Shown: one piece after another, positions 1 through 64,000 of the stretch
How the letters are laid out: each line of letters opens with the position of its first letter
How positions within the stretch are numbered: the first letter of the stretch is position 1
Assembly (NCBI GenBank): GCA_030595125.1
Contig: JAUVDV010000022.1
Location: 3,064 to 67,063 of the forward strand
Direction: 5' to 3'
Source of the DNA: Deltaproteobacteria bacterium
GTDB taxonomy: Bacteria > Myxococcota_A > Polyangia > JAAYKL01
Length of the DNA stretch: 64,000 nt
Notes under the pieces: generated by a model
Seen by the model: only the letters and a program-made list of their open reading frames with translations
Database searches by the model: none
What the model was told of the DNA's origin: nothing
Program-made: the position numbers and the translations under genes

Positions 1-1170
1 CTCGGCAAGGCCCGGGACGCCCGACCGAGGGACGTGGAGGAGGTTCGCGAGAAGTTGAAGGCGTGCCGGCTGGAGCTTGCTCGCATTAGGATCGAGGAGG
101 CGGACGAGCTCGCCGCGCAGGGTTACGTGGAAGAGGCCCGGGAGATCCTCGCCGATATTCCCGCGATCTGTGATGACGAATCGATCCGGGAGGAGGCCGG
201 CGAGCACAGGAGTCGTTACGATGCGGACGAGGCGAGACGCCTGGCTTCCGAGGGCGAGGACATGACCGAGGAGGATCTGCTGGCGGTCATCGCCGGAACC
301 TGGACCGAGGCTCAGGCGGAAGAGTACGCATCCCTGCCTGATTCTTTCCGGGAGGCCATATTACTTGGACACGACGAAAAACACGAGCGCGCGGCCGAGA
401 TCATGAAGGAAGTTCTGGGTCTCGAGGAGCCGGACGTAGAGCCCAGGTACGCCTATTTCGAGCTGGGCAAGGAACTGGCGCAAGCTGGAATGTCAGAAGA
501 ATCCATGGAGATGATCGACCAGTTTCTGACCATAACGCAGGACGATGAGGAAGCCGTCGAGATGCGTATGGCCGCGGTGACGGTGAAGGGCAGTTTGTTG
601 CTCGACCTCAACCGCGTGGAGGAAGCGGATGAGGTGCTCGTCGCGGCCACAAAGGAAATCCCCGGCCATCACGCTCCCTTCCTCAACCTGGGGGTGTTCC
701 TGAGGAACCGGGGAGAGATGGAACGTTCACTCGCGGCGCTCGAAAAAGCAGTGGAACTCATGGGACAGATGCATCCGGATTTTCGAGTGATCAGGGAGAT
801 CGGCTTTACCTACCTGGCCATGGATCGGAAGGACGAGGCGGAGCAGAACCTGTTTGCGGTGGTGGAGCACCAGGCGTCCCAGGGCAACCACGATCAGCTC
901 GATCCGGAGGCGTCGGTGGCGCTGGCGCGTTTGTACGAGGAGAAAAATGAGATCGAGAAGGCCGCCGATATTTTCCGTCACCTGGCGGTAGGCCACGACA
1001 CCAGAAATCACTTCACGTACAACCTGGAGTCGGCCAGGCTCCTGAGCTCGCTGAGCGTCAACCCTCAACTTGCCGACCGCTATCTCGCCCGGGCGCGGGA
1101 GCTGGCTTCAAACGACAGCGAACAAATGCTGGTTGCCAGTATCGCAGGTGACGAAGGGGTCGATAGTTGA
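1..1170 (+). CDS. TPR-like helical repeat protein, 5' partial (open to window edge)
   Basis: Frame is open from base 1. Track ORF 34..1170 begins at an internal GTG. Acidic helical repeat composition (A/E/L-rich, Y/G/F repeat positions) consistent with TPR. High GC3. Confidence 0.55.
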   Translation, partial: LGKARDARPRDVEEVREKLKACRLELARIRIEEADELAAQGYVEEAREILADIPAICDDESIREEAGEHRSRYDADEARRLASEGEDMTEEDLLAVIAGTWTEAQAEEYASLPDSFREAILLGHDEKHERAAEIMKEVLGLEEPDVEPRYAYFELGKELAQAGMSEESMEMIDQFLTITQDDEEAVEMRMAAVTVKGSLLLDLNRVEEADEVLVAATKEIPGHHAPFLNLGVFLRNRGEMERSLAALEKAVELMGQMHPDFRVIREIGFTYLAMDRKDEAEQNLFAVVEHQASQGNHDQLDPEASVALARLYEEKNEIEKAADIFRHLAVGHDTRNHFTYNLESARLLSSLSVNPQLADRYLARARELASNDSEQMLVASIAGDEGVDS

Positions 1171-2276
1171 GGGTGGGTCCGGCCTCGGTTTTGCTGCTGA
1201 TGTCCATCGCGTATACCGCGTGGGGCTTCGAAGCTCTGGATGCCATCGCGCCGGTGCCGCCTGACCGGCCGGACATCAATCGCATCAACGGAATAACCCT
1301 TGCTCCGATCGAGGATGGACACCTCGGTGATGTGGGATACGGCAGCGCCTCCTGTGCAACAGCCGTGGCCCAGATCGCCGAGATCGGCGCAAACTGGATC
1401 TCCATCACACCGTTCGGTCGGATGGATGACCTCGAATCCACCGATATCCTGCACGACTTCGAGATCCCGGTGGAAAAGAACGAGGAGATGATAAGGAGCG
1501 CCGTCGCCCAGGCTCGATTGGAAGGGCTGAAGGTAGCGATCATTCCTCACATCTATGTCATGTCCGGCGAGTGGCGCGGGGAGATCGATCCCGGAAGTGA
1601 TCCGGCATGGGACGCGTGGTTCAAATCATACACGGATTTCGTTATTCGCTTCGCGATGCTCAGCGAAGAAGTCGGGGCCGATCTATTTTCCGTCGGCGTG
1701 GAGTTCAAGAGCTCTACTAACTTTCGGCCCCACAAGTGGCGCGCCCTGATAGTTAAGGTGCGGGAGGTGTACCGGGGGCCCCTCACGTATTCGGCGAACT
1801 GGGACGAGGTCGACCAGGTTCCATTCTGGGACGCTCTGGACATGATCGGCGTCAATGCTTTCTGGCCGCTGGCGACCAAACCCAAAGACGGATACGCGGT
1901 GATGCGCGACAGGGCTCGACAGGTGGCCCTTGATCTGGAAGCCCTCTTTTATTTCTGGGGACGGCCCGTGTTGTTCACGGAGGTGGGAGTCAAGAGCGCA
2001 GCTGACTCGGCTCTGGCGCCATGGGAGTGGCCGGAGAATTGTTCGAAGCTCGTCTACGATGAGGAATACCAGGCCGATGCGTACCAGGCTGTCTTCGAGG
2101 CGGTCGGCCACGAACCCTGGTTTGAGGGCATGTTCATCTGGAAGTATTACTCGGATCCGTACGACGAAACCCAGGAAGTGATCACGGGGTTTTCACCGAA
2201 GAACAAGCTCGCTGAAGATGTCCTTGTCACCTGGTTCGGCGAAATCGACGCGCTGATCACATCGACCTACATGTAG
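1167..2276 (+). CDS. TIM-barrel glycoside-hydrolase-like protein (GH5/GH113-like) with N-terminal hydrophobic signal
   Basis: 369-aa ORF with TTG start overlapping the upstream stop. Hydrophobic N-terminus (LLLMSIAYTAWG). Motifs FTEVGVKS and SANWDE resemble catalytic-Glu regions of retaining TIM-barrel glycosidases. Family assignment is from memory, not a search. Confidence 0.5.
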   Translation: MRVGPASVLLLMSIAYTAWGFEALDAIAPVPPDRPDINRINGITLAPIEDGHLGDVGYGSASCATAVAQIAEIGANWISITPFGRMDDLESTDILHDFEIPVEKNEEMIRSAVAQARLEGLKVAIIPHIYVMSGEWRGEIDPGSDPAWDAWFKSYTDFVIRFAMLSEEVGADLFSVGVEFKSSTNFRPHKWRALIVKVREVYRGPLTYSANWDEVDQVPFWDALDMIGVNAFWPLATKPKDGYAVMRDRARQVALDLEALFYFWGRPVLFTEVGVKSAADSALAPWEWPENCSKLVYDEEYQADAYQAVFEAVGHEPWFEGMFIWKYYSDPYDETQEVITGFSPKNKLAEDVLVTWFGEIDALITSTYM

Positions 2277-2379
2277 GTCATATTCCTACATTCCCCTTTA
2301 ATTTCAAGTACATAGAAGACTCTGCCCTGTTACGATAGACCGCCAATTTAGCCAAGAATTTCATATAGTTAAGACTATT

Positions 2380-2412
2380 CGTCTATAATAGACGTAATGA
2401 ATACGTTCATTA
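2380..2412. promoter_or_regulatory. Two adjacent perfect palindromes (CGTCTAT-A-ATAGACG; TAATGAA-tacg-TTCATTA) overlapping a TATAAT hexamer upstream of the tamB-like gene
   Basis: Read directly from sequence. Lies in the AT-rich intergenic region 2277..2451, just upstream of GAAGGAGG RBS + GTG start. Confidence 0.3.
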
Positions 2413-2451
2413 TCAGACCGGAGTCTCGTCCAAGTGAGAAGGAGGTCGCGC

Positions 2452-5400
2452 GTGTTTAAACGTGTGGGCAAAATCCTTTTCGTTTTTGTGATCGTGATCG
2501 GTCTGTTGACTGCCGGCCTTCTGATCTGGATTACGTCTTCTCACGGTTCAAAAACAATCTCGGCCAAGGTTCGCGATTACGTGAGCAGGGAGTTCGGGCT
2601 CGTGGCCGAGTTCGGCAACATCGATCTGGAATTCTTTCCTCCCCGGCTCGCCCTGCGAGACCTGGTAGCGTCCGACAAAAAGGGCCATGTCCACTGCACC
2701 ATCGAGGAGGCTGAACTCGCCCCCGATGTCCTCAACCTGTTCGCGGGTGACCTGACAATAGAGGAGATATACCTGGGCTCTCCGAACTGCCGTGTATCCC
2801 TCGACGCGGCCACCATCGACAAGATCGAAAAGCTCATCGGCGACGACAAGGACGTGGGCGCCGGCAAGGGATTCGATCTCAAGGTACTGCCGCGCTTCGA
2901 GGTGCTGGCGGTCAGCGATGGCGCATTCAGCGTGACCGTCGACGATTCACAAAGAGTCGGGCGAGCGCGATTGGAGGTCGATGGGCTGGGGCTGGACATC
3001 ACCAGCGACGAAGCCGGCATCGAGGCCCGGGGGCTGATAAAGAAAGCCCATGGGACATGGGACAAGGACGGCGAATCCGTGGATGAACATATGGAGGACC
3101 TGGAGATCCGCGCCGCCATTTCATCCGACGCCATCGACATCCGTCATGCCTCGGTGAGCATCGCCGGCGCCACATTGAGTGCCCGGGACGCGCACATTCC
3201 GGTGCCCATGTGGCCTCAGGGGCCGTCGGTGGCGGATCTCTCCTTCGAGGTTCCCCTGGAAATTCTCAACAGGTTGCCCGTGGATCTACCCACGTTAAAG
3301 GGGACCGCCGGGTTCCTCGGCCAGGCGTCGGTGAGGAAAAAAGGCGATGGTAAACCGGAGATCTCCGCGCGTGGGCGGGTTCACCTGGAGGGCGGCAAAG
3401 TAGACGATTTTGTCATCGGCGATCTGGAGGGTCTCGTATCGACAGGCCCGCAGGGAGTCGCGTTCTCGCAGGTGGGTCTGCGCACAGCCCAGGGAAAACT
3501 CGTCCTGGACGGCAACATCGCCTTTGACGAAAAGCTGTCAGCCGACATCCAGGTGGGGCTCCACGGCATTGAGCTGGCGCGCCTGATGGAGAACGTGACC
3601 TTCGACGGTGCTTATGTGACGCAGAAGATGACCGGGACGATACACGTGACGGGGCAGCTCAATCCTCTCAAGCTCGATGCCAACCTGAAGAAGGTGGACG
3701 TGGCGGACCACACGGTCTTCTCGGACTCGTTCCGAAAAGCAAACAAGGACGTGCTCCTGCATATCTCGCGTGGATCGGTCTCCGGCAAGGTGAAGATCAA
3801 CGACAAGTTGTTGATCGCAAAGAACCTGCAGGTTCACACAGGAAACACTCACGTATCGGTGGACCTCAAATTCAATCTCGATGGGGAGAGCGGCTGGGAG
3901 CTGACCGCAGACTCGAAACGCTTCGACCTCGACGATGTAAAGAAGATCATCGATTTCGACGTTTCAGGAAAGGGTACGGTCCACTGTCGGATATCCGATC
4001 CGGTGTACGGCGATCCGCGAATAACCGGGAAGGTATCGTTTGCGAACATGAGTTTTTCCGGATTCGATTTCGATCACGTGAGATCTTCCGTTCTCTTTCG
4101 CGGTCAGGAACTGGTCTTCAACGATCTGACAGTGAGGAGCGGAAACAGTCTCTACGTCACCGATGAGGTCAATATTGACATTGGGGGACGAGAAGGTGTT
4201 CGCGTCGAGGCCAAGGTGGAAGCGCGCGGCGTCGCCATCCGGGATCTGGCGAGATCGTTTCACATAGACATGGCCCCCTATGGATCGCCGTCGGGATACC
4301 TCTACGGGAAAGTGGCCATCGACTACACCATGAACCCGGATAACTTCAGGCTCGAGGGCGCCCTCGATCACGACGAGCTGACGATCCTGGGTGAGCGGTT
4401 CGGCTCGAATTCGTTCGACTTCCTCTGGGAGAACGGTCAGCTCATCGTCAACCACCTGGATCTGGACAAGGGCAAGGGCACCATCTCCATTACCGGCGCG
4501 GTGATGCGCAACGGATCACTGAATTTCCTGGGCGTGGCGCGAAACGTGGACCTGTCCACCATAGACTATCCGCTCATAAAAGATCTGGGCCTTTCCGGAA
4601 CAGGCCAGGTATTCGCTGTCATAGACGGCACCATGAAGCATCCTACCGGACGGGCCGACGTACGCCTGTCCGAGTTGGTTTACAACGGGAGGACGTACGG
4701 CGCGAGTCACCTGGAACTGGAGCTTGACGACAAGATCGTGCTCGGCCGCGGTTCCGTCGCGGGCAGGTTACTGACTCTGGAGCACGGCAGGATCGATATC
4801 GAAACCGAACGCTTCGAAGTGGAGGCGTTTGCCTACGATGTCGATCTTGTTTCGGTGCTGGGGATCGACACCAGGGGCAAGAAGGCCGAACTGCACGTTA
4901 CCGGCGAGGCGGCCCTCGAAGGGAAGTTGGGGGCAAAACCGAAGCTGACCGGCTACGCGGAGCTTCATTCCGTGCGCTTCGCCATCGACGATTTCGAGTT
5001 CAAGAACGAGCGTCCCGTAGAGATCGTCGCGCGGCGCGACAAGTTCAAGTTGAGCTCCCCCGTAAGGTTCAGGGGATCTCGAGTTGTGTTTGATATATCT
5101 GGAGCGGCCGGTCTTGAACGCATCTCAAACATCGCGATAGCCGGCATCGCCGATCTGAGCCTGGTCAGCAAGCTGGTGGGACCCGTCAAGAAGAGCAGCG
5201 GGCATGTTCGATTCGAGGCTCGCATAAAGGGATCATGGGACGATCCTTTCTTCAGGGGTCAGGCCGATGTAGAAGATGGAGCATTTACAGTCAGTGGTTT
5301 CCCCAACCCCATAGAAAAGGTGGCCGGGCGCGTCGTACTCGGGGCGAAACAGATTCGCTTCCAGGATTTCAGCGCAACCTCCGCGGGTGGTACGATGAGC

Positions 5401-6435
5401 ATGGAAGGACAGATGACCCTGGCCGGACTCGACGTGGACGACTATCGATTCGGCATGAAGCTCGAAGGTCTCGAACTCGCGCTGAGCGAGGATCTGTCAC
5501 TCAAGATTTCCACCGTCTCAAACGGCCTCGTTCTGCGACCGGGAAAGAAGAGGAACCTGCCGACCGTAACAGGCGACATCAAGCTTACCAGCCTGAGGTA
5601 CACGCAGGATCTCAAAATGATCCAGGTGTCGGACCTGTCGATCGATCGACTGACCGGGACCAAGCTCCACACCAGGAAGCCGAGGATACTGGACGAGGAG
5701 AAGGACAAGTTCGCGTTCGACATCTTCCTGCACGGCGACCGGAACCTGTTGATCCGCAACAACCTGGTAGACGCAAACATCCGCATCGACGATACGGAGG
5801 AGCCGTTGCGCCTGGTGGGAACCAACCAGATGTACGGGTTCCTCGGTCGTGTCTTCGCGCGAAAAGGTGGTCAGGTACGCTTTGCGGGCAAGACCTTCGA
5901 TGTCAGGTACGCCGCGGTGTCGTTCAAGGATCCGTTGCGACCGGAGAACCCGCATTTCAGGGTCACCGCCGACGGCCAGTTGCGCGACTGGACTGTTACC
6001 GTAACGGCCCAGGGCACCCCGGAGGAATACGAGATCAAACTCACCTCGCAGCCGACCCTGTCCGAGGAGGACCTGGTGTTCCTCCTGTTCACCGGGATGA
6101 CCAAGGCCGAGCACGCTCAGTTCGGTTCTCGCGGGATCGCGGGCATCGGTGCGCCGATTCTCGGGAACGTCGGTGGAGATCTCATTCCCCTGGAGCTGCG
6201 CATCTTCACCGAGTACTCGGAGAAGGCCGGCACAGACACCACTCGGGTGTCCGTCGGCAAGAGGATCACCAAGGATGTATGGATCTCCGTATCCTCGAGT
6301 CTCGGCCAGGATCGTGATATCGAGGCCAACTTGGAATACAAAATTAACGATAACTTCTCGCTCTCGGCCAATTATGACAACGAGAGCGAGGCAGGTAACC
6401 TTGGATTGGATCTCAAATTCAGATTGGAGTTCTGA
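2452..6435 (+). CDS. tamB: TamB/AsmA-family translocation-and-assembly-module protein (N-terminal TM anchor, long beta-rich body, DUF490-like C-terminus)
   Basis: GTG start at 2452 preceded by GAAGGAGG. Single N-terminal TM (ILFVFVIVIGLLTAGLLIWI). About 1330 aa of repetitive beta-rich sequence. C-terminus ends LGLDLKFRLEF. Abuts (3-bp gap) the Omp85 gene. Confidence 0.75.
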   Translation: MFKRVGKILFVFVIVIGLLTAGLLIWITSSHGSKTISAKVRDYVSREFGLVAEFGNIDLEFFPPRLALRDLVASDKKGHVHCTIEEAELAPDVLNLFAGDLTIEEIYLGSPNCRVSLDAATIDKIEKLIGDDKDVGAGKGFDLKVLPRFEVLAVSDGAFSVTVDDSQRVGRARLEVDGLGLDITSDEAGIEARGLIKKAHGTWDKDGESVDEHMEDLEIRAAISSDAIDIRHASVSIAGATLSARDAHIPVPMWPQGPSVADLSFEVPLEILNRLPVDLPTLKGTAGFLGQASVRKKGDGKPEISARGRVHLEGGKVDDFVIGDLEGLVSTGPQGVAFSQVGLRTAQGKLVLDGNIAFDEKLSADIQVGLHGIELARLMENVTFDGAYVTQKMTGTIHVTGQLNPLKLDANLKKVDVADHTVFSDSFRKANKDVLLHISRGSVSGKVKINDKLLIAKNLQVHTGNTHVSVDLKFNLDGESGWELTADSKRFDLDDVKKIIDFDVSGKGTVHCRISDPVYGDPRITGKVSFANMSFSGFDFDHVRSSVLFRGQELVFNDLTVRSGNSLYVTDEVNIDIGGREGVRVEAKVEARGVAIRDLARSFHIDMAPYGSPSGYLYGKVAIDYTMNPDNFRLEGALDHDELTILGERFGSNSFDFLWENGQLIVNHLDLDKGKGTISITGAVMRNGSLNFLGVARNVDLSTIDYPLIKDLGLSGTGQVFAVIDGTMKHPTGRADVRLSELVYNGRTYGASHLELELDDKIVLGRGSVAGRLLTLEHGRIDIETERFEVEAFAYDVDLVSVLGIDTRGKKAELHVTGEAALEGKLGAKPKLTGYAELHSVRFAIDDFEFKNERPVEIVARRDKFKLSSPVRFRGSRVVFDISGAAGLERISNIAIAGIADLSLVSKLVGPVKKSSGHVRFEARIKGSWDDPFFRGQADVEDGAFTVSGFPNPIEKVAGRVVLGAKQIRFQDFSATSAGGTMSMEGQMTLAGLDVDDYRFGMKLEGLELALSEDLSLKISTVSNGLVLRPGKKRNLPTVTGDIKLTSLRYTQDLKMIQVSDLSIDRLTGTKLHTRKPRILDEEKDKFAFDIFLHGDRNLLIRNNLVDANIRIDDTEEPLRLVGTNQMYGFLGRVFARKGGQVRFAGKTFDVRYAAVSFKDPLRPENPHFRVTADGQLRDWTVTVTAQGTPEEYEIKLTSQPTLSEEDLVFLLFTGMTKAEHAQFGSRGIAGIGAPILGNVGGDLIPLELRIFTEYSEKAGTDTTRVSVGKRITKDVWISVSSSLGQDRDIEANLEYKINDNFSLSANYDNESEAGNLGLDLKFRLEF

Positions 6436-6438
6436 CGG

Positions 6439-9400
6439 ATGAGTCGAGTCCTTCCATCTCTCCTGGTCTTCCTTGCGGCGTCGAGCGCGCTCGGCCAGGA
6501 TATGCCCGATCCCGCAAGTGGATCCGGTGACGTAATGGATCTGTCGAGCCTGGACATGCTGGAGGACGTGCCGCTCCCGGATGAGCCCGATCATCCGGTT
6601 CCCGGGCCTTCGAGCGTGGATCTCCATGGGTTGGAGGGACTGTCGGTTGTGGAGGTAACGGTGGAAAATCCCCCCGCCGGATTCCACCCGATCGAGGAAG
6701 CGGCGATCACTCTGGGAATCTCGCTCGATCGTTCGGTGGCCCGCAAGGCAATCAAGCGATTGTGGGAGACCGGCAACTACCGCGAGATAGATATCTTCGC
6801 CCGCAACAAGGGCGGCGGCGGTGTGGAACTGGTGATTCGCGTGGAGTTGATGTTGCGGGTATCGAAGGTCGAGATCAACGGCAACAAGGCCATGAGCGAG
6901 GACGATATCGAGCACGCCATTGATCACGTTCCGGACGGCACTATTTCGCCGACTGCGCAGGCCCTCGTCGCGCGCAGGGACAAGCTGAACATGGTGTACC
7001 GGCAACGGGGATACCACGAAGCGAACGCGACGCTTCGAATGGAGACCACGGACAGGCCGGGCAAGGTGGCGCTGGTGATCGACGTGGTGGAGGGGCGGCC
7101 TCAGAAGTACAGAAACATCAGGATAACCGGGTTGCCCAACGACATCGTACACGAAAAACTCATCCGGGAGGTGGGTCTCAAAAACAGGATGGTCAGGGAT
7201 CACGCGAGGATCGAGGAGGCCATGGAGAAGCTCCAGGGCGCGCTGGCAAAGAGAGGGTACCTGGACTCCGTGGTCGGCAAGTTCTCCGAGAAAGGCAAGG
7301 GGCGGTACTCGTTTAACCTGACCATCCCGGTGGACGTGGGAATACGCACCAAGCTCAGCTTCATCGGCAACCGCCGGCTGTCCAAGAGACATCTCCTGGA
7401 GGCGCTGGAAAAACGCGGCGCCATTCACTCGACACCTGGGTCGCTGGAGATCGCGCGAACTCGACTGAAATCGATCTATCGGTCTGCAGGCCTCTACCAC
7501 GCGCAGATCGAATCGGCCCGCATCTGCCTGGATGAAGAGAGGCCTCCGCTGGTCGTCTCCACATCAACCCTTTGCGACTCCAAGACAACCGAGCAAGAGG
7601 TCGTCTTCAAGATCAGAGAGGGACCCCCGGTCGGGGTGTCCCGGATAACCGTATCGGGCAACAAGAACATGGATCGAGACGAGATCGTAAGCGAGATCTT
7701 CGCCTACATGCTCGAAAGAAACGGCTCCAAATCCCAACAGCAGCCGCTCAACACCCGAACCCTGGACGAGCTGGGCGTTTCGGATCCCAGGCCCGGGCGC
7801 ATGGGCAGGCCGAAAGGCGCGCTGACTCCCACCACGGAGCCCTCCCGCATTTACATCCCGGATCTCTATTTGGCGGCCATGGAACACCTGCGGGGCCTCT
7901 ACCAGGAGCGGGGATATCTGAAAGCGACGATTGTGGATACCTGCGACATCGAGAGTCAGAAGACCGAGATGATCGAGGGAACTGCGTTCAGACCGTTCAA
8001 GATCGACCGTGACGATGCGCAGGAGTCCGGATTGCACCCGTGCGTTTTCATCGACGAGGATCTCGACTCGTTGCTGATAGTGATCACCGTGGACGAAGGG
8101 CCGAAAACCACCCTGGCGGATATTCGCGTGGAGGGTAACGATCCGGACGTCTTCACGGAGGCGAAGCTGCTCAAGAAGCTGGGGCTCTCTTCGGGGCAGC
8201 CCTACAACGAGTACAGGCTCAAGGAAGCGGCCGCAGAGCTCGAATCGATTTACAAAAGCACGGGCTACATGTTTGCAAAGGTGAGTTCGGAGACGTCCCT
8301 GTCAACGGACGGCCGGATAGCGGACGTTGTCTTCCGCGTGGAAGAAGGGGTTCAGGTGAGGGTGAACCGGATCATCCTGCGCGGAAACGTGAAGACACTG
8401 CGTAAAGTCATCGAGGACAGAATACGGCTCGACAGTGGCGATCTCATTACGCCCGAAGTGCTGTCCCGCGCGGAGCAGCGACTCATGGAGCTTGGTTTCT
8501 TCGACTCCGTGACCGTCTACATGGCCTCGCCGCAGGAGCCCTCCAGGGAAAAGAACGTGGTCGTGAAGGTGGAGGAGGCAAAGCAGTTCTTCATGGAGAT
8601 GATGGGTGGGATGGCGGTGGTCGACGGTGTCCGCGGGAAGACCGAGTTCGGATGGCGAAACATGGGTGGAACGGGGCTCAATTTCCGCATCCGGTTGAGG
8701 GCCAACTACAGGCTGCTGTTCCCCGGCAAGGAGCTCAAGAGCTTCGAGTCGCGCTACAGGGACATGACGCTCCTTGATCAGCTCGAACGACATTTCAGGG
8801 TCGGCTTCGACACTCCTCACGTATTGGGAACCGGCGGCCTGATCGGAATGGGCACGTACTACATTCAGAGCAGGGAGAACCACCCGTCTTTCAGCGCGGA
8901 CAACAAAATCATCCGCATCGCGCACCTGACATCCAACTACCTTCGATACCTGCCCATCGATGCGCATACGGGGATCGAAATAGCCAACGTCGAGCTCGCG
9001 AGCAGCGCGGATGACCTCAAGACCAATCCCCGGTTCGCCCAGTGGGCCCGGATGCCGGAAGGCGAATCTACATTCTGGGTTACCGGCCTGAGGATATCCC
9101 TCGATATGAGGGACGACGTGTTCAACCCCAGCAAGGGCATCTTCATCTCCGCCGGCGGGGATCTGGTGCGCTCCATGACCAACTTCCAGCCGGAGACCGT
9201 CGTGGACGAGTACGGCCATCAGATAATCGATCCGGAGACCGGCGTACCCCAGACAATCGACAGGCTGTCGAACCTGATCCGTGCGAAGACCACCGTGTCG
9301 GGATACATCCCCATCGTGGGCAAGAAGATGGTGCTCGCCCTCACGGGCTCCCTCGGGTACGTCTTCCATCTACAACAGGAGTCCACCACCTGGGCGGACA

Positions 9401-9801
9401 GGTACTTCTACATGGGCGGCGTCGAGACCCTGAGGGGCTTCTTCAAGGACTCATTGGTTCCCGAGGACGTCTACCAGGACTGGAAACGACAGATCACGCA
9501 ATACAGCGATGAGGCGGAGGCCCTGCTCGACGCGAGAGGGGGCGAGTCCATGTTCCTCCTCCGAGCGGAGTTCAGGTTCCCCATGGCCAAGGGATTCCAC
9601 GGCGGCCTCTTCACCGAGGCGGGCAACGTCTGGCGTAAACGGGACAACCTTAATCCGCTCAAGCTGCGACCGGTCTCGGGCATCGGCCTCCGGTACATGA
9701 CCCCCATCGGCCCCATCTCATTCGATCTGGGCATCAACCTCAACAAGCGCCCGCACGAGGACCGTTTTGCGTGGTTCTTCTCGATCGGATCGGCATTTTA
9801 G
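6439..9801 (+). CDS. bamA: Omp85/BamA-family outer-membrane protein assembly factor (signal peptide, POTRA repeats, C-terminal D15 beta-barrel), unusually long (1120 aa)
   Basis: Signal peptide MSRVLPSLLVFLAASSALGQD. Multiple POTRA-like segments. C-terminal barrel motifs (GGVETLRGF ... ends FSIGSAF with terminal Phe). Confidence 0.8.
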   Translation: MSRVLPSLLVFLAASSALGQDMPDPASGSGDVMDLSSLDMLEDVPLPDEPDHPVPGPSSVDLHGLEGLSVVEVTVENPPAGFHPIEEAAITLGISLDRSVARKAIKRLWETGNYREIDIFARNKGGGGVELVIRVELMLRVSKVEINGNKAMSEDDIEHAIDHVPDGTISPTAQALVARRDKLNMVYRQRGYHEANATLRMETTDRPGKVALVIDVVEGRPQKYRNIRITGLPNDIVHEKLIREVGLKNRMVRDHARIEEAMEKLQGALAKRGYLDSVVGKFSEKGKGRYSFNLTIPVDVGIRTKLSFIGNRRLSKRHLLEALEKRGAIHSTPGSLEIARTRLKSIYRSAGLYHAQIESARICLDEERPPLVVSTSTLCDSKTTEQEVVFKIREGPPVGVSRITVSGNKNMDRDEIVSEIFAYMLERNGSKSQQQPLNTRTLDELGVSDPRPGRMGRPKGALTPTTEPSRIYIPDLYLAAMEHLRGLYQERGYLKATIVDTCDIESQKTEMIEGTAFRPFKIDRDDAQESGLHPCVFIDEDLDSLLIVITVDEGPKTTLADIRVEGNDPDVFTEAKLLKKLGLSSGQPYNEYRLKEAAAELESIYKSTGYMFAKVSSETSLSTDGRIADVVFRVEEGVQVRVNRIILRGNVKTLRKVIEDRIRLDSGDLITPEVLSRAEQRLMELGFFDSVTVYMASPQEPSREKNVVVKVEEAKQFFMEMMGGMAVVDGVRGKTEFGWRNMGGTGLNFRIRLRANYRLLFPGKELKSFESRYRDMTLLDQLERHFRVGFDTPHVLGTGGLIGMGTYYIQSRENHPSFSADNKIIRIAHLTSNYLRYLPIDAHTGIEIANVELASSADDLKTNPRFAQWARMPEGESTFWVTGLRISLDMRDDVFNPSKGIFISAGGDLVRSMTNFQPETVVDEYGHQIIDPETGVPQTIDRLSNLIRAKTTVSGYIPIVGKKMVLALTGSLGYVFHLQQESTTWADRYFYMGGVETLRGFFKDSLVPEDVYQDWKRQITQYSDEAEALLDARGGESMFLLRAEFRFPMAKGFHGGLFTEAGNVWRKRDNLNPLKLRPVSGIGLRYMTPIGPISFDLGINLNKRPHEDRFAWFFSIGSAF

Positions 9802-9868
9802 AGATGGCGTGATATATTCTGAAAGAGAAAGAGATCTCTGTAGTAAACTGTCAGAAACAGGCAAAAAT

Positions 9869-10297
9869 ATGAATTTGAAAAACCTGCTTATTTTCATGTT
9901 GTTGTTCTCAATCGGCATGTTGCTTAATTGTACATTTACGGCTTGCTATGAAGGAGAATGCGATGTCGGTGATCCTGAAAGCTGCGATGGCGATACGCTA
10001 ATCTACTGTGGCCGGCTCGACCGATGGGAAAAATACCAATGTGATTACTATGATGATGGCATGTGTATGGAGTTCACGGAAGACGAGAACAACTACAATA
10101 GGGCGGCTTGTGTGCTGTCATTGACACCCTGTCCTGAAGGAAGAAGTGCGGTATGCGTAGGAAACAGAATCGGCAACTGCGTTCATGGTTATCCGGAATG
10201 CGTATTTACCGGCGAACCTTGCGAGGAGTGTTCCTCTTCTTCCGAGTGTATTGAATACGATGCCGGAGGAGCCGAATGTTGGCCTCCGAATAATTGA
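9869..10297 (+). CDS. Small secreted cysteine-rich protein (hypothetical), atypically low GC
   Basis: ATG at 9869 with signal-like N-terminus MNLKNLLIFMLLFSIGMLLNC. About 18 Cys in about 120 mature residues. AT-rich codon usage unlike neighbours. The longer track ORF from 9767 overlaps the bamA end, so the internal start is preferred. Confidence 0.45.
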   Translation: MNLKNLLIFMLLFSIGMLLNCTFTACYEGECDVGDPESCDGDTLIYCGRLDRWEKYQCDYYDDGMCMEFTEDENNYNRAACVLSLTPCPEGRSAVCVGNRIGNCVHGYPECVFTGEPCEECSSSSECIEYDAGGAECWPPNN

Positions 10298-10318
10298 TTT
10301 CAATCGACAGCCCCCCTG

Positions 10319-10337
10319 AAAAAATGTGACTGGCACC
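10319..10337. repeat. Copy 1 of motif AAAAAAT-GTGACTGGCACC
   Basis: Exact 12-mer GTGACTGGCACC preceded by an A-run, 50 bp upstream of ORF 10393..11148. The same 12-mer recurs twice at 11364..11395. Confidence 0.6.
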
Positions 10338-10392
10338 ATTCCCAGAGGGTATAAACGCTCCGAGATCCTGATAGCGCACGGGAGGCATGCAG

Positions 10393-11148
10393 ATGACGTC
10401 CAGGACCGACGCGTACACGGAGAAGCTCTCGGTTATCACGAGTATCGCCAGGGCCGACACCATGGCTCCGTCCATGCCCGTGGACACCTACGTCCAGGAG
10501 GCCAACGACCTCTATCACTGGTGCCGGGACGACAGGGACGCGCTGGTTCACGTCGGGCTCGACTGGTCCGTGGTGGAGGACCTGCCGATTCGCGCGGACG
10601 CGGCCGGCGAGGCCCAGTCCATCTGGATCACCGCGGCGTCCACCCGCGAGAGGGCGCAAAAGCAATGGGCGGCTGCGGCTCGTCCGGCGTACGAGCTGCG
10701 CGACGAACTGGTGCACCATATGCGCTTCGCCTTTCGCAAGAGATCGGACCTGAGCGCTGCGGTGAAGAGCACCGCCGCAGGACGGGGCGACGCCAACATG
10801 ATCCAGGATTTGATAGATCTGGCCGTTATGGGCCGCAGCCACCTGGACCTGCTGACAGCCGTGGGTTTCGATCCGTCCGAGCTGGACCGGGCGGCCGCCC
10901 TGAGCAACGAGCTGGGCAGTCTCAAAGCCGAGGCCAGCGTGGAAAGAGCAAATGACCCGGAGAAAAAGCTGATCCGCGACAAGGCGTACACACACCTCAA
11001 GGAAGCGGTCGACCGTATCCGCGAATGCGGCCGATTCGCGTTCCGGAAGAACCCGGAGCGAGCCCACGGCTATGCCGGCGAGTATACTCGCAAAAAGAAC
11101 GCCCGCAGAAAGCTCCGCGACAAGCAAGACACTCCCCCGATAGATTAA
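10393..11148 (+). CDS. Hypothetical protein
   Basis: Strong GC3 bias on + strand. GGAGG 7 nt upstream of the second ATG (10393). Opposite-strand 286-aa ORF judged a shadow (G/R/A-rich wrong-frame composition). Confidence 0.5.
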   Translation: MTSRTDAYTEKLSVITSIARADTMAPSMPVDTYVQEANDLYHWCRDDRDALVHVGLDWSVVEDLPIRADAAGEAQSIWITAASTRERAQKQWAAAARPAYELRDELVHHMRFAFRKRSDLSAAVKSTAAGRGDANMIQDLIDLAVMGRSHLDLLTAVGFDPSELDRAAALSNELGSLKAEASVERANDPEKKLIRDKAYTHLKEAVDRIRECGRFAFRKNPERAHGYAGEYTRKKNARRKLRDKQDTPPID

Positions 11149-11354
11149 AGCCCCTCCCAAATAGGGTTGCGCATACTTCCGATTAGATTATTCACACCTC
11201 CGATACCATCGGAGACCCAGTCTACCCTATCGGACGTACTTGTTTTCATATCGGAATAACTCTTGTTTATATCGGAGTGATGATAAACTTTATCGCACGC
11301 ACTACCTATTGCATCTACCAGAAATCACACCCCATCCAGGCAGCTCCAAAGGGC

Positions 11355-11395
11355 GAAAAAAAAGTGACTGGCACCCCAAAAAAGTGACTGGCACC
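11355..11395. repeat. Tandem direct repeat, 2 x 20 bp (AAAAAAGTGACTGGCACCCC), copies 2 and 3 of the GTGACTGGCACC motif
   Basis: Read from sequence, period 20 bp. Located about 110 bp upstream of the ECF sigma factor gene. Confidence 0.6.
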
Positions 11396-11504
11396 CTTTG
11401 GTCGCCGCTACAGACAAGGACAATCCCCTGGAAAAATGCGCTATATTGAGGTGAGCACTAATTAAATTAAAACCTTTTCACCACGTCCTTCGACAAAGGG
11501 ATCG

Positions 11505-12128
11505 ATGGAGTGCATTTTGACCGAGGGGAATACAGTCGAGCAGCGCGAGGCGCATGACGATCGGGATCTGGTTCGTCGCGCGCAGGCCGGGGATCGTGAG
11601 GCGACAGGGGATCTGTTCGTGCTTCATTCCCACGCGGTCCGGCGTCTTCTCACAAGCGTGATCGGCCCCAACGCCGATCTCGACGATCTGACCCAGGAAG
11701 TCTTCTTGCGCGCTCACCGGTCCCTGCCCGGTTTCAGGGGGAAATCCAGATTCGCAACATGGCTGCACCGCCTCACGGTGAACACGGCCATCAGCCACCT
11801 GCGCAAAATGAAAAACAAGCAAGTGCTCATGGACCCCGTCGTCCTGGAGGTCGTCGCGGGCGATGATTCCGCCTCGGTGCACGATTGCGCGATGGGCCGT
11901 GAGATGGTTCGGCGGCTTTACAGGATCCTGGACACGGTGTCGCACAAACGGCGCGCCGCGTTCACCCTGTTTGAGATCGAGGGCCGTTCCCTGGCCTCGC
12001 TGGCCGAGATCCTGGGTATCTCCAGGGCATCGGCCAAGTCCCGCGTGTGGTTCGCACGGCGGGAGATAACAAAGAAGGCGGGCGACGATCCCTACCTGGG
12101 ACCACTCTTGCGGGAGTTGAAACAGTGA
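11505..12128 (+). CDS. ECF-subfamily RNA polymerase sigma-70 factor
   Basis: Region 2 (DLTQEVFLRAHRSLPGFRGKSRFATWLHRLTVNTAISHLRK) and region 4 HTH (RAAFTLFEIEGRSLASLAEILGISRASAKSRV). Stop overlaps the anti-sigma start (ATGA). Confidence 0.85.
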   Translation: MECILTEGNTVEQREAHDDRDLVRRAQAGDREATGDLFVLHSHAVRRLLTSVIGPNADLDDLTQEVFLRAHRSLPGFRGKSRFATWLHRLTVNTAISHLRKMKNKQVLMDPVVLEVVAGDDSASVHDCAMGREMVRRLYRILDTVSHKRRAAFTLFEIEGRSLASLAEILGISRASAKSRVWFARREITKKAGDDPYLGPLLRELKQ

Positions 12129-13219
12129 TGGACAAGATGAGACACGAAAACGGCAAAAAACTCCTGGGTGAACTTCGCGACGAGTTGTACGCGGAGGTGG
12201 CCCGGAGTGACTCGCGGCTTGAGATGGATCGCAGAAGGCTCGTTGCCCGTATCGGTCGGCAGGAACCGGAAAGAGCCTCGAGAAAAGGTCTTATTGTCGG
12301 CTTGTCCCTCGGGGCGGCCGTTGCCGCCGCCGCGCTCGCCCTGTTTGTGCTTATGCCAATCGAGGAGCAGGCGCCGCCCCGGCCCATCTCCCTCTCCGGA
12401 TTGTGGCGAGTCGACTCCGGAGACGCCGTCAGCGCGGGTAGTGAGATCCGGGTCCCACCAAATGCGGGCGCCAAACTGGTAATGAAGGATCACACGACCT
12501 TCTGGCTCGGCGCGTCGACTCGCGCGTCTATGAAAGACGGCGATCCATCGACGATAACGCTCACCCACGGGCGAATGCTCACCGTGGTTACCCCGAGGAA
12601 AGCCGGATCCTGTTTAACGGTGAAAACTCCCCTGGGCAACGTCAGGATTCACGGGACCACATTGTCTATCCTGGTGGATGGTGAATCCATGCGGGTGAGG
12701 CTCCATGAGGGCACCGTGGATGTGATCTCGAACGGGGAGACAATACCCGTCTCTCCGGGGCATCAGGTGGAAGTGCGTCAGGGTGCCGCCCTTGTCGTCA
12801 GTCCGGTCGATCGCGCGGGAGTTCTGGCCGATCTCATGATCGCGGAGAAGACCGCTGATCTTGACGGCCCGCCCGTTCCCCGGATCGACCCGGCAGTCGA
12901 GAAGCCCGCCAAAAAGGCGAAAGACCGGATCGATCCTGTGATCGATGAAGCACCGACGGCGGAGCCCCCGAAGAAAGTGCGGGATCCACGCATCTCTGTA
13001 CGCAACAAGCCAAAGAAGGATCAAGACGCGGGCGCAACAGGTGAAGTGGAAGAAGAAGTAATAGAAGAAGAACTCTTCACCAAGGCCTACGTGGAGGCGC
13101 AGGCCGGAAATCTCTCCACGGGAAGGAAGTTGCTGGAGGAGTATCTGAGCGCCCATCCGGACGGACGATACTGGCAGCGCGTCGTCGATATCCTGGGCGA
13201 GGAAGCAACCCCTCCGTAA
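12128..13219 (+). CDS. FecR-family anti-sigma factor (cytoplasmic N-terminus, one TM, periplasmic FecR-like domain, C-terminal helical region)
   Basis: ATG at 12128 overlapping the sigma stop. TM LIVGLSLGAAVAAAALALFVLMPI. FecR-like beta segment (TTFWLGASTRASM ... VRIHGTTLSILVDGESMRVRLHEGTVDV). The longer track ORF from 12047 would overlap the sigma gene. Confidence 0.75.
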   Translation: MDKMRHENGKKLLGELRDELYAEVARSDSRLEMDRRRLVARIGRQEPERASRKGLIVGLSLGAAVAAAALALFVLMPIEEQAPPRPISLSGLWRVDSGDAVSAGSEIRVPPNAGAKLVMKDHTTFWLGASTRASMKDGDPSTITLTHGRMLTVVTPRKAGSCLTVKTPLGNVRIHGTTLSILVDGESMRVRLHEGTVDVISNGETIPVSPGHQVEVRQGAALVVSPVDRAGVLADLMIAEKTADLDGPPVPRIDPAVEKPAKKAKDRIDPVIDEAPTAEPPKKVRDPRISVRNKPKKDQDAGATGEVEEEVIEEELFTKAYVEAQAGNLSTGRKLLEEYLSAHPDGRYWQRVVDILGEEATPP

Positions 13220-13227
13220 AGCGCTCT

Positions 13228-15747
13228 TTATTGCAGTGTGCGCTCGATACTCGCGAGAGGTCCGTTGTTGTCGTTGCCGGCTATTGCCCACAGATACCCG
13301 TTCACTCTGATTATTTCATAGTATCCCCGGGCCGTGTCGAACGTTGAGGAGTTGCTCGTATGCGAGTGAAGCACATCGGTCGGCGGAGGCGGCGGCACGG
13401 TGGCGGGTTCGTACAGCAAGCGGGATGCCGCAGCGGGGCTGACGGAAGGATCGTCTCCGATGTCTTCCGTGGTAACGGCGCAGAAGGTGAACATGACGTC
13501 GAAATGCAGAGATGCCCCGTGACCATGGGTCGGATGACCGATCTGGAGCAATTCCGACTGGACTGTCCATGCGCTGTTGTCACCGTCGGCGGTCACGATC
13601 TCTGATAACTCAAAGTCCCTTCGACCGGAGTTGTTGTTGCCCTCGTGAGCGTCATCGCCAAGGATTGCCATCAAGTAAACAGGGCCGGTAGGAAGCGATT
13701 TCTCGATTGGACCCTCGGGATCCGGGATGAAGCCCGAGAGGTCTTGCCCCATATTCGTCACTATGACGTAAAACGCCCGCGCATGGTTCATGTCATTGGA
13801 AAGGGCGCTGAACGAGGTGAGCGATCCGTCGGCCAGGATCTCCGCCCGCTCCCCGCTGACGTGGTAGCCCGTGCCACTGGCGTCCGGACGGCCGCCGATC
13901 GCGAAGAGATAGGTGGCATCGTCAATGGTTGCAGAGCCGCTTGGAACCGTTATAACCACTGCCTCGAGGCCTTCCCTGGGAACGGTGAGAGTCGTCGACA
14001 ATGTCTCCCAATTTGTAATGGAGCCGAATGGCAGTGGGGCTATCCCCGCGGAATCCGGTGTGACGGAACCGTCGTCGCTGTAAGAAGTGCCCGCTACACT
14101 ATGGGCCAGAAGGCGTGTTTGCCCCGAGTTTCCGGTTGGATCGACGTTGCGGAAAACATTGTACGAAATCGCTCCGTTTACCGACTCCCAATGAATCGTG
14201 ACAGTGCCGGAACCTCCCGAAACCATTTTTAGCGGGGATGCCAGAGTTTCACCGCTCGGAGTTACCGCGGACACCTGGTAGTACCAGGTTCCCGGTGCGA
14301 GTGTTCCGGTCGAGGCGTCGAAGGTTTTAGTAACGATTGCAGGCCGTGTATCAAGGCCCAGCATCTGCGCTCTCTCAATTGTGTCCAGGGCGGAGGTCGT
14401 CAGCGAGGGTAGGTTGGTGTTGGTGTCCGCGCCTCCCACCGCGTAGATCCATTTGCCGGCGCGCACCAGCGAATGTCCCTGGCGCCCCGTCGGCGATAAA
14501 GAGGAGCCCATGAGGTTGTCCTCTCTGGATGAGGTGCTCTCGTTCCATTGCTGTGCGACCCATGGCACGCCGGGCTCGCCTGTCAAACTGATCGCGAGGA
14601 TCTCGACGTCGCGCAGAACACTGTCTGCGGAATCGAGGCCGCCCGTTGTGTAGATGTAGGTTCCTCCGAAAACATCAAAGCCCGCGACGGAACTCTGTCG
14701 CCACCTGGCCGTAACCAGGGCGTCGGGAATCAAAGCGAAATTGCCCAGGTGACCAATCGCCGCCTCGGTCGCTTCGTAGCTGTAGAAAATGTCATACTGA
14801 TTGTCCGGATTGACCACTCGCACACGGTAAATACCCTGACTCACATCAAGATGGTCAACCTCCGCGATCAGCTCGCCTTCCGACACAAAGGCCGTAGTCA
14901 GGTCGATCGGGGTGTCGTCGGACTCCAGCAACTGGACCTGGGCTCCGTTCTGAAAGTAGTCACCCAGGACGGTCATGTCGAAGTTGGCGGACGCTGGGTT
15001 TCGGAAGGGATCGAGTTCGGAAATATTGGGCGGTGGGGTGACATTGACTTCAAACTCGCCCCTCTCCGAACCGTCCATCCAGAATGCGCCGAGGCCGGAT
15101 GGATTGACTACTTCGACCCAGTACGTTCCAGCCGGCATCGATTCACTCTCGGAAGGGCACGTACCCTCGAGCTCCGTCGAAGAGGCAAAGACCACAATGC
15201 TGGCGGGATAACGCACGCTCGTATCGGAAGTGCTCACCCAGGTCACCATCGGAACTTCCTCGAAACCAGTTCCTTCAACAACAACTTGCTTGTCCGACAT
15301 AATCGCATCCGTATCGGTGCCGATCCAGGCCGAGTCGGGCGTAACCAGCGTCACGGTCATCGGCGCCACATCCAGGGCGTCGAAAGTATTTGGACATACA
15401 GCGATCCCACCGCCCGGGTTGGTCAGGGTCATCTGATAGGTGCCGGCGGGTATCTCACCCTCCGAAACTCCCACCTCCGCGCTGGTCTCGTCGGTGACCG
15501 TAGCAGCGCCGAGAGCTTCGGATGTCGAGGTTGTGGTTTCGGTAACCGAGACCGTCATCCCGTCGAGAAAACCGCTGCCGGTTATCGTGAACTCCGCATC
15601 TGCCTGCGTTGAGATGGCCGCCGGAATCACCGCGTGGCACTCCAGATCGGTATCCGTCGAGCCGTCCAGGCCCCCGTCGGCTTTCGGGTTGTTGCTCGAG
15701 CAAGCCAGCATTGTCAGGCCAACTAATACAAAAATCAGCTTTTTCAT
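13228..15747 (-). CDS. Large lipoprotein with repeated IPT/TIG-like Ig domains and Kelch-like beta-propeller repeats
   Basis: Internal start MKKLIFVLVGLTMLACSS (lipobox LAC) preceded by a GGAGGA RBS. The track ORF extends further to 16383 without a signal. Repeats TITGSGFLDG / VVVEGTGFEEV (IPT-like) and YIYTTGG / IYAVGGAD / LFAIGGRPD / LWAIAGNDN (Kelch-like). Confidence 0.7.
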   Translation of the reverse strand: MKKLIFVLVGLTMLACSSNNPKADGGLDGSTDTDLECHAVIPAAISTQADAEFTITGSGFLDGMTVSVTETTTSTSEALGAATVTDETSAEVGVSEGEIPAGTYQMTLTNPGGGIAVCPNTFDALDVAPMTVTLVTPDSAWIGTDTDAIMSDKQVVVEGTGFEEVPMVTWVSTSDTSVRYPASIVVFASSTELEGTCPSESESMPAGTYWVEVVNPSGLGAFWMDGSERGEFEVNVTPPPNISELDPFRNPASANFDMTVLGDYFQNGAQVQLLESDDTPIDLTTAFVSEGELIAEVDHLDVSQGIYRVRVVNPDNQYDIFYSYEATEAAIGHLGNFALIPDALVTARWRQSSVAGFDVFGGTYIYTTGGLDSADSVLRDVEILAISLTGEPGVPWVAQQWNESTSSREDNLMGSSLSPTGRQGHSLVRAGKWIYAVGGADTNTNLPSLTTSALDTIERAQMLGLDTRPAIVTKTFDASTGTLAPGTWYYQVSAVTPSGETLASPLKMVSGGSGTVTIHWESVNGAISYNVFRNVDPTGNSGQTRLLAHSVAGTSYSDDGSVTPDSAGIAPLPFGSITNWETLSTTLTVPREGLEAVVITVPSGSATIDDATYLFAIGGRPDASGTGYHVSGERAEILADGSLTSFSALSNDMNHARAFYVIVTNMGQDLSGFIPDPEGPIEKSLPTGPVYLMAILGDDAHEGNNNSGRRDFELSEIVTADGDNSAWTVQSELLQIGHPTHGHGASLHFDVMFTFCAVTTEDIGDDPSVSPAAASRLLYEPATVPPPPPTDVLHSHTSNSSTFDTARGYYEIIRVNGYLWAIAGNDNNGPLASIERTLQ

Positions 15748-16005
15748 GTATGTCCTCCGCATATGGGCATTTAAGGTATTGTAAGTTGATCTCAAGTTTA
15801 CTTCCACGATGTTTATCCACGACAGTCGCCAAACTCCGATATACTTGGTCTGGGATACTTGGCCTGGGAGGCGTACAACATGGCTACTAAGGGTTCGCGC
15901 AAGAATAAGTTCCCGGATTTGCGGCGTCGAGGCGCCTGTCCGGCAAGGCACGACGACGAAGGACTGGCGCAGCCAATTCGAAGAGGAGTAACGCAGCCGG
16001 ACGGG

Positions 16006-17373
16006 ATGGATCGGCGGTGCAAAAAGGGAAGTTGTTTTTGCGCGAGCCCTAATAGAACCCTGTTCGCAGTATTGACATTGACGGCGCTGCTCTGGTCCGG
16101 GGAAACACTCGCTCAGATTCATCCTCTTCAAGATACCAGCCCAACTACCCTGACCTCCGGAGGGGTTGCAAATGCGCAAGTAGGTTGGCAATTCACGTGT
16201 AACAGCAGCAGTGTGGTGGTCACAGAACTCGGGTGCTGGTGGCTGGATTCCAATACCAACTCCAAAACACTGACGCTCTTCGACGAATCTACCCAGGCGA
16301 TTCTCGCTCAAGTCACGACAACTCCCGCCACAGGCTGGATCTGGGTCAGTCTCTCTTCCCCGGTTTCGCTGGTAAATGGACACGATTATATCGTGGTAGG
16401 CTTCACATCGACCTCAAGCTATTACTACAATTGTGCCCTCACAGCTCCCTCTCCGTGGATGCCCACGGGGACCATCCAGTATATAACTGAAAGGGCTTGC
16501 ACCAGTTGTACTGCAACCACCTTCCCGACTTCGGTCTTTTCACAAGTCTGTCAATACGGTGTTGTTGATATTGGATACACAACAAATCTCAACTGCGGCA
16601 ACGGCACAATAGATTCCGGAGAAACCTGCGATGACGGAGTTGCAAACGGCAGCACTGATTGCGGCTGCCAGCTCACCTGCGATTACAGCCCCGCCGCAAC
16701 ATCGTGCGGAGATTCGACAGACGATGATTGCACTGATCCTGACACCTGCGACGGCTCGGGTGTCTGCGAAATAAATGACGAACCGGATGGAACCACTTGC
16801 CTGAACGATGGTCTTTTTTGCACCGGCACGGAGAGTTGTGACATCGGCGTGTGTACGTCATCAGGAGATCCATGCGATCCCTTTACGGAATTCTGCGACG
16901 AAGTGTCATCCAGCTGCATCCTGACATGCGGAAACGGCACCCACGAAGGATCCGAACAGTGTGACGACGGCAACCAGACGGATGGCGACGGCTGCTCCTC
17001 CAATTGCATCGTCGAGGATGGGTGGACATGCGATCACGAAGGTGACGCCGGGCCGGACGAATGTGAGGAGATATGTGGAGACGGACTTGTCGTCGGAGAT
17101 GAGGATTGCGACGACGGAAACTCCATTTCTGACGACGGCTGCACCGATTGTTTCGTCGATGACGGTTGGGAGTGCGACGACGAAGAGCCCTCGGAATGTA
17201 CAGAAGGAGGTTCGGATAGTGACTCGGATGTCGACTCGGACTCCGATTCCGACTCGGACTCCGACTCGGACTCGGATAACGATCCTTTGACTATCGATTC
17301 CTGTGCTTGCCGACCCACAGGCAACTCCAGGTTCGGCTCTTTGATCGGAGTCATTCTCACACTCATCGACTGA
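16006..17373 (+). CDS. Secreted protein with Myxococcus-type cysteine-rich repeats (CGNG..DxGExCDDGN..DGC), Ser-Asp repeat linker and Cys-containing hydrophobic C-terminal tail
   Basis: Signal peptide after internal Met (MDRRCKKGSC..FAVLTLTALLWSGETLAQ). Three-plus repeats of C-G-N-G-x-x-(D/E)-x-G-E-x-C-D-D-G-N. Repeat SDSDVDSDSDSDSDSDSDSDND then DSCACRPTGNSRFGSLIGVILTLID-stop. Confidence 0.7.
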   Translation: MDRRCKKGSCFCASPNRTLFAVLTLTALLWSGETLAQIHPLQDTSPTTLTSGGVANAQVGWQFTCNSSSVVVTELGCWWLDSNTNSKTLTLFDESTQAILAQVTTTPATGWIWVSLSSPVSLVNGHDYIVVGFTSTSSYYYNCALTAPSPWMPTGTIQYITERACTSCTATTFPTSVFSQVCQYGVVDIGYTTNLNCGNGTIDSGETCDDGVANGSTDCGCQLTCDYSPAATSCGDSTDDDCTDPDTCDGSGVCEINDEPDGTTCLNDGLFCTGTESCDIGVCTSSGDPCDPFTEFCDEVSSSCILTCGNGTHEGSEQCDDGNQTDGDGCSSNCIVEDGWTCDHEGDAGPDECEEICGDGLVVGDEDCDDGNSISDDGCTDCFVDDGWECDDEEPSECTEGGSDSDSDVDSDSDSDSDSDSDSDNDPLTIDSCACRPTGNSRFGSLIGVILTLID

Positions 17374-17384
17374 TTGAACTTCTA

Positions 17385-18338
17385 TTGATTACCTCGTCCG
17401 AATTCAAACCTATCTGGTGGCTGGGAAACCCGCACCTGCAGACCCTGTGGCCTGTCTGGTTTGGCAGAAAGCAATTGTATGGCCGCAGCGAACGCCTGGA
17501 GTTGGAAGATGGTGACTTTCTGGATCTTCGCTGGTTTGATGATGATGGTCCTCTCGTGGTCGTGGTGCATGGCCTCGAAGGTTCAATCGATTCCCACTAT
17601 GCGGGCGCAATGATGAAGGCGCTGCAGGAGTATGGTTTTCACGGCTTGTTTATGCATCTGCGCGGTTGCAGCGGCGAACCCAATCGTCTCGACCGCTCCT
17701 ATCACTCTGGTGAAACAGGTGATCTTGCCGCAGTTGTTCGGCATGCAGCAAGAGTGGCCGGCAAGCCTGTTTTTGCCATGATCGGCTACTCGCTGGGAGC
17801 AAATGCGTTGTTGAAATGGCTGGGTGAAGGGGGTGGGCAACCACCTCTGCAGCGTGCTGTTGCAGTCTCTGTTCCATTTCAACTTGGCGATGCCGCGCGC
17901 AAATTATCGACTGGGTTTTCGCGACTCTATCAGAATCATTTGTTGAACAGGCTGCGCCGGAATTTTCGCCGCAAGTTCAGGCGGCGCGCATCTCCATTGG
18001 CGGTTGATGTCGATACGTTGCGTGATTTTTACAGTTTTGATGACAAGGTTACGGCACCGCTGCATGGGTTCAGTGGTGCGGATGACTACTACCGGCAGTC
18101 AAGTTCACGTCAATATCTGAAAAATATTCAATGCGAGACACTCATCCTGCATGCGCAGGATGATCCATTTATGTTCAAAGAGAGCATTCCCGGTAATGAG
18201 GAGTTATCGCAGCATGTGACGCTGGAACTCTCAAAACATGGCGGTCACGTCGGTTTTATCGGTGGAAGAGTTTTTCCACGACGTTGGTTGGAGCCACGGA
18301 TTATTCGGTTTCTCATTCAAAAGACTCAGAGTCCTTAG
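17385..18338 (+). CDS. Alpha/beta-fold hydrolase (YheT/YcfP-like)
   Basis: N-terminal W-L-G-N-P-H-L-Q-T-L-W motif, HGLEGS, GYSLGAN nucleophile elbow, C-terminal His region. Start uncertain: TTG 17385 chosen to avoid a 67-nt overlap with the upstream gene (track ORF starts 17307). Confidence 0.7.
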   Translation: MITSSEFKPIWWLGNPHLQTLWPVWFGRKQLYGRSERLELEDGDFLDLRWFDDDGPLVVVVHGLEGSIDSHYAGAMMKALQEYGFHGLFMHLRGCSGEPNRLDRSYHSGETGDLAAVVRHAARVAGKPVFAMIGYSLGANALLKWLGEGGGQPPLQRAVAVSVPFQLGDAARKLSTGFSRLYQNHLLNRLRRNFRRKFRRRASPLAVDVDTLRDFYSFDDKVTAPLHGFSGADDYYRQSSSRQYLKNIQCETLILHAQDDPFMFKESIPGNEELSQHVTLELSKHGGHVGFIGGRVFPRRWLEPRIIRFLIQKTQSP

Positions 18339-18418
18339 GTTGGGGTTCCAAATTCATTTCGATGCCTCTTTTCGATCCATGTTAACATGCTTCCACGTTC
18401 ACATCGAAAGGGAGAGAA

Positions 18419-19144
18419 ATGAGGTACTTGCTTTTGATAGTACTTGCGACCGTGCTGGTTTGCGGTGGGTGTACGGACGATAGCGGTCGCGGTGGATCGA
18501 GTGACTCGGATTCCGATTCAGACAGCGACAGCGATGGCGACAGCGATTCGGATGTCGATTGCTCTCAAGGGGAGTACAGTGGCGATTTCGAGATCAACTC
18601 ACAATCGGATATCGCAACCCTCGCGGGATACACATCGATCTCGGGAGATCTTACAATCAACTGCCCTTCATGCACCGACTTGAGCGAGTTGATTTGCCTT
18701 ACCTCGGTGGGTGGCGAATTGTGGCTCGAAAGCAACTCCACTATCACCAACCTTAACGGGCTGAGTGCCCTCACCTCGGTGGGCGAGGGCTTTGCAATCG
18801 TCGAGAACCCCGCCCTGACCAACCTGGAAGGTCTTGGCGCCCTCACCTCGGTGGGCGAGACCTTTGCAATCGTCGAGAACCCCGCCCTGACCAACCTTGG
18901 CGGGCCTAGCGCCCTCACCTCGGTGGGCCATTTAGGAATCAGATGGAACCTCGCCCTGACCAACCTGGACGGCCTGAACGCCCTCACGTCGTTGGGCGGA
19001 AACTTGAATATCGACGGAAACGCCTCCCTTCCCAACTGCGAGGTGTGCGACCTGATGGACCAACTCAACGGCTTTTCCGGCGGGATATCTGTCTTCAACA
19101 ACCTTGACGACACATGCACGCCGGTTCCGACTAGCTGTCCGTAA
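18419..19144 (+). CDS. Lipoprotein with N-terminal Ser-Asp repeat and leucine-rich (receptor-L-domain-like) 24-aa repeats
   Basis: Lipobox LVCGGC. SDSDSDSDSDSDGDSDSDVD repeat. Repeated ALTSVGEGFAIVENPALTNLEGLG units. Confidence 0.7.
   Translation: MRYLLLIVLATVLVCGGCTDDSGRGGSSDSDSDSDSDSDGDSDSDVDCSQGEYSGDFEINSQSDIATLAGYTSISGDLTINCPSCTDLSELICLTSVGGELWLESNSTITNLNGLSALTSVGEGFAIVENPALTNLEGLGALTSVGETFAIVENPALTNLGGPSALTSVGHLGIRWNLALTNLDGLNALTSLGGNLNIDGNASLPNCEVCDLMDQLNGFSGGISVFNNLDDTCTPVPTSCP
18767..18930 (+). repeat. Near-perfect 72-bp tandem DNA repeats (about 2.3 copies) inside the lipoprotein gene
   Basis: Units 18767..18838 and 18839..18910 differ at a handful of positions. A third partial unit follows. 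Encodes 24-aa LRR-like repeats. Confidence 0.6.
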
Positions 19145-19345
19145 AGGGATGCAGGTTACGCGCTATGCCGTCCCCAAATCGTCAAATCGTCAGGGTCGTT
19201 ATAAATAGGATCAACGGCGAACGGCGGCGAGCGCCAGCGACCGCCGCATAATAACGTGCGGCCTCTAAAACCTTTACCCACCCTTTAGCGACAAAGAGAT
19301 CAGACAGGCCAGGGGCGCCGGGCCACTCAAAAAGAAAGGTCAGAC

Positions 19346-19591
19346 ATGAAAACGATCATCGCATTGATATGCGCGGGCACGTTTGCGATCGCCGCAACAG
19401 CCGCGTTCGCTCAGCAACCGGAAACGCAGGATGTGACGGAGTACAAGTTCAACGATGAGATCGTGCCGGGGACCCTGCTTCGACCCGACAACTCGATCAT
19501 CACAGCGCGCACCACCGGAAAGGCAAAGAGCCTCATCAGGGTGCGAAAACACTTCATCCCGCACATGCTGAAATCGGTGGAAGATATCTAG
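19346..19591 (+). CDS. Small secreted protein (81 aa) with signal peptide, hypothetical
   Basis: MKTIIALICAGTFAIAATAAFAQQ signal. GC3-biased. AAGAAAGG upstream. Confidence 0.45.
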   Translation: MKTIIALICAGTFAIAATAAFAQQPETQDVTEYKFNDEIVPGTLLRPDNSIITARTTGKAKSLIRVRKHFIPHMLKSVEDI

Positions 19592-19605
19592 ACCTGCGGG
19601 TTTAT

Positions 19606-20913
19606 CTATCGTTCAAACGCGTAGAGCCTCTTGTCGTCGCTTCCCACGTATATGGTGCCGTCACGCCCGATGACAGGTCCGCTGTCCACGTGGTCTCCCG
19701 TCTCGTGTTTCCAGACGAGCTTTCCTTCCGGTGAGAGGCAATAGACGAATCGATCGCGCCCGCCGAAATAGACATATCCCTGCGCGTCCACGAGCGCGCC
19801 CGACTGGATGCCGAAAAAAGCTCCCTCGCCGGGAAGGGTGTGGAATCTCCATTTCTCTTTGCCCCCGGATGCCTCGTAAGCGGCGATAAATGGCTTGTTC
19901 CCGAAGGTCGACGCAAAGACCGTGCCGTCGTGACCGACAGATATTGGTGCCCTGATGGGCGCGCCCACGTCGGTTTCCCAGCGAAGGGCTCCCCCCGGAG
20001 CGACCGCCCGGAGTTTCCCGTCGTCAGAGCCGAAGTAGACCGTCCCGTCGTCGCCGATGGCCGGCGTGCTGTCGTTGTCCTTGCCGGTCTTCATGCTCCA
20101 CAGCACCTTTGCGCTCTGGCTAAGCGCAAAGAAGTAGTTGCCCTGAGTTCCGAAATAGATCGATCCATCGCGACCGATGGCCGGGGAAGAAAAGATCTTC
20201 ACGCGGCCCAGACCTGCCTCGAACACCCACCTCAACCCGCCCGCGAGAGGTCGAAGAGCGAACAGGTTGTTGTGACAACCGAAGACAATCGAGCCGTCCG
20301 ACATCAACGCCGGGGAGGTGTCCACGTCGTATCTGCCCGCCTCCGGCTTGTCGCCCCTCTTTGCGGGCACCGTCGTCTCGAAAACCCACGACTCCTTCCC
20401 GGAAGGCTCGATGGCGACGAGCCTGTCCGCGTCGCTGCCGACGTAGATCGTGCCGTCTCGAGAAATGGACGGGGATGTCCATATCTTGCCACCCGCATCG
20501 TGGGACCAGATTTCCCGACCGTCCTTTGTTGTGACGGCGTAGAGCTTGCTGTCGTGTGACGCCACGTAGATCGTCTTGCCGTCCGGTGTGATTGCTGCGT
20601 CGGCGAAGATCCTGCCCCGCGTTCGAAAAACCCATTTGAGTTTTGATGATCGCGGGCCGACGACATCCGCACGCCCGGTGCGCTGCCCGGTGCCCCGGAA
20701 GGTTGTCCATCCGTCGCTGCCGGCTGTCGAGGAAACCCTGAGCTCTTTTTTTTCGGTGCTTCCGGCGTCGGACGTAGCCGTGATATCGGCGCCCTCGATC
20801 TTCGAGGATTCACTGGCGACGGCGGCGGTCGGTTTGGGATTATTTGAGGTTCCCGAGGATGAGCACGACATTGAAGGCGTGAGCAAAAAGAGCGCGATCA
20901 GGAATGGACGCAT
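19606..20913 (-). CDS. PQQ-repeat beta-propeller lipoprotein (BamB-like fold)
   Basis: Lipobox LTPSMSCSS. About 8 repeats of the DG(T/S)(I/V)Y(V/F)G(S/T)xDxxL(Y/F)A pattern typical of PQQ/BamB propellers. Start overlaps the stop of the upstream TPR gene by 4 nt. Confidence 0.8.
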   Translation of the reverse strand: MRPFLIALFLLTPSMSCSSSGTSNNPKPTAAVASESSKIEGADITATSDAGSTEKKELRVSSTAGSDGWTTFRGTGQRTGRADVVGPRSSKLKWVFRTRGRIFADAAITPDGKTIYVASHDSKLYAVTTKDGREIWSHDAGGKIWTSPSISRDGTIYVGSDADRLVAIEPSGKESWVFETTVPAKRGDKPEAGRYDVDTSPALMSDGSIVFGCHNNLFALRPLAGGLRWVFEAGLGRVKIFSSPAIGRDGSIYFGTQGNYFFALSQSAKVLWSMKTGKDNDSTPAIGDDGTVYFGSDDGKLRAVAPGGALRWETDVGAPIRAPISVGHDGTVFASTFGNKPFIAAYEASGGKEKWRFHTLPGEGAFFGIQSGALVDAQGYVYFGGRDRFVYCLSPEGKLVWKHETGDHVDSGPVIGRDGTIYVGSDDKRLYAFER

Positions 20914-20915
20914 AG

Positions 20916-23423
20916 CTACTGGAGTCCGTCTATTCGATCTACTACGTCGGCGAATCCGGGGTCCTTGTTCAGTATTTTGTTGAACATCTCGAGGGCAGCG
21001 CTCTTGTTGCCCTGAGTCTCATGGGTTTTTCCGAGCTCGTACATTATTGCCATGCGCTCACCTTCGTCGAGCCCGGACTTTTTGAGGCTTTCATTGTAGG
21101 TGCCAATGGCGTCGTCGAATCGGCCGAGGCCGACCAGGCAGATACCGGTCATCATCTCAGCTGAGGCGGCGCGCGCGGGATCCCCCGAGGCTATCTCGAA
21201 CTCCGAGATAGCGTCTTCGAACAACCCCATCTCCTTGTATGCCACGCCGAGATCGTAGTGTGTCGCGTAGTCCGACTGAGAGATCTGTTTTTCCACGCCC
21301 GCCTTGAACTGCGAAAAAACCGCGTCTATCTCGTTGAAGACATCGTCATTGACTACCTCATCATCCAATCCGAGATCTTCCGCGAGAGCATCCAGGTCAA
21401 GAGACGTCTCGCTCGCCGGCTCACCTTCATCCTCCTTGCCTCCCCCTCTCATTTCCGCAGCCAGTTTCAGAACCCTCTTGTCGTTCGGGTGTTCCTCCAG
21501 AAGGACCTCCAGGATGCCTTCCGCTTCCTCTATGAGATCCTGGCTGACAAAGAAATCCAACTCCTCCAGGCTCTCGCTGATATCCGAGAGATCCTCCTGC
21601 GGTTCGATAACCTCGGGGGGCTCTTCCTCAATCGGCCTGGCCACCTTCGGTTTCGCGGGAGGCCTGGAGGGAAGGGTCGGCTGCTGGATGCCCGATGCCT
21701 TCTTCGGCGGAGCGGTTGCCCTCTTCGGCAGAGCGAGCGCCCTCTTCTTCGGCATCTCCAACTCCTCGACGACAAGATCATCACTCACCGGAACCAGATC
21801 ATCGTCCAGATCGGGCTCGGCGATGACATCCTCGTCCTCGAGGTTCAGAATGTCGGTATCATCTTCCTCGGGCCAATCCTCGCCGTCCAGATCGAGTTCG
21901 GAGAATTCGCTCGTGTCAGCAACGTAAGGAATGGCATCGATGGACTGGGGGGCTGCCCCGGGTTGTTCCGTCGGTTCCGGGGAAGAAGGTTTCTCGTCAA
22001 AAGTGAACTCGTCTTCCTCCGGCGCGAGCTGAACATCGAGTTCAGGTTCGGCCTTTGGAAGTCCTTCCGGCATGACGCCGCCGATGTCGGTAATCATCCC
22101 CCGGGCTCTGAGATTGTTGGGGTCGATCTTGAGAACCTGATGCAGGAAAAAGACCGTGCCCTCGGGCTGTTCCTCGATGAACCCCTCCGCGAGAATGAAC
22201 AACTGTTCCAGAGCGTCTTGCTCGTTGCCGGCTTCCAGGTGGATCTCTTTGAGTCGCTCGCGCGCATTGAGGTTGTAGTAATCGATTTCGAAAATGCTGT
22301 TGAAATGATCCCTGGCGCGGTCCACCAGACCGTACTTGAGAAGAACTTCTGCTTCGCTGAGAAGCTTCTCGGCCTTGTCCGCCGCGTTCTCCTCCGAAAG
22401 CACTTCCGGCTCGGTGGCGGCCTTTGCAGCGCCGGCGATGGTTCCGGTCATTGCCTCAGCGGGCGACGGTAAATCGTCGCTTGCCACGGCTCTTTTCTTG
22501 GGAGCGGGCGCGGCCTTTGTAACCGCCTCGGCCTTTGGAACCCCCACGGACGCCATCTTGTTGTTCGGATCGAGTTCGAGCACCTTTTGAAGGATCTTCT
22601 CTCGCTCTGCGGTTTTGTTCTGTTCTGCGAGGAGATTGGCAATCTCCGTGTAGACCGAGATCGCCTTGTCGGGTTGCTTCAGGCCCCGGAAGGCTTCCGC
22701 CAGGAGACCGAGCGTTTGAATATTTCGCGGATCCTTGGAGAAGCATATCTGAAGCTTCGTCAACGCTCTCTTGGGCTTCCCGGTTTCCAGGTAGAGGGCA
22801 GCAACCTCGCGAGCGACGTCGATCAGGGAAGCATCGTGGTAGAGCAATCGTTCCGCAACCTTGATAAAGTCATCGGTCCGCCCTTGCTCCAAGAGTTGAT
22901 CGCATGCGGCAGAGAAGTGCTTCACCGCTTCTTCGGTCTTGCCGTCCTTGGAGTGCTGTTCGGCTATCCGCAACCGGGTGGAGATGTTTTGCGGATCGAT
23001 TTCACCCATTCGCACGAGCACGCGGAGCATACGGTCGGGGTGATCTGTTCTCTGGAACATGTCCGCCAGCTGCTCCAGCTGGATCAGCGCGTCCTGCGAA
23101 AGGCCCAGACTGAGATAAGCGTCCGCGAGCATCTCGTATACGTCGAGGAGCGTGGGATCGAGTTTGAGAACCTGCTTGTAGACAGCGACCGCCTTGAGAT
23201 GAAAATCGCTGTTTCTGTAGTATTCTGCGACCTTGAGGTACGTTTCGGTCGCTTCTTTTCGGGCGCCCATCCTTGTGTAAAGGTCACCCATCTTCAACCA
23301 GGTTCGAATATCGTTGTTGTCAGACTTGAGGATTTTTCGATATTCGAGGATGGCCTTCTCGAACTGCCCCTTAGCGGTGTATTTCTGAGCTTGCGCTGTG
23401 ATTTTGTTTTTGTTGACGGCCAA
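20916..23423 (-). CDS. Large cytoplasmic tetratricopeptide-repeat protein with acidic central region
   Basis: 835 aa, no signal peptide. N-terminal and C-terminal TPR motifs (e.g. AEYYRNSDFHLKAVAVYKQVLKLDP). Central D/E-rich low-complexity region. Confidence 0.8.
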   Translation of the reverse strand: MAVNKNKITAQAQKYTAKGQFEKAILEYRKILKSDNNDIRTWLKMGDLYTRMGARKEATETYLKVAEYYRNSDFHLKAVAVYKQVLKLDPTLLDVYEMLADAYLSLGLSQDALIQLEQLADMFQRTDHPDRMLRVLVRMGEIDPQNISTRLRIAEQHSKDGKTEEAVKHFSAACDQLLEQGRTDDFIKVAERLLYHDASLIDVAREVAALYLETGKPKRALTKLQICFSKDPRNIQTLGLLAEAFRGLKQPDKAISVYTEIANLLAEQNKTAEREKILQKVLELDPNNKMASVGVPKAEAVTKAAPAPKKRAVASDDLPSPAEAMTGTIAGAAKAATEPEVLSEENAADKAEKLLSEAEVLLKYGLVDRARDHFNSIFEIDYYNLNARERLKEIHLEAGNEQDALEQLFILAEGFIEEQPEGTVFFLHQVLKIDPNNLRARGMITDIGGVMPEGLPKAEPELDVQLAPEEDEFTFDEKPSSPEPTEQPGAAPQSIDAIPYVADTSEFSELDLDGEDWPEEDDTDILNLEDEDVIAEPDLDDDLVPVSDDLVVEELEMPKKRALALPKRATAPPKKASGIQQPTLPSRPPAKPKVARPIEEEPPEVIEPQEDLSDISESLEELDFFVSQDLIEEAEGILEVLLEEHPNDKRVLKLAAEMRGGGKEDEGEPASETSLDLDALAEDLGLDDEVVNDDVFNEIDAVFSQFKAGVEKQISQSDYATHYDLGVAYKEMGLFEDAISEFEIASGDPARAASAEMMTGICLVGLGRFDDAIGTYNESLKKSGLDEGERMAIMYELGKTHETQGNKSAALEMFNKILNKDPGFADVVDRIDGLQ

Positions 23424-23645
23424 TTTTAGATCCTGATCTAAGGCACCAATTCAGATTCTTTTCCGGTTCCGGCAACCGGATATCGCTCGAAGGGCAACAT
23501 TCGAAGCCACAGAACGGTAACAATACAGCCGTCTTCACTTACGTCAAGACGCGACGCATATAAAGCTGGCCTCCATCAACTTCCCCTTCCCCTCGCAGGG
23601 GAAGGCCGGGATGGGGTTAAATCTGGCTGCAGGTGTGCGAGAGTG

Positions 23646-24002
23646 TCAGGAGAGTTCGCCATTCAGCTTGGGTGCAAGAACGCGGAGCGAGTAGCGAGTC
23701 TTGCCCAGGTTTCCCTGCGGAGTAATCACCATGGCCACGAAATACTCCTTGTTGATCACCCGCAAGATGGTGGACATCTTTTCCGCGCGGACGGTCACCT
23801 CTTCCATTTCTCCGGATTCGAGCATCTCCGAGGCCTTCTTGACCTCCCTTAGAAGCACCGAGAATTCCATTCCGATGGTTTCGATGTCCGGTTCCTCGTC
23901 GCTGGCGAACTGGGACACCGGGATGCCGTCGAAGCCCATGACGACGGCCGCCTGCCCTCCGCTGATACTCGTCACCATTTCTTTTAACGCTTCATCGAAC
24001 AT
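23646..24002 (-). CDS. Roadblock/LC7-domain protein (MglB-like)
   Basis: 118 aa. Roadblock pattern (GGQAAVVMGFDGIPV ... VAMVITPQGNLGKTRYSLR). No MglA-like GTPase gene nearby. Confidence 0.7.
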   Translation of the reverse strand: MFDEALKEMVTSISGGQAAVVMGFDGIPVSQFASDEEPDIETIGMEFSVLLREVKKASEMLESGEMEEVTVRAEKMSTILRVINKEYFVAMVITPQGNLGKTRYSLRVLAPKLNGELS

Positions 24003-24065
24003 GAGTCTCCTCCAATGCCAGGAATCAAACTCTATGGCGTGGTCGTCCCTCTCGTCAAGGGCGCG

Positions 24066-24704
24066 CTACACTTCGCTGCGCAATTTGACCACGAACGTCG
24101 CCAGTTTTTCTTTTTTCTCAAAGATTTTTTTATAGCTCCAGACGTTCTTTTTCGTCTGGAACGGCCCCACCCTGACCCGATACCACTGACCACCGCGCTC
24201 CGGCATGTTGACGCTCACCAGAAAGGACTTGTGCCCCGCTCGTTTGAGTCTCGATACCATGATGGTAGCCTCGCGCTGATCCTGGAATGATGCCACCTGA
24301 AGGGAATAGGTGCCGGGATCCAGGTCGCTCACCTTCTCCGGAATCGGGCTCTCCTCGTGACGAGGTCGCTCGAGCGCAGTCGGTTCCTCCATGATCACCG
24401 GCAAGATCGGTCCGAGGGAAGCTGGCGTCGGTACGGTTGTCGGCCTGGTATCGAGGGTATCGTGGAAGGACCGAAACTTGACCGCACCCATGTCCGGGGG
24501 AGAAGGCTCCCCCGACTGAATATCCAGCGCGGCCAGTGGATCGTGGCTGTCGCACTTTTCCACGGGCGCGTTTCGTCCGCCAACGAGCACACCCAGCGCG
24601 AACACCAACCCCACCAGTGCCACCGAGCCGAAAAGAAGAAGAGAGACGTACTTGGTTCGTATTTCAATATGATCCTTTTTCTGAAATCGACTCAAATCTT
24701 GCAT
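24066..24704 (-). CDS. SPOR-domain (peptidoglycan-binding, septal) membrane protein
   Basis: Internal start MQDLSRFQKKDH with GGAGAG RBS. One TM (VSLLLFGSVALVGLVFALGVLVGG). C-terminal SPOR signature YSLQVASFQDQREATIMVSRLKRAGHKSFLVSV ... WYRVRVGPF. Confidence 0.75.
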   Translation of the reverse strand: MQDLSRFQKKDHIEIRTKYVSLLLFGSVALVGLVFALGVLVGGRNAPVEKCDSHDPLAALDIQSGEPSPPDMGAVKFRSFHDTLDTRPTTVPTPASLGPILPVIMEEPTALERPRHEESPIPEKVSDLDPGTYSLQVASFQDQREATIMVSRLKRAGHKSFLVSVNMPERGGQWYRVRVGPFQTKKNVWSYKKIFEKKEKLATFVVKLRSEV

Positions 24705-24885
24705 TTTCTTCTCTCCTGCCCCCAATGTCCTACATGTAGGTTCATGTAAACACGTTCCCGGTAGCGTGATCAAGTTTTCGATGAAAGTTTCCGCTTTCCC
24801 TAAAGAGAATTTATGGACTGATTTTCTTTTCGGAGTAACTCATCGCAAGGAGCGTGAAATAATTCTGATTCGGAAGGAACCACAC

Positions 24886-25887
24886 ATGACATTGAAAAAC
24901 TCAAACCTTTTGCTCTTGGTCGTCTTGTCCTTTTGCAGCCTCGGAGCGGATATGAAGGGTTGCGAGGGGATGGAGGGCGATTCACCGTTCGAACTCGAAG
25001 AGGACCGTCCGTTTGACGGCATCGTCAACGGCGAGGAAACGAACTACGAATCCTTCACCGGGGTGATCGGGCTCTATTACTCGCTGGGAACATCCGGAGC
25101 CATGTGCACGGGGACTCTCATTGATCCACGGGTCATCCTCACTGCAGGACATTGCGTCTACGGCCCGAGCGACGGGATAGACGCGACCGCCAATCCCAGC
25201 AATCTCATGATTCTGGGCGGCCCCGATCTGAGCGACCAGGCAAACGTAATCTACTACCCCGATGTGGAGGAGGTCGTGAAACACCCGGAATGGGAGGGGC
25301 AGATTACTTACACCTCGGTAGACCTGGCGATGATAAAGCTCAAAGAACCGCTGACCACCACGGAGATGTACAGGGTACGCGAAACCGACGACTTCGACAC
25401 AGGCACCACCGGCAAGATCGTCGGGTACGGTCTGTCGAGCTCGGCGGATCAGAATAGCTCCGGCATACACCGGATGGGCGACACGCAGGTACAGAACAAG
25501 CTGGAACACTACATCAACCTGGGAGATCCGGCGGGAACGTGCTCGGGCGATTCGGGTGGGCCGTTCTTCACGATGGTGGACGGTTTCTGGCAGGTCACCG
25601 GCGTCACGTCTCTGGGGCTATCCGGCGAATGCGACCCGACCACCGGTAATGTGGACGTGAACGTGGTGATGAAGCGCAGCTGGGTGGACGACACCATGAA
25701 CTCTTTCGTCGGCTACGGTCTGGCGGACGTTCCCCACGATGACGGAACCGATACTGATACTGACGTTGATGGCGGGATCTCCGCCGACGCCGGCTCCGGC
25801 GTCTCCAGCCCCGACGACGGATGCGGGTGCTCGTTGACCGGCGGATCCGGTCATACCGCGAGCCTTCTCACTACGATCTTCGGCTGA
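24886..25887 (+). CDS. Secreted trypsin-like (S1) serine protease with Thr/Asp-rich linker and Cys-Gly-Cys hydrophobic C-terminal tail
   Basis: Signal peptide. Catalytic motifs TAGHC (His), D in DLAMIKL region, GDSGGP (Ser). C-terminus DGTDTDTDVDGG ... DDGCGCSLTGGSGHTASLLTTIFG-stop. Confidence 0.8.
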   Translation: MTLKNSNLLLLVVLSFCSLGADMKGCEGMEGDSPFELEEDRPFDGIVNGEETNYESFTGVIGLYYSLGTSGAMCTGTLIDPRVILTAGHCVYGPSDGIDATANPSNLMILGGPDLSDQANVIYYPDVEEVVKHPEWEGQITYTSVDLAMIKLKEPLTTTEMYRVRETDDFDTGTTGKIVGYGLSSSADQNSSGIHRMGDTQVQNKLEHYINLGDPAGTCSGDSGGPFFTMVDGFWQVTGVTSLGLSGECDPTTGNVDVNVVMKRSWVDDTMNSFVGYGLADVPHDDGTDTDTDVDGGISADAGSGVSSPDDGCGCSLTGGSGHTASLLTTIFG

Positions 25888-26032
25888 GAGCGTGCGGGAA
25901 ATCACCACAACCGAGTAGGCAAATCCGACGAATTCGCCAAATCACCTGATTTCTAAGGTGAAAATTATCTAGGATAAATTCACAATCTTGTTATTATTCA
26001 GCCGTCAAGAGAACGGAAAAAAAGGTGGTAAG

Positions 26033-26164
26033 ATGGTTACTTTGACTTTTGTAGCCCTGATTTTGTTTTTTTTCCTGCTCGATTTTTTCGTGATCCACAA
26101 GCTGGAACATCTCCTGGAAAAAGCGAAAGAGACGCCCGGTGACGACGCGAAGAAGGAGGAGTAG
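26033..26164 (+). CDS. Candidate 43-aa single-TM small protein upstream of the FeS/NrfD/cytochrome operon
   Basis: ATG with AGGTGG RBS. Hydrophobic core VALILFFFLLDFFVI then charged tail. Too short for the ORF track. Its 3' end carries the RBS of the next gene. Confidence 0.3.
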   Translation: MVTLTFVALILFFFLLDFFVIHKLEHLLEKAKETPGDDAKKEE

Positions 26165-26170
26165 GACTTC

Positions 26171-26947
26171 ATGGCAATCAAAAGCTCTGGCCTGCTCATT
26201 GACATAACCCGGTGCATAGGATGCGGGGCCTGCTCGGACGCCTGCAAAGAGATAAACGACCTTCCACCGGAAATCGACGACAAGCTCACGGCCGAGACCT
26301 GGACCGTTGTCCGGGAAAAGGACAATGATCTCCATGTCCGCGATCTCTGCCGCCACTGCGTCGAGCCCGCGTGCGTGGCATCGTGTCTAGTGGCCGCGCT
26401 CACAAAGACCGAGCACGGCCCGGTAATATACGACAAATCCGTCTGCATCGGCTGCCGTTACTGCATGGTCGCCTGCCCGTTCCAGGTTCCGTGTTTCGAG
26501 TGGCATTCCCCCAATCCCCGGATTCGCAAGTGCATCTTGTGTGAGCCGCGCGTGCGCGAAGGAAAGAGCACCGGCTGCGCAGAGGCGTGCCCCACCGAGG
26601 CCACGGTCTTCGGCGATCGCGAGACATTGGTGGAGATGGCAAGAGCGCGAATAAAGGCCGACCCAAAGCGGTATCACGACCATATCTACGGTCTCGATGA
26701 GGTCGGCGGAACCGCCGTGATGTTCCTGTCGCCGGTCCCTTTCGAGGATCTCGATTTCAACACCGACCTGGTCAATTATCCACTATCGGACATCACCTGG
26801 AATATCCTTCGGCAAGTGCCCACTATAGTGGCCGGGGGCGCGGTATTCCTGGGCGCCAGCTACTGGCTGTTCAACAGACGCGAGAAAGTAAAACAGGCCG
26901 AGCAAGTGGTCGGACCAGGGCCCAAAAAGGAGGCGGACGATGTTTAG
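26171..26947 (+). CDS. Periplasmic 4Fe-4S ferredoxin-type subunit (NrfC/HmcB/PsrB-like) with C-terminal TM anchor
   Basis: Four Cys clusters (CIGCGACSDAC, CRHCVEPAC, CIGCRYCMVACP, CILCEPR...CAEACP). C-terminal hydrophobic segment. Confidence 0.85.
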   Translation: MAIKSSGLLIDITRCIGCGACSDACKEINDLPPEIDDKLTAETWTVVREKDNDLHVRDLCRHCVEPACVASCLVAALTKTEHGPVIYDKSVCIGCRYCMVACPFQVPCFEWHSPNPRIRKCILCEPRVREGKSTGCAEACPTEATVFGDRETLVEMARARIKADPKRYHDHIYGLDEVGGTAVMFLSPVPFEDLDFNTDLVNYPLSDITWNILRQVPTIVAGGAVFLGASYWLFNRREKVKQAEQVVGPGPKKEADDV

Positions 26948-28073
26948 ATCGGCCGTCAAATTAATAACGCCGTGGCGCCTGATCATGGCGGCATTCCTGG
27001 CAACCGGCGCGGTGCTCGTGTTTTTCAGGTTCACCCGTGGCCTGGGCTCGATAACCAACCTGAGCGATCAGACGCCCTGGGGCATGTGGGTCGGGTTCGA
27101 TATCCTGGCCGGCATCGGCCTCGCGGCCGGCGGTTTCGTGATGGCGGCTGCGGTCTACGTGTTCAACCTCAAGAAATATCGGCCCATTGTGCGGATGGCA
27201 ATTCTGACCGCGCTGCTGGGCTATATTATCTTCATCGTCGGCCTGATCCTCGAGGTCGGCCGGCCCTGGAACATGTGGCGCGTGATAACCAACCCAAACA
27301 TTCACTCGCCCCTGTACGAAGTCTCCCTGTGCGTGATGGCCTATACCATGGTGCTGTTTCTGGAGTTCTCCCAGGTCTTTTTCGAGAAGTTCGGATGGAA
27401 CCGCCTGATGGCCGTCTTTCACAGATTGAGCGTTATGCTCGTGATCCTGGGCGCACTGATCTCCACGTTGCATCAGTCAACCCTGGGCACGCTGTTCACA
27501 ATTGCGCCGAGCAAAATGCACCCGCTGTGGTACTCGCCGCTCTTGCCCGTTCATTTTTTCCTGTCGTGCATCGCGGCCGGCTTGGGCATGGTCTGCTTCG
27601 AGTCGTTCCTGAGCGAGCGTTTTCTCAAGCACCCGCCCCGAATGGATCTCCTGTCGCGGATCGCGAGGTTCATGGCCGTGATGCTGGTCGCGTACTTCAT
27701 CTTCAGGATAGGGGACCTGGCTGTTCGAGGAGTGATCGGTCTGGCGTTTACAGCCGGCTTTGCAGCGCTCCTCTTCTGGCTGGAAAATCTTCTGTTCGTG
27801 ATTCTCCCCATCATCATGGTGTTCCGCCGGGGTCTCAATATCGGCAGAACATCGCTGTTCATCGTTTCGTTTTCCGTGGTCCTCGGCTTTATCATGCACA
27901 GGTTCAACGTGGCGATCACGAGCTTTCAATTGGTCAAGGACGCCGGCTACTTCCCATCCTGGATGGAGTTCGTGGTAACGGCGTGCCTGATCTCGGCCGG
28001 GTTCATAGCAGCCGGTCTGGCGGTACATTTGCTGCCGGTGCACGGTGGGGAAACAGAGAAGTCCAAAAACTAG
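26940..28073 (+). CDS. NrfD/PsrC/HmcC-family integral membrane quinone-interacting subunit
   Basis: 377 aa, about 8-10 TM helices, N-terminal region typical of the NrfD family. Start overlaps the upstream stop. Confidence 0.85.
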   Translation: MFRSAVKLITPWRLIMAAFLATGAVLVFFRFTRGLGSITNLSDQTPWGMWVGFDILAGIGLAAGGFVMAAAVYVFNLKKYRPIVRMAILTALLGYIIFIVGLILEVGRPWNMWRVITNPNIHSPLYEVSLCVMAYTMVLFLEFSQVFFEKFGWNRLMAVFHRLSVMLVILGALISTLHQSTLGTLFTIAPSKMHPLWYSPLLPVHFFLSCIAAGLGMVCFESFLSERFLKHPPRMDLLSRIARFMAVMLVAYFIFRIGDLAVRGVIGLAFTAGFAALLFWLENLLFVILPIIMVFRRGLNIGRTSLFIVSFSVVLGFIMHRFNVAITSFQLVKDAGYFPSWMEFVVTACLISAGFIAAGLAVHLLPVHGGETEKSKN

Positions 28074-28091
28074 GACAAGGGAGCAATATCG

Positions 28092-28562
28092 ATGAAATTG
28101 GCAAGGATACGCGCAACCCTATCGGCGATAGCGGCTTTCGCGGTGCTCTCTTCCATTGCGATAGCCGGCGACCTGCCAGGCAAGATACAGATCAAGTCGC
28201 TCGAAAACCTCTACGGTCCCGCTGTCTTCGATCACAAGATGCACATCGACACGGCTGACAGTTGCAAGACGTGTCACCACAAGCCTTTCGGCAAGCCCAT
28301 GGGCTGCGGAGATTGCCACGAGGACACGTCCAAACTCGGCGCCTTCAACCACGAACAACACTGGGAATTCGACGACTGCGCGTCCTGCCATCGGGCAAAG
28401 TCGACCCACGAGTTGGCCTGCTCGAGTTGCCATCTGAATCCATACGATAAAAAACAGCTCCACGTTCCGGGCCTCAAGGGCGCGCTTCACGATCAGTGTA
28501 TGGGTTGCCACAAGGAAAACGGAGTTGAAAACTCCTGCACGACCTGCCACGTGAAAAAATAG
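28092..28562 (+). CDS. Periplasmic hexaheme cytochrome c (c3-like)
   Basis: Signal peptide. Six CxxCH motifs (CKTCH, CGDCH, CASCH, CSSCH, CMGCH, CTTCH) in about 130 mature residues. Confidence 0.85.
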   Translation: MKLARIRATLSAIAAFAVLSSIAIAGDLPGKIQIKSLENLYGPAVFDHKMHIDTADSCKTCHHKPFGKPMGCGDCHEDTSKLGAFNHEQHWEFDDCASCHRAKSTHELACSSCHLNPYDKKQLHVPGLKGALHDQCMGCHKENGVENSCTTCHVKK

Positions 28563-28602
28563 TAGGCTCTAAACAGGTCGCAACGATAGGAATGAGGACA
28601 TC

Positions 28603-30222
28603 TTGCGTATCCTGCAATCCAGCTTGGCCCTTCGGTTAATCCTTCCGCTGGCGTTTTTTATTGCCATTGTTTCAGGCGTCTACGGATTCGTCGACGCGCA
28701 TATTCAGGAAAAGCAGCTCATCGACGAGATGGTGCTCGGTGTCGACCAGCTCTCCCGAGGCATCACCAGCGCGACATGGCACGCCATGTTGTACGACCAG
28801 AGAGAAACCGCTTACACGGTGATGCGGACCATCGGCGAGAAACAGGGAATCGAGAGCATCCGGTTCTTCAACAAGGAAGGCCTGGTCACGTTCTCCACGG
28901 ATCCAAACGCCGCAAAGCAGGTCGACAAGAACGCGGAGGCCTGCTTCCTGTGCCACACCAGGGAACAGCCGCTCGTCAAGTTGGATATGCCCTCCAGGGC
29001 GCGGGTCTATCGCGGAATGGACGGGAGCCGCAAAGTCGCCATGGTGACCCCCATCTACAACGAACCCTCCTGCTCGGAAGCCAAGTGCCACGCACACCCG
29101 GGGGAGCAATCCGTACTGGGTGTTCTCGACATTACGATGAACGCGGATCAAGTGGATCGAGATGTGGCCGGTATCCAGATGCGCACCTTTGGCATGACGG
29201 TGATCCAGATTCTGCTGATAGTCGTCCTTGTTTACATCGTCTTGCGGCGATACGTCACGCACCCCATTCGCGGACTCATCAAATGGACAAAGAGCGTCGG
29301 CGGCATGGAGCCGTCCCGCCCCATCGATGTCAAGACCAGGGGCGAACTCGCCGAACTCGCCAGTTCTTTCAATTCAATGGGGGACCGTCTCAACGACGCC
29401 CATGCCGAGATAAGCGACTTTACAAGACATCTCGAGCAAAAGGTCGAGGAACGCACGCAACAGCTCTACCATACCCAGCAACGGCTCATCCAGAGCGATC
29501 GCCTGGCCTCCCTGGGGCAGCTCGCCGCAAGCGTGGCTCACGAGATAAACAACCCCATCGCCGGTGTGCTCAACTTCTCCGAGTTAATGAATCGCCTCAT
29601 CGGCGACCACGGGATCCCGGCCGGCCGGGAGAAAGACTTCAAACGTTACCTGACCATGATTTCCGAGGAGACCGCGCGGGTCGGGCGAATCGTCACCGAC
29701 CTTCTCACGTTCTCGAGGCGGCCGTCACCCCAGAGGGCCAAGATCGATCTGTGCGGCGTCATCAAGCACACGGTATCGCTGGTCATGCACAAGCTCGAGT
29801 TGGAGAGCATCAATCTCGTACTCGATCTGAATGGATCCCTGCCCGAGGTGTTGTGCGACGGCTCGCAGATACGGCAAGTGTTGATCAATCTCGTGATGAA
29901 CGCCTCCGAATCAATCTCCGGCGAGGGCACAATTACCGTGCACACGGCCCTGGCTCCGGATAACAACGGCGTGATCATCGAAGTGGCGGACACGGGCTCC
30001 GGCATACCCAAGGAAATCCTGTCCCGTATCTACGACCCCTTCTTCTCCACAAAGGAGGAGGGGAAAGGCGTGGGGTTGGGACTCGCGGTCGTGTACGGAA
30101 TCGTGGACGCACACGATGGAAGCATCACCGTTGAAAGCTCCGCCGACACCGGTACGACATTCAAGGTGTTCCTGCCAATCGAGAACACCGAATCCACGGT
30201 CGGCAACGGAATTGACCCGTGA
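28603..30222 (+). CDS. Sensor histidine kinase with periplasmic heme-c sensor domain (CxxCH + Cx4CH), HAMP, HisKA, HATPase_c
   Basis: TTG start with GAGGA RBS. Two TM helices flank a periplasmic region containing CFLCH and CSEAKCH. H-box AHEINNPIAG. N/G boxes near the C-terminus. Confidence 0.85.
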   Translation: MRILQSSLALRLILPLAFFIAIVSGVYGFVDAHIQEKQLIDEMVLGVDQLSRGITSATWHAMLYDQRETAYTVMRTIGEKQGIESIRFFNKEGLVTFSTDPNAAKQVDKNAEACFLCHTREQPLVKLDMPSRARVYRGMDGSRKVAMVTPIYNEPSCSEAKCHAHPGEQSVLGVLDITMNADQVDRDVAGIQMRTFGMTVIQILLIVVLVYIVLRRYVTHPIRGLIKWTKSVGGMEPSRPIDVKTRGELAELASSFNSMGDRLNDAHAEISDFTRHLEQKVEERTQQLYHTQQRLIQSDRLASLGQLAASVAHEINNPIAGVLNFSELMNRLIGDHGIPAGREKDFKRYLTMISEETARVGRIVTDLLTFSRRPSPQRAKIDLCGVIKHTVSLVMHKLELESINLVLDLNGSLPEVLCDGSQIRQVLINLVMNASESISGEGTITVHTALAPDNNGVIIEVADTGSGIPKEILSRIYDPFFSTKEEGKGVGLGLAVVYGIVDAHDGSITVESSADTGTTFKVFLPIENTESTVGNGIDP

Positions 30223-30797
30223 GCGTGATCTATCTTATTCGAGGTGTAGGAGTGGAAAATACGCTCATGGAAACCATTGCCGAATGCATCGAGAATATCA
30301 TCGGAGCGCCGGTGCACATGCTCGAAGACCTCGACGAGCCCATGGAGGCGTTCGTCGAAAAGCGCAATCAGTGGGATTCCTCGGTCATCCTGCGAGCACT
30401 GATAGACATGGCGCCGCCCGACGCCCTGCGCGTGCTCGGCGTGACTTCCCGCGATCTCTGCGTCCCGGTCCTGACCTTTGTCTTCGGGCAGGCCCAGCTG
30501 GACGGCCTGGTATCGATAATCTCGACCGCCCGCCTCAAGCCAGAATTTTACGGCCTCTCGGCGTCCCCCGACCTGACGCTCGAACGCGCCTGTAAAGAGT
30601 CGATCCACGAGTTGGGGCATACTTTCGGTCTGGTGCACTGCGGCGATCGTTCGTGCGCCATGTCCCTTTCTACCCACGTGGGCGATGTAGATATCAAAAA
30701 AGCGGAGTTCTGCCGGGGATGCCGGTCATTCCTCCGCGATCGAGTTACGGCGGCGCTCGCCGACGAGAGCCGCCCCGGAAGGGAGAAACAGCTGTGA
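30219..30797 (+). CDS. amzA: Archaemetzincin-like zinc metallopeptidase (peptidase M54 signature HExxHxxGxxHCxxxxCxM ... CxxC)
   Basis: HELGHTFGLVHCGDRSCAMS ... CRGC matches the archaemetzincin motif recalled from the M54 family. Overlaps the kinase stop (4 nt) and the regulator start (GTGA). Confidence 0.7.
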   Translation: MSVIYLIRGVGVENTLMETIAECIENIIGAPVHMLEDLDEPMEAFVEKRNQWDSSVILRALIDMAPPDALRVLGVTSRDLCVPVLTFVFGQAQLDGLVSIISTARLKPEFYGLSASPDLTLERACKESIHELGHTFGLVHCGDRSCAMSLSTHVGDVDIKKAEFCRGCRSFLRDRVTAALADESRPGREKQL

Positions 30798-32149
30798 ACA
30801 AGATGTGGAAGATCCTCGTTGTTGACGACGAACTCATCATGAGGGAGTCGCTGGCCGCATGGCTGATGGAAGACGGTTACACGGTTGACACCGCGGCCTC
30901 GGGCCAGGAGGGGGTGGAGCTGGCGAAGAAAACCGAATACACAATCTACTTCGTCGACCTCAAGATGCCCGGAATCGACGGCATCGAAACCATGACGCAA
31001 ATCCACAAGCTCCATCCGGACGCGGCGGTCATCATAATCACCGCCTTCGCCACCGTGGACACGGCCATCACCGCGATGAAGGAAGGCGCACAGGAATACG
31101 TCGTCAAGCCGTGCAGCCCCCAGGAGATATCGCTCATCGTCGAGCGTATCATTCACCTGGAAAACCTGGAGCGGGAAAACAAAATTCTGCGAAAGAAGCT
31201 CAACGATCGGTACACATTCCACGACATCATCAGCAAGAACCCCAAGATGCACGAGCTGTTCGCCCTCGTGAACGACGTGGCAAGCCTCAAGAGCACCGTG
31301 CTCATACAGGGTGAGAGCGGCACTGGAAAAGATCTCATCGCAAAGGCCATACACCAGTCAAGCGACCGCTCCGAACAACGGTACGTGGCGATCTCGTGCG
31401 CCGCCCTCGCCGAGACCTTGCTCGAATCGGAGCTCTTCGGGCACGAACGAGGGGCGTTCACCGGCGCGGTGAACCAGAGCAAGGGCAAGTTTGAGACCGC
31501 CGACGGAGGGACGCTCTTCCTCGACGAGATCGGCGGCATATCGCCCAAGCTCCAGGTGGACCTGCTCAGAGTGCTCCAGGAGCGATCCTTCTACCGAGTG
31601 GGTGGTTCCAAGGAAGTCTCCGTGAACGTGCGCGTGATCGCGGCGACCAACGCGGATCTGATGACAGCCGTGCGCGACGGATCGTTTCGTGAAGATCTGT
31701 ACTACCGGCTGAACGTGATCAACATTCACATTCCGCCGCTTCGAGATCGGCTGGAGGATATTCCCTTACTCGTACGTCATTTCATAGAGCGCATCTCCTT
31801 CGAGCTGGGCAAGTCCGTGAGCGGAGTGACGGACGGAGCGATCGCGCGGCTAATGAACCATCAGTGGCCGGGGAACGTCCGGGAGTTGGAAAACAGCATC
31901 GAACGAGCCATCGTGACCTGCCACGACGGCGTGCTGACAGAGGAGAGCCTCTCCTTCCTGGATGGAGACCAAGGCGAAGAAGAAGGGGCGATGATTCCCG
32001 GAGATATGAGCCTCGCCGATCTTGAATTGAGGGCCATCAAGGCTACCCTTGGCCGCACTTCGGGCAATGTCAAGGAAGCCGCTTCGATCCTCGGCATCGA
32101 TCGATCCACGCTTTATGACAAATTGAAACGCTACAATCTCCGCCGTTAA
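30794..32149 (+). CDS. Sigma-54-dependent response regulator (REC + AAA+ sigma-54 activator + Fis-type HTH), NtrC family
   Basis: REC domain with phospho-Asp (VDLKMPGIDG). Walker A GESGTGK. GAFTGA sigma-54 contact motif. C-terminal HTH. GTG start overlapping the upstream stop (alternative ATG 30803). Confidence 0.9.
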   Translation: MNKMWKILVVDDELIMRESLAAWLMEDGYTVDTAASGQEGVELAKKTEYTIYFVDLKMPGIDGIETMTQIHKLHPDAAVIIITAFATVDTAITAMKEGAQEYVVKPCSPQEISLIVERIIHLENLERENKILRKKLNDRYTFHDIISKNPKMHELFALVNDVASLKSTVLIQGESGTGKDLIAKAIHQSSDRSEQRYVAISCAALAETLLESELFGHERGAFTGAVNQSKGKFETADGGTLFLDEIGGISPKLQVDLLRVLQERSFYRVGGSKEVSVNVRVIAATNADLMTAVRDGSFREDLYYRLNVINIHIPPLRDRLEDIPLLVRHFIERISFELGKSVSGVTDGAIARLMNHQWPGNVRELENSIERAIVTCHDGVLTEESLSFLDGDQGEEEGAMIPGDMSLADLELRAIKATLGRTSGNVKEAASILGIDRSTLYDKLKRYNLRR

Positions 32150-32282
32150 ACCGGGTTCTGCTCTTTGCGTGTAGGAAATCGCGACACCCCCGTGGGCAAA
32201 ATCCGACACTATAATCGCTTCCCCCAAAGCCAGATTCCCTAACAGTAAGAAATTATACAGAAATTTGAGAGTCGCGATATCC

Positions 32283-32297
32283 GGCACGGAGGTTGCA
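32283..32297 (+). promoter_or_regulatory. Sigma-54 promoter (-24 GGCACG / -12 TTGCA with 4-nt spacer)
   Basis: cGGCACG-gagg-TTGCA matches consensus TGGCACG-N4-TTGCW at all conserved positions except the first T. About 60 bp upstream of start 32358. Two TCGCGA palindromic cores at 32179..32184 and 32272..32277 could be activator sites. Confidence 0.5.
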
Positions 32298-32357
32298 TTG
32301 CCTTCAATCCGAAACGCGTCGCAATAACGGCAACGCACAAACCCTGTGGAGGATGGT

Positions 32358-32675
32358 ATGTTGGATTTGACAAGTATCGAAGCGTTTTTAACTTCGATGG
32401 TTTCATTTAAATCGGACGAAATATGGTTCGTAATGACGAACCTGGCCCTGGTGTTGGCTTGCCTGGCTTGCTTCGCGATTTTCGCGGTCGCCATTATCAA
32501 AGAGGTCTTCCTTCGTGGCAGAGCACGAGTCGCCTCCGGCATGGCCACGGATATGCACATTCTCCATGAGCCCGCGCTCGGAGTCACGATGGCGGACGGC
32601 GGCGAGCCGGAAGGCGAAGACGTTGACACCGATCTCGATTCAAAGAACAGCGAGACCGCACCGACCAATGAATAA
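32358..32675 (+). CDS. Small membrane protein (one TM, acidic C-terminal tail), hypothetical
   Basis: GGAGGA RBS 4 nt upstream of ATG 32358. TM NLALVLACLACFAIFAVAII. Stop overlaps the next gene start (ATGAATAA). Confidence 0.4.
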   Translation: MLDLTSIEAFLTSMVSFKSDEIWFVMTNLALVLACLACFAIFAVAIIKEVFLRGRARVASGMATDMHILHEPALGVTMADGGEPEGEDVDTDLDSKNSETAPTNE

Positions 32676-33615
32676 CGATACAACAACAAAGTGTCCTTTC
32701 TTGAAGGACACCGTTGTTCGCTACTGCGAGGTGTCGCCGATCAGAAAATTACTTCCGATCGACGCGATAAGCGAGGAAGACCAGCGGTGCTTGAGCAACA
32801 AATACACATCGTGCGATGCCGCGCGCGAGCACCTGAACGGCTTGCAGGAGCTCGACCGGTGCCCGTTCCTTCATACCGCTGTGATGAGTAACTGCTCCGC
32901 AGCCCCGGGGGCCAAGCCCGTACCCAAAAACAACTCGGTCACGTCACGGTGCAACAGTAGTGCCTACCTCTTCTGCGACACTTATCTCAGAATGAGAAAC
33001 GGCGCGATCGGCGAACGAAAAAAAGATATTGACCAATCGATCATCGAGGGGATAGAGGTTCCTATGCACCTCGCCTACTCGATGAACCACATGTGGCTCG
33101 ATACGAGGGAGGATGGGGTCATTCATGTGGGCGTCGACGCTTTCCTCGCCCGAGTGCTAGGTGAGGTGGAGCAGGTGCAGTTCAATTTCGGCAAAAATGG
33201 AAAGAAGCCGGCGGTCTTGCTTCGTACGCAAGGCATGGACTTGTACCTCGTTTTTCCAGGACACCTCGAAGTAACCGAAACCAACAGATCACTCACAAAG
33301 AACCCCCGGAAGCTGCTGGAAGATCCTTACAGTGGTGGATGGTTGTTCGAGTCCATACCACCGCCGGGATTTCCCAGTCACCCGACCCCGGTATCCGGCT
33401 TGATAGGCGGAAAGATGGCAACGGACTGGATGCGCAGCGAGATAGAACGCATGAACGGATTCATCCACGATTTACCTTCTCGACAATCTCAGGGAAGCGA
33501 ACGCCTGGCGGCCGACGGCGGCACGTTCCACGAAGGGTTCGCTCAATTTCTCGATCAACGTGATTTCTATTACATGCACAACATGTTCTTCACGGCTAAC
33601 GAAAACCATAGGTGA
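32668..33615 (+). CDS. Two-domain protein: N-terminal Cys-rich region (two CPFL..C motifs) + C-terminal glycine-cleavage-H-protein-like domain apparently lacking the lipoyl-lysine
   Basis: The C-terminal part aligns by eye with GcvH (NHMWLDTREDGVIHVGVDAF ... DLYLVFPGHLEVTETN ... DPYSGGWLFE). The position equivalent to the lipoyl-Lys reads RT. Family alignment is from memory. Confidence 0.55.
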   Translation: MNNDTTTKCPFLKDTVVRYCEVSPIRKLLPIDAISEEDQRCLSNKYTSCDAAREHLNGLQELDRCPFLHTAVMSNCSAAPGAKPVPKNNSVTSRCNSSAYLFCDTYLRMRNGAIGERKKDIDQSIIEGIEVPMHLAYSMNHMWLDTREDGVIHVGVDAFLARVLGEVEQVQFNFGKNGKKPAVLLRTQGMDLYLVFPGHLEVTETNRSLTKNPRKLLEDPYSGGWLFESIPPPGFPSHPTPVSGLIGGKMATDWMRSEIERMNGFIHDLPSRQSQGSERLAADGGTFHEGFAQFLDQRDFYYMHNMFFTANENHR

Positions 33616-34211
33616 TTTTGACGCGGCGTCGGACGACAATTTTATTCTTTATCATCGGCCTGGTCGTCGCCATGCTCGCCGGATGGATCGCTGTGCCCGC
33701 AGCGCTCTACGAGTCCATCGAACAACCCCTCGGATTCAGTCATGTGGTTCATACATCCGATGATACAGGGATGGTATGCGATGACTGTCATCATCTCACT
33801 TCAGAAGGCGGTTTCGCCGGCATTCCCAAAATAGCCGTCTGCGAAGGTTGTCATGCGGAGGCAATAGGGACAAGCAAGGACGAACTCAGGCTGGTGGAGG
33901 AATACGTAAAACCCGGCCGCGAGATCCCCTGGCTCGTATACGCGCGCCAGCCCGACAACGCGTTTTTTCCACACGTTCGACATACCCGGCTGGCAAAGAT
34001 TCCCTGCGAGCAATGCCACGGCGACCACGGAAAAACGGAGACTCTGCGACCACTGAAACGCAACCGCTTCACGGGATACAGCCGCGATATTTGGGGACAC
34101 GATTTTTCGGGGATCACGACGTCCCCTCCCAACAGCATGAAGATGTCGGATTGTGTAGATTGTCATCGAAAACGAGGAGTGCGGGACAGTTGTCTCGCGT
34201 GTCACAAGTGA
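33612..34211 (+). CDS. Membrane-anchored pentaheme cytochrome c (ActA/QrcA-like)
   Basis: N-terminal TM. Five CxxCH motifs (CDDCH, CEGCH, CEQCH, CVDCH, CLACH). Confidence 0.85.
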   Translation: MILTRRRTTILFFIIGLVVAMLAGWIAVPAALYESIEQPLGFSHVVHTSDDTGMVCDDCHHLTSEGGFAGIPKIAVCEGCHAEAIGTSKDELRLVEEYVKPGREIPWLVYARQPDNAFFPHVRHTRLAKIPCEQCHGDHGKTETLRPLKRNRFTGYSRDIWGHDFSGITTSPPNSMKMSDCVDCHRKRGVRDSCLACHK

Positions 34212-34220
34212 AATATTGAA

Positions 34221-36386
34221 ATGGGATTTTCTGTAAAACGACGAGATTTCCTGGGGCTTATCGGCGGTGGAGCCATCGGTGCGGCGCTGAGTCCGGCTCC
34301 GTGGAAGTCCCTCGACGACGTTGCGATCTGGACTCAGAACTGGTCCTGGAAACCTCGGTTGCCTCGGGGGCCCGTTGAAGTTGCATTCACCCACTGCGGC
34401 CTGTGCCCCGCCGGATGCGGCCTGAAAGTTCGCTCTGTTGGAGGAAGCCCGGTCAGTGTCCACGGCGTGCCGGGCCATCCCCTGAGTGCCGGATTCGTGT
34501 GCGCCCTCGGTCTCGCAGGGAGATACCTCTCGTATCATCCTTCACGCATCGTGGAGCCAACCGTTGTCGGCACTGACGGGCAGCGGCGAGGTATTCCGTT
34601 CAAGGCTGCGGTGCGACAATTGGGAAAATGGTTGGATGAGGCCCGTTCCGGGGGCGGCCACGGTTCGGTGGCTATTCTCGACAACCGCCCCGATCGAATG
34701 CGTTCGCTCGCTTATCGCAAATGGCTCGGCGCCCTTGACGGTGTTCACGTCAAGGGTCTTCGGGAAGATGCTCCAATCAATCGGCTTCGCGCCATGCTCG
34801 ATGGCCAGGTGCCCGAATTGGGGCTGGATATCGCTCGCGCTCGAACGGTTCTCAGCTTCGGGGCGCCGGTTCTCGAAGGCCTCGGATCCGGTGAAGCCGG
34901 CTCTCGATTACGCGGCCGATCGGGCACCGAGAAACCTTACATCGTACAGATCGAGACGCGACCGTCGCGCACCGCGCACAGCGCCGACCTCTGGCTGCGT
35001 ATCGCCCCGGGCACCGAAACGGTGCTGGCTCTGGGGTTGGCCAACATTCTCGTCTCCGAGGGTCTGTACGACAAGGAGATCATCGGCCGGACGGCTCTCG
35101 ATCTCGATGGGCCCGGTGGATATCGGGAACTTGTCGCCCGGTTCTCTCCAAAACAGGTGGCCCGGATTACAGGAATCGATGCCGCAACGATCAAGAAGGT
35201 GGCTCGCCGCTTCGCCTCCGGGCCGGCGGTGGTGATTCCGGGTGTCGATCCGGGAGGTGGCCCCCTGAGCCCCGAGGCACAGACCGCTGCATTCAGCTTG
35301 AGCTTGCTCAACGGAGATGTCGGACGCCCCGGAGGGGTTGTAGCCAGGCGGGTTTCCGAGACCATACAGCTTCCCGGAACGGCCCAACTCGCTAACACCG
35401 TCGAGCTTGCCGATGTTCCGGACGGCTCGATACGGTTGTTGATCGCAGACGGTATCGCCGGGGGTTGCGCCATGCCTACCTCCTTGCTGAAGCGCAAACT
35501 CAACCCATCCGAAGGGCGGGTTGTGAGCCTATCCCCGTTCGAGAGATCGGCCATGCACGAAGCGGACCTTGTCCTTCCTTCAACAACGCCGTTCGAAAGC
35601 ATCGACGAGACGGGAGTGCCCATCGATTCTCCGGTCGACTCCATGGGATTGACAGTACCATCCATGCGAGCCCCGGATTACTCGGTAGATTCGTTGCATG
35701 TGCTTTCCATGGTGACAAAATCGAATGTTCCCAAAATCACCGAACTGCTGCGTAGCCGTTCAGATCGGATCCATGCGGGCGGGCGGGGCTCGGTGTTTGA
35801 TCCCTCAAAGGGCGAGAGCGCACCGATTACGGAGTTCAAAACTGCCGGACACCTCTGGCGCGCGCTCCTGGACGGCGGTTTGTGGACAGATTCATCGGCT
35901 ACTTTCACATGCCCACCCTTCCGACTGATGGGCGCTGACGCCGCTATTCGCGATCGCCTCCACAAAGTCCTGGAACAACCGTCGACGGCGGATGGATGGG
36001 CGCATGAACTCGTTCTCATGCCGTTCGGCTGGCGAGACGCGCCAGGAGATGGGCCGCTTCCTCCCGTCATGGCCAAGTTGTTCCGCGAAACGAGGTTGAG
36101 ACTCGACTCCCGGTTTGCAACCATTTGTCCCGGGACAGCCAAAGATCTGGGATTTGCGGAAGGGGACAAGGCGTCGATCAAGACTTCGCTCGGCTCCATC
36201 ACCGTGGAGGTTGTGCTGGATCCCGCAGTGGCGAACGGCGTGGTTCACGTGGCTGTAGGCCCGTCGACAGGAGCTTTCGGCGATGCCACCCGCGAAAAGG
36301 GGGACCAACCATTGGATCTTCCATCGTGCAAAAACGATGATTGCTGGCGAGTGATCCCGGCCAAAATGCTCGAGGTGGTGTCATGA
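34221..36386 (+). CDS. TAT-exported molybdopterin-oxidoreductase-family subunit (ActB1/QrcB-like) with N-terminal CxxCxxxC...C FeS motif
   Basis: Twin-arginine motif KRRDFLGLIGGGAIGAA. HCGLCPAGCGL ... FVCALG cluster motif. 721 aa. Confidence 0.85.
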   Translation: MGFSVKRRDFLGLIGGGAIGAALSPAPWKSLDDVAIWTQNWSWKPRLPRGPVEVAFTHCGLCPAGCGLKVRSVGGSPVSVHGVPGHPLSAGFVCALGLAGRYLSYHPSRIVEPTVVGTDGQRRGIPFKAAVRQLGKWLDEARSGGGHGSVAILDNRPDRMRSLAYRKWLGALDGVHVKGLREDAPINRLRAMLDGQVPELGLDIARARTVLSFGAPVLEGLGSGEAGSRLRGRSGTEKPYIVQIETRPSRTAHSADLWLRIAPGTETVLALGLANILVSEGLYDKEIIGRTALDLDGPGGYRELVARFSPKQVARITGIDAATIKKVARRFASGPAVVIPGVDPGGGPLSPEAQTAAFSLSLLNGDVGRPGGVVARRVSETIQLPGTAQLANTVELADVPDGSIRLLIADGIAGGCAMPTSLLKRKLNPSEGRVVSLSPFERSAMHEADLVLPSTTPFESIDETGVPIDSPVDSMGLTVPSMRAPDYSVDSLHVLSMVTKSNVPKITELLRSRSDRIHAGGRGSVFDPSKGESAPITEFKTAGHLWRALLDGGLWTDSSATFTCPPFRLMGADAAIRDRLHKVLEQPSTADGWAHELVLMPFGWRDAPGDGPLPPVMAKLFRETRLRLDSRFATICPGTAKDLGFAEGDKASIKTSLGSITVEVVLDPAVANGVVHVAVGPSTGAFGDATREKGDQPLDLPSCKNDDCWRVIPAKMLEVVS

Positions 36387-37150
36387 CGAAAACCACCACC
36401 CAAAAGCGATACGGCATGGTGATCGATATTGATCGCTGCGACGGTTGCGGAGCGTGCATGGTGGCCTGCTCTCTGGAGAATAACGTTTCTGTCGTTCCTC
36501 CGGAGGCCGGTCTTCATCGTGGCCTCACCTGGATACGCGTCTACAGCATAACGAACGAAAAGGAATATCCTCATAGTGATACTGCCTACCTGCCGGTCAG
36601 TTGCCAACATTGCGGCAACGAGACTCCATGCGTAGGTGTCTGCCCACAGAGTGCGGTGGATGTGGATCCCAAAAACGGAATAGTGAGCCAGATTCCCGAG
36701 CGCTGCATGGGATGTCGTTACTGCATGGTTGCCTGCCCGTACCACGCCAGATATTTCAACTGGTGGGATCCCGTCTGGCCGGAGGGCACGGAACATCTGC
36801 TAAATCCCGGGGTTACTCCACGCATGAGAGGCGTCGTAGAGAAATGCAACTTCTGCCACGGCCGACATCATGCTGCGCAGGAGCGCGCGGCGAGCGAGGG
36901 GCGCTCGGAGATCGAACCAAACGAGTATCAAACCGCCTGCGCCGAGGCTTGCCCGAACGGCGCAATCACCTTCGGCGACCTCGCAGACAAGGACAGTGAA
37001 GTGGCCAAGCTGGCCGCCGGCCCCGAGTCGTTTCAACTCCTCAAGACACTGGGCACCGGGCCCAAGGTGTACTACCTGACGCAACGAAGCTGGGTTCGAG
37101 ACATGGCGGCCAAGACGCCTCTACCTCTGGATGGGCAGTCTAATGATTGA
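36383..37150 (+). CDS. 4Fe-4S ferredoxin-type subunit (ActB2/QrcC-like)
   Basis: ATG overlapping the upstream stop (ATGA). Cys clusters CDGCGACMVAC, CQHCGNETPCVGVCP, CMGCRYCMVACP, CNFCHGR ... CAEACP. Confidence 0.85.
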   Translation: MTKTTTQKRYGMVIDIDRCDGCGACMVACSLENNVSVVPPEAGLHRGLTWIRVYSITNEKEYPHSDTAYLPVSCQHCGNETPCVGVCPQSAVDVDPKNGIVSQIPERCMGCRYCMVACPYHARYFNWWDPVWPEGTEHLLNPGVTPRMRGVVEKCNFCHGRHHAAQERAASEGRSEIEPNEYQTACAEACPNGAITFGDLADKDSEVAKLAAGPESFQLLKTLGTGPKVYYLTQRSWVRDMAAKTPLPLDGQSND

Positions 37151-38363
37151 ACCCCTTACCAACAGAGCCCCTACTCGTGTGTTTCTGACGTGGATCGGTT
37201 TTTGGATTGCGCTCTTCGCGATCGGTGGCTATTTCGGCATGCTCTGCCTGTCGCAAGGCCTTCATCACACAAACATGAACAACCGGTTTGGTTTCGGCAT
37301 CTGGATTTTCCTGGATCTGACCGTGATAGCGCTCGGAGCGGGAGCCTTCTTCTCCGCCTTCTTGCTGTACATTCTCAAGAAGCAGGCATTGAAAGATGTT
37401 ATCGGCAGCGCGGTTGTCCTGGGTTTCATCTGTTACAGCGGAGCAGTAGTGGTGCTTGCCATCGACGTGGGGCAACCGCTTCGTGCCTGGTTCACCTTCT
37501 GGCATCCCAACGCTCACTCCATGCTCGCCGAGGTCACATTCTGCCTCACACTGTACCTGCTGGTGCTGGCCATCGAGTATGTTCCGCTGATACTCAAGAA
37601 CCCAAGTCTCTCCAAAAATGTATCCCTTCTGGTATTCGAGGGACAGCTGCACAAGGTGGTTGTCGTCTTCGCCGGAGTAGGCGCCATCCTCTCATTCTTT
37701 CATCAAGGCTCCCTCGGCGGCCTGTACGGCGTCATGAACGGTCGCCCGTTCGCATTTCGGGAACATTTCTTCATCTGGCCCTCCACGTTCTTTCTCTTCA
37801 TTCTTTCGGCCATCGCTGCGGGCCCGTCGTTCCTGATTCTCATAAACAAGCTCGCCTCGAAGATCTCCAAAAAGCAACTCGTGAGGAAAGAAGCCTACGA
37901 TTTCCTGGGCCGAATATCGGGCTGGTTGCTTCTGGCCTATGTGGGGCTGAAATCGGCGGACACTATCGTGTGGATCAACCACACCGCTCCGGGCTCAGGC
38001 TATTCGGTCGCCGAGTTTTTCAAGGAGGCCTCTTTCGGCACGTGGATCCTGTTCGCGGAGATCGTACTCTTTGGTCTGTTGCCTGCGCTCGTTCTCATAA
38101 ATGACCGCCTGCGGAAACGCCCCTTGTTGATGATAGTCGCTCCCCTGTTGGTATGCATCGGGATTGCGATCAACCGCTATGTCATGACGCTTCAGAGTCA
38201 GTCGCTGCCCACTTTGCCGTTCGAGGAGTTCGTGCTGTATACGCCGAGCCTGGTGGAAATCGGCGTCTTTGGAGGGATGATCTCATACGGTGTAATTGTT
38301 TTTTCGCTTTCGTACCGTTACTTGCCCCTGTACCCGGGCTTGCGGCAAAAAGCGAAAACGTAG
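37131..38363 (+). CDS. NrfD-family integral membrane subunit (ActC/QrcD-like)
   Basis: 410 aa polytopic membrane protein of NrfD type. Alternative start 37143 gives the ATGATTGA stop-start overlap. Confidence 0.85.
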   Translation: MGSLMIEPLTNRAPTRVFLTWIGFWIALFAIGGYFGMLCLSQGLHHTNMNNRFGFGIWIFLDLTVIALGAGAFFSAFLLYILKKQALKDVIGSAVVLGFICYSGAVVVLAIDVGQPLRAWFTFWHPNAHSMLAEVTFCLTLYLLVLAIEYVPLILKNPSLSKNVSLLVFEGQLHKVVVVFAGVGAILSFFHQGSLGGLYGVMNGRPFAFREHFFIWPSTFFLFILSAIAAGPSFLILINKLASKISKKQLVRKEAYDFLGRISGWLLLAYVGLKSADTIVWINHTAPGSGYSVAEFFKEASFGTWILFAEIVLFGLLPALVLINDRLRKRPLLMIVAPLLVCIGIAINRYVMTLQSQSLPTLPFEEFVLYTPSLVEIGVFGGMISYGVIVFSLSYRYLPLYPGLRQKAKT

Positions 38364-38375
38364 AGGAGGTAAGCC

Positions 38376-39014
38376 ATGTTACCAGGAATGTACGAATTTC
38401 ATTTTGAACTCGGTCATATCATATTCCTCGGAGGATTCATGACCATCGGCGCCGTGATCGGCGCTACGCTTCTCATCACGTTATTTCGCTCAACCAGGAT
38501 TGTCACCGTGCCCGGCGGGGCGAAAGAAAACGCGGAGGGCGACCTGCATCACGTGGGCCACACGCTCCTGCGGCCCCTGGCGGGCGGAACCTTGAAAATC
38601 TCGCTCGACGACCTGGGAACACGGCTGCTCGGCAGGCCGGACAGGATGCGACTTCCCGAGATCGGACAACGGATTACGGAGGGGACGGACGCCGTGAAAC
38701 TGTGGCGCGAGCAATCTGCAGCTACAATCGTTGCTCCGGTGTCCGGGACCGTCGTTGCGACAGGGGGCCACGACGACAAGTGGTACCTGCGCGTTCTCCC
38801 GGACGCGACGCCGGTCGAAGGCGGAAGCCTGATGGGCGCCGCCAAAGTCAGATCGTGGCTCACGTCGGAAATCGACAAGCTCCAGGCTATCCTTTCTTCG
38901 AAGGATCTCGGCCTCGCCATGGCGGACGGTGGAGAGCCGCTCCCGGATTTGCCCTCGGCCGTTCCGGACGCCGACTGGCAGAAGATCTACTCGGAGATGT
39001 TTCAGAACAGCTAG
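38376..39014 (+). CDS. Membrane-anchored protein with H-protein-like (hybrid-barrel) domain lacking lipoyl-Lys; possible fifth subunit of the complex
   Basis: TM IIFLGGFMTIGAVIGATLLITLF. Segment AATIVAPVSGTVVATGGHDDKWYLRVLP resembles the GcvH C-terminal region (SDIYAPVSGEVVEVN ... DPYGxGWL). The Lys position reads Q. Confidence 0.5.
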   Translation: MLPGMYEFHFELGHIIFLGGFMTIGAVIGATLLITLFRSTRIVTVPGGAKENAEGDLHHVGHTLLRPLAGGTLKISLDDLGTRLLGRPDRMRLPEIGQRITEGTDAVKLWREQSAATIVAPVSGTVVATGGHDDKWYLRVLPDATPVEGGSLMGAAKVRSWLTSEIDKLQAILSSKDLGLAMADGGEPLPDLPSAVPDADWQKIYSEMFQNS

Positions 39015-39078
39015 CTCTCTCGCTGCTCAATCACACAAAATTTGTTGCATCCCGCTTTGACCCCTACTGCTCGTGTCA

Positions 39079-40251
39079 TCAAGTATTCGAGAGATAGTAT
39101 TTCCAGGGCAGGTACTCAACACCTCTGATGGTCAGCCGATCACGGCCCGTGTAGATGATCTTGGGATTCGAAGCGGCATCCCCCGCCCAGTCAACAAACT
39201 TGTTCAAGTGCCTGGCATATTTCACCTGGGGTGTCATGCCGCTTTTTATTTCCACGGGCTCGATCTTGTCCCCGAGATCCAGCAGAACGTCTACCTCCAC
39301 GCCCTCCTGCTCTCTCCAGAAGAATAGGTTATCGATATCGCCGCGATTGAGACGCTGTTTTGACAGTTCACTTATGACCCAGTTTTCGAACAGAGCGCCC
39401 CGTGAAGCAAAGTTCGAAAGACTGGCCTCATCTCCCATTTTCAGAAGATGACAGAGCAGTCCGGTGTCCCAGAAATACAACTTGGGTGACTTCGTTATGC
39501 GTTTACGAAAATTCTTGAAGTACGGTCGCAAGATACGAACAATGTAGCTGGCTTCCAAAACGCCGAGCCAAATTTTGGCGGTTTTACTATCGATCTTGCA
39601 ATCACTCGCCAACTTGCTCAGGTTCACCTGGGATCCGCAACAGGTCGCGCATACCGACAAGAAATCCTGAAACGCTCCAAGATTTCGGACATTCACAATC
39701 GATCGAACGTCGCGCTCCAGGTACGTGCGAACGTAGGACTTGTACCAGGTAGATGGATTGAGCCCACGGTCGTGGACCGGCGGATATGCTCCTTTGAGGA
39801 GCTGCTCTTCCAACGTTTCGGCGACGTATCCACCCCTCTCGAGTTCGGTGTGACTGAATGGTAACAGCTCGGCTATTCCGGCGCGTCCCGCAAGGCTCTG
39901 AGAGATGATATCGCTCAGCGCAAAATTCTGCGATCCCGTAAGGACGTATAGCCCCATCCGCCCGTCCTCATCTACAATTCCCTGCAAATAAGACATCAGG
40001 TCGGGTGTGTTTTGAACCTCATCGAAAACAGCGCCGTCCGGGAATCTCGCCAAGAAACCCAACGGGTCTTCTTGAAAGAACTCGCGTTCAATGGGATTCT
40101 CCAAACTCACATAAGGTTTGCCCGAAAAAAACCTTTTTGCCAGAGTGGTTTTTCCCGACTGCCGCGGACCGGTAATCACAACCACTGGAAATCCCTCGGC
40201 CAGTTCCGAAAGAACGCCGGAAATGTCTCGTTCGACAAAATGCGCCATCAT
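39079..40251 (-). CDS. COG1373-type AAA+ ATPase (AAA_14 + DUF4143)
   Basis: Walker A GPRQSGKTT. Walker B-like VFDEVQ. DUF4143-like C-terminus. Start set at internal Met pair with GGAAGGA RBS (track ORF to 40302 uses TTG). Low-GC region. Confidence 0.75.
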   Translation of the reverse strand: MMAHFVERDISGVLSELAEGFPVVVITGPRQSGKTTLAKRFFSGKPYVSLENPIEREFFQEDPLGFLARFPDGAVFDEVQNTPDLMSYLQGIVDEDGRMGLYVLTGSQNFALSDIISQSLAGRAGIAELLPFSHTELERGGYVAETLEEQLLKGAYPPVHDRGLNPSTWYKSYVRTYLERDVRSIVNVRNLGAFQDFLSVCATCCGSQVNLSKLASDCKIDSKTAKIWLGVLEASYIVRILRPYFKNFRKRITKSPKLYFWDTGLLCHLLKMGDEASLSNFASRGALFENWVISELSKQRLNRGDIDNLFFWREQEGVEVDVLLDLGDKIEPVEIKSGMTPQVKYARHLNKFVDWAGDAASNPKIIYTGRDRLTIRGVEYLPWKYYLSNT

Positions 40252-40559
40252 CGTTCCTTCCTGAGATAGTACAATTGTAGTCCCTGAAATTCGGAATTGC
40301 AAGTCCTGTAATGCGGCATTTCAAGCCCTGAAATCATGGAGCGCATGGGCTTTTAGGCTCAGGCAACTGATATGGAACGACCTGTCAATTTGCTTGTTAC
40401 TTGCCCCTTTTATTTTCCTCCTGGTAGTAATCGGCATCGAGATCCCGACACGGTGGACGAGGACGGCTGCTTCGACGACGAATCACTCTGATATTCGTGG
40501 ATTACGTCGGTTACCCAACGCAGAGCGCACATGACTGTTTTCCGTCGGGAGCTGCCGCT

Positions 40560-41960
40560 GTCTAAAGTCGTGGGTTCAGCAACCGAAGCTGCCTTCCACA
40601 TGCTGCCAACGCGGATTCCTCCGGATCGTGCCGAAGTCGTCCACCGTGTTGGAATCTCGAATCTAACCATCGTTCAATCTCTTCTCTACTTCTTTCAGTT
40701 CGCCATCACACCAAGCTGCGGATGGAGCAGTGCCCAGATGAAACCGGCGAGCTCGCGAGCACACGCGGTCACAGCCACGTTACGGTGCTTTCCACGGTTC
40801 ATCAGACGCCAAAACACGCGATGCTGACGACGCATGGCCCTATCTGCCAACGCGATGATTTCGGGCGCTTGGTTGGTTCGCCGTGTTTTTAGCGCATGGC
40901 TAATCCTGAACGGGTTGCCGCTGTGATGGGCCGATTCGACCAGCACCCGCCGCACATGACCATTGCCCGTCTTTGTAATGCTACCCCGACGCTCTTTTCC
41001 GCTGGTGTGTTCGCTCGGCGTCAAACCCAGGTAGCCCATCAGTTTCCTTGCCGAGTCGAAGCGCTCGAAGTCGAACAACTCGGCGACAATCGTGATTGCC
41101 GTAACGGTATCAATACCCCGGAAGCATCGCAGCCAACCTACTGGGTCGCGGTATGGTTCGTGCGTTGAAATTTCCTCCAGGGCTCGGGTCAGCTGCTCCT
41201 TGCGTTGCGTCTGGTGCTCAACTTGATCGTAGAGGTCCCGGAAAACGAGCGTGTCGGCCGGGTTCTCGAACGTCAGACTATTCAGCCACTGCATATGCGC
41301 GTGCGACCAGTTTTTACCGCCGTGGCTGAGTTGGCGGCGAATCAGGAATTTGCCGAGTCGGTGACGCGCCCGGCCGAGATCCGAGGTTGATGTTTCGCGC
41401 TGCCGGACTAGATCCCGGACAGCTTCCTGGTTTTCTGTAGGGGGTGTTGCTTCAGTCAAGAGTCCGGCTCGAAGGAACTCCGCCAGCTTCTTCGCATCGC
41501 GACGATCCGTCTTCACCCGATCACCGGGCTTGATTGGAATCAGAGACGGTGCGACCACCTCGCAAACCATGGGCACAGTCTCCTCCAGCAGCCGTTTTGG
41601 TGCCCAGCCACACGGTCCGGCCTCGTAGCACACTCTGATCTCGGCCCCATCCGCAAGCTTCGTAAGCGTGCGAGCCAGCTTCTTGACCTTCGCCTTCGTG
41701 TGCTCCATTCGCCATTCAAGCAGTGGTCCCTTGCTGGAATCGAGTACCGCGACATTGAAAAAAGACTTGTGGACGTCCAATCCCACCCAAGTGATAGACT
41801 TGCTCATGATCGGCTCCTTCGTATGCGGCTCTGCCGTCTTGGCGGTAACCCGCGATAATAGGTGTTATTTATCAACACCGGCTTTACCCCAAATGGGGAT
41901 ATACAAGCTTTACGAACGGAGTCGGTCACTTTCATTTGTGGCTAGTCAAACCGTGGATGC
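40560..41960 (-). mobile_element. IS110-family insertion sequence (approximate boundaries)
   Basis: Transposase plus flanking low-GC sequence. Small hairpins (GGTGTT-N7-AACACC, CCCCAAATGGGG) at about 41863..41900 could be end structures. IS110 elements lack terminal IRs, so ends cannot be fixed by eye. Confidence 0.3.
40695..41807 (-). CDS. IS110-family (DEDD) transposase
   Basis: N-terminal VGLDVHK motif, central D-x-D region and C-terminal segment typical of IS110/IS1111 transposases. 370 aa. Confidence 0.9.
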   Translation of the reverse strand: MSKSITWVGLDVHKSFFNVAVLDSSKGPLLEWRMEHTKAKVKKLARTLTKLADGAEIRVCYEAGPCGWAPKRLLEETVPMVCEVVAPSLIPIKPGDRVKTDRRDAKKLAEFLRAGLLTEATPPTENQEAVRDLVRQRETSTSDLGRARHRLGKFLIRRQLSHGGKNWSHAHMQWLNSLTFENPADTLVFRDLYDQVEHQTQRKEQLTRALEEISTHEPYRDPVGWLRCFRGIDTVTAITIVAELFDFERFDSARKLMGYLGLTPSEHTSGKERRGSITKTGNGHVRRVLVESAHHSGNPFRISHALKTRRTNQAPEIIALADRAMRRQHRVFWRLMNRGKHRNVAVTACARELAGFIWALLHPQLGVMAN

Positions 41961-42396
41961 AGGGAGTAAGATTTTGACTACATCAAAGATCCGACCGTTG
42001 CCACGCCCCGGCTATGCCGTCGGCAAGGCTTGGTCGTTCCATGCTGTCTAAAGAGAGCGTATCCCAATACTGCTTCGCCTCCCGGTGAATCAGTGAACTT
42101 CTTAAGTTCGTCCCCGGAATTGTTCTCATAGCGGATAGGCATAGTTTGGGTATGGCGTCCGCACGGTCATTCCCTACTCTATTCATCCGAGTAACCCCCG
42201 GCGTAGTTACGAATAGCTGGCGTTCTCCCAAGAGTGAGGGGATCAAGTGAGGGGTCAGGCCAAGACAATCGACACTTTCTTCTGCGCAAATGTGCCTCCC
42301 GCAAGAAGTTCTTCTGCATCCTTTAACAACTTGAGCTTGTGACTGATTCGTGCTCGCAACCTTGTCGGTACAGCGAAAAAGTGCTCTTATATTTCC

Positions 42397-45300
42397 ATGA
42401 GCGAGGGTGATTTGATCGGGAATTCATGGCAAAACGACTACGCGGACAAGCTCGTCTCCGCAAACAAGGCGCTCTCCAAGATCCGTGACGGTCAGACGAT
42501 CTTCCTGGGTTCCGGAGCCGGAGAACCTTGCCTGCTCACAGATACCCTGGTCGAAATGGCCAAGAGCTTCCACGACGTGGAGGTCATACACCTGACCGCG
42601 ACTCACCGTGACTTCAAGCTGGCCAGCCCCGCGATGCTCAACCACTTCCGATACAACACCTTCTATCTCGGTCATGGCGCGACAACTTCATCAGCCGAGA
42701 GCCCGGCAGACTACACGCCCATGAACATCAGTGAGCTCCCTTCTGCCATGAAGCGGGGGGTCATTCGCCTTGACGCAGCCCTGATTCAAGTCTCTCCGCC
42801 GGATTCCGTGGGCCAGTGCAGTCTGGGGATCTCCGTGGATGCTACCAGGGCCGCGGTGGAAAGCGCTGATCTGGTCATCGCCCAGGTAAACGAAAACATG
42901 CCCGTGACTTTCGGCGACTCTCTCATCCCGGTGGAAAAGATAGACTACCTGGTGGAGGGCAATGTTCCCCTTATCGAGATTCCCGCTCTCAAGGTCGATC
43001 CTGTTTCATTGACAATCGGGAGGCACATCGCAAGCCTGATATCGGACGGGATGACCCTTCACTTCGACCGTGGTCCCATAAGCGTCGCCTCCATGCGGTA
43101 TCTGGACACCAAAAAGAACCTGGGAATCCACACGGACTTTCTCACGGACGACATCTGGCGACTGATCAGATCGAGAGCCGTCACAAACAGAGAAAAAAAT
43201 ATCAACAAGGGCAAGACCGTAGCGACTATGGTCGTCGGCTCCAGGGAGCTGTATAGCGCGGTTAACAAAAATCCTTATATCGAGATCCTTCCCATCGATC
43301 AGGTTAACGACCCTTCTGTTATCAGCCAGAACGACAACATGGTGTCGATCCACAATATCTCAGAAATATCTCTTACCGGAGCGGCCAAGGTGTTCAGCGA
43401 GGGCGATTTCCAGATCGACGGCCTCGCGGCTGGCAGGGACTTTGTCAACGGCGCCAGGCGCTCCAAAAATGGGTTCACCATCAGAGCCCTGCCGTCCACA
43501 ACACCGGACGGAGTTCATTCGCGCATCGTGACAGTCGGTCGGAAAGGCGGGGTAACCTTCAGCCGAACCAATATCGACTTTGTGGTAACCGAGTACGGTA
43601 TAGCCAATCTGTACGGTCTTTCTTCCAGGGAGAGGGCCGTGGCGCTCATCTCAATAGCGCATCCCAAGTTCAGAGGGCAACTTCTCAAGGAAGCCATCGA
43701 AGCCGGGCACGTGAGCCGTAATCAGATCATGCCACCGGAAAAAGGTTGTGTGTATCCAAGCCAATACGAGTTCACCCACACGTTCAAGGACGGCCTGGAA
43801 GTGTTCTTTCGACCCATGAAACCCAGCGACGCCCGCAGTATCCAACGCATGTTCTACTCCCTCACTCCGGAGATGAGGCGGATGCGATACCACGGCACCA
43901 TCAAGTCCCTGTCCAACGAAACCGCCCAGGGAATAGCAGCGGTCGACTACAGTCAAGATGTCGCCATCGTGGGGTTGGTCGGCGATCAACGGAACACCGA
44001 GATCATCGCCGAGGGGCGTTACATGAACAACCCGATCAACAACATGGGTGAGTTTGATCTGGTGGTTCACGAAAAATACCAGGGAAAAGGTATCGGGACG
44101 TTCCTGGGCAATTATCTCAAGAAGATCGCCTACTCCAGAGGGTTGGGCGGGATATACGCCGAGGTCATCCAGCGCAATGAGGGGACGATCGCCCTCCTGA
44201 ACAAGGCCTGGCCCACGGCGATGAAGCGCTTCGAATACGGAAGCTGCACATTCACGCTTCGATTTCCACAAGAGGACGTCGCCAAGCCCAAGGACAGCAT
44301 CGTGGTCTACTCCGGACGCTTCGGCGACTTCTCGTTCGGCAAAGATCATCCGTTCAAACCAGCACGCGCCACGAGCGCCATGCGGTGCATGGACGATGAA
44401 GGGTACCTCAACGAGCCGTGGATTCGGGTCGAAGAACCGAAGATGGTCACCAAGGAACGGCTCATCGAATCGCACGATCCCGAGTTCATCGAAGCCTTGA
44501 GGGCAGCCAATTCGGGTGAGTGGCGAGAGGAGTTTCTGCAGTTTCACCTCGGTGGCGAGGAGTGTCCCATCTTCCCCGGGCTCTTCGACTTCGTTCTCTT
44601 GTACGCATCGGCCACTATAACCGGCGCGAACCTGATCATCGAGGAGAACGCGAACGTTGTGTTCAATCCCCTGGGCGGATTCCATCACTCGAGCCGGTCC
44701 GGCGCGGAGGGTTTCTGCTATTTCAACGACGCCATCGCGGCCATCGACATGCTGCTCGCCCGTGGTTTCAGGATCGCCTACATCGACATCGACGCGCACC
44801 ACGGAAACGGGGTCCAGGACGCCTACTACAGAGACGACCGAGTCCTGGCGATTTCACTGCACGAGAGCGGCAAGACACTCTATCCCTGGGGTGGCTTCGA
44901 GACTGAAACAGGCGAGGATATCGGCAAGGGATTCACCATCAACATCCCGCTCCCCGAGGGAACCGACGACGACCTGTTCGGTAAAGTATTCGATCGCGTG
45001 GTCACGCCGGCCGTCCAGCAGTTTGCTCCTTCAGTGGTGGTCGCCGTGATCGGGGCCGACACCCACAGGTCCGATCCCCTGTCACACCTGAGCCTCACCA
45101 ACAACGGAATGACAGATGCGATCAAACGCATAAGGGAATACAGCAACCATATGCTGCTTCTGGGCGGCGGCGGATACAACTTGACGGCGACGACCCGCGC
45201 GTGGTGCCGGATGTGGGCCGCGGCCAACCGCATCGACGCCCTGCCCGACTATCTGCTCGTGCTCGGGGGCTCCTTCATGGGGAGCGAAGGCGTGGGCCAG

Positions 45301-45447
45301 GCCGACATCGTGGACATGGCGTATCTGACATCCGGAAAACAGCGAGATGCTGTTCAGGAGGAGCTGGAGAGGATCGCGGTATTTCACGAGAAAAACACCA
45401 TTCCCCTGATCGGAAAACGGCTGAGCCGAATACCCGGAACTGACTGA
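42397..45447 (+). CDS. Tri-domain fusion: acetyl-CoA hydrolase/CoA-transferase (about aa 1-450), GNAT acetyltransferase (about aa 470-640), HDAC/AcuC-like deacetylase (about aa 650-1016)
   Basis: Continuous 1016-aa ORF. N-terminal part matches 4-hydroxybutyrate/acetyl-CoA transferase-family pattern. GNAT motif VVHEKYQGKGIGTFLGNYL. HDAC motifs FNPLGGFHHS, DIDAHHGNG, GGGGYN. Confidence 0.85.
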   Translation: MSEGDLIGNSWQNDYADKLVSANKALSKIRDGQTIFLGSGAGEPCLLTDTLVEMAKSFHDVEVIHLTATHRDFKLASPAMLNHFRYNTFYLGHGATTSSAESPADYTPMNISELPSAMKRGVIRLDAALIQVSPPDSVGQCSLGISVDATRAAVESADLVIAQVNENMPVTFGDSLIPVEKIDYLVEGNVPLIEIPALKVDPVSLTIGRHIASLISDGMTLHFDRGPISVASMRYLDTKKNLGIHTDFLTDDIWRLIRSRAVTNREKNINKGKTVATMVVGSRELYSAVNKNPYIEILPIDQVNDPSVISQNDNMVSIHNISEISLTGAAKVFSEGDFQIDGLAAGRDFVNGARRSKNGFTIRALPSTTPDGVHSRIVTVGRKGGVTFSRTNIDFVVTEYGIANLYGLSSRERAVALISIAHPKFRGQLLKEAIEAGHVSRNQIMPPEKGCVYPSQYEFTHTFKDGLEVFFRPMKPSDARSIQRMFYSLTPEMRRMRYHGTIKSLSNETAQGIAAVDYSQDVAIVGLVGDQRNTEIIAEGRYMNNPINNMGEFDLVVHEKYQGKGIGTFLGNYLKKIAYSRGLGGIYAEVIQRNEGTIALLNKAWPTAMKRFEYGSCTFTLRFPQEDVAKPKDSIVVYSGRFGDFSFGKDHPFKPARATSAMRCMDDEGYLNEPWIRVEEPKMVTKERLIESHDPEFIEALRAANSGEWREEFLQFHLGGEECPIFPGLFDFVLLYASATITGANLIIEENANVVFNPLGGFHHSSRSGAEGFCYFNDAIAAIDMLLARGFRIAYIDIDAHHGNGVQDAYYRDDRVLAISLHESGKTLYPWGGFETETGEDIGKGFTINIPLPEGTDDDLFGKVFDRVVTPAVQQFAPSVVVAVIGADTHRSDPLSHLSLTNNGMTDAIKRIREYSNHMLLLGGGGYNLTATTRAWCRMWAAANRIDALPDYLLVLGGSFMGSEGVGQADIVDMAYLTSGKQRDAVQEELERIAVFHEKNTIPLIGKRLSRIPGTD
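45389..45428 (+). repeat. 40-bp direct repeat, copy A (3' end of the fusion gene)
   Basis: AGAAAAACACCATTCCCCTGATCGGAAAACGGCTGAGCCG, identical to 47688..47727. Confidence 0.8.
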
Positions 45448-45647
45448 TCCGGGTTAGATTTATTAGTTCTCACTCGACCAGCGCTGGAAGAACGATCCTC
45501 TCGGCACCAAGGATGGAGCCGGACTCCACCGGAAGGCAAACTCCCTCGGCGGCAAGCGGCTCCTGGTCAAGAATAATTCGCCCGCCGATTCTTGGTTGAA
45601 CATGGAGAAATAGTGCGCACATTTACCCGATGAAGCAGTCCGGAAAA

Positions 45648-45914
45648 ATGGTTCATTATCTGGTAATTGCGATGTTGGCACTCATTGTGGCGGCGCCAAA
45701 TTCGGGTTGTAGCTTCAACGTCGGCTCCAAGAAAGTAACGGCGAGACCGGGAACCCGTTTGCCGGGAAACGCTTATACAGAGCCTGACGGAGACCTTGTG
45801 CATCACGAAACATCTTCAATAAAAGGAGATAGCCTTCTCCTGATCTTCAGAATCAGGGACCGAAAATCGGACAAGGAGGAGAGTCCTTTCCCGTCACCAC
45901 CGTGGGCGAGGTGA
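45648..45914 (+). CDS. Hypothetical small lipoprotein-like ORF
   Basis: Signal + NSGCS lipobox-like motif, weak GC3 bias. Uncertain. Confidence 0.25.
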   Translation: MVHYLVIAMLALIVAAPNSGCSFNVGSKKVTARPGTRLPGNAYTEPDGDLVHHETSSIKGDSLLLIFRIRDRKSDKEESPFPSPPWAR

Positions 45915-45940
45915 TGAACGTCAGGCCTCTACAGCAACGT

Positions 45941-46291
45941 TCACTTTTTCTCGGAAACCCCGAGAATCCCAACTGACGATCCCGCGCGGCAATAACCGGA
46001 ACATGAGTACCCGGCCTGGGCCTCGCATACGCAAATCTCGCCCTCACCGCACCCGCTGGTGATCCTCTCGCCACCTTCATCGGGACCGTTGGAGTCGGTG
46101 ACAGAACAACGCCTGCGCTCGCCTTCGGGGGGATCTTTCACGATGGGTTTCACGCCCTCGGATTCGGGCTCGGCCGTGGGCTCCGGAGCCGGGGCCTCAT
46201 CCACCGAAGAAGCAGGCGTTTCCTCTACCGCAGCAACCGGGGCGCCGCCACAGGACGCGAGCATGGCAAAAATCAGAATCGCAGATTTCAT
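45941..46291 (-). CDS. Small secreted lipoprotein, Cys-rich C-terminus, hypothetical
   Basis: GGAGG RBS. Lipobox LASCGG. Pro/Glu-rich linker then CxxxC-rich C-terminal segment. Confidence 0.5.
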   Translation of the reverse strand: MKSAILIFAMLASCGGAPVAAVEETPASSVDEAPAPEPTAEPESEGVKPIVKDPPEGERRRCSVTDSNGPDEGGERITSGCGEGEICVCEAQAGYSCSGYCRAGSSVGILGVSEKK

Positions 46292-46310
46292 CGCTACCTC
46301 CAGTGGCCCC

Positions 46311-47558
46311 CTAGCGTCTTTGTTTCTTGGACGCCTTGTATACTCGAATACGTTCTTGTCGCTCCTGCTCGCGTTGCTTCTTCACCTCTACAGCAGGCAC
46401 TCCGTCGACCAGGCCTTTCTCTGCGTCCGGCGAGTGGTACTTGTGGTCTCTGGTCCGCGCAATCTTGAAGCGAAGCATCTTTTCGATGTCCTTCAGTTCC
46501 GTCAGCTCCGTCCCCGAGCAGAACGAGAAGGCCATGCCCTCCGCCCCCGCCCTGGCGGTGCGCCCGATCCGATGCACGTAGGTCTCCGGCACGTTTGGAA
46601 GATCAAAGTTGAAGACGTGAGATATGCTCTCCACGTCGATGCCCCTCGCCGCGATATCCGTGGCCACCAGCACGCGTACGTCGCCGGACCTGAATCCTTC
46701 GAGGGCCCTGGTTCGAGCGTTCTGCGCCTTGTCGCCATGAATTGCGCTCACGTTGACACCCGCACGTTTCAAAAACTGCGCAACGCGACTCGCCCCGTGC
46801 TTGGTGCGCGTGAAAACCAGCGCTCGTGATACTTCGCCGTCGTCGAGCAACCATTGCAACAATTTACGCTTGTCCTTCTGGTCCACAAAATAGACGGACT
46901 GCCGGATACGCTCCACGGGTGTGGCCGAAGGCGTCACCTCCACGCGAACTGGTTTTATCAGCATAGAGGAGGCGAGCTTCGCTACCGCCGGGGGCATTGT
47001 GGCCGAGAAAAAAAGCGATTGTCTCTGTTTTGGCAGGGAGGTGATGACGCGACGCACGTCGTGGATGAAGCCCATGTCCAGCATCCTGTCGGCCTCATCC
47101 AGCACGAACACCTCGAGATGCTCCAGAGTCACGTGGCCCTGACCGATGAGATCGAGGAGACGTCCGGGCGTGGCCACCAGAATATCCGGGCGCTTCTTGA
47201 GCTCCTTTTCCTGCTGCAATTGCTTGACGCCGCCGAAGATGACCGTTGTGAGGATGTCCAGGTGGCGACCGTAGGTGATGAAGCTATCTTTGATCTGGGC
47301 GGCCAGCTCCCGGGTTGGCGTGAGAACCAGAACCCTGATCCGCCCCTTGCGCCCGCCCGTTTCAACGAGATTCTGAAGGATGGGCAGGGCAAAGGCGGCG
47401 GTTTTTCCGGTGCCCGTTTGTGCGCAACCAAGGAGATCCCTGCCTCCAAGAAGATGAGGGATTGCCTGTTCCTGGATGGGTGTCGGTACGTCGTAGCCTT
47501 CCGAGGACACGGCTTTTTGAAGTGCTTCAATGAGATTGAGATCGGAGAATGTTTTCAC
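46311..47558 (-). CDS. rhlE: DEAD-box ATP-dependent RNA helicase (RhlE-like)
   Basis: Q-motif/[16 protein letters not shown] ([13 protein letters not shown]), [11 protein letters not shown] motifs. GTG start 47558 gives N-terminus MKTFSDLNL, which matches the RhlE N-terminus. Track ORF extends to 47663. Confidence 0.85.
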
Positions 47559-47687
47559 TTTGTGCGTTTCGTCTGGGCAAGGGGAGTAATGTTTAACTGT
47601 CACTTGCGGCTTGCGAAAGGGGAATACCCCGTTTGGGGCGTATTCCCAAGTAATAATAGACAATCCGTGTGCCGCTTTTTTATAAAA

Positions 47688-47727
47688 AGAAAAACACCAT
47701 TCCCCTGATCGGAAAACGGCTGAGCCG
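47688..47727 (+). repeat. 40-bp direct repeat, copy B (intergenic, between helicase start and icd stop)
   Basis: Identical 40-mer to 45389..45428. The two copies bracket 2259 bp. Confidence 0.8.
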
Positions 47728-47729
47728 GG

Positions 47730-49952
47730 TTAAGAAATAGAGTCCAATGCCGCGTTGAAGGTTGCGCTGGGATGGGTTGCCTTTGCAGCCTTTTCCGGAT
47801 CCGGGAAGTAATAGCCTCCAATATCAACAGGACTTCCCTGGGCCGCAATCATTTCATCGGCAATCTTGGCCTCATTATCTCCAAGCTCTTTGGCCAGCTT
47901 GGAGAAACGCGCCTGAAGCGAGCTATCCTCTGTTTGCTCGGCCAGAGCTTGAGCCCAGTAAAGCGCGAGGTAAAAGTGGCTCCCTCTATTATCCAGCTCA
48001 TTGACCTTTCGGGATGGCGACTTCTTGCTGTCCAGGAACTTGCTATTCGCCTCGCCGAGGGTCTTTGCGAAGATCTTGGCTTTTTCGTTGCCGGTGGTGT
48101 TGCCCAGATGTTCCAGTGATTCCGCAAGGGCCAGGAATTCACCAAGGGAGTCCCACCTCAGATGCCCTTCTTCGACAAACTGCTGGACGTGTTTTGGAGC
48201 CGAACCGCCCGCGCCGGTCTCGAACATCCCGCCGCCGTTCATGAGGGGAACTATGGAGAGCATTTTTGCGCTGGTATTCAATTCAAGAATTGGGAAAAGG
48301 TCCGTATTGTAGTCACGCAACACGTTTCCGGTTACAGAAATAGTGTCTTTGCCCTCTCTCATTCTTTCAAATGAAAATCTGGTTGCTTCCGCCACGGGCA
48401 TGGTATGGATTTCCATGCCGTCCGTGTCGTGATTCGGCAAATATTTTTTTACTTTTTCAATGAGTTGCGCGTCGTGAGGCCTGGCCGGGTCAAGCCAGAA
48501 CACGATGGGCGCCCCGGTAGCTTTGGCCCTGGTGATAGCCAGCTTTACCCAATCCTGTATGGGCGCGTCTTTTGCCTGGCACGCGCGCCAGATGTCGCCC
48601 TCTTCCACTTTGTGTTCGAGAATGGCTTTCCCCGAAGCGTCTACAACGCGAATCGTTCCGTCTCCCGGCGCCTCGAATGTCTTGTCGTGGGACCCGTACT
48701 CCTCCGCCTTTTTCGCCATGAGGCCTACGTTGGGAACAGTCCCCATTTTGGAGGGATCAAGAGCGCCGTGCTTGATGCAATTATTTATGGCCTCCTGGTA
48801 CAGGTCTGCATAACAGTGGTCGGGGATTACCGCCTTTACATCGTGCTGCTTGCCGTCGGGCCCCCACATCTTCCCCGAATCACGAATCATTGCAGGCATG
48901 GACGCGTCGATAATAACATCGCTGGGCACATGCAGGTTTGTGATCCCCTTGTCCGAGTTCACCATGGCGACTTGCGGGCGATTCTTATAGACCTCCTTGA
49001 TATCCGCTTCGATCTCCGCTCTTTTATCTTCCGGCAGGCTTGCGATCTTGTTGTAAAGGTCGCCCAGGCCATTGTTGAAATCAACGCCAAGCTCTTTGAT
49101 AACAGCCGCGTGTTTCTCAATGACGTTTCTGTAGAAAACCTTCACGGCATGACCAAAGATCTTTGGGTCGGAGACCTTCATCATTGTGGCCTTCATGTGC
49201 AAGGAAAACAGCACGCCTTTTTCTTTTGCGTCGTCTATCTGCTCCCCGAGGAATTTTGTCAGGGCCTTTTTGCTCATGAAAGTGGAATCAATGACTTCAC
49301 CGGCCAGAAGCGCCAGGTTGTCCTTCAAGACGGTGACCTTGCCGTCCTGAGAAACAAACTCGATCCTTGCGTTCGTTGCCTGCGCCATCGTGATGGACTT
49401 CTCGTTGGAGAAGAAGTCGCCGCTGCTCATCGTGGAGACATGTGTCTTTGAGTCAGGGCTCCATGCACCCATCTTGTGGGGGTTCTTCATTGCATACTGC
49501 TTGACCGCGACTGCCGCTCTGCGATCAGAGTTTCCTTCTCTCAGAACAGGATTTACGGCGCTTCCCAGCGCCACGGAGAACCTGGTCTTGATCTCCCGCT
49601 CTGCGTCGGTTTTCGGATTCTCGGGAAAGTCCGGAATATCGTAGCCTTTGTCCTGCACTTCTTTGAGTGCGGCCTTCAACTGTGGGATTGATGCGCTGAT
49701 ATTGGGCAGTTTGATGATATTGGCCTCCGGCAACATTGCGAGCTCGCCCAGAGCGGTCAGTTCATCAGGTATTTTTTGACTCTCAGTCAGGTTATCGGGG
49801 AAGTTGGCGATAATTCTTCCGGCAAGAGAGATATCCCTTGGAATAACTTCAAAACCGGACCCCTTTGTAAAAGCCTGGACAATGGGGAGTAACGAGTGAG
49901 TTGCCAGTGCCGGCGCCTCATCGGTTTTTGTCCACATAATTTTTTGAGACAT
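47730..49952 (-). CDS. icd: Monomeric NADP-dependent isocitrate dehydrogenase (about 740 aa type)
   Basis: N-terminus [25 protein letters not shown] and collinear similarity over the full length to Azotobacter-type monomeric IDH (recalled). ATG 49952 with GGAGG RBS. Confidence 0.9.
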
Positions 49953-50005
49953 GGATACCTCCACAGTGTTGATTGTGTGTGCGGGTTTTCAAAGCGCTAT
50001 ATTTT

Positions 50006-51859
50006 CTAGTAATAGAGAATATCATCCATCGGATGACGATACAGCGGCTGTTTGAGGCGTTTCTGGTCGAAAACGTGCCCCATCATCCCGATTGTACGTC
50101 CGAGAATAAACAGGCTGTTCAGCCCCTCGAGATCGAGCACCTGTTGCATCTCCTCGGCGGTGAATTCACCGGATGATCGCATCATGTCTATGAACAAAAT
50201 GCCGATACAACCATCGACGTTCATAATCAGGTTGTTGCGCTTGGAGGTCGTTACCTCCTCTACCTTGAGGGCGTAGTCGAGTACTTCGGTACTGGGGAAG
50301 TTCTTCTTGGCGTACTCTTTCATGAGCGTAACGCGCTGGTCCGGATTCTGGACGCTCTTGACGAGGTGCCCGATGCCGGGGATGTTGATACCGGCTTTTT
50401 TCATGTCGGTAACGAACTGCAAGGGCGTCTTCTTGGCATCCGATGCCTCGGAAAAGTGCTTTGCCGCGCCATGCACGGCGCCGCCGAACCGAGGGCCGAT
50501 GGTCAGCATGCCGCTGACGATGCATGAAATCAGATCCTTGCCCGCGCGGGCCGTGACGATGGCGTTGTGCGCGCCGGACACCGCAGCGCCGTGATCGGCG
50601 GTAATCATCACAGCCATCTCGAGGAATTTGGTAGCCCATGGCGGAAGCAACTTCTTGAACCACAGCAGGCTGATAACGCCACCAATACCAATTTCATTCT
50701 TGAACACATCCGAAATGGTCATGGAGCGTTCGGAATCGTAGGGACCGCCGTAGGCCAGCTCGTCGCCGCTGTCGTCCGAAATTGTGGCGACGAAGTTTCT
50801 CGGCCTGCGAATGACTTTTTCTTTCAATGCCTTGGCGTAGTCCATCGGCATTGCGGGCGCCTCTGTCAGCGGTATCGGCTTGTGTTTTCCGTCAGCCACC
50901 AGCTTGTCGAACGTTTCCTTGATTACCACATCGTAGTTCTCGAACGAGTCGGGAACGATTGCGCCCGCTTCGCGCAGGGCTTCGTTCTTGGCGGTGGCTG
51001 TCTCGGCAGCCTTGTCCGCCCTTGCGCCGGCGTGTCCAAACTGAACTTCCGTCTTGAAGATACCTGCGCAGGTGCCGATGTTCCACATTACGAGCGGCTT
51101 GGTAATTCTTCCTTCCTTGAGAGCTGCGACGATTTTGTACTCGTCCTCGCCGCCAACTTCTCCGAGCGCGACTATCATCTTGATTTCGGGATTCGCCTCG
51201 TAGCGGAACAGATGGTCGGTCAGCGTGCTGAAGGGATAACGGTCGCCACCGATCGCCACTCCTTCGTAGAGTCCGTCCGTGTTGCGGCCGATGATGTTGT
51301 TGGCCTCGTTGGAGAGACCGCCCGACTTGGAGACAAATCCGACCGATCCGCTGCGGTGCAGCTTGGACTCGACGATGTTGTCCAGCATGCCGCCGGTGTT
51401 GCCGATCTTGAAGGCGCCGGCCACAATTCCGCCGACCGTGGCGGGACCGATGAGTATCTTTCCGCCGATCTTTTTCGCCTTGGCGGTGACCTCCTTGGCA
51501 TAGCGCTCCGGCATACCTTCCGCGATGACGGAAATCACGCGAAGCTGATCGTAGTCCAGCGCTTCCATCGTCGTGGGGAAGGCGGAACGGAACGACGCAA
51601 AGTTGACCATGGTCTCTATTGTGCTGTGATTCTTCATCACGTCAGCGATTGTCGGATAGATCGGAATGAGGAGCTCTTTTTCCCCCATGAAGGCCTTGTG
51701 AAGCCCTCCTTTCAGCGCGGTCGGGTTGACGATTGCGGTAACGCTCGGCTTTTCTCTACTGCTGACGTAATCGAAGTCCAGCATTCGCTGAATTGCGTTC
51801 CGCTGATAGCCGTAGATTACAGCTTCGGTATTTCTGTCGAATAGCTTGTAGTCTTTCAT
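50006..51859 (-). CDS. aclA: ATP-citrate lyase alpha subunit (CoA-binding + citrate-synthase-like domains)
   Basis: 617 aa. Succinyl-CoA-synthetase-alpha-like N-terminal half with GHAGA phospho-His loop. C-terminal citryl-CoA-lyase/citrate-synthase-like half. GGAGG RBS. Confidence 0.85.
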   Translation of the reverse strand: MKDYKLFDRNTEAVIYGYQRNAIQRMLDFDYVSSREKPSVTAIVNPTALKGGLHKAFMGEKELLIPIYPTIADVMKNHSTIETMVNFASFRSAFPTTMEALDYDQLRVISVIAEGMPERYAKEVTAKAKKIGGKILIGPATVGGIVAGAFKIGNTGGMLDNIVESKLHRSGSVGFVSKSGGLSNEANNIIGRNTDGLYEGVAIGGDRYPFSTLTDHLFRYEANPEIKMIVALGEVGGEDEYKIVAALKEGRITKPLVMWNIGTCAGIFKTEVQFGHAGARADKAAETATAKNEALREAGAIVPDSFENYDVVIKETFDKLVADGKHKPIPLTEAPAMPMDYAKALKEKVIRRPRNFVATISDDSGDELAYGGPYDSERSMTISDVFKNEIGIGGVISLLWFKKLLPPWATKFLEMAVMITADHGAAVSGAHNAIVTARAGKDLISCIVSGMLTIGPRFGGAVHGAAKHFSEASDAKKTPLQFVTDMKKAGINIPGIGHLVKSVQNPDQRVTLMKEYAKKNFPSTEVLDYALKVEEVTTSKRNNLIMNVDGCIGILFIDMMRSSGEFTAEEMQQVLDLEGLNSLFILGRTIGMMGHVFDQKRLKQPLYRHPMDDILYY

Positions 51860-51868
51860 TTTTACCTC

Positions 51869-53137
51869 CTAATTCTCTTCCAGGCCAAGGCTTACAATTT
51901 TGGTCATATGAGTTTCGGGCCCGTAGACTTCGATCGGCACGCCGAGAGTCTCGCCCAACTCGCGCATCAGCCTCAATCCCTCTTTGTAATTGGGGCCGCC
52001 GCGTCTCACATAGATTTTCACATTGTTTTCCTTCAGCTTGTCTTTGTAGTCGTTCAGGGCCTGAATGATGCCGGTAAAGGTCTTCGCAATGTCGGTGAAA
52101 TTGGCGATGCCGCCACCGATGAGAAGAACCTTTCCTTTTGGGTGCTTTGTCCTGGTCATCAGGTCCAGGAGGGTTTTTGTGTACTCGTAGGTCATCTCCT
52201 TGTTCGGGTCGCCGCTGTATTCGCCATAGTTTGCAATCTCTTCCGCTTTTCCGAGATCGGCGATCGTGTCGGCATAGATGACACTTGCGCCGCCGCCGGC
52301 AACGAGAGTCCAAATTCTACCTTCAGGGTTGATCAGGGTCAGCTTGAGCGAAGCGCCGGTCTTCTCGTCGAGACTCTTGATGTACGCCTCTTCCTTGCTC
52401 ATCACTCGCCCGAAAGGCGGAGGGAAATCCGTCTCGCCCCATTTTTCGACGCATTCGTAGAGCGCTGTATCGTCGAGGCGGGCGACCATGTCGAGCGGGA
52501 AAATATTATCTCCACTCATCGCGAACGGATTGATCTCGAGGTAGGCGAAATGCAGATCTGCATAGTACTTGTAAAGACCCTTGATGTACTTTGACACCAA
52601 CTTCTTCTTCTTGTCGTCCAGCTCCGCCGGGAGCTTAGCGGCCACGTCGATGGTCTCGATATCCGTGCTGGCCGGAACATCTATTTCCGACACGGTATCC
52701 CAGACTGACTCGATATCCATGCCGCCCTTGGTCGAGAAATAAATGGTATCGCCGGTCACATTGGATTTGATGGCAAGATAGTACTCTTCCTCGTGTTTGA
52801 CCAACGGTTCGATAATGAAATGAGTGAGCGAATCGGTGATCTTGCCGACCTTTGTCTCCTTGTTCATCCGCTCACCGATCCACTTGCGCACCTCGTCCAG
52901 GTTCTTGTCGATGAGCAGAAGCCCGTGCTTGCCGCGCTTGCCAAAAAGCTGGTCCGGCTTTGCCACGAGGGGCTTGGTCTTGAGCCAGGGATTTTCTTTT
53001 ACCAGAGTATCCCAGTTGGTCTTTTCGTCCACGAGCGCGATCTCACCCTCGTATCCGAAGCTCCCTCCCAGATATTCTGGCAGATATTTCGCCAGCATCC
53101 GCTTGCCATAGAATTCTCTTATTCCCCGTTGTGCCAT
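51869..53137 (-). CDS. aclB: ATP-citrate lyase beta subunit (ATP-grasp)
   Basis: 422 aa ATP-grasp resembling succinyl-CoA-synthetase-beta. Immediately upstream of aclA (9-nt gap). AAGGAG RBS. Confidence 0.85.
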   Translation of the reverse strand: MAQRGIREFYGKRMLAKYLPEYLGGSFGYEGEIALVDEKTNWDTLVKENPWLKTKPLVAKPDQLFGKRGKHGLLLIDKNLDEVRKWIGERMNKETKVGKITDSLTHFIIEPLVKHEEEYYLAIKSNVTGDTIYFSTKGGMDIESVWDTVSEIDVPASTDIETIDVAAKLPAELDDKKKKLVSKYIKGLYKYYADLHFAYLEINPFAMSGDNIFPLDMVARLDDTALYECVEKWGETDFPPPFGRVMSKEEAYIKSLDEKTGASLKLTLINPEGRIWTLVAGGGASVIYADTIADLGKAEEIANYGEYSGDPNKEMTYEYTKTLLDLMTRTKHPKGKVLLIGGGIANFTDIAKTFTGIIQALNDYKDKLKENNVKIYVRRGGPNYKEGLRLMRELGETLGVPIEVYGPETHMTKIVSLGLEEN

Positions 53138-53207
53138 TTTCGACTCCTTTTTCTATTCTTTCCCTGATTCTTTTCCCTGTTTATTTTGCTCTTGATCGCG
53201 CCGTGTC

Positions 53208-55133
53208 CTAGAGGAAATTCAGCATACCGCCCGCCAGAATGATTTTTTTCTGACGCTCTGAAAGTTTGGCGCTTACCTTGAACGTTGTTCCCTTGGTGAC
53301 GTTCTTCACTACCGCGACACCGTCGCCGGCGATAACGTCGCGAACCTTCTCAATCTCGAGTTTGTCACCCTGGTCGATCGCGTCGAGGTCGTCGGGGTTT
53401 TCGAAATTGAACGGAATGATGCCGAAATTGATGAGGTTGGCTATGTGAATGCGCTCGTACGACTTGGTAATGACCGCCTTCACGCCCATGTACATCGGAC
53501 AGAGCGCCGCGTGCTCACGCGAAGAACCCTGACCGTAGCTCAGGCCGCCTACTATGATGTTGAACTCGCCGTTCTTCTGGATTTTCTTCGCCCGGTTGAA
53601 AAACTCGGGATCGAGGACCTCAAAAAGAAACTCGGAATACTTGGGAACATTGGAACGATATTTCATTTTCGCGCCGGCGGGTATGATGTGATCCGTCGTG
53701 ATCTCATCACCGACCTTTATAGTCACTTCGGCGTTTATCGCTTCGGGCAACGGGTCGTTCTTCGGCGGGTCGCCAATGTTGGGCCCGCGAACGATCTCCA
53801 CCTTGCTCGGATCCTCTGCGGGAGGAACGATCATGGTGTCATCCACCAGGAACTGCTCGGGCATCTCTACTTTTGGATACTCCATGTCGAGGTCGCGCGG
53901 ATCGGTAATCTTTCCGGTGAGCACGGCTGCCGCCGCCGTTTCGCAGCTTACCAGGTAAGCATCTGCGCTCTTGGTGCCCGATCTGTTCAGGAAATTGCGG
54001 TTTGAGGTCCTCAGCGATACCGCATCTGACTTGGGCGACTGACTGTTGCCGATGCAGAAGCCGCAGGCGTTTTCCGCAAGCCGTCCGCCGGCTGAGAGCA
54101 GGTCGAAAAGCGACCCCTCTTTGGTCAGCATCTGGACAACCTGACGCGAACCGGGAGCAATAACGAAGCTCAGATCGGGGGGCGCCGCTCCCTCTTTTAC
54201 AATGCGCGCCGTGGTGGTGAGATCGACATACGAGGAATTGGTGCAGCTTCCCACGCAAACCTGATCGACACTCAGGCCGGCGAGTTCTTTTACTGTCTTG
54301 ATGTTACCCGGGCTGTGAGGCGCTGCCGCCATGGGCACGACTTCGCTCAGGTTCAGCTCCACTACCTTGGAGTATTCGGCGTCATCGTCGGCCTTGAACT
54401 CCGCCCAATCGTTTTCGCGATTTTGCCCTTTCAGGAACTTGCGCGTCTCCTGATCGCTTGGGAAAACAGAGGTCGTAACGCCACACTCGGCGCCCATGTT
54501 GGTGATAGTGGCGCGCTCGGGGACCGAAAGGGTCGCCACTCCGGGGCCACCGTACTCCAGCACAACACCCACATTACCCTTGGTAGTGAACATTTCCAGA
54601 ACCTTGAGTATGACATCCTTTGCCGCAACCCAGGGTTGAAGCTGACCCGTCAGGTTGATTTTGACGACGTCGGGACAAGTGAGATAGAAAGCGCCGCCAC
54701 CCATGGCAACCGCCACGTCCAGGCCTCCGGAGCCCATGGCAATCATTCCGATGCCGCCGCCCGTGGGCGTATGACTGTCGGAACCGAGCAATGTCTTGCC
54801 CGGCTTGCCGAATCGCTCGAGGTGTACCTGATGGCAGATGCCGTTGCCGGAACGGGAAAGATAGATCCCGTACTTCGAGGCCGCCCCTTGCAGGTATTTC
54901 TGATCGTCCGCGTTTTCGTAACCTATTTGAATTGTATTATGATCAACATAACTCACGGCAAGTTCGTTCTTGACACGTTTGATGCCCATCGCCTCGAACT
55001 GCAAGTACGCCATCGTCCCGGTCGCATCCTGCGTCAAAGTCTGATCGATGCGGATGGCGATCTCTTCTCCAGGCTCCCATTTTCCTTCTACGATGTGTTG
55101 CTCAATGATTTTCCGTGCCAGGCTTTTTCCCAT
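53208..55133 (-). CDS. acn: Aconitate hydratase, 641-aa fused-domain aconitase-family enzyme
   Basis: Aconitase-family FeS-ligand regions (GSDSHTPTGGG, VGSCTNSSY, SNRNFLNRSG). GAGAGG RBS. First gene of the acn-aclB-aclA-icd run. Confidence 0.85.
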   Translation of the reverse strand: MGKSLARKIIEQHIVEGKWEPGEEIAIRIDQTLTQDATGTMAYLQFEAMGIKRVKNELAVSYVDHNTIQIGYENADDQKYLQGAASKYGIYLSRSGNGICHQVHLERFGKPGKTLLGSDSHTPTGGGIGMIAMGSGGLDVAVAMGGGAFYLTCPDVVKINLTGQLQPWVAAKDVILKVLEMFTTKGNVGVVLEYGGPGVATLSVPERATITNMGAECGVTTSVFPSDQETRKFLKGQNRENDWAEFKADDDAEYSKVVELNLSEVVPMAAAPHSPGNIKTVKELAGLSVDQVCVGSCTNSSYVDLTTTARIVKEGAAPPDLSFVIAPGSRQVVQMLTKEGSLFDLLSAGGRLAENACGFCIGNSQSPKSDAVSLRTSNRNFLNRSGTKSADAYLVSCETAAAAVLTGKITDPRDLDMEYPKVEMPEQFLVDDTMIVPPAEDPSKVEIVRGPNIGDPPKNDPLPEAINAEVTIKVGDEITTDHIIPAGAKMKYRSNVPKYSEFLFEVLDPEFFNRAKKIQKNGEFNIIVGGLSYGQGSSREHAALCPMYMGVKAVITKSYERIHIANLINFGIIPFNFENPDDLDAIDQGDKLEIEKVRDVIAGDGVAVVKNVTKGTTFKVSAKLSERQKKIILAGGMLNFL

Positions 55134-55495
55134 TGCCGTACCTCTCTTTCTTCACTTCCTTGATTGAAACGGGAAACAAGCACCCTATTCCCGTTTTGCT
55201 TTTTCCTGATTTTGCTTATGATTTATATCATCTTGCACTTTTGCATTGAGGTTTCTCTTGTAGCATTTTCCTACATGCCGCTACTTCTCAGCGGCCCAAG
55301 AATTGCTCATCAATTCCAAACTTTTCCCTAAGATATTCAACTGGCAATGCCATCAATTTTTTCTTTTGGCAATACTGTGCAAATGTTCCTTTAGAACGGG
55401 ACGACAAATGAGATTTGTCACGAAAATGTGGAAATAAACGAAGATCTTATCCAGATCGAAAGCACCTGACTAACGATGGCGATCCAGATCGGATT

Positions 55496-56365
55496 CTATC
55501 CCATCTCACGACGCACGGAATTGGCCAAAATGCCCACTCCTTCGAGATGCACCTCCATTCGGTCGCCGTCTTGCAGGAAGATCGGGGGATCCTGAAACAC
55601 CCCCACCCCGGCCGGGGTTCCGGTGACGATGATATCGCCTGGAAAGAGGGTCATCTGATGCGACACAAAGGCAATGATCTCGGCTGTGGGGACCACCATT
55701 TCGGCAGTGCGCGCCTCCTGGCGAACCTCATCGTTGACGACCATCTTGATGCCCAGATCGTCGGGGTCGCCTATTTCGTCGCTGGACACGACCCATGGAC
55801 CCACCGGCCCGAAGGTGTCGAATCCCTTGCCGCGAAACCAGAGGCGATCACTGAACTGCGCTTCTCGGCCGCTAACATCATTGAAAGCAGTCACTCCTGC
55901 AACATGGGAGAGCGCATCGTCGACCTTGACTGCTTTCGCCGTGCGCCCGATGACCAGCGCCATCTCGGCCTCGAAATCCGGCTTGCTCTCGTGGGCCGGA
56001 ACGATCACCGTCGCTTCATGCCCCACCAGGCAGCTTGGCGCCTTGGCAAAGAGCATCGGCTGTTCCGAGGCCTTCCGGTTCTGCTCCGCCGCGTGTGCGC
56101 CGTAGTTGCGACCGAGCGCCACTACCTTTGAAGTATCCGGCACGGGAGGAGCGAACCGAATCGAAGAGAGCGGCTGGACGTGTTGGCTCTCAAAGCTACC
56201 CGCGTCCACAAGCCGCGCGATCTCCTTGTCAATGCCGGCGGCCAGAAGTTGCCGCCAGCTGCGTGGCCATTGGGGCCACTGGCCGGCGATGTCGAGAACC
56301 TGATCATCGCCTACGAGGACACCGGGGCGTTCCCCTTCCGGGTGGTTGAAGCTCAACCATTTCAT
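55496..56365 (-). CDS. Fumarylacetoacetate-hydrolase (FAH) family protein
   Basis: FAH-fold motifs (ALGRNYGAHAAE, EAEMALVIG, GTPAGVG). GGAAGGAG RBS. Confidence 0.85.
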   Translation of the reverse strand: MKWLSFNHPEGERPGVLVGDDQVLDIAGQWPQWPRSWRQLLAAGIDKEIARLVDAGSFESQHVQPLSSIRFAPPVPDTSKVVALGRNYGAHAAEQNRKASEQPMLFAKAPSCLVGHEATVIVPAHESKPDFEAEMALVIGRTAKAVKVDDALSHVAGVTAFNDVSGREAQFSDRLWFRGKGFDTFGPVGPWVVSSDEIGDPDDLGIKMVVNDEVRQEARTAEMVVPTAEIIAFVSHQMTLFPGDIIVTGTPAGVGVFQDPPIFLQDGDRMEVHLEGVGILANSVRREMG

Positions 56366-56417
56366 TTTACTGCTCCTTCCGAACACTACGCTGACAGGTT
56401 AATTCTGTTCCCGCGTT

Positions 56418-56446
56418 CTTGACACTTTCACTATCAGACGATATTG
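56418..56446 (+). promoter_or_regulatory. Possible sigma-70-type promoter for rnf operon (TTGACA-17-TATTGC)
   Basis: TTGACA at about 56418, weak -10. By-eye only. Confidence 0.25.
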
Positions 56447-56503
56447 CGTTTTTTAACAATTGCAACATATCTGTTTTCACCTTCACAGAGGATGCTATCA
56501 GAC

Positions 56504-57853
56504 ATGGATATTTCGTTCTTTCGCCGAGGTATCAAGCTATCCCGTCGGGCGAGACCTGGAAAGATTGAGCAGATTCCCCCTCCCGGACGGGCAGTGCTGT
56601 CACTTCAGCAGGGAAGCGGTCCTCCTGCCGAACCGTCGATAGAAATTGGAGAGACGGTCATAGTAGGGCAGACGCTCGCCCAGTGCGCTTCTGGAAGCGG
56701 GGCCGACCTCCACGCTTCAATCAGCGGCGAGGTGACGGCGTTCGAGGATCTGCATTTCCCCAACGGGACCACCGTCAAGGCGCTGGTCATCGAAGGCGAC
56801 GGAAAGGACACCTGGGCAGAGCCCGAGCGAGATGACAAACCATTGATTGCGAGCCCCGGCGAGTTGCTCGAACGCATCCGCCGCGGCGGTGTCATCCGGC
56901 AAGGCAGCGAGACCAAGTCTCTGGCCGAAGTCATCGGCGAGGCCATGTCTCCGCGCGGGTATCTCTCTTCCACCGGATCCACGGTCGCCAAACCGGTCAG
57001 GCATATTGCTGTGCGCTTCGCCGACCAGGACCCCCACCTCGACGCGCTCGCGGCCATGACCGAAACAATCGGCGATAAAACTGCGGATCTCGATCTCGGG
57101 GTCAAGGTGCTCGCCTCGATTACCGGCGCCGAGCAAATTCATTTCGTGCTCGACAACAAACAAGAGACGCCCGGCCTCGACAAGCTGGCCGACGATAACG
57201 ACTACGCAGTCTTGCGCCTGGACGCAACCAACTATCCTGACCTCTCCAGCCCAATGGTAGCCCGGGCGGTTTCCGGCAAGGAACCCGACACCGCTTTCAA
57301 GAGAGTGCACGAAAACGGCATCTTGGTTCTGGATGTAGACACTGTGCTGGAAACGGCCCTCGCAGCGCGAGACCGGCGACCGGTTGTCAGCAAACTGATA
57401 TCAGTCAACGGCCCGGAAGGGGCAGGCGTATTCGAAGCACGACTGGGCACACCGCTCGCCGATATCGTCTCGGCCGCAGGCCAAAAAAAGGAAATCGGAA
57501 AGGTGGTGCTCGGCGGCCCGATGAAAGGCATCGCCCACCACACTCTTGAGTTCCCGCTCACCAAGGAGATCTCTGGAATTACGCTGTTTGGTCGAGATCA
57601 AATAGACATGGCAGTCAACGATCCGTGCGTCGGTTGCGGGCTGTGCTCGATGGTATGCCCGATACGCCTCACGCCCGGGATGCTCTCGAGATACTGCGAG
57701 TTCAGCTCGTGGGATCTGGCGCAAGAAGCGCATTTGTTCTCATGCATCGAGTGCGGCTGTTGCGCCTATGTATGCCCGGCCGGCCGCTCGATGGTGCAGT
57801 TCATGGTTCAGGGTAAGAGCGAGTTGCTGTCCACGCGGAGGTCGGAATCATGA
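56504..57853 (+). CDS. rnfC: RnfC-like subunit with two C-terminal 4Fe-4S motifs but degenerate NADH/FMN-binding motif
   Basis: N-terminal RnfC_N-like region (VLSLQQGSGPPAEPSIEIGETVIVGQTLA). Where RnfC/RsxC carries GxxGxGGAGFPT this protein reads GGVIRQGSETKS. C-terminal CVGCGLCSMVCP and CIECGCCAYVCP. Confidence 0.8.
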   Translation: MDISFFRRGIKLSRRARPGKIEQIPPPGRAVLSLQQGSGPPAEPSIEIGETVIVGQTLAQCASGSGADLHASISGEVTAFEDLHFPNGTTVKALVIEGDGKDTWAEPERDDKPLIASPGELLERIRRGGVIRQGSETKSLAEVIGEAMSPRGYLSSTGSTVAKPVRHIAVRFADQDPHLDALAAMTETIGDKTADLDLGVKVLASITGAEQIHFVLDNKQETPGLDKLADDNDYAVLRLDATNYPDLSSPMVARAVSGKEPDTAFKRVHENGILVLDVDTVLETALAARDRRPVVSKLISVNGPEGAGVFEARLGTPLADIVSAAGQKKEIGKVVLGGPMKGIAHHTLEFPLTKEISGITLFGRDQIDMAVNDPCVGCGLCSMVCPIRLTPGMLSRYCEFSSWDLAQEAHLFSCIECGCCAYVCPAGRSMVQFMVQGKSELLSTRRSES

Positions 57854-58830
57854 CAAATCAACGACTTGTCGTTTCAATATCTCCACATATCAAGAACGGA
57901 CGCACCGTGCGGCGCATGATCGTGACCACAATAGCGGCGCTCGCGCCGGCCGCGCTCTGGGGATTCTATCAGTTCGGCCTCGATGCCCTCGCGCTCGTCG
58001 CGGTTGGAATCACCGCCGCTTGCGCCACCGAAGCACTGATCACCCGATTGGCCAAAAAGCGTTCCTCTCTGGGTGACGGCCACGCAGTGCTCACTGGGCT
58101 TGTGCTCGCCTTGCTCGTCCCGGCCGGCGTCCCGTTCTGGCTCGTAATCGTGGGAGCGGTCATGGCCATCCTGGTGGGCAAGATGCCGTTCGGTCCTCTG
58201 GGAGGAGCACCCATTTATCCTGCGCTCGTGGGATTATTGATCGTCGCGACATCCTGGCCCACCGAGATACGTAGCTATGTCCAGCCGACCACCGCCCCGG
58301 TAGAGCTCAAGGTAGAGGGCGCGGCCGACGCTGAAACTCCCCGTGACGCGGTATTCATCGACCCGAGCGACGAGGCCGAATACAAAACTGCAGACCTCTT
58401 CCTGGGTAAACAGGTCGGGCCGATCGGCGCGATTTCCCCGTTGCTTCTGTTGCTCGGGGGGCTGTTCTTGATCCTGCGCCGGGTCGCCCGGTGGCAGGCG
58501 CCACTCGGATTCCTTCTCGGCATGGGCCTTGCCGCCGGGATCGGCCACGCGCTCGACCCGAGCGGTTGTGCTTCTGCGTCTTTTCATCTGTTCACCGGTT
58601 CGGCCATGTTCGGCGCGTTTTTCCTCTGCACCGACTGGTCGTCAACACCCGTGACCCCGTGGGGTATGTTCCTGTTCGGCTTGATCGGCGGCGGATTGGC
58701 GGTTCTTCTCCGAATCGCCGGCCTTCCCTACGGAGCCGTGCCGTGGGCCATCGTGATCATGTCACTGGCCACACCGATCTTCGACCGCATCACCCCCACG
58801 CCTTTTGGAAAGGTGGCGAGCCATGCGTAA
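57850..58830 (+). CDS. rnfD: RnfD/NqrB-family membrane subunit
   Basis: Polytopic membrane protein. Motif FFLCTDWSSTPVTP (FMN-attachment Thr region). Confidence 0.9.
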   Translation: MTNQRLVVSISPHIKNGRTVRRMIVTTIAALAPAALWGFYQFGLDALALVAVGITAACATEALITRLAKKRSSLGDGHAVLTGLVLALLVPAGVPFWLVIVGAVMAILVGKMPFGPLGGAPIYPALVGLLIVATSWPTEIRSYVQPTTAPVELKVEGAADAETPRDAVFIDPSDEAEYKTADLFLGKQVGPIGAISPLLLLLGGLFLILRRVARWQAPLGFLLGMGLAAGIGHALDPSGCASASFHLFTGSAMFGAFFLCTDWSSTPVTPWGMFLFGLIGGGLAVLLRIAGLPYGAVPWAIVIMSLATPIFDRITPTPFGKVASHA

Positions 58831-59428
58831 CAAAATCTGGTTCATGGCGGTCGTGCTCGGTATCGTGGCGTTCCTCGCCGGCCTGGCTCTGGCCGGGGTA
58901 AAAGGAATGACCACCCCGATCATTGAAAAACGCATCCTGGAACAAAAGATCAAACCCAGCCTCGATGAATTTTTCGGGAGTCTCGATCTGGAAAACGATT
59001 GCATTGAGGATCGACAGGTTCTCGATCTCGGCAAGGACGCCCGTGGCCGAAAGCAAGTCACTACTCTGTTCCTGGGCAAAAAGGGCGGCAAGGTCGTCGT
59101 CGCGGCGCTCAAGACCAAGGCCGCGGGTTTCGGCGGCGACATAGAGGTGCTCACTGCTTTCAGCCTCGACGACAAGAAGATCCTCGGCGTCAAGACGCTC
59201 AGCCAATCCGAGACAATGGGTCTTGGAGCACGCGTTTCCAACGATGCCGAGCCGTTTATCCAACAGTTTAGCGGAATGAATTATTCGGATGGGGTCGCAA
59301 TGCGCTCGAACGGCGGGTTGGTTGACGCCATCTCCGGAGCAACGGTTTCGTCGGTGGCATTCACGGCGGCGGTGATCAGGGCGACCGAACTCGTAGAAAC
59401 AAACGTGGGCTCGGCCGCGGCGAATTAG
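58823..59428 (+). CDS. rnfG: RnfG/NqrC-family FMN-binding subunit
   Basis: N-terminal TM. FMN_bind motif ISGATVSSVA. Start overlaps rnfD stop. Confidence 0.85.
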   Translation: MRNKIWFMAVVLGIVAFLAGLALAGVKGMTTPIIEKRILEQKIKPSLDEFFGSLDLENDCIEDRQVLDLGKDARGRKQVTTLFLGKKGGKVVVAALKTKAAGFGGDIEVLTAFSLDDKKILGVKTLSQSETMGLGARVSNDAEPFIQQFSGMNYSDGVAMRSNGGLVDAISGATVSSVAFTAAVIRATELVETNVGSAAAN

Positions 59429-59440
59429 GAAGGCTCGAAT

Positions 59441-60076
59441 ATGAGGACATTAACCCAGGAGTTCACCAAGGGGCTTTGGGAACAGATACCGCCTTTCCGG
59501 CTGGTGCTCGGGCTATGCCCCACCCTGGCGGTTACCAAATCACTCGAGGGCGGATGGGGCATGGGCCTGGCCACTACGTTTGTGCTCGTATGCTCCAATA
59601 TCCTCATCTCGGCCCTGAGGAACGTCATTCCGCCAAAGGTGCGCATCGCCACCTTCATTGTGATCATCGCCACTTTCGTCGTGATCACCGAGCTAGTCAT
59701 GAAGGCCTACACGCCAATGCTCTCGGAAACGCTGGGGGTTTTCATTCCACTCATTGTGGTCAACTGCATCATCCTCGGCAGGGCGGAGGCGTTTGCCTCG
59801 AAAAACGGAATGGGGCGTTCTCTGCTCGACGGCCTGGGCATCGGCCTCGGGTTCACCCTGGCGCTCGCGGTGCTGGGCGGCCTTCGAGAATTGCTTGGCA
59901 CCGGCAAGCTGACCATGTTCGCCCAGGCGAATCTGGACTTGACAATCATCCCGCTGGGAGAGGGCCGTGAGTTTCTGTTCAAATTTATGGTCGACCCGCC
60001 CGGCGCGTTTGTCTGTCTGGGCGCAATGCTCCTGCTGATGAATTTGATAAGCGAACGATCGGCCAAGGCCGCGTGA
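59441..60076 (+). CDS. rnfE: RnfE/NqrD-family membrane subunit
   Basis: 211 aa, 6 TM. Typical RnfE N-terminus (GLWEQIPPFRLVLGLCPTLAVT). Confidence 0.9.
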   Translation: MRTLTQEFTKGLWEQIPPFRLVLGLCPTLAVTKSLEGGWGMGLATTFVLVCSNILISALRNVIPPKVRIATFIVIIATFVVITELVMKAYTPMLSETLGVFIPLIVVNCIILGRAEAFASKNGMGRSLLDGLGIGLGFTLALAVLGGLRELLGTGKLTMFAQANLDLTIIPLGEGREFLFKFMVDPPGAFVCLGAMLLLMNLISERSAKAA

Positions 60077-60086
60077 GGAGAAAACA

Positions 60087-60668
60087 ATGACCGAATATCT
60101 GCTTCTCGTCGTTTACGCCGTCCTGGTCAACAACATCCTTTTGGCCCAGTTCCTGGGCAACTGTCCTTTCCTGGGAACCTCTCAAAAAATGAGCACGGCG
60201 ACCGGGATGGCCATGGCGGTTATTTTTGTTCTGACTTGCGCCGGGGTGATCACCTGGGCGGTCCAATGGTACGTGCTGGTTCCCCTCGAATTGGAATACC
60301 TGCAAACAATAGCGTTCATTTTGGTAATTGCCGCGCTCGTTCAGTTGGTGGAGATCGTGCTGCAAAAGACAGCTCCTGCGCTCTACAGCGCTCTGGGAAT
60401 TTTTCTGCCACTCATCACCACGAACTGCGCCGTGCTCGGTGTTGCGATCATCAATATCAAAGAGGATTACGATTTCATGCACACCGTGGTCTTCTCTTTT
60501 GCCTCGGCGATCGGGTTCGGTCTGGCCCTGGTTCTGTTCGCCGGGCTCAGAGAGCGGTTCGCCCTTTCCCGGATGCCCAAGCCGCTTCAGGGCACCGTGT
60601 CGGGCCTTATCACCGCCGGGCTCATGGCCCTGGCCTTCCAGGGTTTCTTGAAGCTCGGAGAGGGATAG
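60087..60668 (+). CDS. rnfA: RnfA/NqrE-family membrane subunit
   Basis: 193 aa, 6 TM. Typical RnfA N-terminus (LLAQFLGNCPFLGTS). Confidence 0.9.
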   Translation: MTEYLLLVVYAVLVNNILLAQFLGNCPFLGTSQKMSTATGMAMAVIFVLTCAGVITWAVQWYVLVPLELEYLQTIAFILVIAALVQLVEIVLQKTAPALYSALGIFLPLITTNCAVLGVAIINIKEDYDFMHTVVFSFASAIGFGLALVLFAGLRERFALSRMPKPLQGTVSGLITAGLMALAFQGFLKLGEG

Positions 60669-60672
60669 ACAA

Positions 60673-62751
60673 ATGGAAGTACTCGCAGCAGCGCTTGTCA
60701 TCGGCGGAATCGGCACGGTCGCAGCGATCGGTCTGGGCGTGGCCGCCAAGGTTTTCGCCGTGTACATCGACCCCAAGGTGATCGAAGTCGACGAGGCGCT
60801 TCCCGGCGCAAACTGTGGCGGTTGCGGCTTTACGGGCTGCGCGGCGGCGGCGACGGCCGTTGTCAAGGGCAAGGCCCCGGCAAACGTCTGCATCGTGGGT
60901 GGCCAGGAGGTCGCAGAGGCAGTGGCCGGGATCATGGGCATGTCGGTGGAGGAGGGCGAGGTCGGAATCGCCGAGCTGGGATGCAAATACGATGTAAGGA
61001 CTGCCCATCTCCTCTTCGACTACGACGGAGTGGAGGACTGCCGGGCTGCTGCTCTGGTAAACGGCGGCGGCAAGGTGTGTTCCATGGGTTGTCTGGGATT
61101 CGGCACCTGTATAAGCGCCTGTCAGTTCGGCGCTCTTTACAGGGGCGCGGACGGCCTGCCCGCAGTGATCAAGGAAAGGTGCACGGCCTGTGGCGCCTGC
61201 GAGCGGATCTGCCCCAAGGGGATCATCCGAGTACAGACGCCGAGCCGGAAGTTCACGCATATCCAGACCGATGACGATTGCGTGGCTCCTTGCCAGGCTA
61301 CCTGTCCGGCGCAAATCGATATTCCGGCGTACATCGCCGCAATAGGGCAAGGCGATTACGAAAGCGCTGTATGCATCATCAAGGAAAGCAACCCGTTCCC
61401 GCTGGTCTGCGGACGCGTCTGCCCGCATGTCTGCGAGTCGGCCTGCCGACGCAACGATATAGATGAACCTGTAAACATCAATCACCTCAAGAGGTTCGCA
61501 GCTGACTTCGAGATGAATTCAGGCAAGCGATTCTTGCCGCAAGTCCTGCCCCCAAACGGCAAGCGGGTAGCTATAATCGGCGGGGGGCCATCCGGTCTGA
61601 CCTGCGCTTATTACCTGGCCCGCATGGGTTATCAAGTCAAGGTTTTCGAAGCCATGCCCAAGCCCGGCGGGATGCTCCTCTACGGCATTCCCGAGTACCG
61701 CCTGCCAAAGAAAACCCTCGCATGGGAGATAGACGGCATCCTCGAACTGGGAGTGGAGATCGAGTGCAACAAGGCGCTCGGCAAGGACTTCACAATCGAA
61801 GATCTTTACGAGCAGGGTTACGACGCAGTCTATTTGGCGGTCGGAGCCTGGGACTCACGGCGTCTCGGCGTGCCTGGCGAGCAAGACTTCCCACAGGTGG
61901 CGAGCGGCACCGAGTTCCTGATCAAGCGCGGCCTCGGCGAAGAAACGCCGGTCGGACGTGATGTCATCATCGTGGGCGGCGGCAACACGGCAATGGATGC
62001 GGCGCGCACCTCCTGGCGGCTCGGAGCCGAGAACGTTTACCTGCTCTACAGGCGCTCCCGCAAGGAGATGCCAGCAAACGATATCGAGGTGGACGAGGGC
62101 GAGCACGAGGGAATCAAGTACCACTTCCTGGCCGCCCCGACCAAACTGGTCGGCAAGGACGGCAAGCTCGATGCCATGGAGTTCCTCAAGATGGAGCTGG
62201 GCGAGCCAGATGCGTCCGGACGTCGCCGCCCGGTGCCGATAGAAGGTTCGGAAACGGACATCCAGGCGAACAACGTCTTCAGCGCTATCGGTCAATCACC
62301 CGATCTCACGTGCCTGGACGCAGAGGGTGTCGCGAGCGAGTTGAACCGCACCAAATGGAATTCAATCGTTGCCGCCGATGGCACCATGCAGACCGATGTT
62401 TCCAACATCTTCTCTGGTGGTGACGCATGGCGCGGCGCGGCGACCGCAGTAGAGGCAATCAGAGACGGCCGTTTCGCGGCGCGTTCCATCAGCCTGTTCC
62501 TCTCGGGCGAGGAGTTGACCTTGCCCTCCAACTGGTACGCCAAGGCGCCCAAACTCCCCGGCATCGATGAGGGAATCAATCTCGACAAATCCGATCGCGC
62601 AAAGATGATCGAGCTCTCCGTTGATGATCGGCGCATGAACTTCAACGAGGTGGAGCTCGGGATCACCGAAGAGATGGCCAAAAAAGAGAGCGGTCGCTGC
62701 CTGCAGTGCGGCGAGGTCTGTTATCAGGGTTACAGGGAGAAGGCGTCATGA
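60673..62751 (+). CDS. rnfB: RnfB fused in-frame to a GltD-like FAD/NAD(P)H oxidoreductase module
   Basis: aa 1-190: RnfB features (N-terminal TM, CGGCGFTGC cluster, two Fer4 motifs). aa about 200-692: GltD/NfnB-like (two N-terminal Cys clusters CQATCP ... CGRVCPHVCESAC, FAD site IIGGGPSGLTCAYYLA, NAD(P) site VIIVGGGNTAMD). Single continuous ORF. Confidence 0.85.
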   Translation: MEVLAAALVIGGIGTVAAIGLGVAAKVFAVYIDPKVIEVDEALPGANCGGCGFTGCAAAATAVVKGKAPANVCIVGGQEVAEAVAGIMGMSVEEGEVGIAELGCKYDVRTAHLLFDYDGVEDCRAAALVNGGGKVCSMGCLGFGTCISACQFGALYRGADGLPAVIKERCTACGACERICPKGIIRVQTPSRKFTHIQTDDDCVAPCQATCPAQIDIPAYIAAIGQGDYESAVCIIKESNPFPLVCGRVCPHVCESACRRNDIDEPVNINHLKRFAADFEMNSGKRFLPQVLPPNGKRVAIIGGGPSGLTCAYYLARMGYQVKVFEAMPKPGGMLLYGIPEYRLPKKTLAWEIDGILELGVEIECNKALGKDFTIEDLYEQGYDAVYLAVGAWDSRRLGVPGEQDFPQVASGTEFLIKRGLGEETPVGRDVIIVGGGNTAMDAARTSWRLGAENVYLLYRRSRKEMPANDIEVDEGEHEGIKYHFLAAPTKLVGKDGKLDAMEFLKMELGEPDASGRRRPVPIEGSETDIQANNVFSAIGQSPDLTCLDAEGVASELNRTKWNSIVAADGTMQTDVSNIFSGGDAWRGAATAVEAIRDGRFAARSISLFLSGEELTLPSNWYAKAPKLPGIDEGINLDKSDRAKMIELSVDDRRMNFNEVELGITEEMAKKESGRCLQCGEVCYQGYREKAS

Positions 62752-63959
62752 GAAGACCTCTTTTGCTCGGCTGGGCCGTGATTTGCGGCGTGGTGTTTAT
62801 TTGGGGATGCACAGATCAGGAAACCGCGTCCGACGAACCTTCGACTACGGCGCAAGCGCCGTTCGAGAGGATCCCGGGAGGCGACGAAGATCCAGGGGAC
62901 AACGGACCGGACGACTCCACCGAGCTGTCCGCCGTACCCGGCGACATGGGAAAGGTTGCGTTTACGCATTTCACGCACGCCTCGAACTCCAAAAAAGGAT
63001 ACGGCATCCCCTGCCGCACGTGCCATCACACAACACCTCCGGACGAAGACCCCGCCCAGGGTTGCACGGGCGAAGGCTGCCACTACCCGAGCGAAAAGAC
63101 ACCCGACCCGGCCCATGCCGGACCCGACGACAACATGCTGCTCCTTGGCGATGATTCGGCCACGGCCCCGGTAGCGTTCAATCACTTCACGCATGCTTCG
63201 TCTCACGGGTACAAAACCGCGTGCACCCAATGCCACCACACCGGTGATCTCATTGGTTGCTCCGAGTGCCACGAAAAGATTGCGACAAAAGACGACGATG
63301 GCAAGGTTATCCCCAAGACCAAGCGGGCCTTTCACCTGAAGTGCAACGGTTGTCACGAGGCGATCAAAAAAAGCGACCCCGATTCAAAGGCTCCCGTGAA
63401 ATGTGCGGATTGCCACGGTGGCAGTGCGCCGGCTCGCCTGCCCGGCAGTCTGACCCTGGAGCGGGCCTACCACCTGAGCTGTGTAGGATGTCACAATCGG
63501 GCAAAGATGGCCGGGATGGGAACCCCGGCTGTAGATTGCGACGATTGTCACAAAGAGGGCTCGCCCAAGATACCGGGCCTTGAGCCCAAAGAGAAGAAAG
63601 TGGAGGAGGAACCGGCGCCGAAGGAGCAGCCGGCCCCGAGCGCACCGACCGCGCAAGCTGCCGACGCCGGAGCCGCTGAGCCGGCAAAGGACGGGGAACA
63701 AAACAAGGGCCCGGACAAGATCCTCATTGACCACGCCAAAAAGGCCAAATCGGGCACACCGTTTCCACACGCCGCACACCAGGAACTCGGCGAAGAATGC
63801 GCCAAGTGTCATCACAAGGGCCTCGATGATCCGTCCTGTCGCAACTGCCACAGCGAGACAGCTGATGCCAAGAAAATCTATCACGAGATCTGCATTTCCT
63901 GTCACAAGGAAAACGGGATCTCGGCCAGCTGCGCAAGCTGCCATCCCAAGGGCGAGTAG
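62748..63959 (+). CDS. Lipoprotein multiheme cytochrome c (about 12 heme-binding motifs)
   Basis: ATG overlaps the rnfB-gltD stop (ATGA). Lipobox IWGCT. 11 CxxCH plus one Cx4CH. Ala/Pro/Glu-rich linker in the middle. Confidence 0.85.
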   Translation: MRRPLLLGWAVICGVVFIWGCTDQETASDEPSTTAQAPFERIPGGDEDPGDNGPDDSTELSAVPGDMGKVAFTHFTHASNSKKGYGIPCRTCHHTTPPDEDPAQGCTGEGCHYPSEKTPDPAHAGPDDNMLLLGDDSATAPVAFNHFTHASSHGYKTACTQCHHTGDLIGCSECHEKIATKDDDGKVIPKTKRAFHLKCNGCHEAIKKSDPDSKAPVKCADCHGGSAPARLPGSLTLERAYHLSCVGCHNRAKMAGMGTPAVDCDDCHKEGSPKIPGLEPKEKKVEEEPAPKEQPAPSAPTAQAADAGAAEPAKDGEQNKGPDKILIDHAKKAKSGTPFPHAAHQELGEECAKCHHKGLDDPSCRNCHSETADAKKIYHEICISCHKENGISASCASCHPKGE

Positions 63960-64000
63960 CCTAGATAGCGTCTCGTCCAACCACGACACATTCTGCCCGC

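Follow-up and report, generated by a model that had tools for sequence, protein, structure and literature searches.

A conserved kinase-archaemetzincin-sigma-54 activator cassette next to a Qrc-like respiratory operon

Sigma-54 two-component systems of the NtrB/NtrC type can have a third component, as in ZraPSR, and some activators are regulated by a partner, as in PspF-PspA. To our knowledge, no sigma-54 two-component system has been described in which a metzincin is encoded between kinase and activator, and a literature search found no paper on a kinase-archaemetzincin-sigma-54 activator cassette. AmzA, the archaeal archaemetzincin, was inactive in vitro towards standard substrates (PMC3427221). 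CarG of Myxococcus, the only characterised bacterial archaemetzincin relative, works without proteolysis. The gene is translationally coupled to carD, and the protein carries two zinc atoms and forms a tight complex with CarD (PMC8156234); it displays an E-to-Q change and has no protease activity (PMC8156234; PMC3427221). CarD-CarG is the closest precedent for the pairing of an archaemetzincin (peptidase M54) with an activator.

The DNA analysed, a stretch of 64 kb referred to as the window, carries three translationally coupled genes at 28603-32149 that form a cassette of kinase, archaemetzincin (M54) and sigma-54 activator (Table 1). The gene identities given in a preliminary description of the locus are borne out by domain searches, and there is strong support for a standard receiver-AAA+-HTH sigma-54 activator. 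The stop-start overlaps noted there are present at both junctions as 4-nt GTGA overlaps when the activator start is placed at GTG 30794; an alternative ATG start is found at 30803. In other genomes, an NTGA overlap is possible at 53 of 70 kinase/M54 junctions and at 58 of 77 M54/activator junctions.

Table 1. Positions of genes, domains, motifs and regulatory elements in the window
Feature	Coordinates	Strand	Description
Weaker tandem operator-like pair	25893..25930	+	GCGGGAAATCACCAC, then GTAGGCAAATCCGAC 22 bp on; upstream of the operon ending in kinase, M54 and activator genes
Hydrophobic ORF, 43 aa	26033..26164	+	First gene of upstream operon; read from sequence; ribosome-binding site precedes
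HmcB-like Fe-S protein	26171-26947	+	Pfam; NCBIfam HmcB 262 bits, below cutoff
HmcC/NrfD-like membrane protein	26940-28073	+	Pfam; NCBIfam HmcC 301 bits, below cutoff
Cytochrome c	28092-28562	+	Six CxxCH motifs; Pfam
Histidine kinase	28603..30222	+	539 aa, TTG start; HAMP, HisKA, HATPase_c (Pfam)
Kinase topology			TM1 ~residues 3-34; periplasmic Cache-type sensor 35-189; TM2 190-222; then HAMP, HisKA, HATPase_c
CFLCH (residues 114-118)	28942..28956	+	CxxCH motif; short helix inserted between Cache-fold strands
CSEAKCHAH (residues 157-165)	29071..29097	+	Cx4CH-x-H; short helix ahead of last beta strand
Archaemetzincin (peptidase M54)	30219..30797	+	192 aa; cytoplasmic
M54 catalytic and zinc-finger motif	30606-30722	+	Residues 130-168
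Sigma-54 enhancer-binding response regulator (NtrC-type)	30794..32149	+	Pfam; start GTG 30794 per public gene call
Activator receiver domain	30812-31138	+	Pfam
Activator AAA+ (Sigma54_activat)	31226-31729	+	Pfam; with GAFTGA
Activator HTH_8	32009-32134	+	Pfam
Tandem operator (upstream activating sequence)	32171..32207	.	Candidate, from sequence; GTAGGAAATCGCGAC and GTGGGCAAAATCCGAC
Sigma-54 promoter	32282..32297	+	CGGCACGGAGGTTGCA; -24 GG at 32283-4, -12 GC at 32295-6
Single-pass membrane protein, 105 aa	32358..32675	+	First gene of regulated operon; gene call in L001
GcvH-like protein, 315 aa	32668..33615	+	Pfam GCV_H E 2e-07
QrcA	33612-34211	+	NCBIfam, above cutoff
QrcB	34221-36386	+	NCBIfam best match, below cutoff
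QrcC	36341-37150	+	NCBIfam best match, below cutoff
QrcD	37131-38363	+	NCBIfam best match, below cutoff
Terminal ORF, 212 aa	38376-39014	+	Homologous to the operon's weakly GCV_H-like last gene in other loci (synteny)

Other two-component operons with M54, for which a search had been suggested, are found in public genomes. The sample consists of the best 80 M54 loci from a genome scan, those most similar to the query. The activator adjoins M54 in 79 of these 80 loci and a homologous sensor kinase is present in 71. They belong to Acidobacteriota, Bacteroidota/Ignavibacteria, Eisenbacteria, KSB1, Verrucomicrobiota, Gemmatimonadota and Desulfobacterota. The kinase, M54 and activator genes are a widely conserved three-gene signalling cassette of many bacterial phyla, and the embedded protease, described earlier as unusual, is an integral part of it in about 80 loci. 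The single window alone might suggest that the peptidase gene was inserted by chance between kinase and regulator, or that it is a housekeeping gene unrelated to them; nothing further favours this reading. It is already contradicted by the recurrence of the arrangement in these loci with conserved 4-nt overlaps, and is vanishingly improbable.

The M54 and activator genes are kept together without a kinase gene immediately upstream in L023, L060, L065 and L080; in L080 the contig begins at M54, hence its upstream side is not covered. The gene order is kinase-activator-M54 in L064 and in the second module in L045. L085 encodes a related sensor kinase and lacks both the activator and M54. M54 tracks the activator, both where no kinase is present and where the genes are reordered.

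The window protein is a true archaemetzincin. It scores 81.8 bits on Pfam PF07998 (cutoff 24.4) and 154.8 bits on NCBIfam NF033823 (cutoff 145), and has the motif HELGHTFGLVHC-x4-C-x-M-x16-CxxC, which aligns to the solved AmzA structures (2x7m, E 1.8e-27; 3zvs, E 7e-25). The HExxHxxGxxHC signature, on which the earlier assignment hung, is present in this alignment. A sequence scan revealed no signal peptide and no hydrophobic or membrane segment, and therefore M54 cannot process periplasmic proteins, one of the roles first suggested for it; the protein aligns end to end with the solved archaeal AmzA, which were produced as soluble recombinant proteins. Of 269 M54 relatives and representatives, 252 (about 94%) have retained the complete HExxHxxGxxHCx4Cx[MLAIF] motif, and a single motif-bearing sequence of this set has another residue in place of the catalytic Glu, a pattern that indicates selection for catalysis in the clade. 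The window M54 is predicted to be catalytically intact.

A CarG-like role has also to be considered, in which M54, as a non-proteolytic zinc-bound cofactor, influences how the activator assembles or contacts RNA polymerase through binding and not through cutting; the Cys4 zinc finger might then be a cytoplasmic redox switch. M54 scores 92.9 bits (E 1.9e-26) on the CarG family model NF033824, against a cutoff of 250, and the CxM-x16-CxxC spacing is common to its clade and CarG (CarG motif: PMC8156234). The coupling of CarG to a transcription factor gene, its tight complex and its lack of protease activity (PMC8156234) are consistent with such a role, as are the inactivity of archaeal AmzA in vitro and the proposal of Cys4 oxidation as a regulatory route (PMC3427221). 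CarG, however, has lost the catalytic Glu (HQxxH), whereas the M54 clade keeps the full HExxHxxGxxH together with the Met-turn position in 252 of 269 sequences, and binding without cutting appears unlikely.

It is strongly supported that the sensor part of the kinase is a single Cache domain in the periplasm and carries two conserved motifs of the heme-c type. CFLCH and CSEAKCH are placed in the periplasm, as both stand ahead of HAMP and are bracketed by the hydrophobic segments at residues 3-34 and 190-222. This agrees with the preliminary description as to location, but the second motif (157-163) is Cx4CH and not CxxCH. CxxCH is kept in 65 of 70 kinase orthologues and Cx4CH-x-H in all 70. 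An AF2 model (pLDDT 86.6) displays a helix at 114-118 (CFLCH) within a lower-confidence loop and a helix at 155-158 ahead of strand 171-180. Foldseek matches of the sensor are the WalK Cache domain (E 5.6e-06), GSU0935 (3b42, E 1e-05), KinD and DctB; a profile match to 3b42 (E 1.5e-04) aligns the Cx4CH with CQSCH of GSU0935. The sensor falls below Pfam thresholds (PF21563, 17.9 vs 27; PF11845 likewise not reached). It is strongly supported that the Cx4CH motif occupies the heme-binding position of sCache_heme sensors (GSU0935, GSU0582, Tll0287). From these motifs, heme would be attached to the sensor, and CFLCH is likely an extra heme c site.

As its signal, the kinase could detect nitric oxide or another diatomic ligand at the heme and not how oxidised or reduced the periplasmic cytochrome pool is. 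When attached to signalling modules, sCache_heme domains behaved as NO sensors, not O2 sensors (2026 preprint, PMC12889525), and the window Cx4CH is at the same structural position as their motif. The window kinase family, on the other hand, has a second conserved heme motif and the Cx4CH variant, and stand-alone sCache_heme members have been assigned redox roles (PMC12889525). The gene context fits redox sensing, with periplasmic multiheme cytochromes adjoining the kinase and a cytochrome c:menaquinone oxidoreductase-like complex as target; a diatomic ligand as the signal is rather unlikely.

The transcription unit, first described as beginning with the kinase, probably starts upstream of it. 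A 40-nt gap separates the cytochrome gene from the kinase, and as a search of this gap gave no promoter or terminator match, the kinase gene is likely not first in its unit. The HmcB-like, HmcC-like and cytochrome c genes (26171..28562) are probably co-transcribed with it. The 43-aa ORF at the start of this operon is nearly invariant in two relatives, L002 and L003. The region of the weaker operator-like pair is conserved in both and an equivalent pair is present in L002; the window scan detects one perfect single site in the pair, at 25915. A -24/-12 element was looked for downstream of the pair and none was found. Its position upstream of the cassette operon suggests possible autoregulation.

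Downstream of the activator gene, two 15-bp inverted repeats of the form GTnGG-N5-CCnAC stand in tandem as the candidate operator, with starts 21 bp apart and 112 bp ahead of the -24 GG. No other tandem pair of this kind is present in the 64 kb, against 0.2 expected in shuffles. In 14 loci this tandem motif precedes the homologous operon, and it does so too in L088 and L089, two loci in which the operon has no cassette next to it. Two TCGCGA palindromic cores had been proposed as flanking sites, but conservation does not extend to them: in L002 and L003 the first is TCACGA, one is inside operator site 1 by coincidence, and the other adjoins the -24 element and is kept only in two close relatives. 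As activator sites they were rejected, the conserved operator being the tandem pair.

A scan of the window for sigma-54 promoters yields two sites with at most one mismatch to TGGCAC-N5-TTGCW, and only that at 32282-32297 is intergenic. With at most two mismatches, 24 sites are found against 25.7 expected, which is not above chance, so that the promoter assignment depends on where the site lies and on its conservation. Two relatives have it without change, and in 9 of the 14 loci the operator is followed by a -24/-12 element with a score of 9/12 or more, compared with 2.5% of random 160-nt stretches. Some loci have only weak elements (6-8/12). For the Bacteroidota loci the scan gave no GG-N10-GC element, and the sole candidates there, picked out by eye, have TTGT at -12. 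Transcription is expected to start near 32309. That tandem inverted repeats and then a -24/-12 promoter precede the Qrc-like operon, recur across phyla and persist without an adjacent cassette is strongly supported.

The operon behind this promoter had been termed ACIII/Qrc-like. Qrc-like was retained and ACIII rejected, as QrcA-D are the best family matches (Table 1). Operons of this type are near the cassette in 60 of the 80 best loci, 43 with adjacent Qrc-like genes and 17 with GcvH-like genes only; no Qrc-like or GcvH-like gene was found within the fetched flank in 20. The 105-aa protein has one TM segment (residues 20-54) and a conserved C-terminal LGxTMADGG motif in a tail predicted to be cytoplasmic, and its homologues lead the operon in other phyla. 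The GcvH-like protein has a duplicated N-terminal CPFL...C motif and 111 homologues, mostly of 287-320 aa; as read from the sequence against the GcvH motif, the lipoyl-lysine position is not conserved.

M54 might also be a peptidase that matures or processes one of this operon's products, e.g., the GcvH-like proteins or the small membrane protein at its tail, and be encoded with the regulators merely for co-expression. The predicted cytoplasmic location of the conserved tail is consistent with this. GcvH-like genes accompany M54 and activator without kinase or Qrc genes in L023, L060, L065 and L080, and a receiver domain fused to a GcvH-like domain in L085 ties the latter to the signalling pathway. 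Yet M54 is never inside the structural operon in the examined loci, it stays with the two-component genes in the 20 of 80 loci that have no such operon nearby, and a 4-nt overlap couples it to the activator gene. The operon, for its part, occurs in L088 and L089 without an adjacent cassette. A maturation role is decidedly improbable.

The best explanation overall, which we consider somewhat probable, is that the locus is one copy of a conserved cassette controlling a Qrc-like respiratory operon. The regulatory architecture of kinase, activator, operator, sigma-54 promoter and Qrc-like operon is held with good confidence. The hemes of the sensor would signal the redox state of the cytochrome pool in the periplasm, or would be a binding site for a small ligand, and the kinase would phosphorylate the activator, which would then assemble on the tandem sites and open the sigma-54 promoter near 32309. 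Genes for the small membrane protein, the GcvH-like protein and the QrcABCD-like proteins would be induced. M54, made in step with its neighbours via overlapping stop and start codons, would most likely bind the activator and cleave it or a bound partner, whereby output is set or reset. Hydrolysis of the activator or another cassette component is proposed tentatively, with less than even confidence. M54 and activator might represent a catalytically active counterpart of the Myxococcus CarD-CarG transcription-factor pair. The cassette appears to switch on a quinone-reducing respiratory operon, and puts bacterial archaemetzincins in a context where function can be tested.

ZraPSR and PspF-PspA resemble the window cassette in having a kinase and a receiver-AAA+-HTH activator, tandem upstream sites, a -24/-12 promoter and a co-encoded accessory protein. 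The accessory protein in the window differs in being a cytoplasmic metzincin encoded between kinase and activator. The QrcABCD menaquinone reductase of Desulfovibrio provides the window operon's best family matches in the same gene order, but only QrcA passes its family cutoff, a small membrane protein and two GcvH-like proteins are extra, and the operon type occurs far outside Desulfobacterota. There is no mention of qrc in the Desulfovibrio sigma-54 regulome paper. sCache_heme sensors (DUF3365/Tll0287; Geobacter GSU0582/GSU0935) share with the window kinase a single-Cache fold outside the cytoplasm, a heme-c motif placed in a short helix that precedes the last strand (PMC12889525) and fusion to signalling outputs, HAMP-histidine kinases among them. 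Their CXXCH is strictly conserved, whereas the window kinase has Cx4CH-x-H, an additional conserved CxxCH in a second insertion, and does not reach the Pfam models.

Archaeal AmzA (M. kandleri 2X7M, A. fulgidus 3ZVS/4AXQ) displays full-length homology to the window M54, with the catalytic motif and the Cys4 zinc finger, but its spacing is x17 compared with x16 in the window clade; neither partners nor substrates are known for it, and it was inactive in standard assays (PMC3427221). CarG of Myxococcus xanthus (NCBIfam NF033824) is archaemetzincin-type and, like the window M54, has a His/Cys-rich two-zinc motif with x16 spacing and a gene coupled to that of a transcription factor, with which CarG functions as one unit (PMC8156234). 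CarG has HQxxH and no protease activity, whereas the window M54 keeps HExxH. The partner CarD is an HMGA-type, RNA-polymerase-binding protein at ECF-sigma promoters, in contrast to the two-component sigma-54 activator of the window, and CarG is reported only in myxobacteria, whereas the M54 cassette spans many phyla.

The cassette consists of genes for a sensor histidine kinase, an archaemetzincin (M54) and a sigma-54 activator, all on the forward strand (see table). Start codons were picked by rule. Both junctions of the cassette are GTGA overlaps if GTG 30794 is taken as the activator start, in line with the public annotation of the identical contig (L001). In the kinase, hydrophobic segments at residues 3-34 and 190-222 are followed by HAMP, HisKA and HATPase_c domains. 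The activator displays matches to Response_reg (E 5e-29), Sigma54_activat (E 1e-70) and HTH_8 (E 4e-13), as well as the GAFTGA motif read from the translation, and on these sequence matches it is a standard NtrC-family sigma-54 enhancer-binding response regulator. Only 40 nt separate the kinase start from the preceding gene, which encodes a cytochrome c with six CxxCH motifs and is itself preceded by HmcB-like and HmcC-like genes. The scan for sigma-70 promoters and terminators gave no + strand match at intergenic positions, including the interval between the cytochrome c gene and the kinase, and an Rfam search of 25500-33500 gave zero matches. The short gap and the lack of a promoter or terminator match before the kinase suggest that the cassette is probably the tail of a longer operon starting near 26033.

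Features of the cassette and of its flanking regions (window coordinates)
Feature	Position	Description	Source
Weaker tandem operator-like pair	25893-25930	GCGGGAAATCACCAC, then perfect site GTAGGCAAATCCGAC 22 bp later	
Conserved inverted repeat	25942-25961	TCACCT-N8-AGGTGA	
43-aa hydrophobic ORF	26033-26164	heads Hmc-like/kinase operon	
Histidine kinase	28603-30222	539 aa; HAMP, HisKA, HATPase_c	ORF listing and family scans
Archaemetzincin peptidase (M54)	30219-30797	192 aa	ORF listing and family scans
Sigma-54 activator	end at 32149	receiver-AAA+(GAFTGA)-HTH_8	family scans
Predicted tandem operator	32171-32185 and 32192-32207	112 bp upstream of -24 GG	
Predicted sigma-54 promoter	32282-32297	CGGCACGGAGGTTGCA; 1 mismatch to TGGCAC-N5-TTGCW	
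Hairpin in predicted 5' leader	32316-32336	GCGTCGC-AATAACG-GCAACGC	
Small membrane protein	32358-32675	105 aa, single-pass	
GcvH-like protein	32668-33615	315 aa	
GcvH-like protein, second	38376-39014	212 aa	

On sequence scores the peptidase is an archaemetzincin (MEROPS M54), as both curated thresholds are passed: 81.8 bits for Pfam PF07998 (cutoff 24.4) and 154.8 bits for NCBIfam NF033823 (cutoff 145). Full-length alignments were obtained with two AmzA proteins of known structure, one from Methanopyrus (2x7m, E 1.8e-27) and one from Archaeoglobus (E 7e-25). The motif HELGHTFGLVHC-x4-C-x-M...CxxC is intact. Its zinc-binding/catalytic part, HEXXHXXGXXH, reads HELGHTFGLVH at residues 130-140, with positions invariant in a 28-sequence alignment, and alignment to 2x7m and 4axq bears out the HExxHxxGxxHC motif reported in the preliminary description. 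The protein also carries C141, C146, M148, C165 and C168, that is, four cysteines and the Met-turn. The family numbers 4097 representatives at E < 1e-3. Among 269 close relatives and 50%-cluster representatives, the complete catalytic and Met-turn motif is kept in 252, and the catalytic Glu is substituted in one motif-bearing sequence. Neither a signal peptide nor a hydrophobic segment was found in the window M54, which excludes a periplasmic substrate and with it the periplasmic processing that had been proposed.

The cassette is widely conserved. A scan with an M54 alignment, one genome per species, gave at least about 600 matching stretches and at least 592 confirmed relatives, and the neighbourhoods of the best 80 of these, i.e. 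those most similar to the query and many of them metagenome bins, were read by tblastn of the window proteins. Among these best 80 of at least 592, 79 have the sigma-54 activator beside M54, and 71 encode a kinase whose periplasmic sensor is homologous (35-67% identity); the remaining nine are mostly contig edges or kinases bearing a different sensor. A protease embedded between kinase and regulator, initially considered unusual, is thus a conserved arrangement. The taxa represented are Acidobacteriota (Bryobacterales, Terriglobia, Sulfotelmatobacter, Vicinamibacteria, Thermoanaerobaculia, Holophagales), Bacteroidota, Ignavibacteria, Kryptoniota, Eisenbacteria, KSB1, Verrucomicrobiia, Gemmatimonadota, Eremiobacteraceae, Fibrobacteraceae, Cloacimonadota, Deferrimicrobiaceae, Thermodesulfobacteriota and Myxococcales. 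The gene order of the window recurs in L002 and L003, two MAGs of Deltaproteobacteria whose M54 is 94-95% identical to that of the window. A 4-nt start/stop overlap is available at 53 of 70 kinase/M54 junctions.

Across the loci, M54 tracks the activator. The M54-activator pair is retained without a kinase gene immediately upstream at four loci (L023, L060, L065 and L080, the contig of L080 beginning at M54), and the order is kinase-activator-M54 in L064 and in the second module of L045. This paralogous L045 module, at about 4000-6302, lies directly upstream of the main kinase-M54-activator cassette. At another locus, L085, a kinase with a 37%-identical sensor follows the same Hmc-like genes; neither a sigma-54 activator nor M54 is present, and the partners of the kinase are receiver-GcvH-like fusion proteins. 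Sensor homologues at about 30% identity (L084, L086) belong to kinases beside aldehyde oxidoreductase genes and M54 is absent; the sensor family thus extends beyond the cassette. Apparent fusions of M54 to HATPase_c, AAA_lid or cytochrome sequences (P0036, P0203, P0209, P0295, P0303) were considered as Rosetta-stone evidence and dropped, as they look like frameshift or gene-call artefacts and confirm adjacency only. The kinase in L020, a long-read assembly, is split across frames. Full-text searches of the literature gave no paper describing the cassette or an archaemetzincin/M54 with a histidine kinase, a two-component system or sigma-54. Every component is of a known kind; what appears to be undescribed is their conserved combination, together with the operator and the Cache-heme sensor with its two motifs.

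The sensor domain of the kinase is extracytoplasmic, being situated between the two hydrophobic segments and upstream of HAMP; the heme-type motifs therefore lie in a periplasmic segment, as first described. CxxCH (114-118) is kept in 65 of 70 sensor orthologues, and C157-x4-C162-H163-x-H165 is kept in all 70, within the near-invariant block PIYNExxCSxAxCHAHP. An AlphaFold2 model of the sensor (pLDDT 86.6) begins with a long helix, continues as an alpha/beta domain of five strands and ends in a transmembrane helix. Foldseek matches of this model are the WalK extracellular Cache domain, the Geobacter heme-c sensor GSU0935 (3b42, E 1e-05), KinD, DctB and CitA, and the modelled fold is that of a single Cache domain. 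The sequence profile also matches 3b42 (E 1.5e-04 including HAMP, 0.021 for the sensor alone), and the profile alignment pairs Cx4CH with the CQSCH heme motif of GSU0935. The window sensor is below Pfam thresholds (PF21563, 17.9 vs 27 bits; PF11845, 10.9 vs 24.1 bits); its relatives score 26-33 bits with PF21563, a model built on Geobacter sensors.

A recent preprint defines sCache_heme domains by a Cache fold in which a short helix, inserted before the last strand, carries a CXXCH that is strictly conserved; those in signalling proteins act as NO sensors, and redox-type properties are ascribed to those that stand alone (2026 preprint, PMC12889525). In the window model, the position of the sCache_heme motif, ahead of the last strand (171-180), is taken by Cx4CH (helix 155-158), and CxxCH is in a separate insertion of lower confidence. 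Whereas sCache_heme has the canonical CXXCH before the last strand, the window sensor has Cx4CH there and the canonical motif elsewhere. The sensor is probably a divergent sCache_heme type with two hemes, heme attachment being predicted. A two-motif, probably di-heme variant would thereby be added to the newly described heme-binding Cache sensors.

The operon downstream of the cassette is, by profile scores, Qrc-like only: QrcA alone is above the NCBIfam equivalog cutoff (208.9 bits, cutoff 180), and QrcB (251.8/440), QrcC (355.2/400) and QrcD (534.4/570) are below it, each Qrc family being the best match. The Qrc-like genes are preceded by genes for the small membrane protein and a GcvH-like protein and followed by a 212-aa ORF (38376-39014) related to a second GcvH-like gene. 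The small protein has a conserved N-terminal W..L.N.TN and a conserved, predicted cytoplasmic LGxTMADGG but no family assignment; homologues are present in L028, L046, L056, L068, L079, L082 and L087-L089. The longer GcvH-like protein displays a duplicated N-terminal CPFL...C...P.[KR]K..P motif. Both GcvH-like proteins seem to be without the lipoyl-lysine, judging from a comparison by eye with the GcvH motif.

Processing of the small membrane protein or of the GcvH-like proteins is a third option for the role of the M54 peptidase, ranked after the two readings weighed below. Among the best 80 loci, the Qrc-like operon adjoins the cassette in 43 and the GcvH-like genes alone do so in a further 17. 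The operon is mostly convergent with the cassette (gene calls of L082 and L087); in the window clade the two run in tandem, and in L028, L056 and L071 they diverge. Two loci found from the GcvH-like protein, L088 and L089, have the operon with no cassette within 10 kb. In L088 (Thermoanaerobaculia), this cassette-free operon adjoins CysN/CysC-, CysD- and APS-kinase-type genes of sulfate activation (16472-19919). In L085 (9968-10843) a GcvH-like domain carries a fused receiver domain, which suggests that the GcvH-like domain serves this signalling pathway as an output or partner. Behind the M54-activator pair of L060 (7402-11491) come a CPFL-motif protein and three ORFs that by eye look NuoE/NuoF/Fe-S-like, the last of which (436 aa) ends in a GcvH-like region; Qrc genes are absent. 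From this locus, the regulon may differ between lineages while the GcvH-like element stays.

When the sequences that precede the small gene are aligned on the -24/-12 element scoring best in each, tandem inverted repeats emerge, with the consensus tGTCGGGAAAtyCCGACa, the core GTnGG-N5-CCnAC and copy starts 21-22 bp apart. The window operator is the sole such pair in 64 kb, where 0.2 are expected. A raw scan for tandem pairs over all loci is noisy (23 pairs vs 17 in shuffled sequence), and the meaningful pairs are only the 14 with 21-22 bp spacing upstream of the small-protein/GcvH-like operon. Of these 14 loci, 9 have a -24/-12 element with a score of 9/12 or better after the pair; among random 160-nt pieces of the same loci the figure is 2.5%. 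In seven Acidobacteriota-type loci, 80-83 bp separate the operator from the -24 element. L088 and L089 have tandem repeats and sigma-54 promoters scoring 10/12 and 12/12, despite having no cassette nearby.

The window promoter has its GG and GC 12 bp apart (10 bp between) and is placed downstream of the operator and upstream of the gene. It is invariant in L002 and L003 and its position is conserved across loci, in agreement with the sigma-54 promoter originally noted ahead of this operon. Sites with two or fewer mismatches are not enriched across the window (24 vs 25.7 expected), so the weight given to this promoter comes from position and conservation. The TCGCGA palindromes first noted as flanking the promoter were rejected as operator: the first, which is part of site 1, reads TCACGA in the 94%-identical relatives L002 and L003, and the second, beside the -24 element, was not found in distant loci, which share GTnGG-N5-CCnAC instead. 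We infer that the activator binds the tandem repeats and that the promoter is used. In the Bacteroidota-type loci L039 and L056, the candidate -24/-12 element upstream of the small gene is GGCAY-N5/6-TTGT, not TTGC. The leader hairpin, which has no Rfam match, is kept in L002 and L003 with one base change in the 3' arm. A literature search gave nothing relevant on sigma-54 control of qrc, and a paper on the Desulfovibrio sigma-54 regulome makes no mention of qrc or of any peptidase. A conserved regulon, defined by operator and sigma-54 promoter, can now be put forward for Qrc-like quinone reductase operons, whose part in respiration is not yet understood in Acidobacteriota, Bacteroidota and the other phyla that have them.

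The weaker operator-like pair is found directly after the stop of the preceding gene, ahead of the 43-aa ORF, the Hmc-like genes and, beyond these, the cassette, and is conserved in L002 and L003. No -24/-12 element follows it, and no sigma-54 or sigma-70 consensus was found at 25893-25961. Autoregulation of the cassette from this pair is possible, judging by the similarity of the sites. In two divergent loci, L056 (+ strand, near 2749) and L071 (+ strand, near 6141), a sigma-54-like site with one mismatch faces the kinase gene, and one operator region may drive both operons there.

Ever since the family was defined, according to the structural papers, neither the substrates that archaemetzincins cleave in nature nor their function in the cell have been known (PMC3427221). 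For the archaeal AmzA proteins, whose true substrates are likewise described as unknown, no activity with standard substrates is reported, and the proposals made are that the cleft opens upon a trigger or that the Cys4 site is oxidised (PMC3427221). In many phyla M54 has a strictly conserved, translationally coupled place beside a sigma-54 activator, so that its partner can be sought among a few candidates, and genetics may be feasible since one locus (L024) is from an isolate genome, Paludibaculum fermentans strain T20B24. A cytoplasmic M54, the kept catalytic motif, the precedent of CarG and the AmzA literature, taken together, make a hydrolytic modulator that binds the activator the most likely putative role. 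The broader proposal, that the M54 clade comprises dedicated, catalytically active partners of sigma-54 enhancer-binding proteins in a protease-gated two-component switch, is tentative and, in our estimate, rather doubtful. In such a switch the peptidase could cut the activator, for instance by taking off or shortening the inhibitory receiver domain or by breaking down the active oligomer, and its Cys4 zinc finger could integrate the cytoplasmic redox state.

The main rival explanation is that M54 is a non-catalytic cofactor of the type of CarG from Myxococcus xanthus, the one characterised bacterial archaemetzincin relative found in the literature. CarG has the archaemetzincin His/Cys motif with Glu changed to Gln, binds two zinc atoms and is without protease activity or DNA binding; its gene is translationally coupled to carD, and a tight CarG-CarD complex acts as one regulatory unit (PMC8156234; PMC3427221). 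The M54 gene is likewise coupled to that of a transcription factor, by the GTGA overlap in the window and an overlap available in 58 of 77 loci, but the type of partner differs. The window clade and CarG also share a spacing of x16 between the Met-turn and the CxxC pair (244 of 252 sequences with that segment matched), whereas archaeal AmzA has x17. On the other hand, CarG has HQxxH where the window M54 has HELGH, with the Glu kept in nearly all relatives, and the window M54 scores 92.9 bits on the CarG model NF033824, below the cutoff of 250. The cassette suggests an origin for this unusual Myxococcus cofactor: if the M54 clade does consist of active partners of sigma-54 activators, CarG would be a catalytically dead descendant of an ancestral M54-activator partnership.

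Follow-up and report, generated by a model that had tools for sequence, protein, structure and literature searches.

Background

In bacteria, ATP-citrate lyase (ACL) occurs mostly in autotrophs that use the reverse tricarboxylic acid (TCA) cycle. Does an ACL gene block lying beside an rnf operon and a multiheme cytochrome gene then encode a module for CO2 fixation? This question is raised by a 64 kb window (the whole stretch of DNA that was analyzed) from a narrow lineage of uncultured sediment bacteria, labelled Myxococcota or 'Deltaproteobacteria' in databases. A first-pass annotation had proposed that ACL here marks a reverse TCA cycle, and that Rnf, driven by the membrane potential or, via the cytochrome, by donors in the periplasm, supplies it with reduced ferredoxin. 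The explanation that we favor, and to which we give an even chance, is that this Rnf connects cytoplasmic NADPH with periplasmic cytochromes by ion-coupled electron transfer and is not dedicated to reducing ferredoxin for CO2 fixation, and that the locus consists of three separately transcribed units, namely acn-aclB-aclA-icd, an FAH-family gene, and rnfCDGEAB with the cytochrome gene.

Results and discussion

Gene organization

All genes of the first-pass annotation were recovered where it had placed them, in two neighboring runs: icd, aclA, aclB, acn and the FAH-family gene on the minus strand, and rnfCDGEAB plus the cytochrome gene on the plus strand. The minus-strand run comprises the following features.

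47730..49964, minus strand: icd, monomeric NADP-dependent isocitrate dehydrogenase (IDH) (PF03971, 1291 bits; TIGR00178, 1276 bits, cutoff 950)
50006..51859, minus strand: aclA, ATP-citrate lyase alpha subunit (CoA_binding, Ligase_CoA and Citrate_synt domains by Pfam)
51869..53137, minus strand: aclB, ATP-citrate lyase beta subunit (ATP-grasp and citrate-binding domains; PF24948, 272 bits; PF16114, 298 bits)
53208..55133, minus strand: acn, aconitate hydratase, 641-aa PRK07229 type (NF005558, 913 bits, cutoff 612)
55134..55495, no strand: 362-bp AT-rich spacer 5' of acn, where the promoter for the ACL genes is presumed to lie
55496..56365, minus strand: FAH-family hydrolase/decarboxylase (PF01557, 242 bits)

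About 1.3 kb separates the starts of acn and rnfC, with the FAH gene in the gap, as described earlier. The ACL block and rnf were also said to be divergently adjacent; they are adjacent but not divergent, since the divergent partner of rnfC is the FAH gene. The spacer sets the ACL unit apart from the FAH gene and gives the block an upstream region of its own, so that the ACL and rnf blocks probably have separate promoters; a consensus promoter scan of 55134..55495 returned no convincing site. Among solved structures, the FAH-family protein is closest to the diketo-deoxyrhamnonate hydrolase 8gsr (189 bits), followed by 4dbf (174 bits). The start codon of icd is uncertain by about four codons, and its product has a 99% identical counterpart in the related locus L006. 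Nearby there are also genes for an IS110 transposase and for a DEAD-box helicase that is specific to the lineage.

Synteny of the ACL and rnf blocks

Conservation in relatives, which the first-pass annotation had put forward as a check, was found over a short range only. Three loci, L006, L007 and L092 (AclA 81-95% identical), retain the ACL-rnf layout, and the FAH gene stands between rnf and acn only in these three and the window. Adjacency is lost in L093 (AclA 76%), L094 (70%) and L009, and ACL adjoins rnf at none of the approximately 20 other large-RnfB loci examined; the contig of L008 begins at acn, which leaves the rnf side outside it. The neighborhood is limited to one narrow lineage in which AclA is at least 81% identical. 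Each block has partners of its own. The acn-aclB-aclA core is conserved among all ACL relatives, and its conservation with the gene below reaches further than that with rnf: this gene is next to it in L006, L092 and L094, and is present as split genes in L008.

42397..45447, plus strand: 1016-aa fusion protein joining a CoA-transferase/acetyl-CoA-hydrolase-like domain to a GNAT acetyltransferase (Pat-like) and a deacetylase (HDAC-type) (Pfam, NCBIfam)

That ACL and rnf came together in this lineage through a chance rearrangement without functional meaning, the two systems being independent, has in our estimate slightly less than an even chance. The differing conserved partners (the CoA-transferase-GNAT-HDAC gene for acn-aclBA, the cytochrome gene for rnfCDGEAB) speak for it, as do the transposase and helicase genes nearby and the outgroup neighbors 5' of rnfC, which are all different (rubrerythrin, DnaJ/TPR, antitoxin). 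Against it, the layout has survived divergence of RnfC to 83-89% and of AclA to 81%, and NADP(H) is handled by both units. Given the persistence of the layout down to 81% AclA identity, there may be some selection for the adjacency.

ACL identity and flux through the TCA arm

The window encodes a true ACL. AclA carries the FGHAGA phospho-histidine motif in its CoA-binding/CoA-ligase part, and its C-terminal domain is a citryl-CoA lyase resembling citrate synthase. As in Methanothrix (Methanosaeta) concilii ACLY-A/B (6hxi, 6znw), there are two subunits that together hold all domains and align end to end, AclA with 804 bits to 6hxi_B and AclB with 576 bits to 6hxi_A. AclA also scores 769 bits with human ACLY, whereas the scores to Chlorobium limicola AclAB, of the reverse TCA cycle, are only 367 (AclA, 6hxj_B) and 172 bits. 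No succinyl-CoA synthetase alpha subunit reaches 90 bits with AclA, and AclB has just 56 bits with citryl-CoA synthetase 6hxq_B. The paralogy with succinyl-CoA synthetase or citrate synthase against which the first-pass annotation had cautioned is ruled out by the 804 and 576 bits to the M. concilii subunits.

By these alignments, the subunits belong to the archaeal/eukaryote-like ACLY-A/B clade and not to that of the classical reverse-TCA bacteria; beyond a small bacterial clade, their next relatives are those of Thermoplasmatota and Bathyarchaeota. Because this bacterial clade sits beside archaeal ACLs, the equation of ACL with reverse-TCA autotrophy is not simply transferable. Genes for 2-oxoglutarate:ferredoxin oxidoreductase, pyruvate:ferredoxin oxidoreductase and fumarate reductase were absent from the 64 kb window, and ACL also works oxidatively elsewhere, in Desulfobacter postgatei (Moller et al. 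1987, as cited in PMC9768450). A reverse TCA cycle is thus not established. The unit, which starts with acn, encodes a TCA arm (2-oxoglutarate, isocitrate, citrate, acetyl-CoA plus oxaloacetate) of a genuine archaeal/eukaryote-like ACL and a monomeric NADP-IDH, whose flux direction is not readable from sequence.

The arm could be oxidative or biosynthetic, with ACL acting, as it does in D. postgatei, as an ATP-conserving citrate synthase and NADP-IDH making NADPH, the electrons of which an NADPH-type Rnf would pass into a periplasmic cytochrome/Qrc/menaquinone chain in anaerobic respiration. This reading, which we judge rather improbable, differs from our favored explanation in direction only, the wiring being compatible. 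Aconitase, a citrate-forming enzyme and IDH are what the oxidative branch leading to 2-oxoglutarate consists of, and Qrc-like and Hmc-like complexes are encoded in the same window. The locus can be likened, by description, to Desulfobacter postgatei and D. hydrogenophilus, where ACL serves in the TCA cycle and, in the former, in acetate oxidation (Moller et al. 1987, as cited in PMC9768450), and to Geobacter, where monomeric NADP-IDH is the main NADPH source of the respiratory Geobacteraceae and a separate GltD-type enzyme, SfrAB, is thought to hand NADPH electrons to the chain (PMC2669807). Both are anaerobic respirers of the former 'Deltaproteobacteria'; a membrane-bound, Rnf-fused NADPH module is not described there. 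The CoA-transferase-family domain encoded beside the ACL block would also suit an oxidative arm, but it is fused to the GNAT and deacetylase domains and scores far under family cutoffs, and is more likely regulatory. IDH, moreover, is not a constant member of ACL clusters.

Relocation of the pyridine-nucleotide site in Rnf

The plus-strand run comprises the following genes.

56504..57853, plus strand: rnfC variant (RnfC_N domain and two 4Fe-4S motifs kept; FMN loop and NADH motif lost)
57850..58830, plus strand: rnfD, membrane subunit (PF03116)
58823..59428, plus strand: rnfG, periplasmic FMN-binding subunit (PF04205; best NCBIfam match NF045876, RnfG_DVU2794)
59441..60076, plus strand: rnfE, membrane subunit (PF02508, 217 bits; two conserved cysteines, in GLCPTL and VNCIILG)
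60087..60668, plus strand: rnfA, membrane subunit (PF02508, 191 bits; two conserved cysteines, in GNCPFLG and TNCAVLG)
60673..62751, plus strand: large rnfB, 692 aa (Pfam domains and PDB matches)
62748..63959, plus strand: 12-heme cytochrome c with c3-like modules, 403 aa (PF02085, 98 bits; heme motifs)

Comparison of subunit domains and motifs confirmed the earlier label of a variant Rnf. RnfC has no match to PF01512 or PF10531 and reaches only 215 bits with TIGR01945, under the cutoff of 246; GVIRQGSETKS replaces the canonical GIVGMGGAxFP, and RFADQDP replaces NGAECEP. Among 116 homologues, the FMN and NADH motifs are degenerate in all 55 aligned ones of at least 40% identity, and the canonical forms are confined to homologues of 32% identity or less. 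They are likewise missing in 9/9 rnfC genes adjoining a fused rnfB. Residues 1-195 of the large RnfB hold an N-terminal transmembrane helix, the PF04060 Fe-S domain and a dicluster domain of ferredoxin type; all but the first three of these residues match the RnfB proteins of 7zc6 and 9eri (4-195). Fused to these is a GltD/NfnB-like module with two [4Fe-4S] clusters and sites for FAD and NADP(H) (residues 200-684; 9bov_A, 456 bits; 9n5u_A, 'NfnA', 452; 8oh5_C, 388; NfnI 5jca_L, 344; GltD, 220). Its GGGNTAxD...YRRSRxEMPA signature is invariant across 27 homologues; this homology and the YRRSR motif suggest specificity for NADPH rather than NADH. These comparisons indicate that the pyridine-nucleotide site has, in effect, shifted from RnfC to RnfB. 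With an NADP(H)/FAD module on RnfB and no FMN/NADH site on RnfC, the complex departs from the usual ferredoxin:NAD+ enzyme, and it does not follow that it makes reduced ferredoxin for the cycle, as had been proposed.

The flavinylation motif of RnfG (DAISGATVSS) is intact, and its SGAT is kept in 8/9 related loci. In RnfD, the site of the covalent-FMN threonine is DAET-P when aligned with 9eri_D and 7zc6_D, compared with TTAT-PL in solved Rnf structures, and is T, S, P, A, Y or D over 13 members of the variant family; it lies in a variable loop of uncertain alignment, and the RnfD of the window still has threonine there.

The start codon of the cytochrome gene overlaps the rnfB stop as ATGA, as had been noted, by which the two are predicted to be translationally coupled. 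Its description as a 12-heme lipoprotein holds for the hemes, with 11 CxxCH motifs and one CxxxxCH (CTGEGCH) that aligns with CxxCH in three orthologues having 12 CxxCH each; a lipoprotein is plausible, the N-terminus ending in FIWGC where the orthologous proteins show ALGC or LGGC, which are more canonical. These orthologues follow rnfB in L002, L004 and L096 with all 12 heme sites aligned. A cytochrome gene usually accompanies rnf operons of the large-RnfB type: a 4-heme cytochrome lies 3' of rnfB in L012-L014, and one of 3-4 hemes (L016, L018, L028) or 10 hemes (L021) precedes rnfC. The operon of Desulfarculus baarsii, with a fused RnfB plus ApbE, has no cytochrome gene.

In our favored explanation, electrons would pass between NADPH, the FAD and Fe-S clusters of RnfB, the Fe-S of RnfA/E, the FMN of RnfG and cytochrome c, coupled to Na+/H+ movement, and a periplasmic cytochrome pool would connect to a Qrc-like menaquinone reductase, the genes of which lie 20 kb upstream. 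For any link that there may be between the ACL block and Rnf, NADPH, which the adjacent NADP-dependent IDH consumes or produces, is the only plausible shared currency.

Both RnfC 4Fe-4S motifs are kept throughout, including all 69 variant sequences, and RnfC therefore presumably still exchanges electrons with some partner in the cytoplasm, which may be ferredoxin; a path running from NADPH to cytochrome alone may be incomplete. This conservation also fits a site-swapped ferredoxin:NADP+ oxidoreductase, in which NADPH would bind at the RnfB-GltD end and ferredoxin or flavodoxin at the Fe-S-only RnfC, electrons would still traverse RnfG and RnfD in a complete loop, with the cytochrome as a side branch or accessory. 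The describers of this Rnf type inferred an RnfC partner other than NAD(H) (PMC5109826), the D. baarsii operon manages without a cytochrome, and the operon cytochrome DhcA is dispensable under most conditions in D. alaskensis (PMC4215793). We nevertheless consider such an enzyme unlikely: the RnfD covalent-FMN residue required for the return path in solved Rnf/Nqr structures is not conserved, the cytochrome gene is adjacent or translationally coupled at most loci, and RnfC is the fastest-evolving subunit (L002/L004 and the window share 53% identity in RnfC, compared with 77-86% in RnfB, RnfA and RnfE, with RnfE at 84% in both L002 and L004).

Least likely is that Rnf supplies ferredoxin to a CO2-fixing reverse TCA cycle: the ACL is genuine and comes with aconitase and IDH, most bacterial ACLs are those of reverse-TCA autotrophs, the layout persists in four contigs, RnfB keeps a ferredoxin-type dicluster domain, and the two RnfC 4Fe-4S motifs could dock ferredoxin, but the shallow synteny, the presumed promoter region of the ACL block, the NADP(H)-type Rnf and a window free of ferredoxin-dependent oxoacid oxidoreductases and fumarate reductase leave little to suggest such a module, and the ACL is of the archaeal-like clade. 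Reversibility of Rnf complexes, as described in PMC11889175, would also be in its favor.

Comparison with known systems

By domain content, the operon is of the Desulfobacula toluolica Tol2 type (large RnfB), known beforehand from genome papers, including a cytochrome in the rnf2 cluster of Desulfococcus multivorans (PMC5109826). Carriers named there, with reference to Wohlbrand et al. 2013, are D. toluolica Tol2, D. multivorans (Rnf2) and Desulfobacterium autotrophicum. Shared features are an RnfB some 700 aa long in which a site for binding nicotinamide dinucleotide joins the usual Fe-S domains, an RnfC without Complex1_51K and SLBB domains, an in-cluster cytochrome gene and the order rnfCDGEAB. 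The window differs in its 403-aa, 12-heme, probable lipoprotein cytochrome overlapping rnfB, in place of a 15-kDa cytochrome, in a Myxococcota-labelled host outside Desulfobacteraceae, and in the adjoining ACL block.

The rewiring would parallel, by analogy, the origin of Na+-NQR from Rnf, in which an NADH module replaced RnfB while RnfC decayed into NqrA (PMC4014512). Both have a homologous membrane core, a membrane-anchored Fe-S flavoprotein in the RnfB position that oxidizes, or in the window would oxidize, pyridine nucleotide, and an RnfC homologue without NAD/FMN site. NqrF, however, is FNR-like (2Fe-2S/FAD) and not GltD-like, NqrA lacks the Fe-S clusters that the RnfC of the window keeps, and NqrB keeps covalent FMN and reduces quinone with no cytochrome partner; membership in Nqr was rejected on the GltD-like module, the retained RnfC Fe-S and the cytochrome partner.

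The putative RnfG-cytochrome exit would likewise parallel the Rnf of Methanosarcina acetivorans, which does not use NAD(P), keeps the two RnfC 4Fe-4S motifs and has RnfG as proposed periplasmic exit to a cytochrome c, the co-transcribed multiheme MmcA (PMC4023990). Its RnfB, unlike that of the window with its NADP(H)/FAD module, is normal and accepts electrons from ferredoxin; its cytochrome gene lies upstream, and the host is an archaeon with methanophenazine. Desulfovibrio also pairs rnfCDGEAB with a co-transcribed multiheme cytochrome, the decaheme DhcA (PMC4215793), and the RnfG of the window is closest to the DVU2794-type model; the Desulfovibrio cytochrome is the first operon gene, however, and the complex is treated in the literature as a ferredoxin:NADH oxidoreductase. 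A Desulfohalobiaceae RnfC (P0236) lacks the FMN loop as well.

Gene organization of the ACL and rnf regions

The first-pass annotation had described an ATP-citrate lyase (ACL) block, acn-aclB-aclA-icd, next to an rnf operon and a 12-heme lipoprotein cytochrome gene, and had read the group as a module supplying ferredoxin for CO2 fixation. All of the named genes were found using the ORF list, Pfam and NCBIfam, and the genes called in L011, a separately assembled version of this DNA, agree with those of the window. The observation is confirmed and its interpretation is only partly supported. The ferredoxin role is the least supported part, given an RnfB with an NADP(H) module and an RnfC without FMN/NADH motifs. 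(Below, L handles denote related loci compared with the window and P handles denote homologous proteins.)

Genes and spacers of the ACL and rnf regions, in window positions
47730-49964, minus strand: icd, monomeric NADP-IDH (TIGR00178, 1276 bits; cutoff 950)
50006-51859, minus strand: aclA (ORF list, Pfam)
51869-53137, minus strand: aclB (ORF list, Pfam)
53208-55133, minus strand: acn (NF005558, 913 bits; cutoff 612)
Between acn and the FAH-family gene: AT-rich spacer of 362 bp
55496-56365, minus strand: FAH-family gene
56504-57853, plus strand: rnfC, beginning 138 bp from the FAH start codon
57850-58830, plus strand: rnfD
58823-59428, plus strand: rnfG
59441-60076, plus strand: rnfE
60087-60668, plus strand: rnfA
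60673-62751, plus strand: rnfB
62748-63959, plus strand: cytochrome gene, its ATG overlapping the rnfB stop codon as ATGA

The overlap of the cytochrome gene with the last rnf gene is exactly as first annotated. The description of the rnf operon as divergent from the ACL block holds in that the two are neighbors, but rnfC diverges from the FAH-family gene and acn has a spacer of its own. A shared divergent ACL/rnf promoter is ruled out by the 138-bp rnfC/FAH spacer and the separate 362-bp acn spacer. A consensus promoter scan gave fewer sites than shuffled sequence and was therefore uninformative.

Identity and clade of the ATP-citrate lyase

AclB contains ATP-grasp and ACL-specific citrate-binding domains (PF24948, 272 bits, cutoff 83; PF16114, 298 bits). 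It scored 576 bits against Methanothrix concilii ACLY-A/B (6hxi_A), 454 against human ACLY and 172 against the Chlorobium limicola enzyme, and 56 bits against both the succinyl-CoA synthetase beta subunit and the citryl-CoA synthetase large subunit. AclA (617 aa) carries PF02629, PF00549 and PF00285 in a single protein, corresponding to a CoA-binding/CoA-ligase part with a fused C-terminal citryl-CoA lyase (citrate-synthase-like) domain, and its phospho-histidine loop, FGHAGA, is present. It aligned end-to-end with the solved M. concilii protein (6hxi_B, 804 bits) and scored 769 bits against human ACLY, only 367 against C. limicola AclA, 81 against citryl-CoA synthetase and fewer than 90 against succinyl-CoA synthetase alpha. 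The aclB and aclA genes are co-oriented with a 9-bp gap, an order repeated in L006-L009 and L092-L094. Beta subunit, alpha subunit and gene adjacency, the three features tested, all identify a two-subunit ACL. AclA and AclB are thus authentic by their bit scores against solved structures and by the FGHAGA loop, and the first-pass annotation's worry that they might be succinyl-CoA synthetase or citrate synthase paralogues can be set aside.

Among the best 120 AclA relatives in a large protein collection, the nearest form a small bacterial clade (70-95% identity) labelled as Myxococcota or Pseudomonadota MAGs, followed by a second tier (63-66% identity) of Thermoplasmatota, Bathyarchaeota and other archaea; no classical reverse-TCA bacteria occur among these 120. 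The ACL block adds a bacterial member to an enzyme clade that was already known, and an ACL of this archaeal-like clade is, taken alone, a poor marker for autotrophy. Horizontal transfer of the block was considered and not adopted: its bulk GC is lower (0.52-0.56), yet its GC3 (0.63-0.73) lies inside the range of the other genes. Because GC3 is not anomalous, any transfer from archaea would be old.

An Rnf complex with a fused RnfB and an altered RnfC

All six subunits, RnfCDGEAB, had Pfam and NCBIfam matches, and PDB matches were obtained to the C, D and B chains of 7zc6, 9eri and 8ahx, as in the homologous core of a canonical six-subunit Rnf. RnfB is 692 aa long. Its residues 1-195 correspond to RnfB in 7zc6 and 9eri and comprise a transmembrane helix, a PF04060 Fe-S domain and a single ferredoxin-type dicluster domain. 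A GltD/NfnB-like FAD/NADP(H) module with Fer4_20 and Pyr_redox_2 domains spans residues 200-684 (9bov_A, 456 bits; 9n5u_A 'NfnA', 452; 8oh5_C, 388; NfnI 5jca_L, 344; GltD, 220), with matches to solved structures reaching an E value of about 1e-135. Canonical RnfB has a membrane anchor and Fe-S/ferredoxin-like domains only, and the window protein differs from it accordingly. The GGGPSG and GGGNTAMD...YRRSR motifs are present, and across 27 aligned homologues there is no variation in the cluster cysteines, in the FAD motif GGGPxGL or in GGGNTAxD...YRRSRxEMPA. We take the arginine pair in YRRSR to suggest NADPH, as in GltD-family enzymes.

RnfC aligns over its full length with solved RnfC chains. 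Its FMN loop reads GVIRQGSETKS in place of GIVGMGGAxFPT and its NADH motif RFADQDPH in place of NGAECEPY, so that neither canonical motif, GxGGAxFP or N(G/A)AECEP, is present; Pfam gave no PF01512 (Complex1_51K) or PF10531 (SLBB) match, and the protein falls below the TIGR01945 cutoff. In a set of 116 homologues, degenerate motifs were seen in all 55 aligned at 40% identity or above, and canonical motifs only at 32% or below. The FMN/NADH motifs were likewise absent from 9/9 RnfC proteins encoded beside a fused rnfB. Both CxxCxxCxxxCP motifs are kept throughout the 116, which suggests that RnfC still has a redox partner. By these features the pyridine-nucleotide site lies on RnfB, not RnfC.

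Precomputed Pfam labels assigned a Complex1_51K domain to some partners of fused RnfB (P0176, P0177 and the Desulfarculus baarsii RnfC); the sequences themselves are without the FMN loop and ECEP, and they were not counted as canonical. The match of D. baarsii RnfC to Complex1_51K is weak, and P0177, its close homologue of the same length, comes from a contig that also encodes a 57%-identical fused RnfB. RnfC proteins P0236 (from a Desulfohalobiaceae MAG), P0200, P0201, P0231, P0191 and P0225 are also without the GxGGAxFP loop and the ECEP motif. As these lie outside the Tol2-type clade described below, loss of the RnfC NADH site may be more widespread in Desulfobacterota Rnf than is usually assumed.

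In RnfD, which scores below the NqrB cutoffs, the position of the covalent-FMN threonine (TTAT-PL in solved complexes) falls in a poorly aligning loop and is occupied by T/S/P/A/Y/D across the family. The window protein retains a threonine (DAET-P); the aligned residue is S/P/A/Y/D in 10 of 12 relatives, with the alignment uncertain. The RnfG flavinylation motif is intact (DAISGATVSS, fitting (S/T)GA(S/T)), as are the paired cysteines of RnfA (GNCP and TNC) and RnfE (GLCP and VNC).

Tol2-type Rnf is defined by an RnfB of ~700 aa that additionally carries a nicotinamide-dinucleotide binding site and by an RnfC without Complex1_51K and SLBB domains (PMC5109826), and the window proteins have both properties. 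This architecture is known from Desulfobacula toluolica Tol2, Desulfococcus multivorans Rnf2, whose cluster contains a 15-kDa cytochrome, and D. autotrophicum, and according to the describing authors its mode of action 'awaits experimental verification' (PMC5109826). The shared architecture, together with 56-61% identity to fused RnfB proteins of Desulfarculales and other Desulfobacterota, points to a relationship between the window Rnf and the D. toluolica/D. multivorans type. Na+-NQR differs on two counts: its NqrF is an FNR-like 2Fe-2S/FAD/NADH subunit, whereas the NAD(P)H module here is GltD-like, and its NqrA is without Fe-S clusters, whereas RnfC here keeps two CxxCxxCxxxCP motifs. The complex adds a new member to a variant that is known but uncharacterised, this one accompanied by a probable 12-heme lipoprotein and coming from a different lineage.

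The large-RnfB variant is common: fused RnfB proteins made up at least 120 distinct 90%-identity clusters in a single search. A metagenome contig scan with the RnfB alignment was dominated by YRRSRxEMP, which is common to all GltD-like proteins, and full-length fusions accounted for 17 of its 80 loci. Five of the metagenome loci (L015, L019, L022, L026 and L034) encode full-length RnfB-GltD fusions (40-50% identity) with no further rnf genes within 10 kb; by sequence, these orphans are membrane-anchored NADP(H)/Fe-S proteins.

Rnf is usually auto-annotated as a ferredoxin:NAD+ oxidoreductase and is then used as such in metabolic models of uncultured anaerobes. Three changes occur jointly in the large-RnfB complex: an NADP(H) module is gained on RnfB, the FMN/NADH site is lost from RnfC, and the RnfD flavin site is apparently not conserved. 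That they travel together across many lineages is the addition of this analysis, and it provides a concrete hypothesis for cultured sulfate reducers. Given these changes, models that let a large-RnfB Rnf make or consume ferredoxin with NADH are probably wrong.

Conservation of the ACL and rnf neighborhoods

The identical layout, cytochrome-rnfBAEGDC/fah-acn-aclB-aclA-icd, was found in L006 and L007 (AclB 96% and 93% identical) and L092 (AclA 81%). The clustering noted in the first-pass annotation therefore recurs in close relatives, but rnf is absent beside ACL in three others: in L093 (AclA 76%) the gene after acn-aclB-aclA encodes another kind of IDH, of Iso_dh type; L094 (AclA 70%) has acn-aclB-aclA followed by a CoA-transferase-GNAT-HDAC gene and no icd; and L009 likewise has no rnf. 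The L008 contig begins at acn. On the Rnf side, the nearest outgroups (L002, L004 and L096; RnfB 74-79%) keep rnfCDGEAB-cytochrome among unrelated neighbors, and ACL was found within 10 kb in none of the 17 more distant fused-RnfB loci, nor in D. baarsii. The contig scan with AclB gave four true ACL loci, too few for statistics, and was supplemented by three protein-identity look-ups. The two comparisons identify two conserved units: acn-aclBA, in many cases accompanied by the CoA-transferase-GNAT-HDAC fusion, and rnfCDGEAB plus a cytochrome. Juxtaposition of ACL and rnf is limited to one shallow clade.

In L092, aclB (8658-9915) was split into a 302-aa and a 136-aa ORF, reflecting either a frameshift introduced in assembly or a pseudogene. 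In L002 (15441-17755, minus strand, and 13242-14288, plus strand), labelled 'Ca. Eisenbacteria', RseC_MucC and DUF6125 genes come after the rnf-cytochrome operon, and a separate NfnAB-like pair lies 2 kb beyond.

Proposed electron path, and flow through the TCA arm

The cytochrome has 11 CxxCH and one CxxxxCH heme sites, all 12 of which align with CxxCH sites in three orthologues, and its N-terminus ends in a lipobox-like FIWGC (ALGC or LGGC in orthologues). Most loci have a periplasmic multiheme cytochrome gene with the rnf operon: a 12-heme protein after rnfB in the window, L002, L004 and L096, a 4-heme protein after rnfB in L012-L014, a 3-4-heme protein before rnfC in L016, L018 and L028, and a 10-heme protein before rnfC in L021.

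We infer a path in which electrons from NADPH would enter the FAD/Fe-S centers of RnfB, pass to the Fe-S center of RnfA/E and then to the FMN of RnfG, and leave to cytochrome c, with the transfer coupled to ion movement. Its logic is supported by two precedents. In Methanosarcina Rnf, which makes no use of NAD(P), the RnfC Fe-S motifs are retained and electron delivery from RnfG to a cytochrome has been proposed (PMC4023990), and Na+-NQR was derived from Rnf when an NADH-oxidising subunit replaced RnfB and RnfC decayed into NqrA (PMC4014512). As caveats, the D. baarsii operon includes ApbE but no cytochrome, and DhcA, the decaheme cytochrome co-transcribed with Desulfovibrio rnf, is dispensable in D. 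alaskensis under most conditions (PMC4215793). The D. baarsii locus (L095; cultured strain DSM 2075, CP002085.1, 1946778-1964865) contains rnfCDGEA, fused rnfB and apbE, with RseC nearby. If the complex were an ion-coupled NADPH:cytochrome c oxidoreductase, it would represent a second, independent Nqr-like invention and a missing link from cytoplasmic NADPH to the periplasmic cytochrome networks of sulfate reducers and their relatives.

Two further respiratory clusters occur on the plus strand of the window. A qrcABCD-like menaquinone reductase (33612-38363; QrcA above the NCBIfam cutoff, QrcB, QrcC and QrcD below) is flanked by GCV_H-like domain proteins (32515-33615 and 38376-39014) and could plausibly either drain or supply the periplasmic cytochrome pool. 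A trio encoded at 26171-28562 comprises an Fe-S protein resembling HmcB, a membrane protein resembling HmcC/NrfD and a small cytochrome of c7/c3 type; genes for a histidine kinase and a sigma-54 response regulator come next (28603-32149).

The TCA arm may run in either direction. For an oxidative or biosynthetic flow, D. postgatei is described, as cited in PMC9768450, as running ACL as an ATP-yielding citrate synthase, and in Geobacteraceae respirers monomeric NADP-IDH is the main NADPH source while a separate enzyme passes NADPH electrons into the chain (PMC2669807). The Qrc-like and Hmc-like complexes of the window could accept periplasmic cytochrome electrons. A reductive flow is favored by the fact that ACL in bacteria is mostly a reverse-TCA enzyme. 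The 64-kb window holds no 2-oxoglutarate:ferredoxin oxidoreductase, pyruvate:ferredoxin oxidoreductase or fumarate reductase, and no other reverse-TCA-cycle genes beyond the ACL block. Whichever way the arm runs, IDH and this Rnf are predicted to share NADPH, not ferredoxin.

A more elaborate form of the reductive flow would have the Tol2-type Rnf be an Nqr-like, ion-coupled NADPH:cytochrome c oxidoreductase running in reverse in this lineage. The 12-heme lipoprotein would take electrons from hydrogenase, formate dehydrogenase, minerals or a syntrophic partner, the ion gradient would drive these periplasmic electrons onto NADP+, and the NADPH would feed reductive carboxylation by the neighboring NADP-IDH in an ACL-dependent reverse TCA cycle. 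We regard this combination, taken jointly, as quite improbable; if true, it would be a dedicated 'electrons-in' autotrophy module in an anaerobic Myxococcota-like bacterium.

Other genes around the ACL block

The CoA-transferase-GNAT-HDAC fusion gene of the window (42397-45447, plus strand) encodes a protein of ~1010 aa with a CoA-transferase/acetyl-CoA-hydrolase-like domain, a Pat-like GNAT acetyltransferase and an HDAC-type deacetylase. Its counterparts (L006, 15414-17912; L092, 14067-17123; L094, 12020-15043; L008, 5312-8422) lie next to ACL in relatives with AclA identity as low as 70%, a deeper association than that of rnf. A possible role for the fusion is as a switch for protein acetylation/deacetylation that senses acetyl-CoA and is tied to the acetyl-CoA-producing enzyme. 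Between this gene and icd lie ~2.3 kb (45448-47729), including a DEAD-box RNA helicase gene (46311-47663, minus strand), that L006 and L092 lack, the two genes being directly adjacent there; this segment is a lineage-specific insertion. Between the Qrc-like cluster and the ACL neighborhood sit an IS110-family transposase gene (40695-41807, minus strand) and an AAA_14/DUF4143 ATPase gene (39079-40302, minus strand), which hint at local rearrangement.

Follow-up and report, generated by a model that had tools for sequence, protein, structure and literature searches.

The Rnf operon at positions 56504-62751 of the window, as we call the whole 64,000-nt stretch of DNA analysed, encodes a complex whose pyridine-nucleotide site appears, from sequence comparisons, to have been relocated from RnfC onto RnfB. 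The six genes lie on the + strand in the order rnfC, rnfD, rnfG, rnfE, rnfA, and rnfB, with the layout given in the first-pass annotation, and each matched its own Rnf family in Pfam and NCBIfam profile searches. We propose, with about even confidence, that the complex would be an ion-coupled oxidoreductase transferring electrons from NADPH, and perhaps also from ferredoxin, to cytochrome c.

The operon belongs to the published Rnf2 (Desulfobacula toluolica Tol2-type) class, because its architecture fits the published description and its fused RnfB shared 58% identity along its entire length with the protein of Desulfarculus baarsii, a species named as bearing the Rnf2 type (PMC11887813), and 49-52% identity with the fused RnfBs of Desulfobacteraceae genomes. 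The first-pass annotation had regarded the RnfB-GltD architecture as possibly new, provided that the fusion was not an already known family. This claim is refuted by previous descriptions: according to Doerries et al. (2016; PMC5109826), citing Woehlbrand et al., the Tol2-type architecture was already described, and a 2025 Science Advances paper (PMC11887813) named it Rnf2, assigned it to the core genome of Desulfobacteraceae as an abundantly formed complex, and reported a linked cytochrome c3. With Rnf2 as described (Woehlbrand et al., 2016, Proteomics 16:973; PMC5109826; PMC11887813), the window shares an RnfB of approximately 700 aa with an NAD(P)-binding Pyr_redox module after the Fe-S domains. 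In both, RnfC is without Complex1_51K or the FMN site and the cluster includes a gene for cytochrome c; the fused RnfB is 49-58% identical over its whole length to those of Desulfobacterales and Desulfarculus. The remodelling of the RnfD pocket, the near-constant linkage to cytochrome c, and the genome labels and TCA neighbourhood of the clade are additions to the published Rnf2.

Profile searches (Pfam and NCBIfam), alignment to PDB chains, an alignment of 27 sequences, and an AF2 model characterized RnfC (449 aa; 56504-57853) as a degenerate type. The RnfC_N barrel leads into a NuoF-like middle domain, from which the FMN/NADH loops are missing, and the C-terminus is formed by a ferredoxin domain of the 2x[4Fe-4S] type. 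The Pfam scan of this protein matched RnfC_N and two Fer4 motifs, gave no match to Complex1_51K, and scored SLBB at only 16 bits, below threshold; the NCBIfam TIGR01945 score of 215 was below the cut-off of 246. The replacement of the nucleotide-binding loop claimed in the first-pass annotation was confirmed by alignment: residues 128-139 (56885-56920) read GGVIRQGSETKS, opposite GIVGMGGATFPT in the solved RnfC chains and G(I/L)VGMGGAxFPT in canonical RnfC. A second NuoF-type cofactor motif, absent from that annotation, was also degenerate, with RFADQDPHLD (aa 171-180; 57014-57043) opposite NAAECEPYLT in the solved chains (canonical NxxECEPYLT).

These losses co-occurred with the RnfB fusion across loci. 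Both loops were degenerate in all 25 RnfCs aligned from fused-type loci, and, of the 120 RnfC homologues ranked closest in the database, 119 had neither FMN/NADH motif, whereas both loops were kept in the solved RnfCs and in a control RnfC encoded beside a short RnfB (L059); it is on this contrast that the site appears to have moved to RnfB. The two [4Fe-4S] motifs of RnfC, CVGCGLCSMVCP and CIECGCCAYVCP (57626-57778), were intact, and their eight Cys residues were invariant in both alignments. This conservation argues against the path proposed below, as it suggests that electrons still pass through the RnfC side. In the AF2 model (pLDDT 84.9), the RnfC fold is retained; Foldseek matched the model best to solved RnfC (TM 0.73-0.76), followed by NqrA (0.54-0.57), and many positions of the protein were conserved.

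The rnfB gene (60673-62751) encodes a 692-aa protein joining RnfB in frame to an NfnB/GltD-type module, with the Pfam domain order FeS (PF04060), Fer4, Fer4_20, and Pyr_redox_2. The RnfB part (aa 1-199; 60673-61269), recognized by Pfam and NCBIfam and aligned to solved RnfB over residues 4-195, combines a membrane helix with the CGGCGFTGC cluster motif of PF04060 and a ferredoxin domain of the 2x[4Fe-4S] type. The junction is not a frameshift, because an identical 692-aa protein was present in an independent Logan assembly (SRR18920792) and the same fusion was recovered in at least 120 database clusters and, at full length, in 30 loci of species-representative genomes; the best 120 clusters were 680-730 aa long with full coverage, except for one truncated entry. 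We rejected on these grounds the explanation that a frameshift joined rnfB to a gltD-like neighbour beside a pseudogenised rnfC, the probability of which is negligible given also the confidently folded RnfC model with its many conserved positions and the detection of Rnf2 subunits as proteins in cultured sulfate reducers (PMC5109826; PMC11887813).

The module (aa 200-692; 61270-62751), delimited by Pfam, NCBIfam, solved-structure matches, and alignment, is the complete FAD, NAD(P)H, and 2x[4Fe-4S] unit described in the first-pass annotation. It contains an FAD loop (GGGPSG; 61579-61596), an NADP(H) loop (GGGNTAMD; 61975-61998), the sequence YRRSRKEMPAN (62047-62079), and the ligands of two [4Fe-4S] clusters (C203, C207, C211, C250, C254, C258, and K273; C676, C679, and C683). 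GxGxxG, GGGNTAMD, Y459-R460-R461, the C-terminal CxxCxxxC, and the cluster ligands, including K273 (equivalent to Lys170 in Csac NfnA), were invariant in 53 fused RnfB homologues. The closest solved homologue was Caldicellulosiruptor NfnA (PDB ID: 9BOV; E = 8e-136). All of the closest solved homologues are NADPH-dependent, and the NADP(H) loop and the Y-R-R motif match those of the NADPH-dependent NfnB, NfnA, and GltD. These invariant motifs and the homology make an NADPH preference of the fused RnfB plausible, as the first-pass annotation had suggested together with the relocation of the site.

The bifurcation-like chemistry suggested there was not supported. In such a scheme, electrons would bifurcate or confurcate at the FAD of the NfnB-like module; one branch would connect to the RnfB chain and the other to RnfC or another partner. 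The module is homologous to NfnB, the bifurcating subunit of NfnSL-type enzymes, and the common cytoplasmic face of RnfB and RnfC leaves room for a second branch. However, the closest homologues, the NfnB-like domains of Bfu-type NfnA and StnC, have a terminal, non-bifurcating FAD; in 9BOV this position in the electron chain was stated to be incompatible with bifurcation, and the NfnB-like domain is a plain NADPH entry module (PMC11829005). Moreover, the equivalent of Arg333, the NfnB residue tied to bifurcation, was Asn in 51 of the 53 fused RnfBs, the sequence holds a single FeS wire out of the FAD, and the stretch from rnfC to the cytochrome gene showed no partner gene resembling nfnA, making bifurcation very improbable. 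The NfnB-like domains of the Bfu-type NfnABC/StnABC (PDB IDs: 9BOV, 9N5U, and 8OH5) were 38-45% identical to the module over approximately 480 residues, with the same 3Cys+Lys cluster ligands and with the N-terminal segment of NfnB (helix and CxxC) likewise at the C-terminal end; they are fused to a formate-dehydrogenase-like domain in a soluble bifurcating complex, whereas the module in the window is fused to membrane-anchored RnfB.

We compared RnfD (326 aa; 57850-58830; Pfam NQR2_RnfD_RnfE, 4.8e-77), the gene of which overlaps the rnfC stop codon (ATGA), at pocket residues whose roles were taken from PMC9588780. In C. tetanomorphum numbering, the window RnfD carries N90L, N124Y, R130L, and E185A and keeps D248. 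Its loop AADAETPRD (58321-58347), corresponding to the canonical (S/T)xATPL with the FMN-bearing Thr, has the Thr preceded by Glu instead of Ala, and one HMMER alignment puts the loop elsewhere. In every one of 26 fused-type RnfDs, a hydrophobic residue took the place of Arg130, and Glu185 had given way to A, S, T, G, V, or C. Position 90 was hydrophobic in 24 and Thr in two, and 24 had Y, F, H, A, or L instead of Thr153; Asp248 was kept as D or E. The flavin Thr position was occupied by Phe in L001 and L003, the closest relatives (RnfB 93% identical), by His in L002, and by Ala in L062. Three canonical RnfDs retained N/S, R, T, and E at positions 90, 130, 153, and 185. The alignments thus point to a remodelled FMN pocket in all fused-type RnfDs checked, usually without the flavin-attachment Thr. 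A non-covalent flavin route via RnfD is possible, because Asp248, next to riboflavin, is kept; this and the Thr aligned to the flavin position in the window RnfD speak against the proposed path.

The pocket also bears on whether the two sites have been exchanged, with ferredoxin docking on RnfC, which has no FMN but an exposed [4Fe-4S] domain, and NADP+ being reduced on RnfB. The invariance of the RnfC cluster Cys despite the loss of the flavin site and the complete NADP(H) module on RnfB would suit such a ferredoxin:NADP+ oxidoreductase. We nevertheless consider it unlikely: its obligatory link, the RnfD FMN pocket, was remodelled in 26 of 26 RnfDs examined, it leaves the conserved cytochrome gene unexplained, and its path (RnfC to RnfD, RnfG, RnfA/E, and RnfB) is the reverse of the ion-exporting direction (PMC9588780), so the exergonic reaction would couple to ion influx.

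The remaining subunits, all assigned by Pfam and NCBIfam, retained their cofactor motifs. RnfG (58805-59428; start equivalent to 58823 in the gene call of another assembly), the periplasmic FMN subunit, has an intact S-G-A-T flavinylation motif (59333-59344), and S-G-A-(T/S) was kept in 24 of 27 fused-type RnfG sequences, the window counted. The Cys pairs of RnfE (C26 and C109; 59441-60076) and RnfA (C26 and C114; 60087-60668) were conserved. The operon is followed by a gene for a 12-haem class III cytochrome c (62748-63959; 11 CxxCH and one CxxxxCH), the start codon of which overlaps the rnfB stop codon (ATGA); the signal peptide of its product ends in FIWGC, which resembles a lipobox. A multihaem cytochrome gene adjoined the rnf genes in 23 of approximately 25 loci with sufficient flank; L004 and L005 lacked an adjacent one. 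This lipoprotein (approximately 403 aa) differs from the Desulfobacterales c3 (approximately 130 aa, 4-5 haems), and the window order rnfCDGEAB-cyt differs from their cyt-rnfCDGEA(B) or rnfB-cyt-rnfCDGEA. The RnfCs differ as well: the degenerate glycine loop in the window is followed by an insertion of approximately 13 residues, whereas the Desulfobacterales proteins have a deletion.

The domains and motifs, their joint presence in many loci, and the linkage of the genes are observed. The path that we infer from them, including its direction, cofactor occupancy, ion coupling, and the cytochrome as its exit point, would start with NADPH binding to the NfnB/GltD-like module, where the FAD would split the hydride into single electrons. 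These would pass through the two [4Fe-4S] clusters of the module and the clusters of RnfB itself, reach the Fe-S centre of RnfA and RnfE, be transferred through the membrane onto the covalent FMN of RnfG, and leave through the co-translated cytochrome to periplasmic or quinone-linked partners. We place entry on RnfB because the FAD, NADP(H), and Y-R-R motifs and the ligands are invariant and the solved homologues are NADPH-dependent, and exit in the periplasm because the RnfG motif, the RnfA/RnfE Cys pairs, and the linked multihaem cytochrome gene are kept. With the FMN/NADH site of RnfC and the canonical FMN pocket of RnfD lost, the RnfD-RnfC half would no longer deliver electrons to NAD+ and may serve as a scaffold, an ion path, or a side branch to some cytoplasmic partner. 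The complex might also run in reverse, making NADPH from periplasmic electrons. The potential of NADPH is approximately -320 to -370 mV, and c3-type haems are low-potential; electron transfer between them leaves little driving force for ion pumping, which weighs against the proposal. In its favour, two-subunit Nqr/Rnf-like complexes, in which the RnfD/NqrB Thr is also missing and for which transfer from NAD(P)H to extracytosolic acceptors has been proposed, offer a precedent, as does the Methanosarcina acetivorans Rnf described below.

In the working model of the Rabus group, set out in the supplement of PMC11887813, reduced ferredoxin is the main donor at RnfB and NAD(H)/NADP(H) an additional substrate of the same subunit; a Na+ gradient is built, and the linked cytochrome c3 is reduced and feeds Qrc, menaquinone, and sulfate reduction. 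In its favour, the N-terminal 199 residues of the fused RnfB can be aligned to canonical RnfB and comprise one 2x[4Fe-4S] domain resembling ferredoxin, ferredoxin can also bind to NfnB-type proteins (PMC12221290), and the window contains a Qrc/ACIII-like gene set at 33612-38363, comprising a 5-haem ORF (33612-34208) and molybdopterin-like (34221-36386), FeS (36341-37150), and NrfD (37131-38363) subunits. The place of ferredoxin docking is uncertain, however, because the NfnB module replaces the distal ferredoxin-like domain of longer canonical RnfBs, and the match to C. tetanomorphum RnfB stops at residue 195 of 274. The invariance of the NADP(H) site in 53 sequences further suggests that the nucleotide is a principal rather than an accessory substrate, and the window gave no indication of sulfate reduction by the organism. 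We regard this model as possible but rather doubtful for the complex described here.

Canonical Rnf (A. woodii, C. tetanomorphum, and A. vinelandii; PDB IDs: 9ERI, 7ZC6, and 8AHX) shares with the window six homologous subunits in a single operon, the RnfA and RnfE Cys pairs, the RnfG flavinylation motif, the N-terminal Fe-S domains of RnfB, and the RnfC fold with two [4Fe-4S] clusters. The window differs in lacking the RnfC FMN/NADH loops, in its remodelled RnfD FMN pocket, and in adding the NADP(H)/FAD module and the attached cytochrome c gene. Na+-NQR (NqrABCDEF) resembles it in the rewiring logic proposed for the origin of Nqr (PMC4014512), in which NqrF, a flavin-containing NAD(P)H dehydrogenase module, occupies the position of RnfB and the RnfC homologue, NqrA, has lost the nucleotide and flavin sites. 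However, NqrF is FNR-like with a 2Fe-2S cluster rather than NfnB/GltD-type, NqrA has none of the clusters that RnfC keeps, NqrB keeps a covalent FMN that the window RnfD apparently does not, a quinone site is not evident in the window complex, and the NCBIfam Nqr models scored far below their cut-offs on the window proteins. In the Rnf of Methanosarcina acetivorans, NAD(P) is likewise not used at RnfC, and a multihaem cytochrome c, MmcA, is co-transcribed; RnfG is the proposed donor to this cytochrome (PMC4023990). This complex is archaeal, with a short RnfB without an NAD(P)H module and ferredoxin as sole donor, and the NCBIfam Methanosarcina models gave partial matches below cut-offs.

The operon adjoins ATP-citrate-lyase/TCA genes, and the genomes of its closest relatives are labelled Deltaproteobacteria, Myxococcales, Myxococcota, Polyangia, and Candidatus Eisenbacteria rather than Desulfobacteraceae, so that Rnf2 occurs here in a lineage that is uncultured and distinct from the sulfate reducers in which it was described.

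The six Rnf subunits were encoded together on the forward strand at 56504–62751, in the order rnfC, rnfD, rnfG, rnfE, rnfA, and rnfB, and each product matched its own family model in Pfam and NCBIfam, with the TIGR01945 score of RnfC (215) falling below the cut-off of 246. The genes were tightly packed, with an ATGA overlap between rnfC and rnfD and four bases between rnfA and rnfB. The RnfG flavinylation motif S-G-A-T was present (DAISGATVSS), and S-G-A-(T/S) was kept in 24 of 27 RnfG sequences, the window counted, from operons that encode an RnfB fused to an NfnB/GltD-type module (hereafter, fused-type operons). The cysteine pairs of RnfA (C26 and C114) and RnfE (C26 and C109) were retained in the window proteins. 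No NqrF-type gene (2Fe-2S plus FNR-like FAD/NADH domain), as expected of Na+-NQR, was found, and Nqr models scored far below their cut-offs. Moreover, NqrA of Na+-NQR is cofactor-less, whereas the window RnfC keeps two [4Fe-4S] motifs.

The 692-aa RnfB was composed of two parts. Residues 1–199 aligned with canonical RnfB and included a membrane helix, followed by a PF04060 cluster and a single 2x[4Fe-4S] domain, and residues 200–692 formed an NfnB/GltD-type module with E-values against solved homologues of 1e-136 to 1e-99. The best matches were the NfnB-like domain of Caldicellulosiruptor NfnA (9BOV), Thermococcus NfnA (9N5U), Sporomusa StnC (8OH5), and NfnB of Pyrococcus and of Thermotoga. 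Across 53 fused homologues, the FAD GxGxxG loop, the NADP(H) GGGNTAxD loop, and Y459-R460-R461 were invariant, as were the Fer4_20-type cluster ligands C203, C207, C211, C250, C254, and C258, along with K273, C676, C679, and C683; K273 is the equivalent of Lys170, a ligand of cluster A7 in 9BOV. The last 50 residues aligned with the beginning of classical NfnB; the match, between RnfB residues 641–683 (62593–62721) and residues 7–46 of PfNfnI-B, took in the first CxxC cluster ligands of NfnB. Compared with NfnB, the module thus has a circularly permuted layout, shared with the NfnB-like domains of 9BOV and 8OH5, and the segment that is N-terminal in NfnB of NfnAB (NfnSL) is placed at the C-terminus in the window protein. 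An AF2 model of RnfB (pLDDT 82, pTM 0.79) returned the same relatives in Foldseek.

The possibility that a frameshift or an assembly error had joined rnfB to a separate gltD-like gene was rejected on the following evidence. An independent assembly of run SRR18920792 encoded the identical 692-aa protein. The best 120 database clusters, including those of Desulfarculus baarsii DSM 2075 and Dethiosulfatarculus sandiegensis, were full-length fusions with the exception of one truncated entry, and a scan of species-representative genomes yielded 30 loci with the full-length fusion. The fusion was located inside an rnf cluster at all loci with enough flank, except L039 (PHBH01000049) and L064 (JAGYOX010000047), which encoded a full-length fused RnfB with no other rnf genes within approximately 4–8 kb on each side. 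These two loci may represent orphan or split arrangements of this Rnf type.

Next, we compared RnfC with its canonical counterparts. In Pfam, the protein matched the RnfC_N barrel and, at its C-terminus, the dicluster motifs; no Complex1_51K domain was found, and SLBB scored only 16 bits. In the alignment, the first NuoF-type loop read GGVIRQGSETKS in the window RnfC versus GIVGMGGATFPT in three solved RnfC chains, and the second read RFADQDPHLD versus NAAECEPYLT in the same chains. Thus, the degeneration of the GGAGFPT loop proposed in the first-pass annotation extended to the second loop, and a NuoF-type FMN/NADH site (GxGGAxFP plus ECEPYLT loops) was not found in the window protein. The eight cluster cysteines of RnfC were invariant in the alignments. 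An AlphaFold2 model built on 67 homologues was confident (pLDDT 84.9, pTM 0.82), including the NuoF-like middle domain, and resembled solved RnfC chains (TM 0.73–0.76), followed by NqrA (TM 0.54–0.57). Together, the model and the alignments indicated that RnfC has kept its fold and its ferredoxin domain and has lost its flavin/nucleotide loops. Both loops were missing in all 25 RnfCs aligned from fused-type loci, and both were kept in C. tetanomorphum RnfC and in the control RnfC of L059, a locus with a short RnfB. Among the closest database homologues of RnfC, 119 of 120 were devoid of both motifs, and at least 22 of these RnfC matches came from a contig of the same length as that of a fused-RnfB match, circumstantial evidence that both genes are on one contig. 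The precomputed PF01512 listing was discarded as a marker of functional RnfC, many of the listed homologues being without both motifs in their actual sequence.

The loop loss in RnfC and the fusion of RnfB noted in the first-pass annotation were thus confirmed, and the interpretation given there was partly right: the data supported the proposal that the nucleotide site has been relocated from RnfC to RnfB. Given that the NADP(H) site was invariant in the 53 sequences, a preference for NADPH, which had been raised as a possibility, is likely.

The flavin pocket of RnfD was also altered. C. tetanomorphum RnfD carries its FMN on Thr153, with Arg130 and Glu185 next to the flavin ring; a Na+ site made up of Asn90 and Glu185 has been proposed, and Asp248 is close to the riboflavin (PMC9588780). 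We compared three canonical RnfDs with 26 fused-type RnfDs (the window protein, encoded at 57850–58830, and proteins from among loci L001–L026, L046, and L062 of species-representative genomes), using the C. tetanomorphum numbering. Position 90, Asn or Ser in canonical proteins, was hydrophobic in 24 fused-type proteins and Thr in two. The canonical Arg130 was replaced by Leu, Val, Ile, Met, or Trp, and the canonical Glu185 by Ala, Ser, Thr, Gly, Val, or Cys, in all 26. Thr153 was retained only in the window and in L004, and Tyr, Phe, His, Ala, or Leu occupied this position in the other 24; position 248, canonically Asp, was Asp or Glu. The window RnfD carried R130L and E185A, and its flavin loop (58321–58347) contained AETPR versus the canonical (S/T)xATPL. 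Neither (S/T)xA(S/T)P nor (S/T)GA(S/T) was found in the flavin loop of any of the 26 fused-type RnfDs. Judged from these residues, the RnfD FMN pocket is remodelled in every fused-RnfB operon examined.

The fused architecture corresponds to a published class. Doerries et al. (2016; PMC5109826) describe a different type of Rnf, crediting Woehlbrand et al. (2016, Proteomics) with the first report, for Desulfobacula toluolica Tol2. The RnfB of this type is approximately 700 aa with NAD-binding sites, its mode of action "awaits experimental verification", and five of its six subunits were found in D. multivorans in every growth condition tested. A 2025 Science Advances paper (PMC11887813) named this type Rnf2, assigned it to the core genome of Desulfobacteraceae, which dominate marine-sediment carbon oxidation, and found it to be abundant and constitutive across six strains. 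Its supplement sets out the differences in RnfB and RnfC seen here and a cytochrome c3 encoded in the cluster, and proposes that oxidation of ferredoxin, and perhaps of NADH, also reduces cytochrome c3 toward Qrc. The window locus shared three features with this type: an RnfB of approximately 700 aa in which the Fe-S domains are followed by a pyridine-nucleotide oxidoreductase domain, an RnfC without FMN-binding and SLBB domain signatures but with the fold retained, and a cytochrome c gene within the rnf cluster. The first-pass annotation had regarded the architecture as undescribed; with a class published in 2016 and 2025 and many database examples, it is instead a well-known family, and the finding as originally put is not new. 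A term search of a 2025 RNF/NQR review (PMC12174285) gave no match to terms tied to the Rnf2 variant. The supplement calls the other subunits "very similar", so the change in RnfD may not have been noted before, and no mention of it was found in the papers searched.

Identity of the window RnfB was 93% to RnfBs of two genomes labelled Deltaproteobacteria, 66–79% to RnfBs from genomes with the labels Myxococcales, Myxococcota, Polyangia, or Candidatus Eisenbacteria, 56–63% to Desulfarculus-like sequences (58% for D. baarsii), and 49–52% to RnfBs of Desulfobacterales. JAUVAN01 and JAUXHN01 are relatives of the organism of the window. No dsr, apr, or sat genes were seen among the window proteins scanned. 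The clade of the window is distinct, and the locus is a new, somewhat divergent member of Rnf2 from a different lineage.

A class III cytochrome c gene followed rnfB (62748–63959, forward strand), its ATG overlapping the rnfB stop codon. Its product has 11 CxxCH motifs, a single CxxxxCH motif, and a signal peptide that ends in the lipobox-like FIWGC. A multihaem cytochrome gene adjoined the rnf genes in 23 of approximately 25 informative loci. The arrangement differed among lineages, with a small cytochrome of 4–5 haems upstream of rnfC in Desulfobacterales and a cytochrome of 11–12 haems downstream of rnfB in the clade of the window; likewise, published Rnf2 cases have a small cytochrome c3, whereas the window has a 12-haem cytochrome. 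Two loci with fused-type rnfCDGEAB, L004 (a Desulfaculaceae genome) and L005, lacked a multihaem cytochrome ORF throughout the retrieved locus sequence.

For the Rnf2-type complex, electron direction, ion coupling, and cofactor occupancy are all inferred. In the simplest path, electrons from NADPH would enter FAD, pass through the clusters of the module and then those of RnfB to the RnfA/E centre, and continue by way of the FMN of RnfG to the periplasmic cytochrome, and the RnfD-RnfC side would have stopped delivering electrons to NAD+. This path leaves unexplained the strict conservation of the RnfC cluster cysteines and the small driving force from NADPH to low-potential haems. It resembles the Rnf-MmcA system of M. 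acetivorans, which does not use NAD(P) (PMC4023990). It also resembles two-subunit Nqr/Rnf-like complexes, which are likewise without the RnfD/NqrB threonine and for which outward transfer of NAD(P)H electrons has been proposed, and the proposed origin of Nqr, in which RnfB function was lost, RnfC decayed to NqrA, and an NADH dehydrogenase module was recruited (PMC4014512). Bifurcation at the NfnB-like FAD, as suggested in the first-pass annotation, is unlikely. Arg333 of NfnB has been proposed to support bifurcation, but its equivalent (Asn469 in the window) was Asn in 51 of 53 fused RnfBs. Furthermore, in the closest solved homologue, Csac NfnABC, this domain has its FAD at the end of the chain, where it passes NADPH electrons into cluster A7 (PMC11829005), and no nfnA-like gene was present between rnfC and the cytochrome gene.

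Extending the NADPH-to-cytochrome path, we tentatively consider a broader reading, which we hold to be rather doubtful: that Rnf2-type complexes are not ferredoxin:NAD+ oxidoreductases and represent a second, independent case of Rnf evolving into an NAD(P)H dehydrogenase pump similar to Nqr. Electrons of NADPH would enter on the fused NfnB-type module and exit at periplasmic RnfG to the multihaem cytochrome, and loss of the covalent FMN of RnfD would cut the RnfD-RnfC half off from electron flow. In the lineage of the window, which is outside Desulfobacteraceae and has the operon beside genes for ATP-citrate lyase, aconitase, and isocitrate dehydrogenase, the complex might run in reverse, with periplasmic electrons and the ion gradient providing NADPH for a reductive TCA cycle. 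The hypothesis of an Nqr-analogous NADPH-to-cytochrome pump, as opposed to a ferredoxin:NAD+ pump, is sharpened by three results, namely the apparent occurrence of the Rnf2 type beyond sulfate reducers, the invariance of the NADP(H) site, and the consistent remodelling of the RnfD flavin pocket.

Finally, we focused on the genomic context of the operon. A TCA block (47730–56386, reverse strand) lay directly upstream of and divergent from rnfC, and encoded a monomeric isocitrate dehydrogenase (47730–49964), ATP-citrate lyase subunits (50006–51859 and 51869–53137), aconitase (53208–55133), and an FAA-hydrolase-family protein (55496–56386). The presence of ATP-citrate lyase points to a TCA cycle that handles NADPH and ferredoxin and is either reductive or, as in Desulfobacter, oxidative. 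Approximately 20 kb upstream of rnf, a set resembling Qrc/alternative complex III on the forward strand comprised a 5-haem cytochrome ORF (33612–34208), a molybdopterin-oxidoreductase-like subunit with weak domain matches only (34221–36386), a 4Fe-4S subunit (36341–37150), and an NrfD membrane subunit (37131–38363). This set and a separate 6-haem ORF (28074–28559, forward strand) are possible partners of the Rnf-linked cytochrome. These neighbours fit a metabolism using NADPH, ferredoxin, and periplasmic cytochromes, albeit constituting no proof about the Rnf complex. An Rfam scan of the window gave no matches.

The interval from the 6-haem ORF to the Qrc-like cluster contained genes for a sensor kinase with HAMP and HisKA domains and for a sigma-54-dependent response regulator (28603–32149, forward strand), which may control the cytochrome genes. 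Between the Qrc-like cluster and the TCA block, an IS110-family transposase gene (40695–41807) was placed beside an AAA_14/DUF4143 ATPase gene (39079–40302), the pair spanning 39079–41807 on the reverse strand. A 1016-aa ORF (42397–45447, forward strand) is an unusual fusion of acetyl-handling domains, combining the N- and C-terminal domains of acetyl-CoA hydrolase/transferase with a GNAT acetyltransferase and a histone-deacetylase-family domain.
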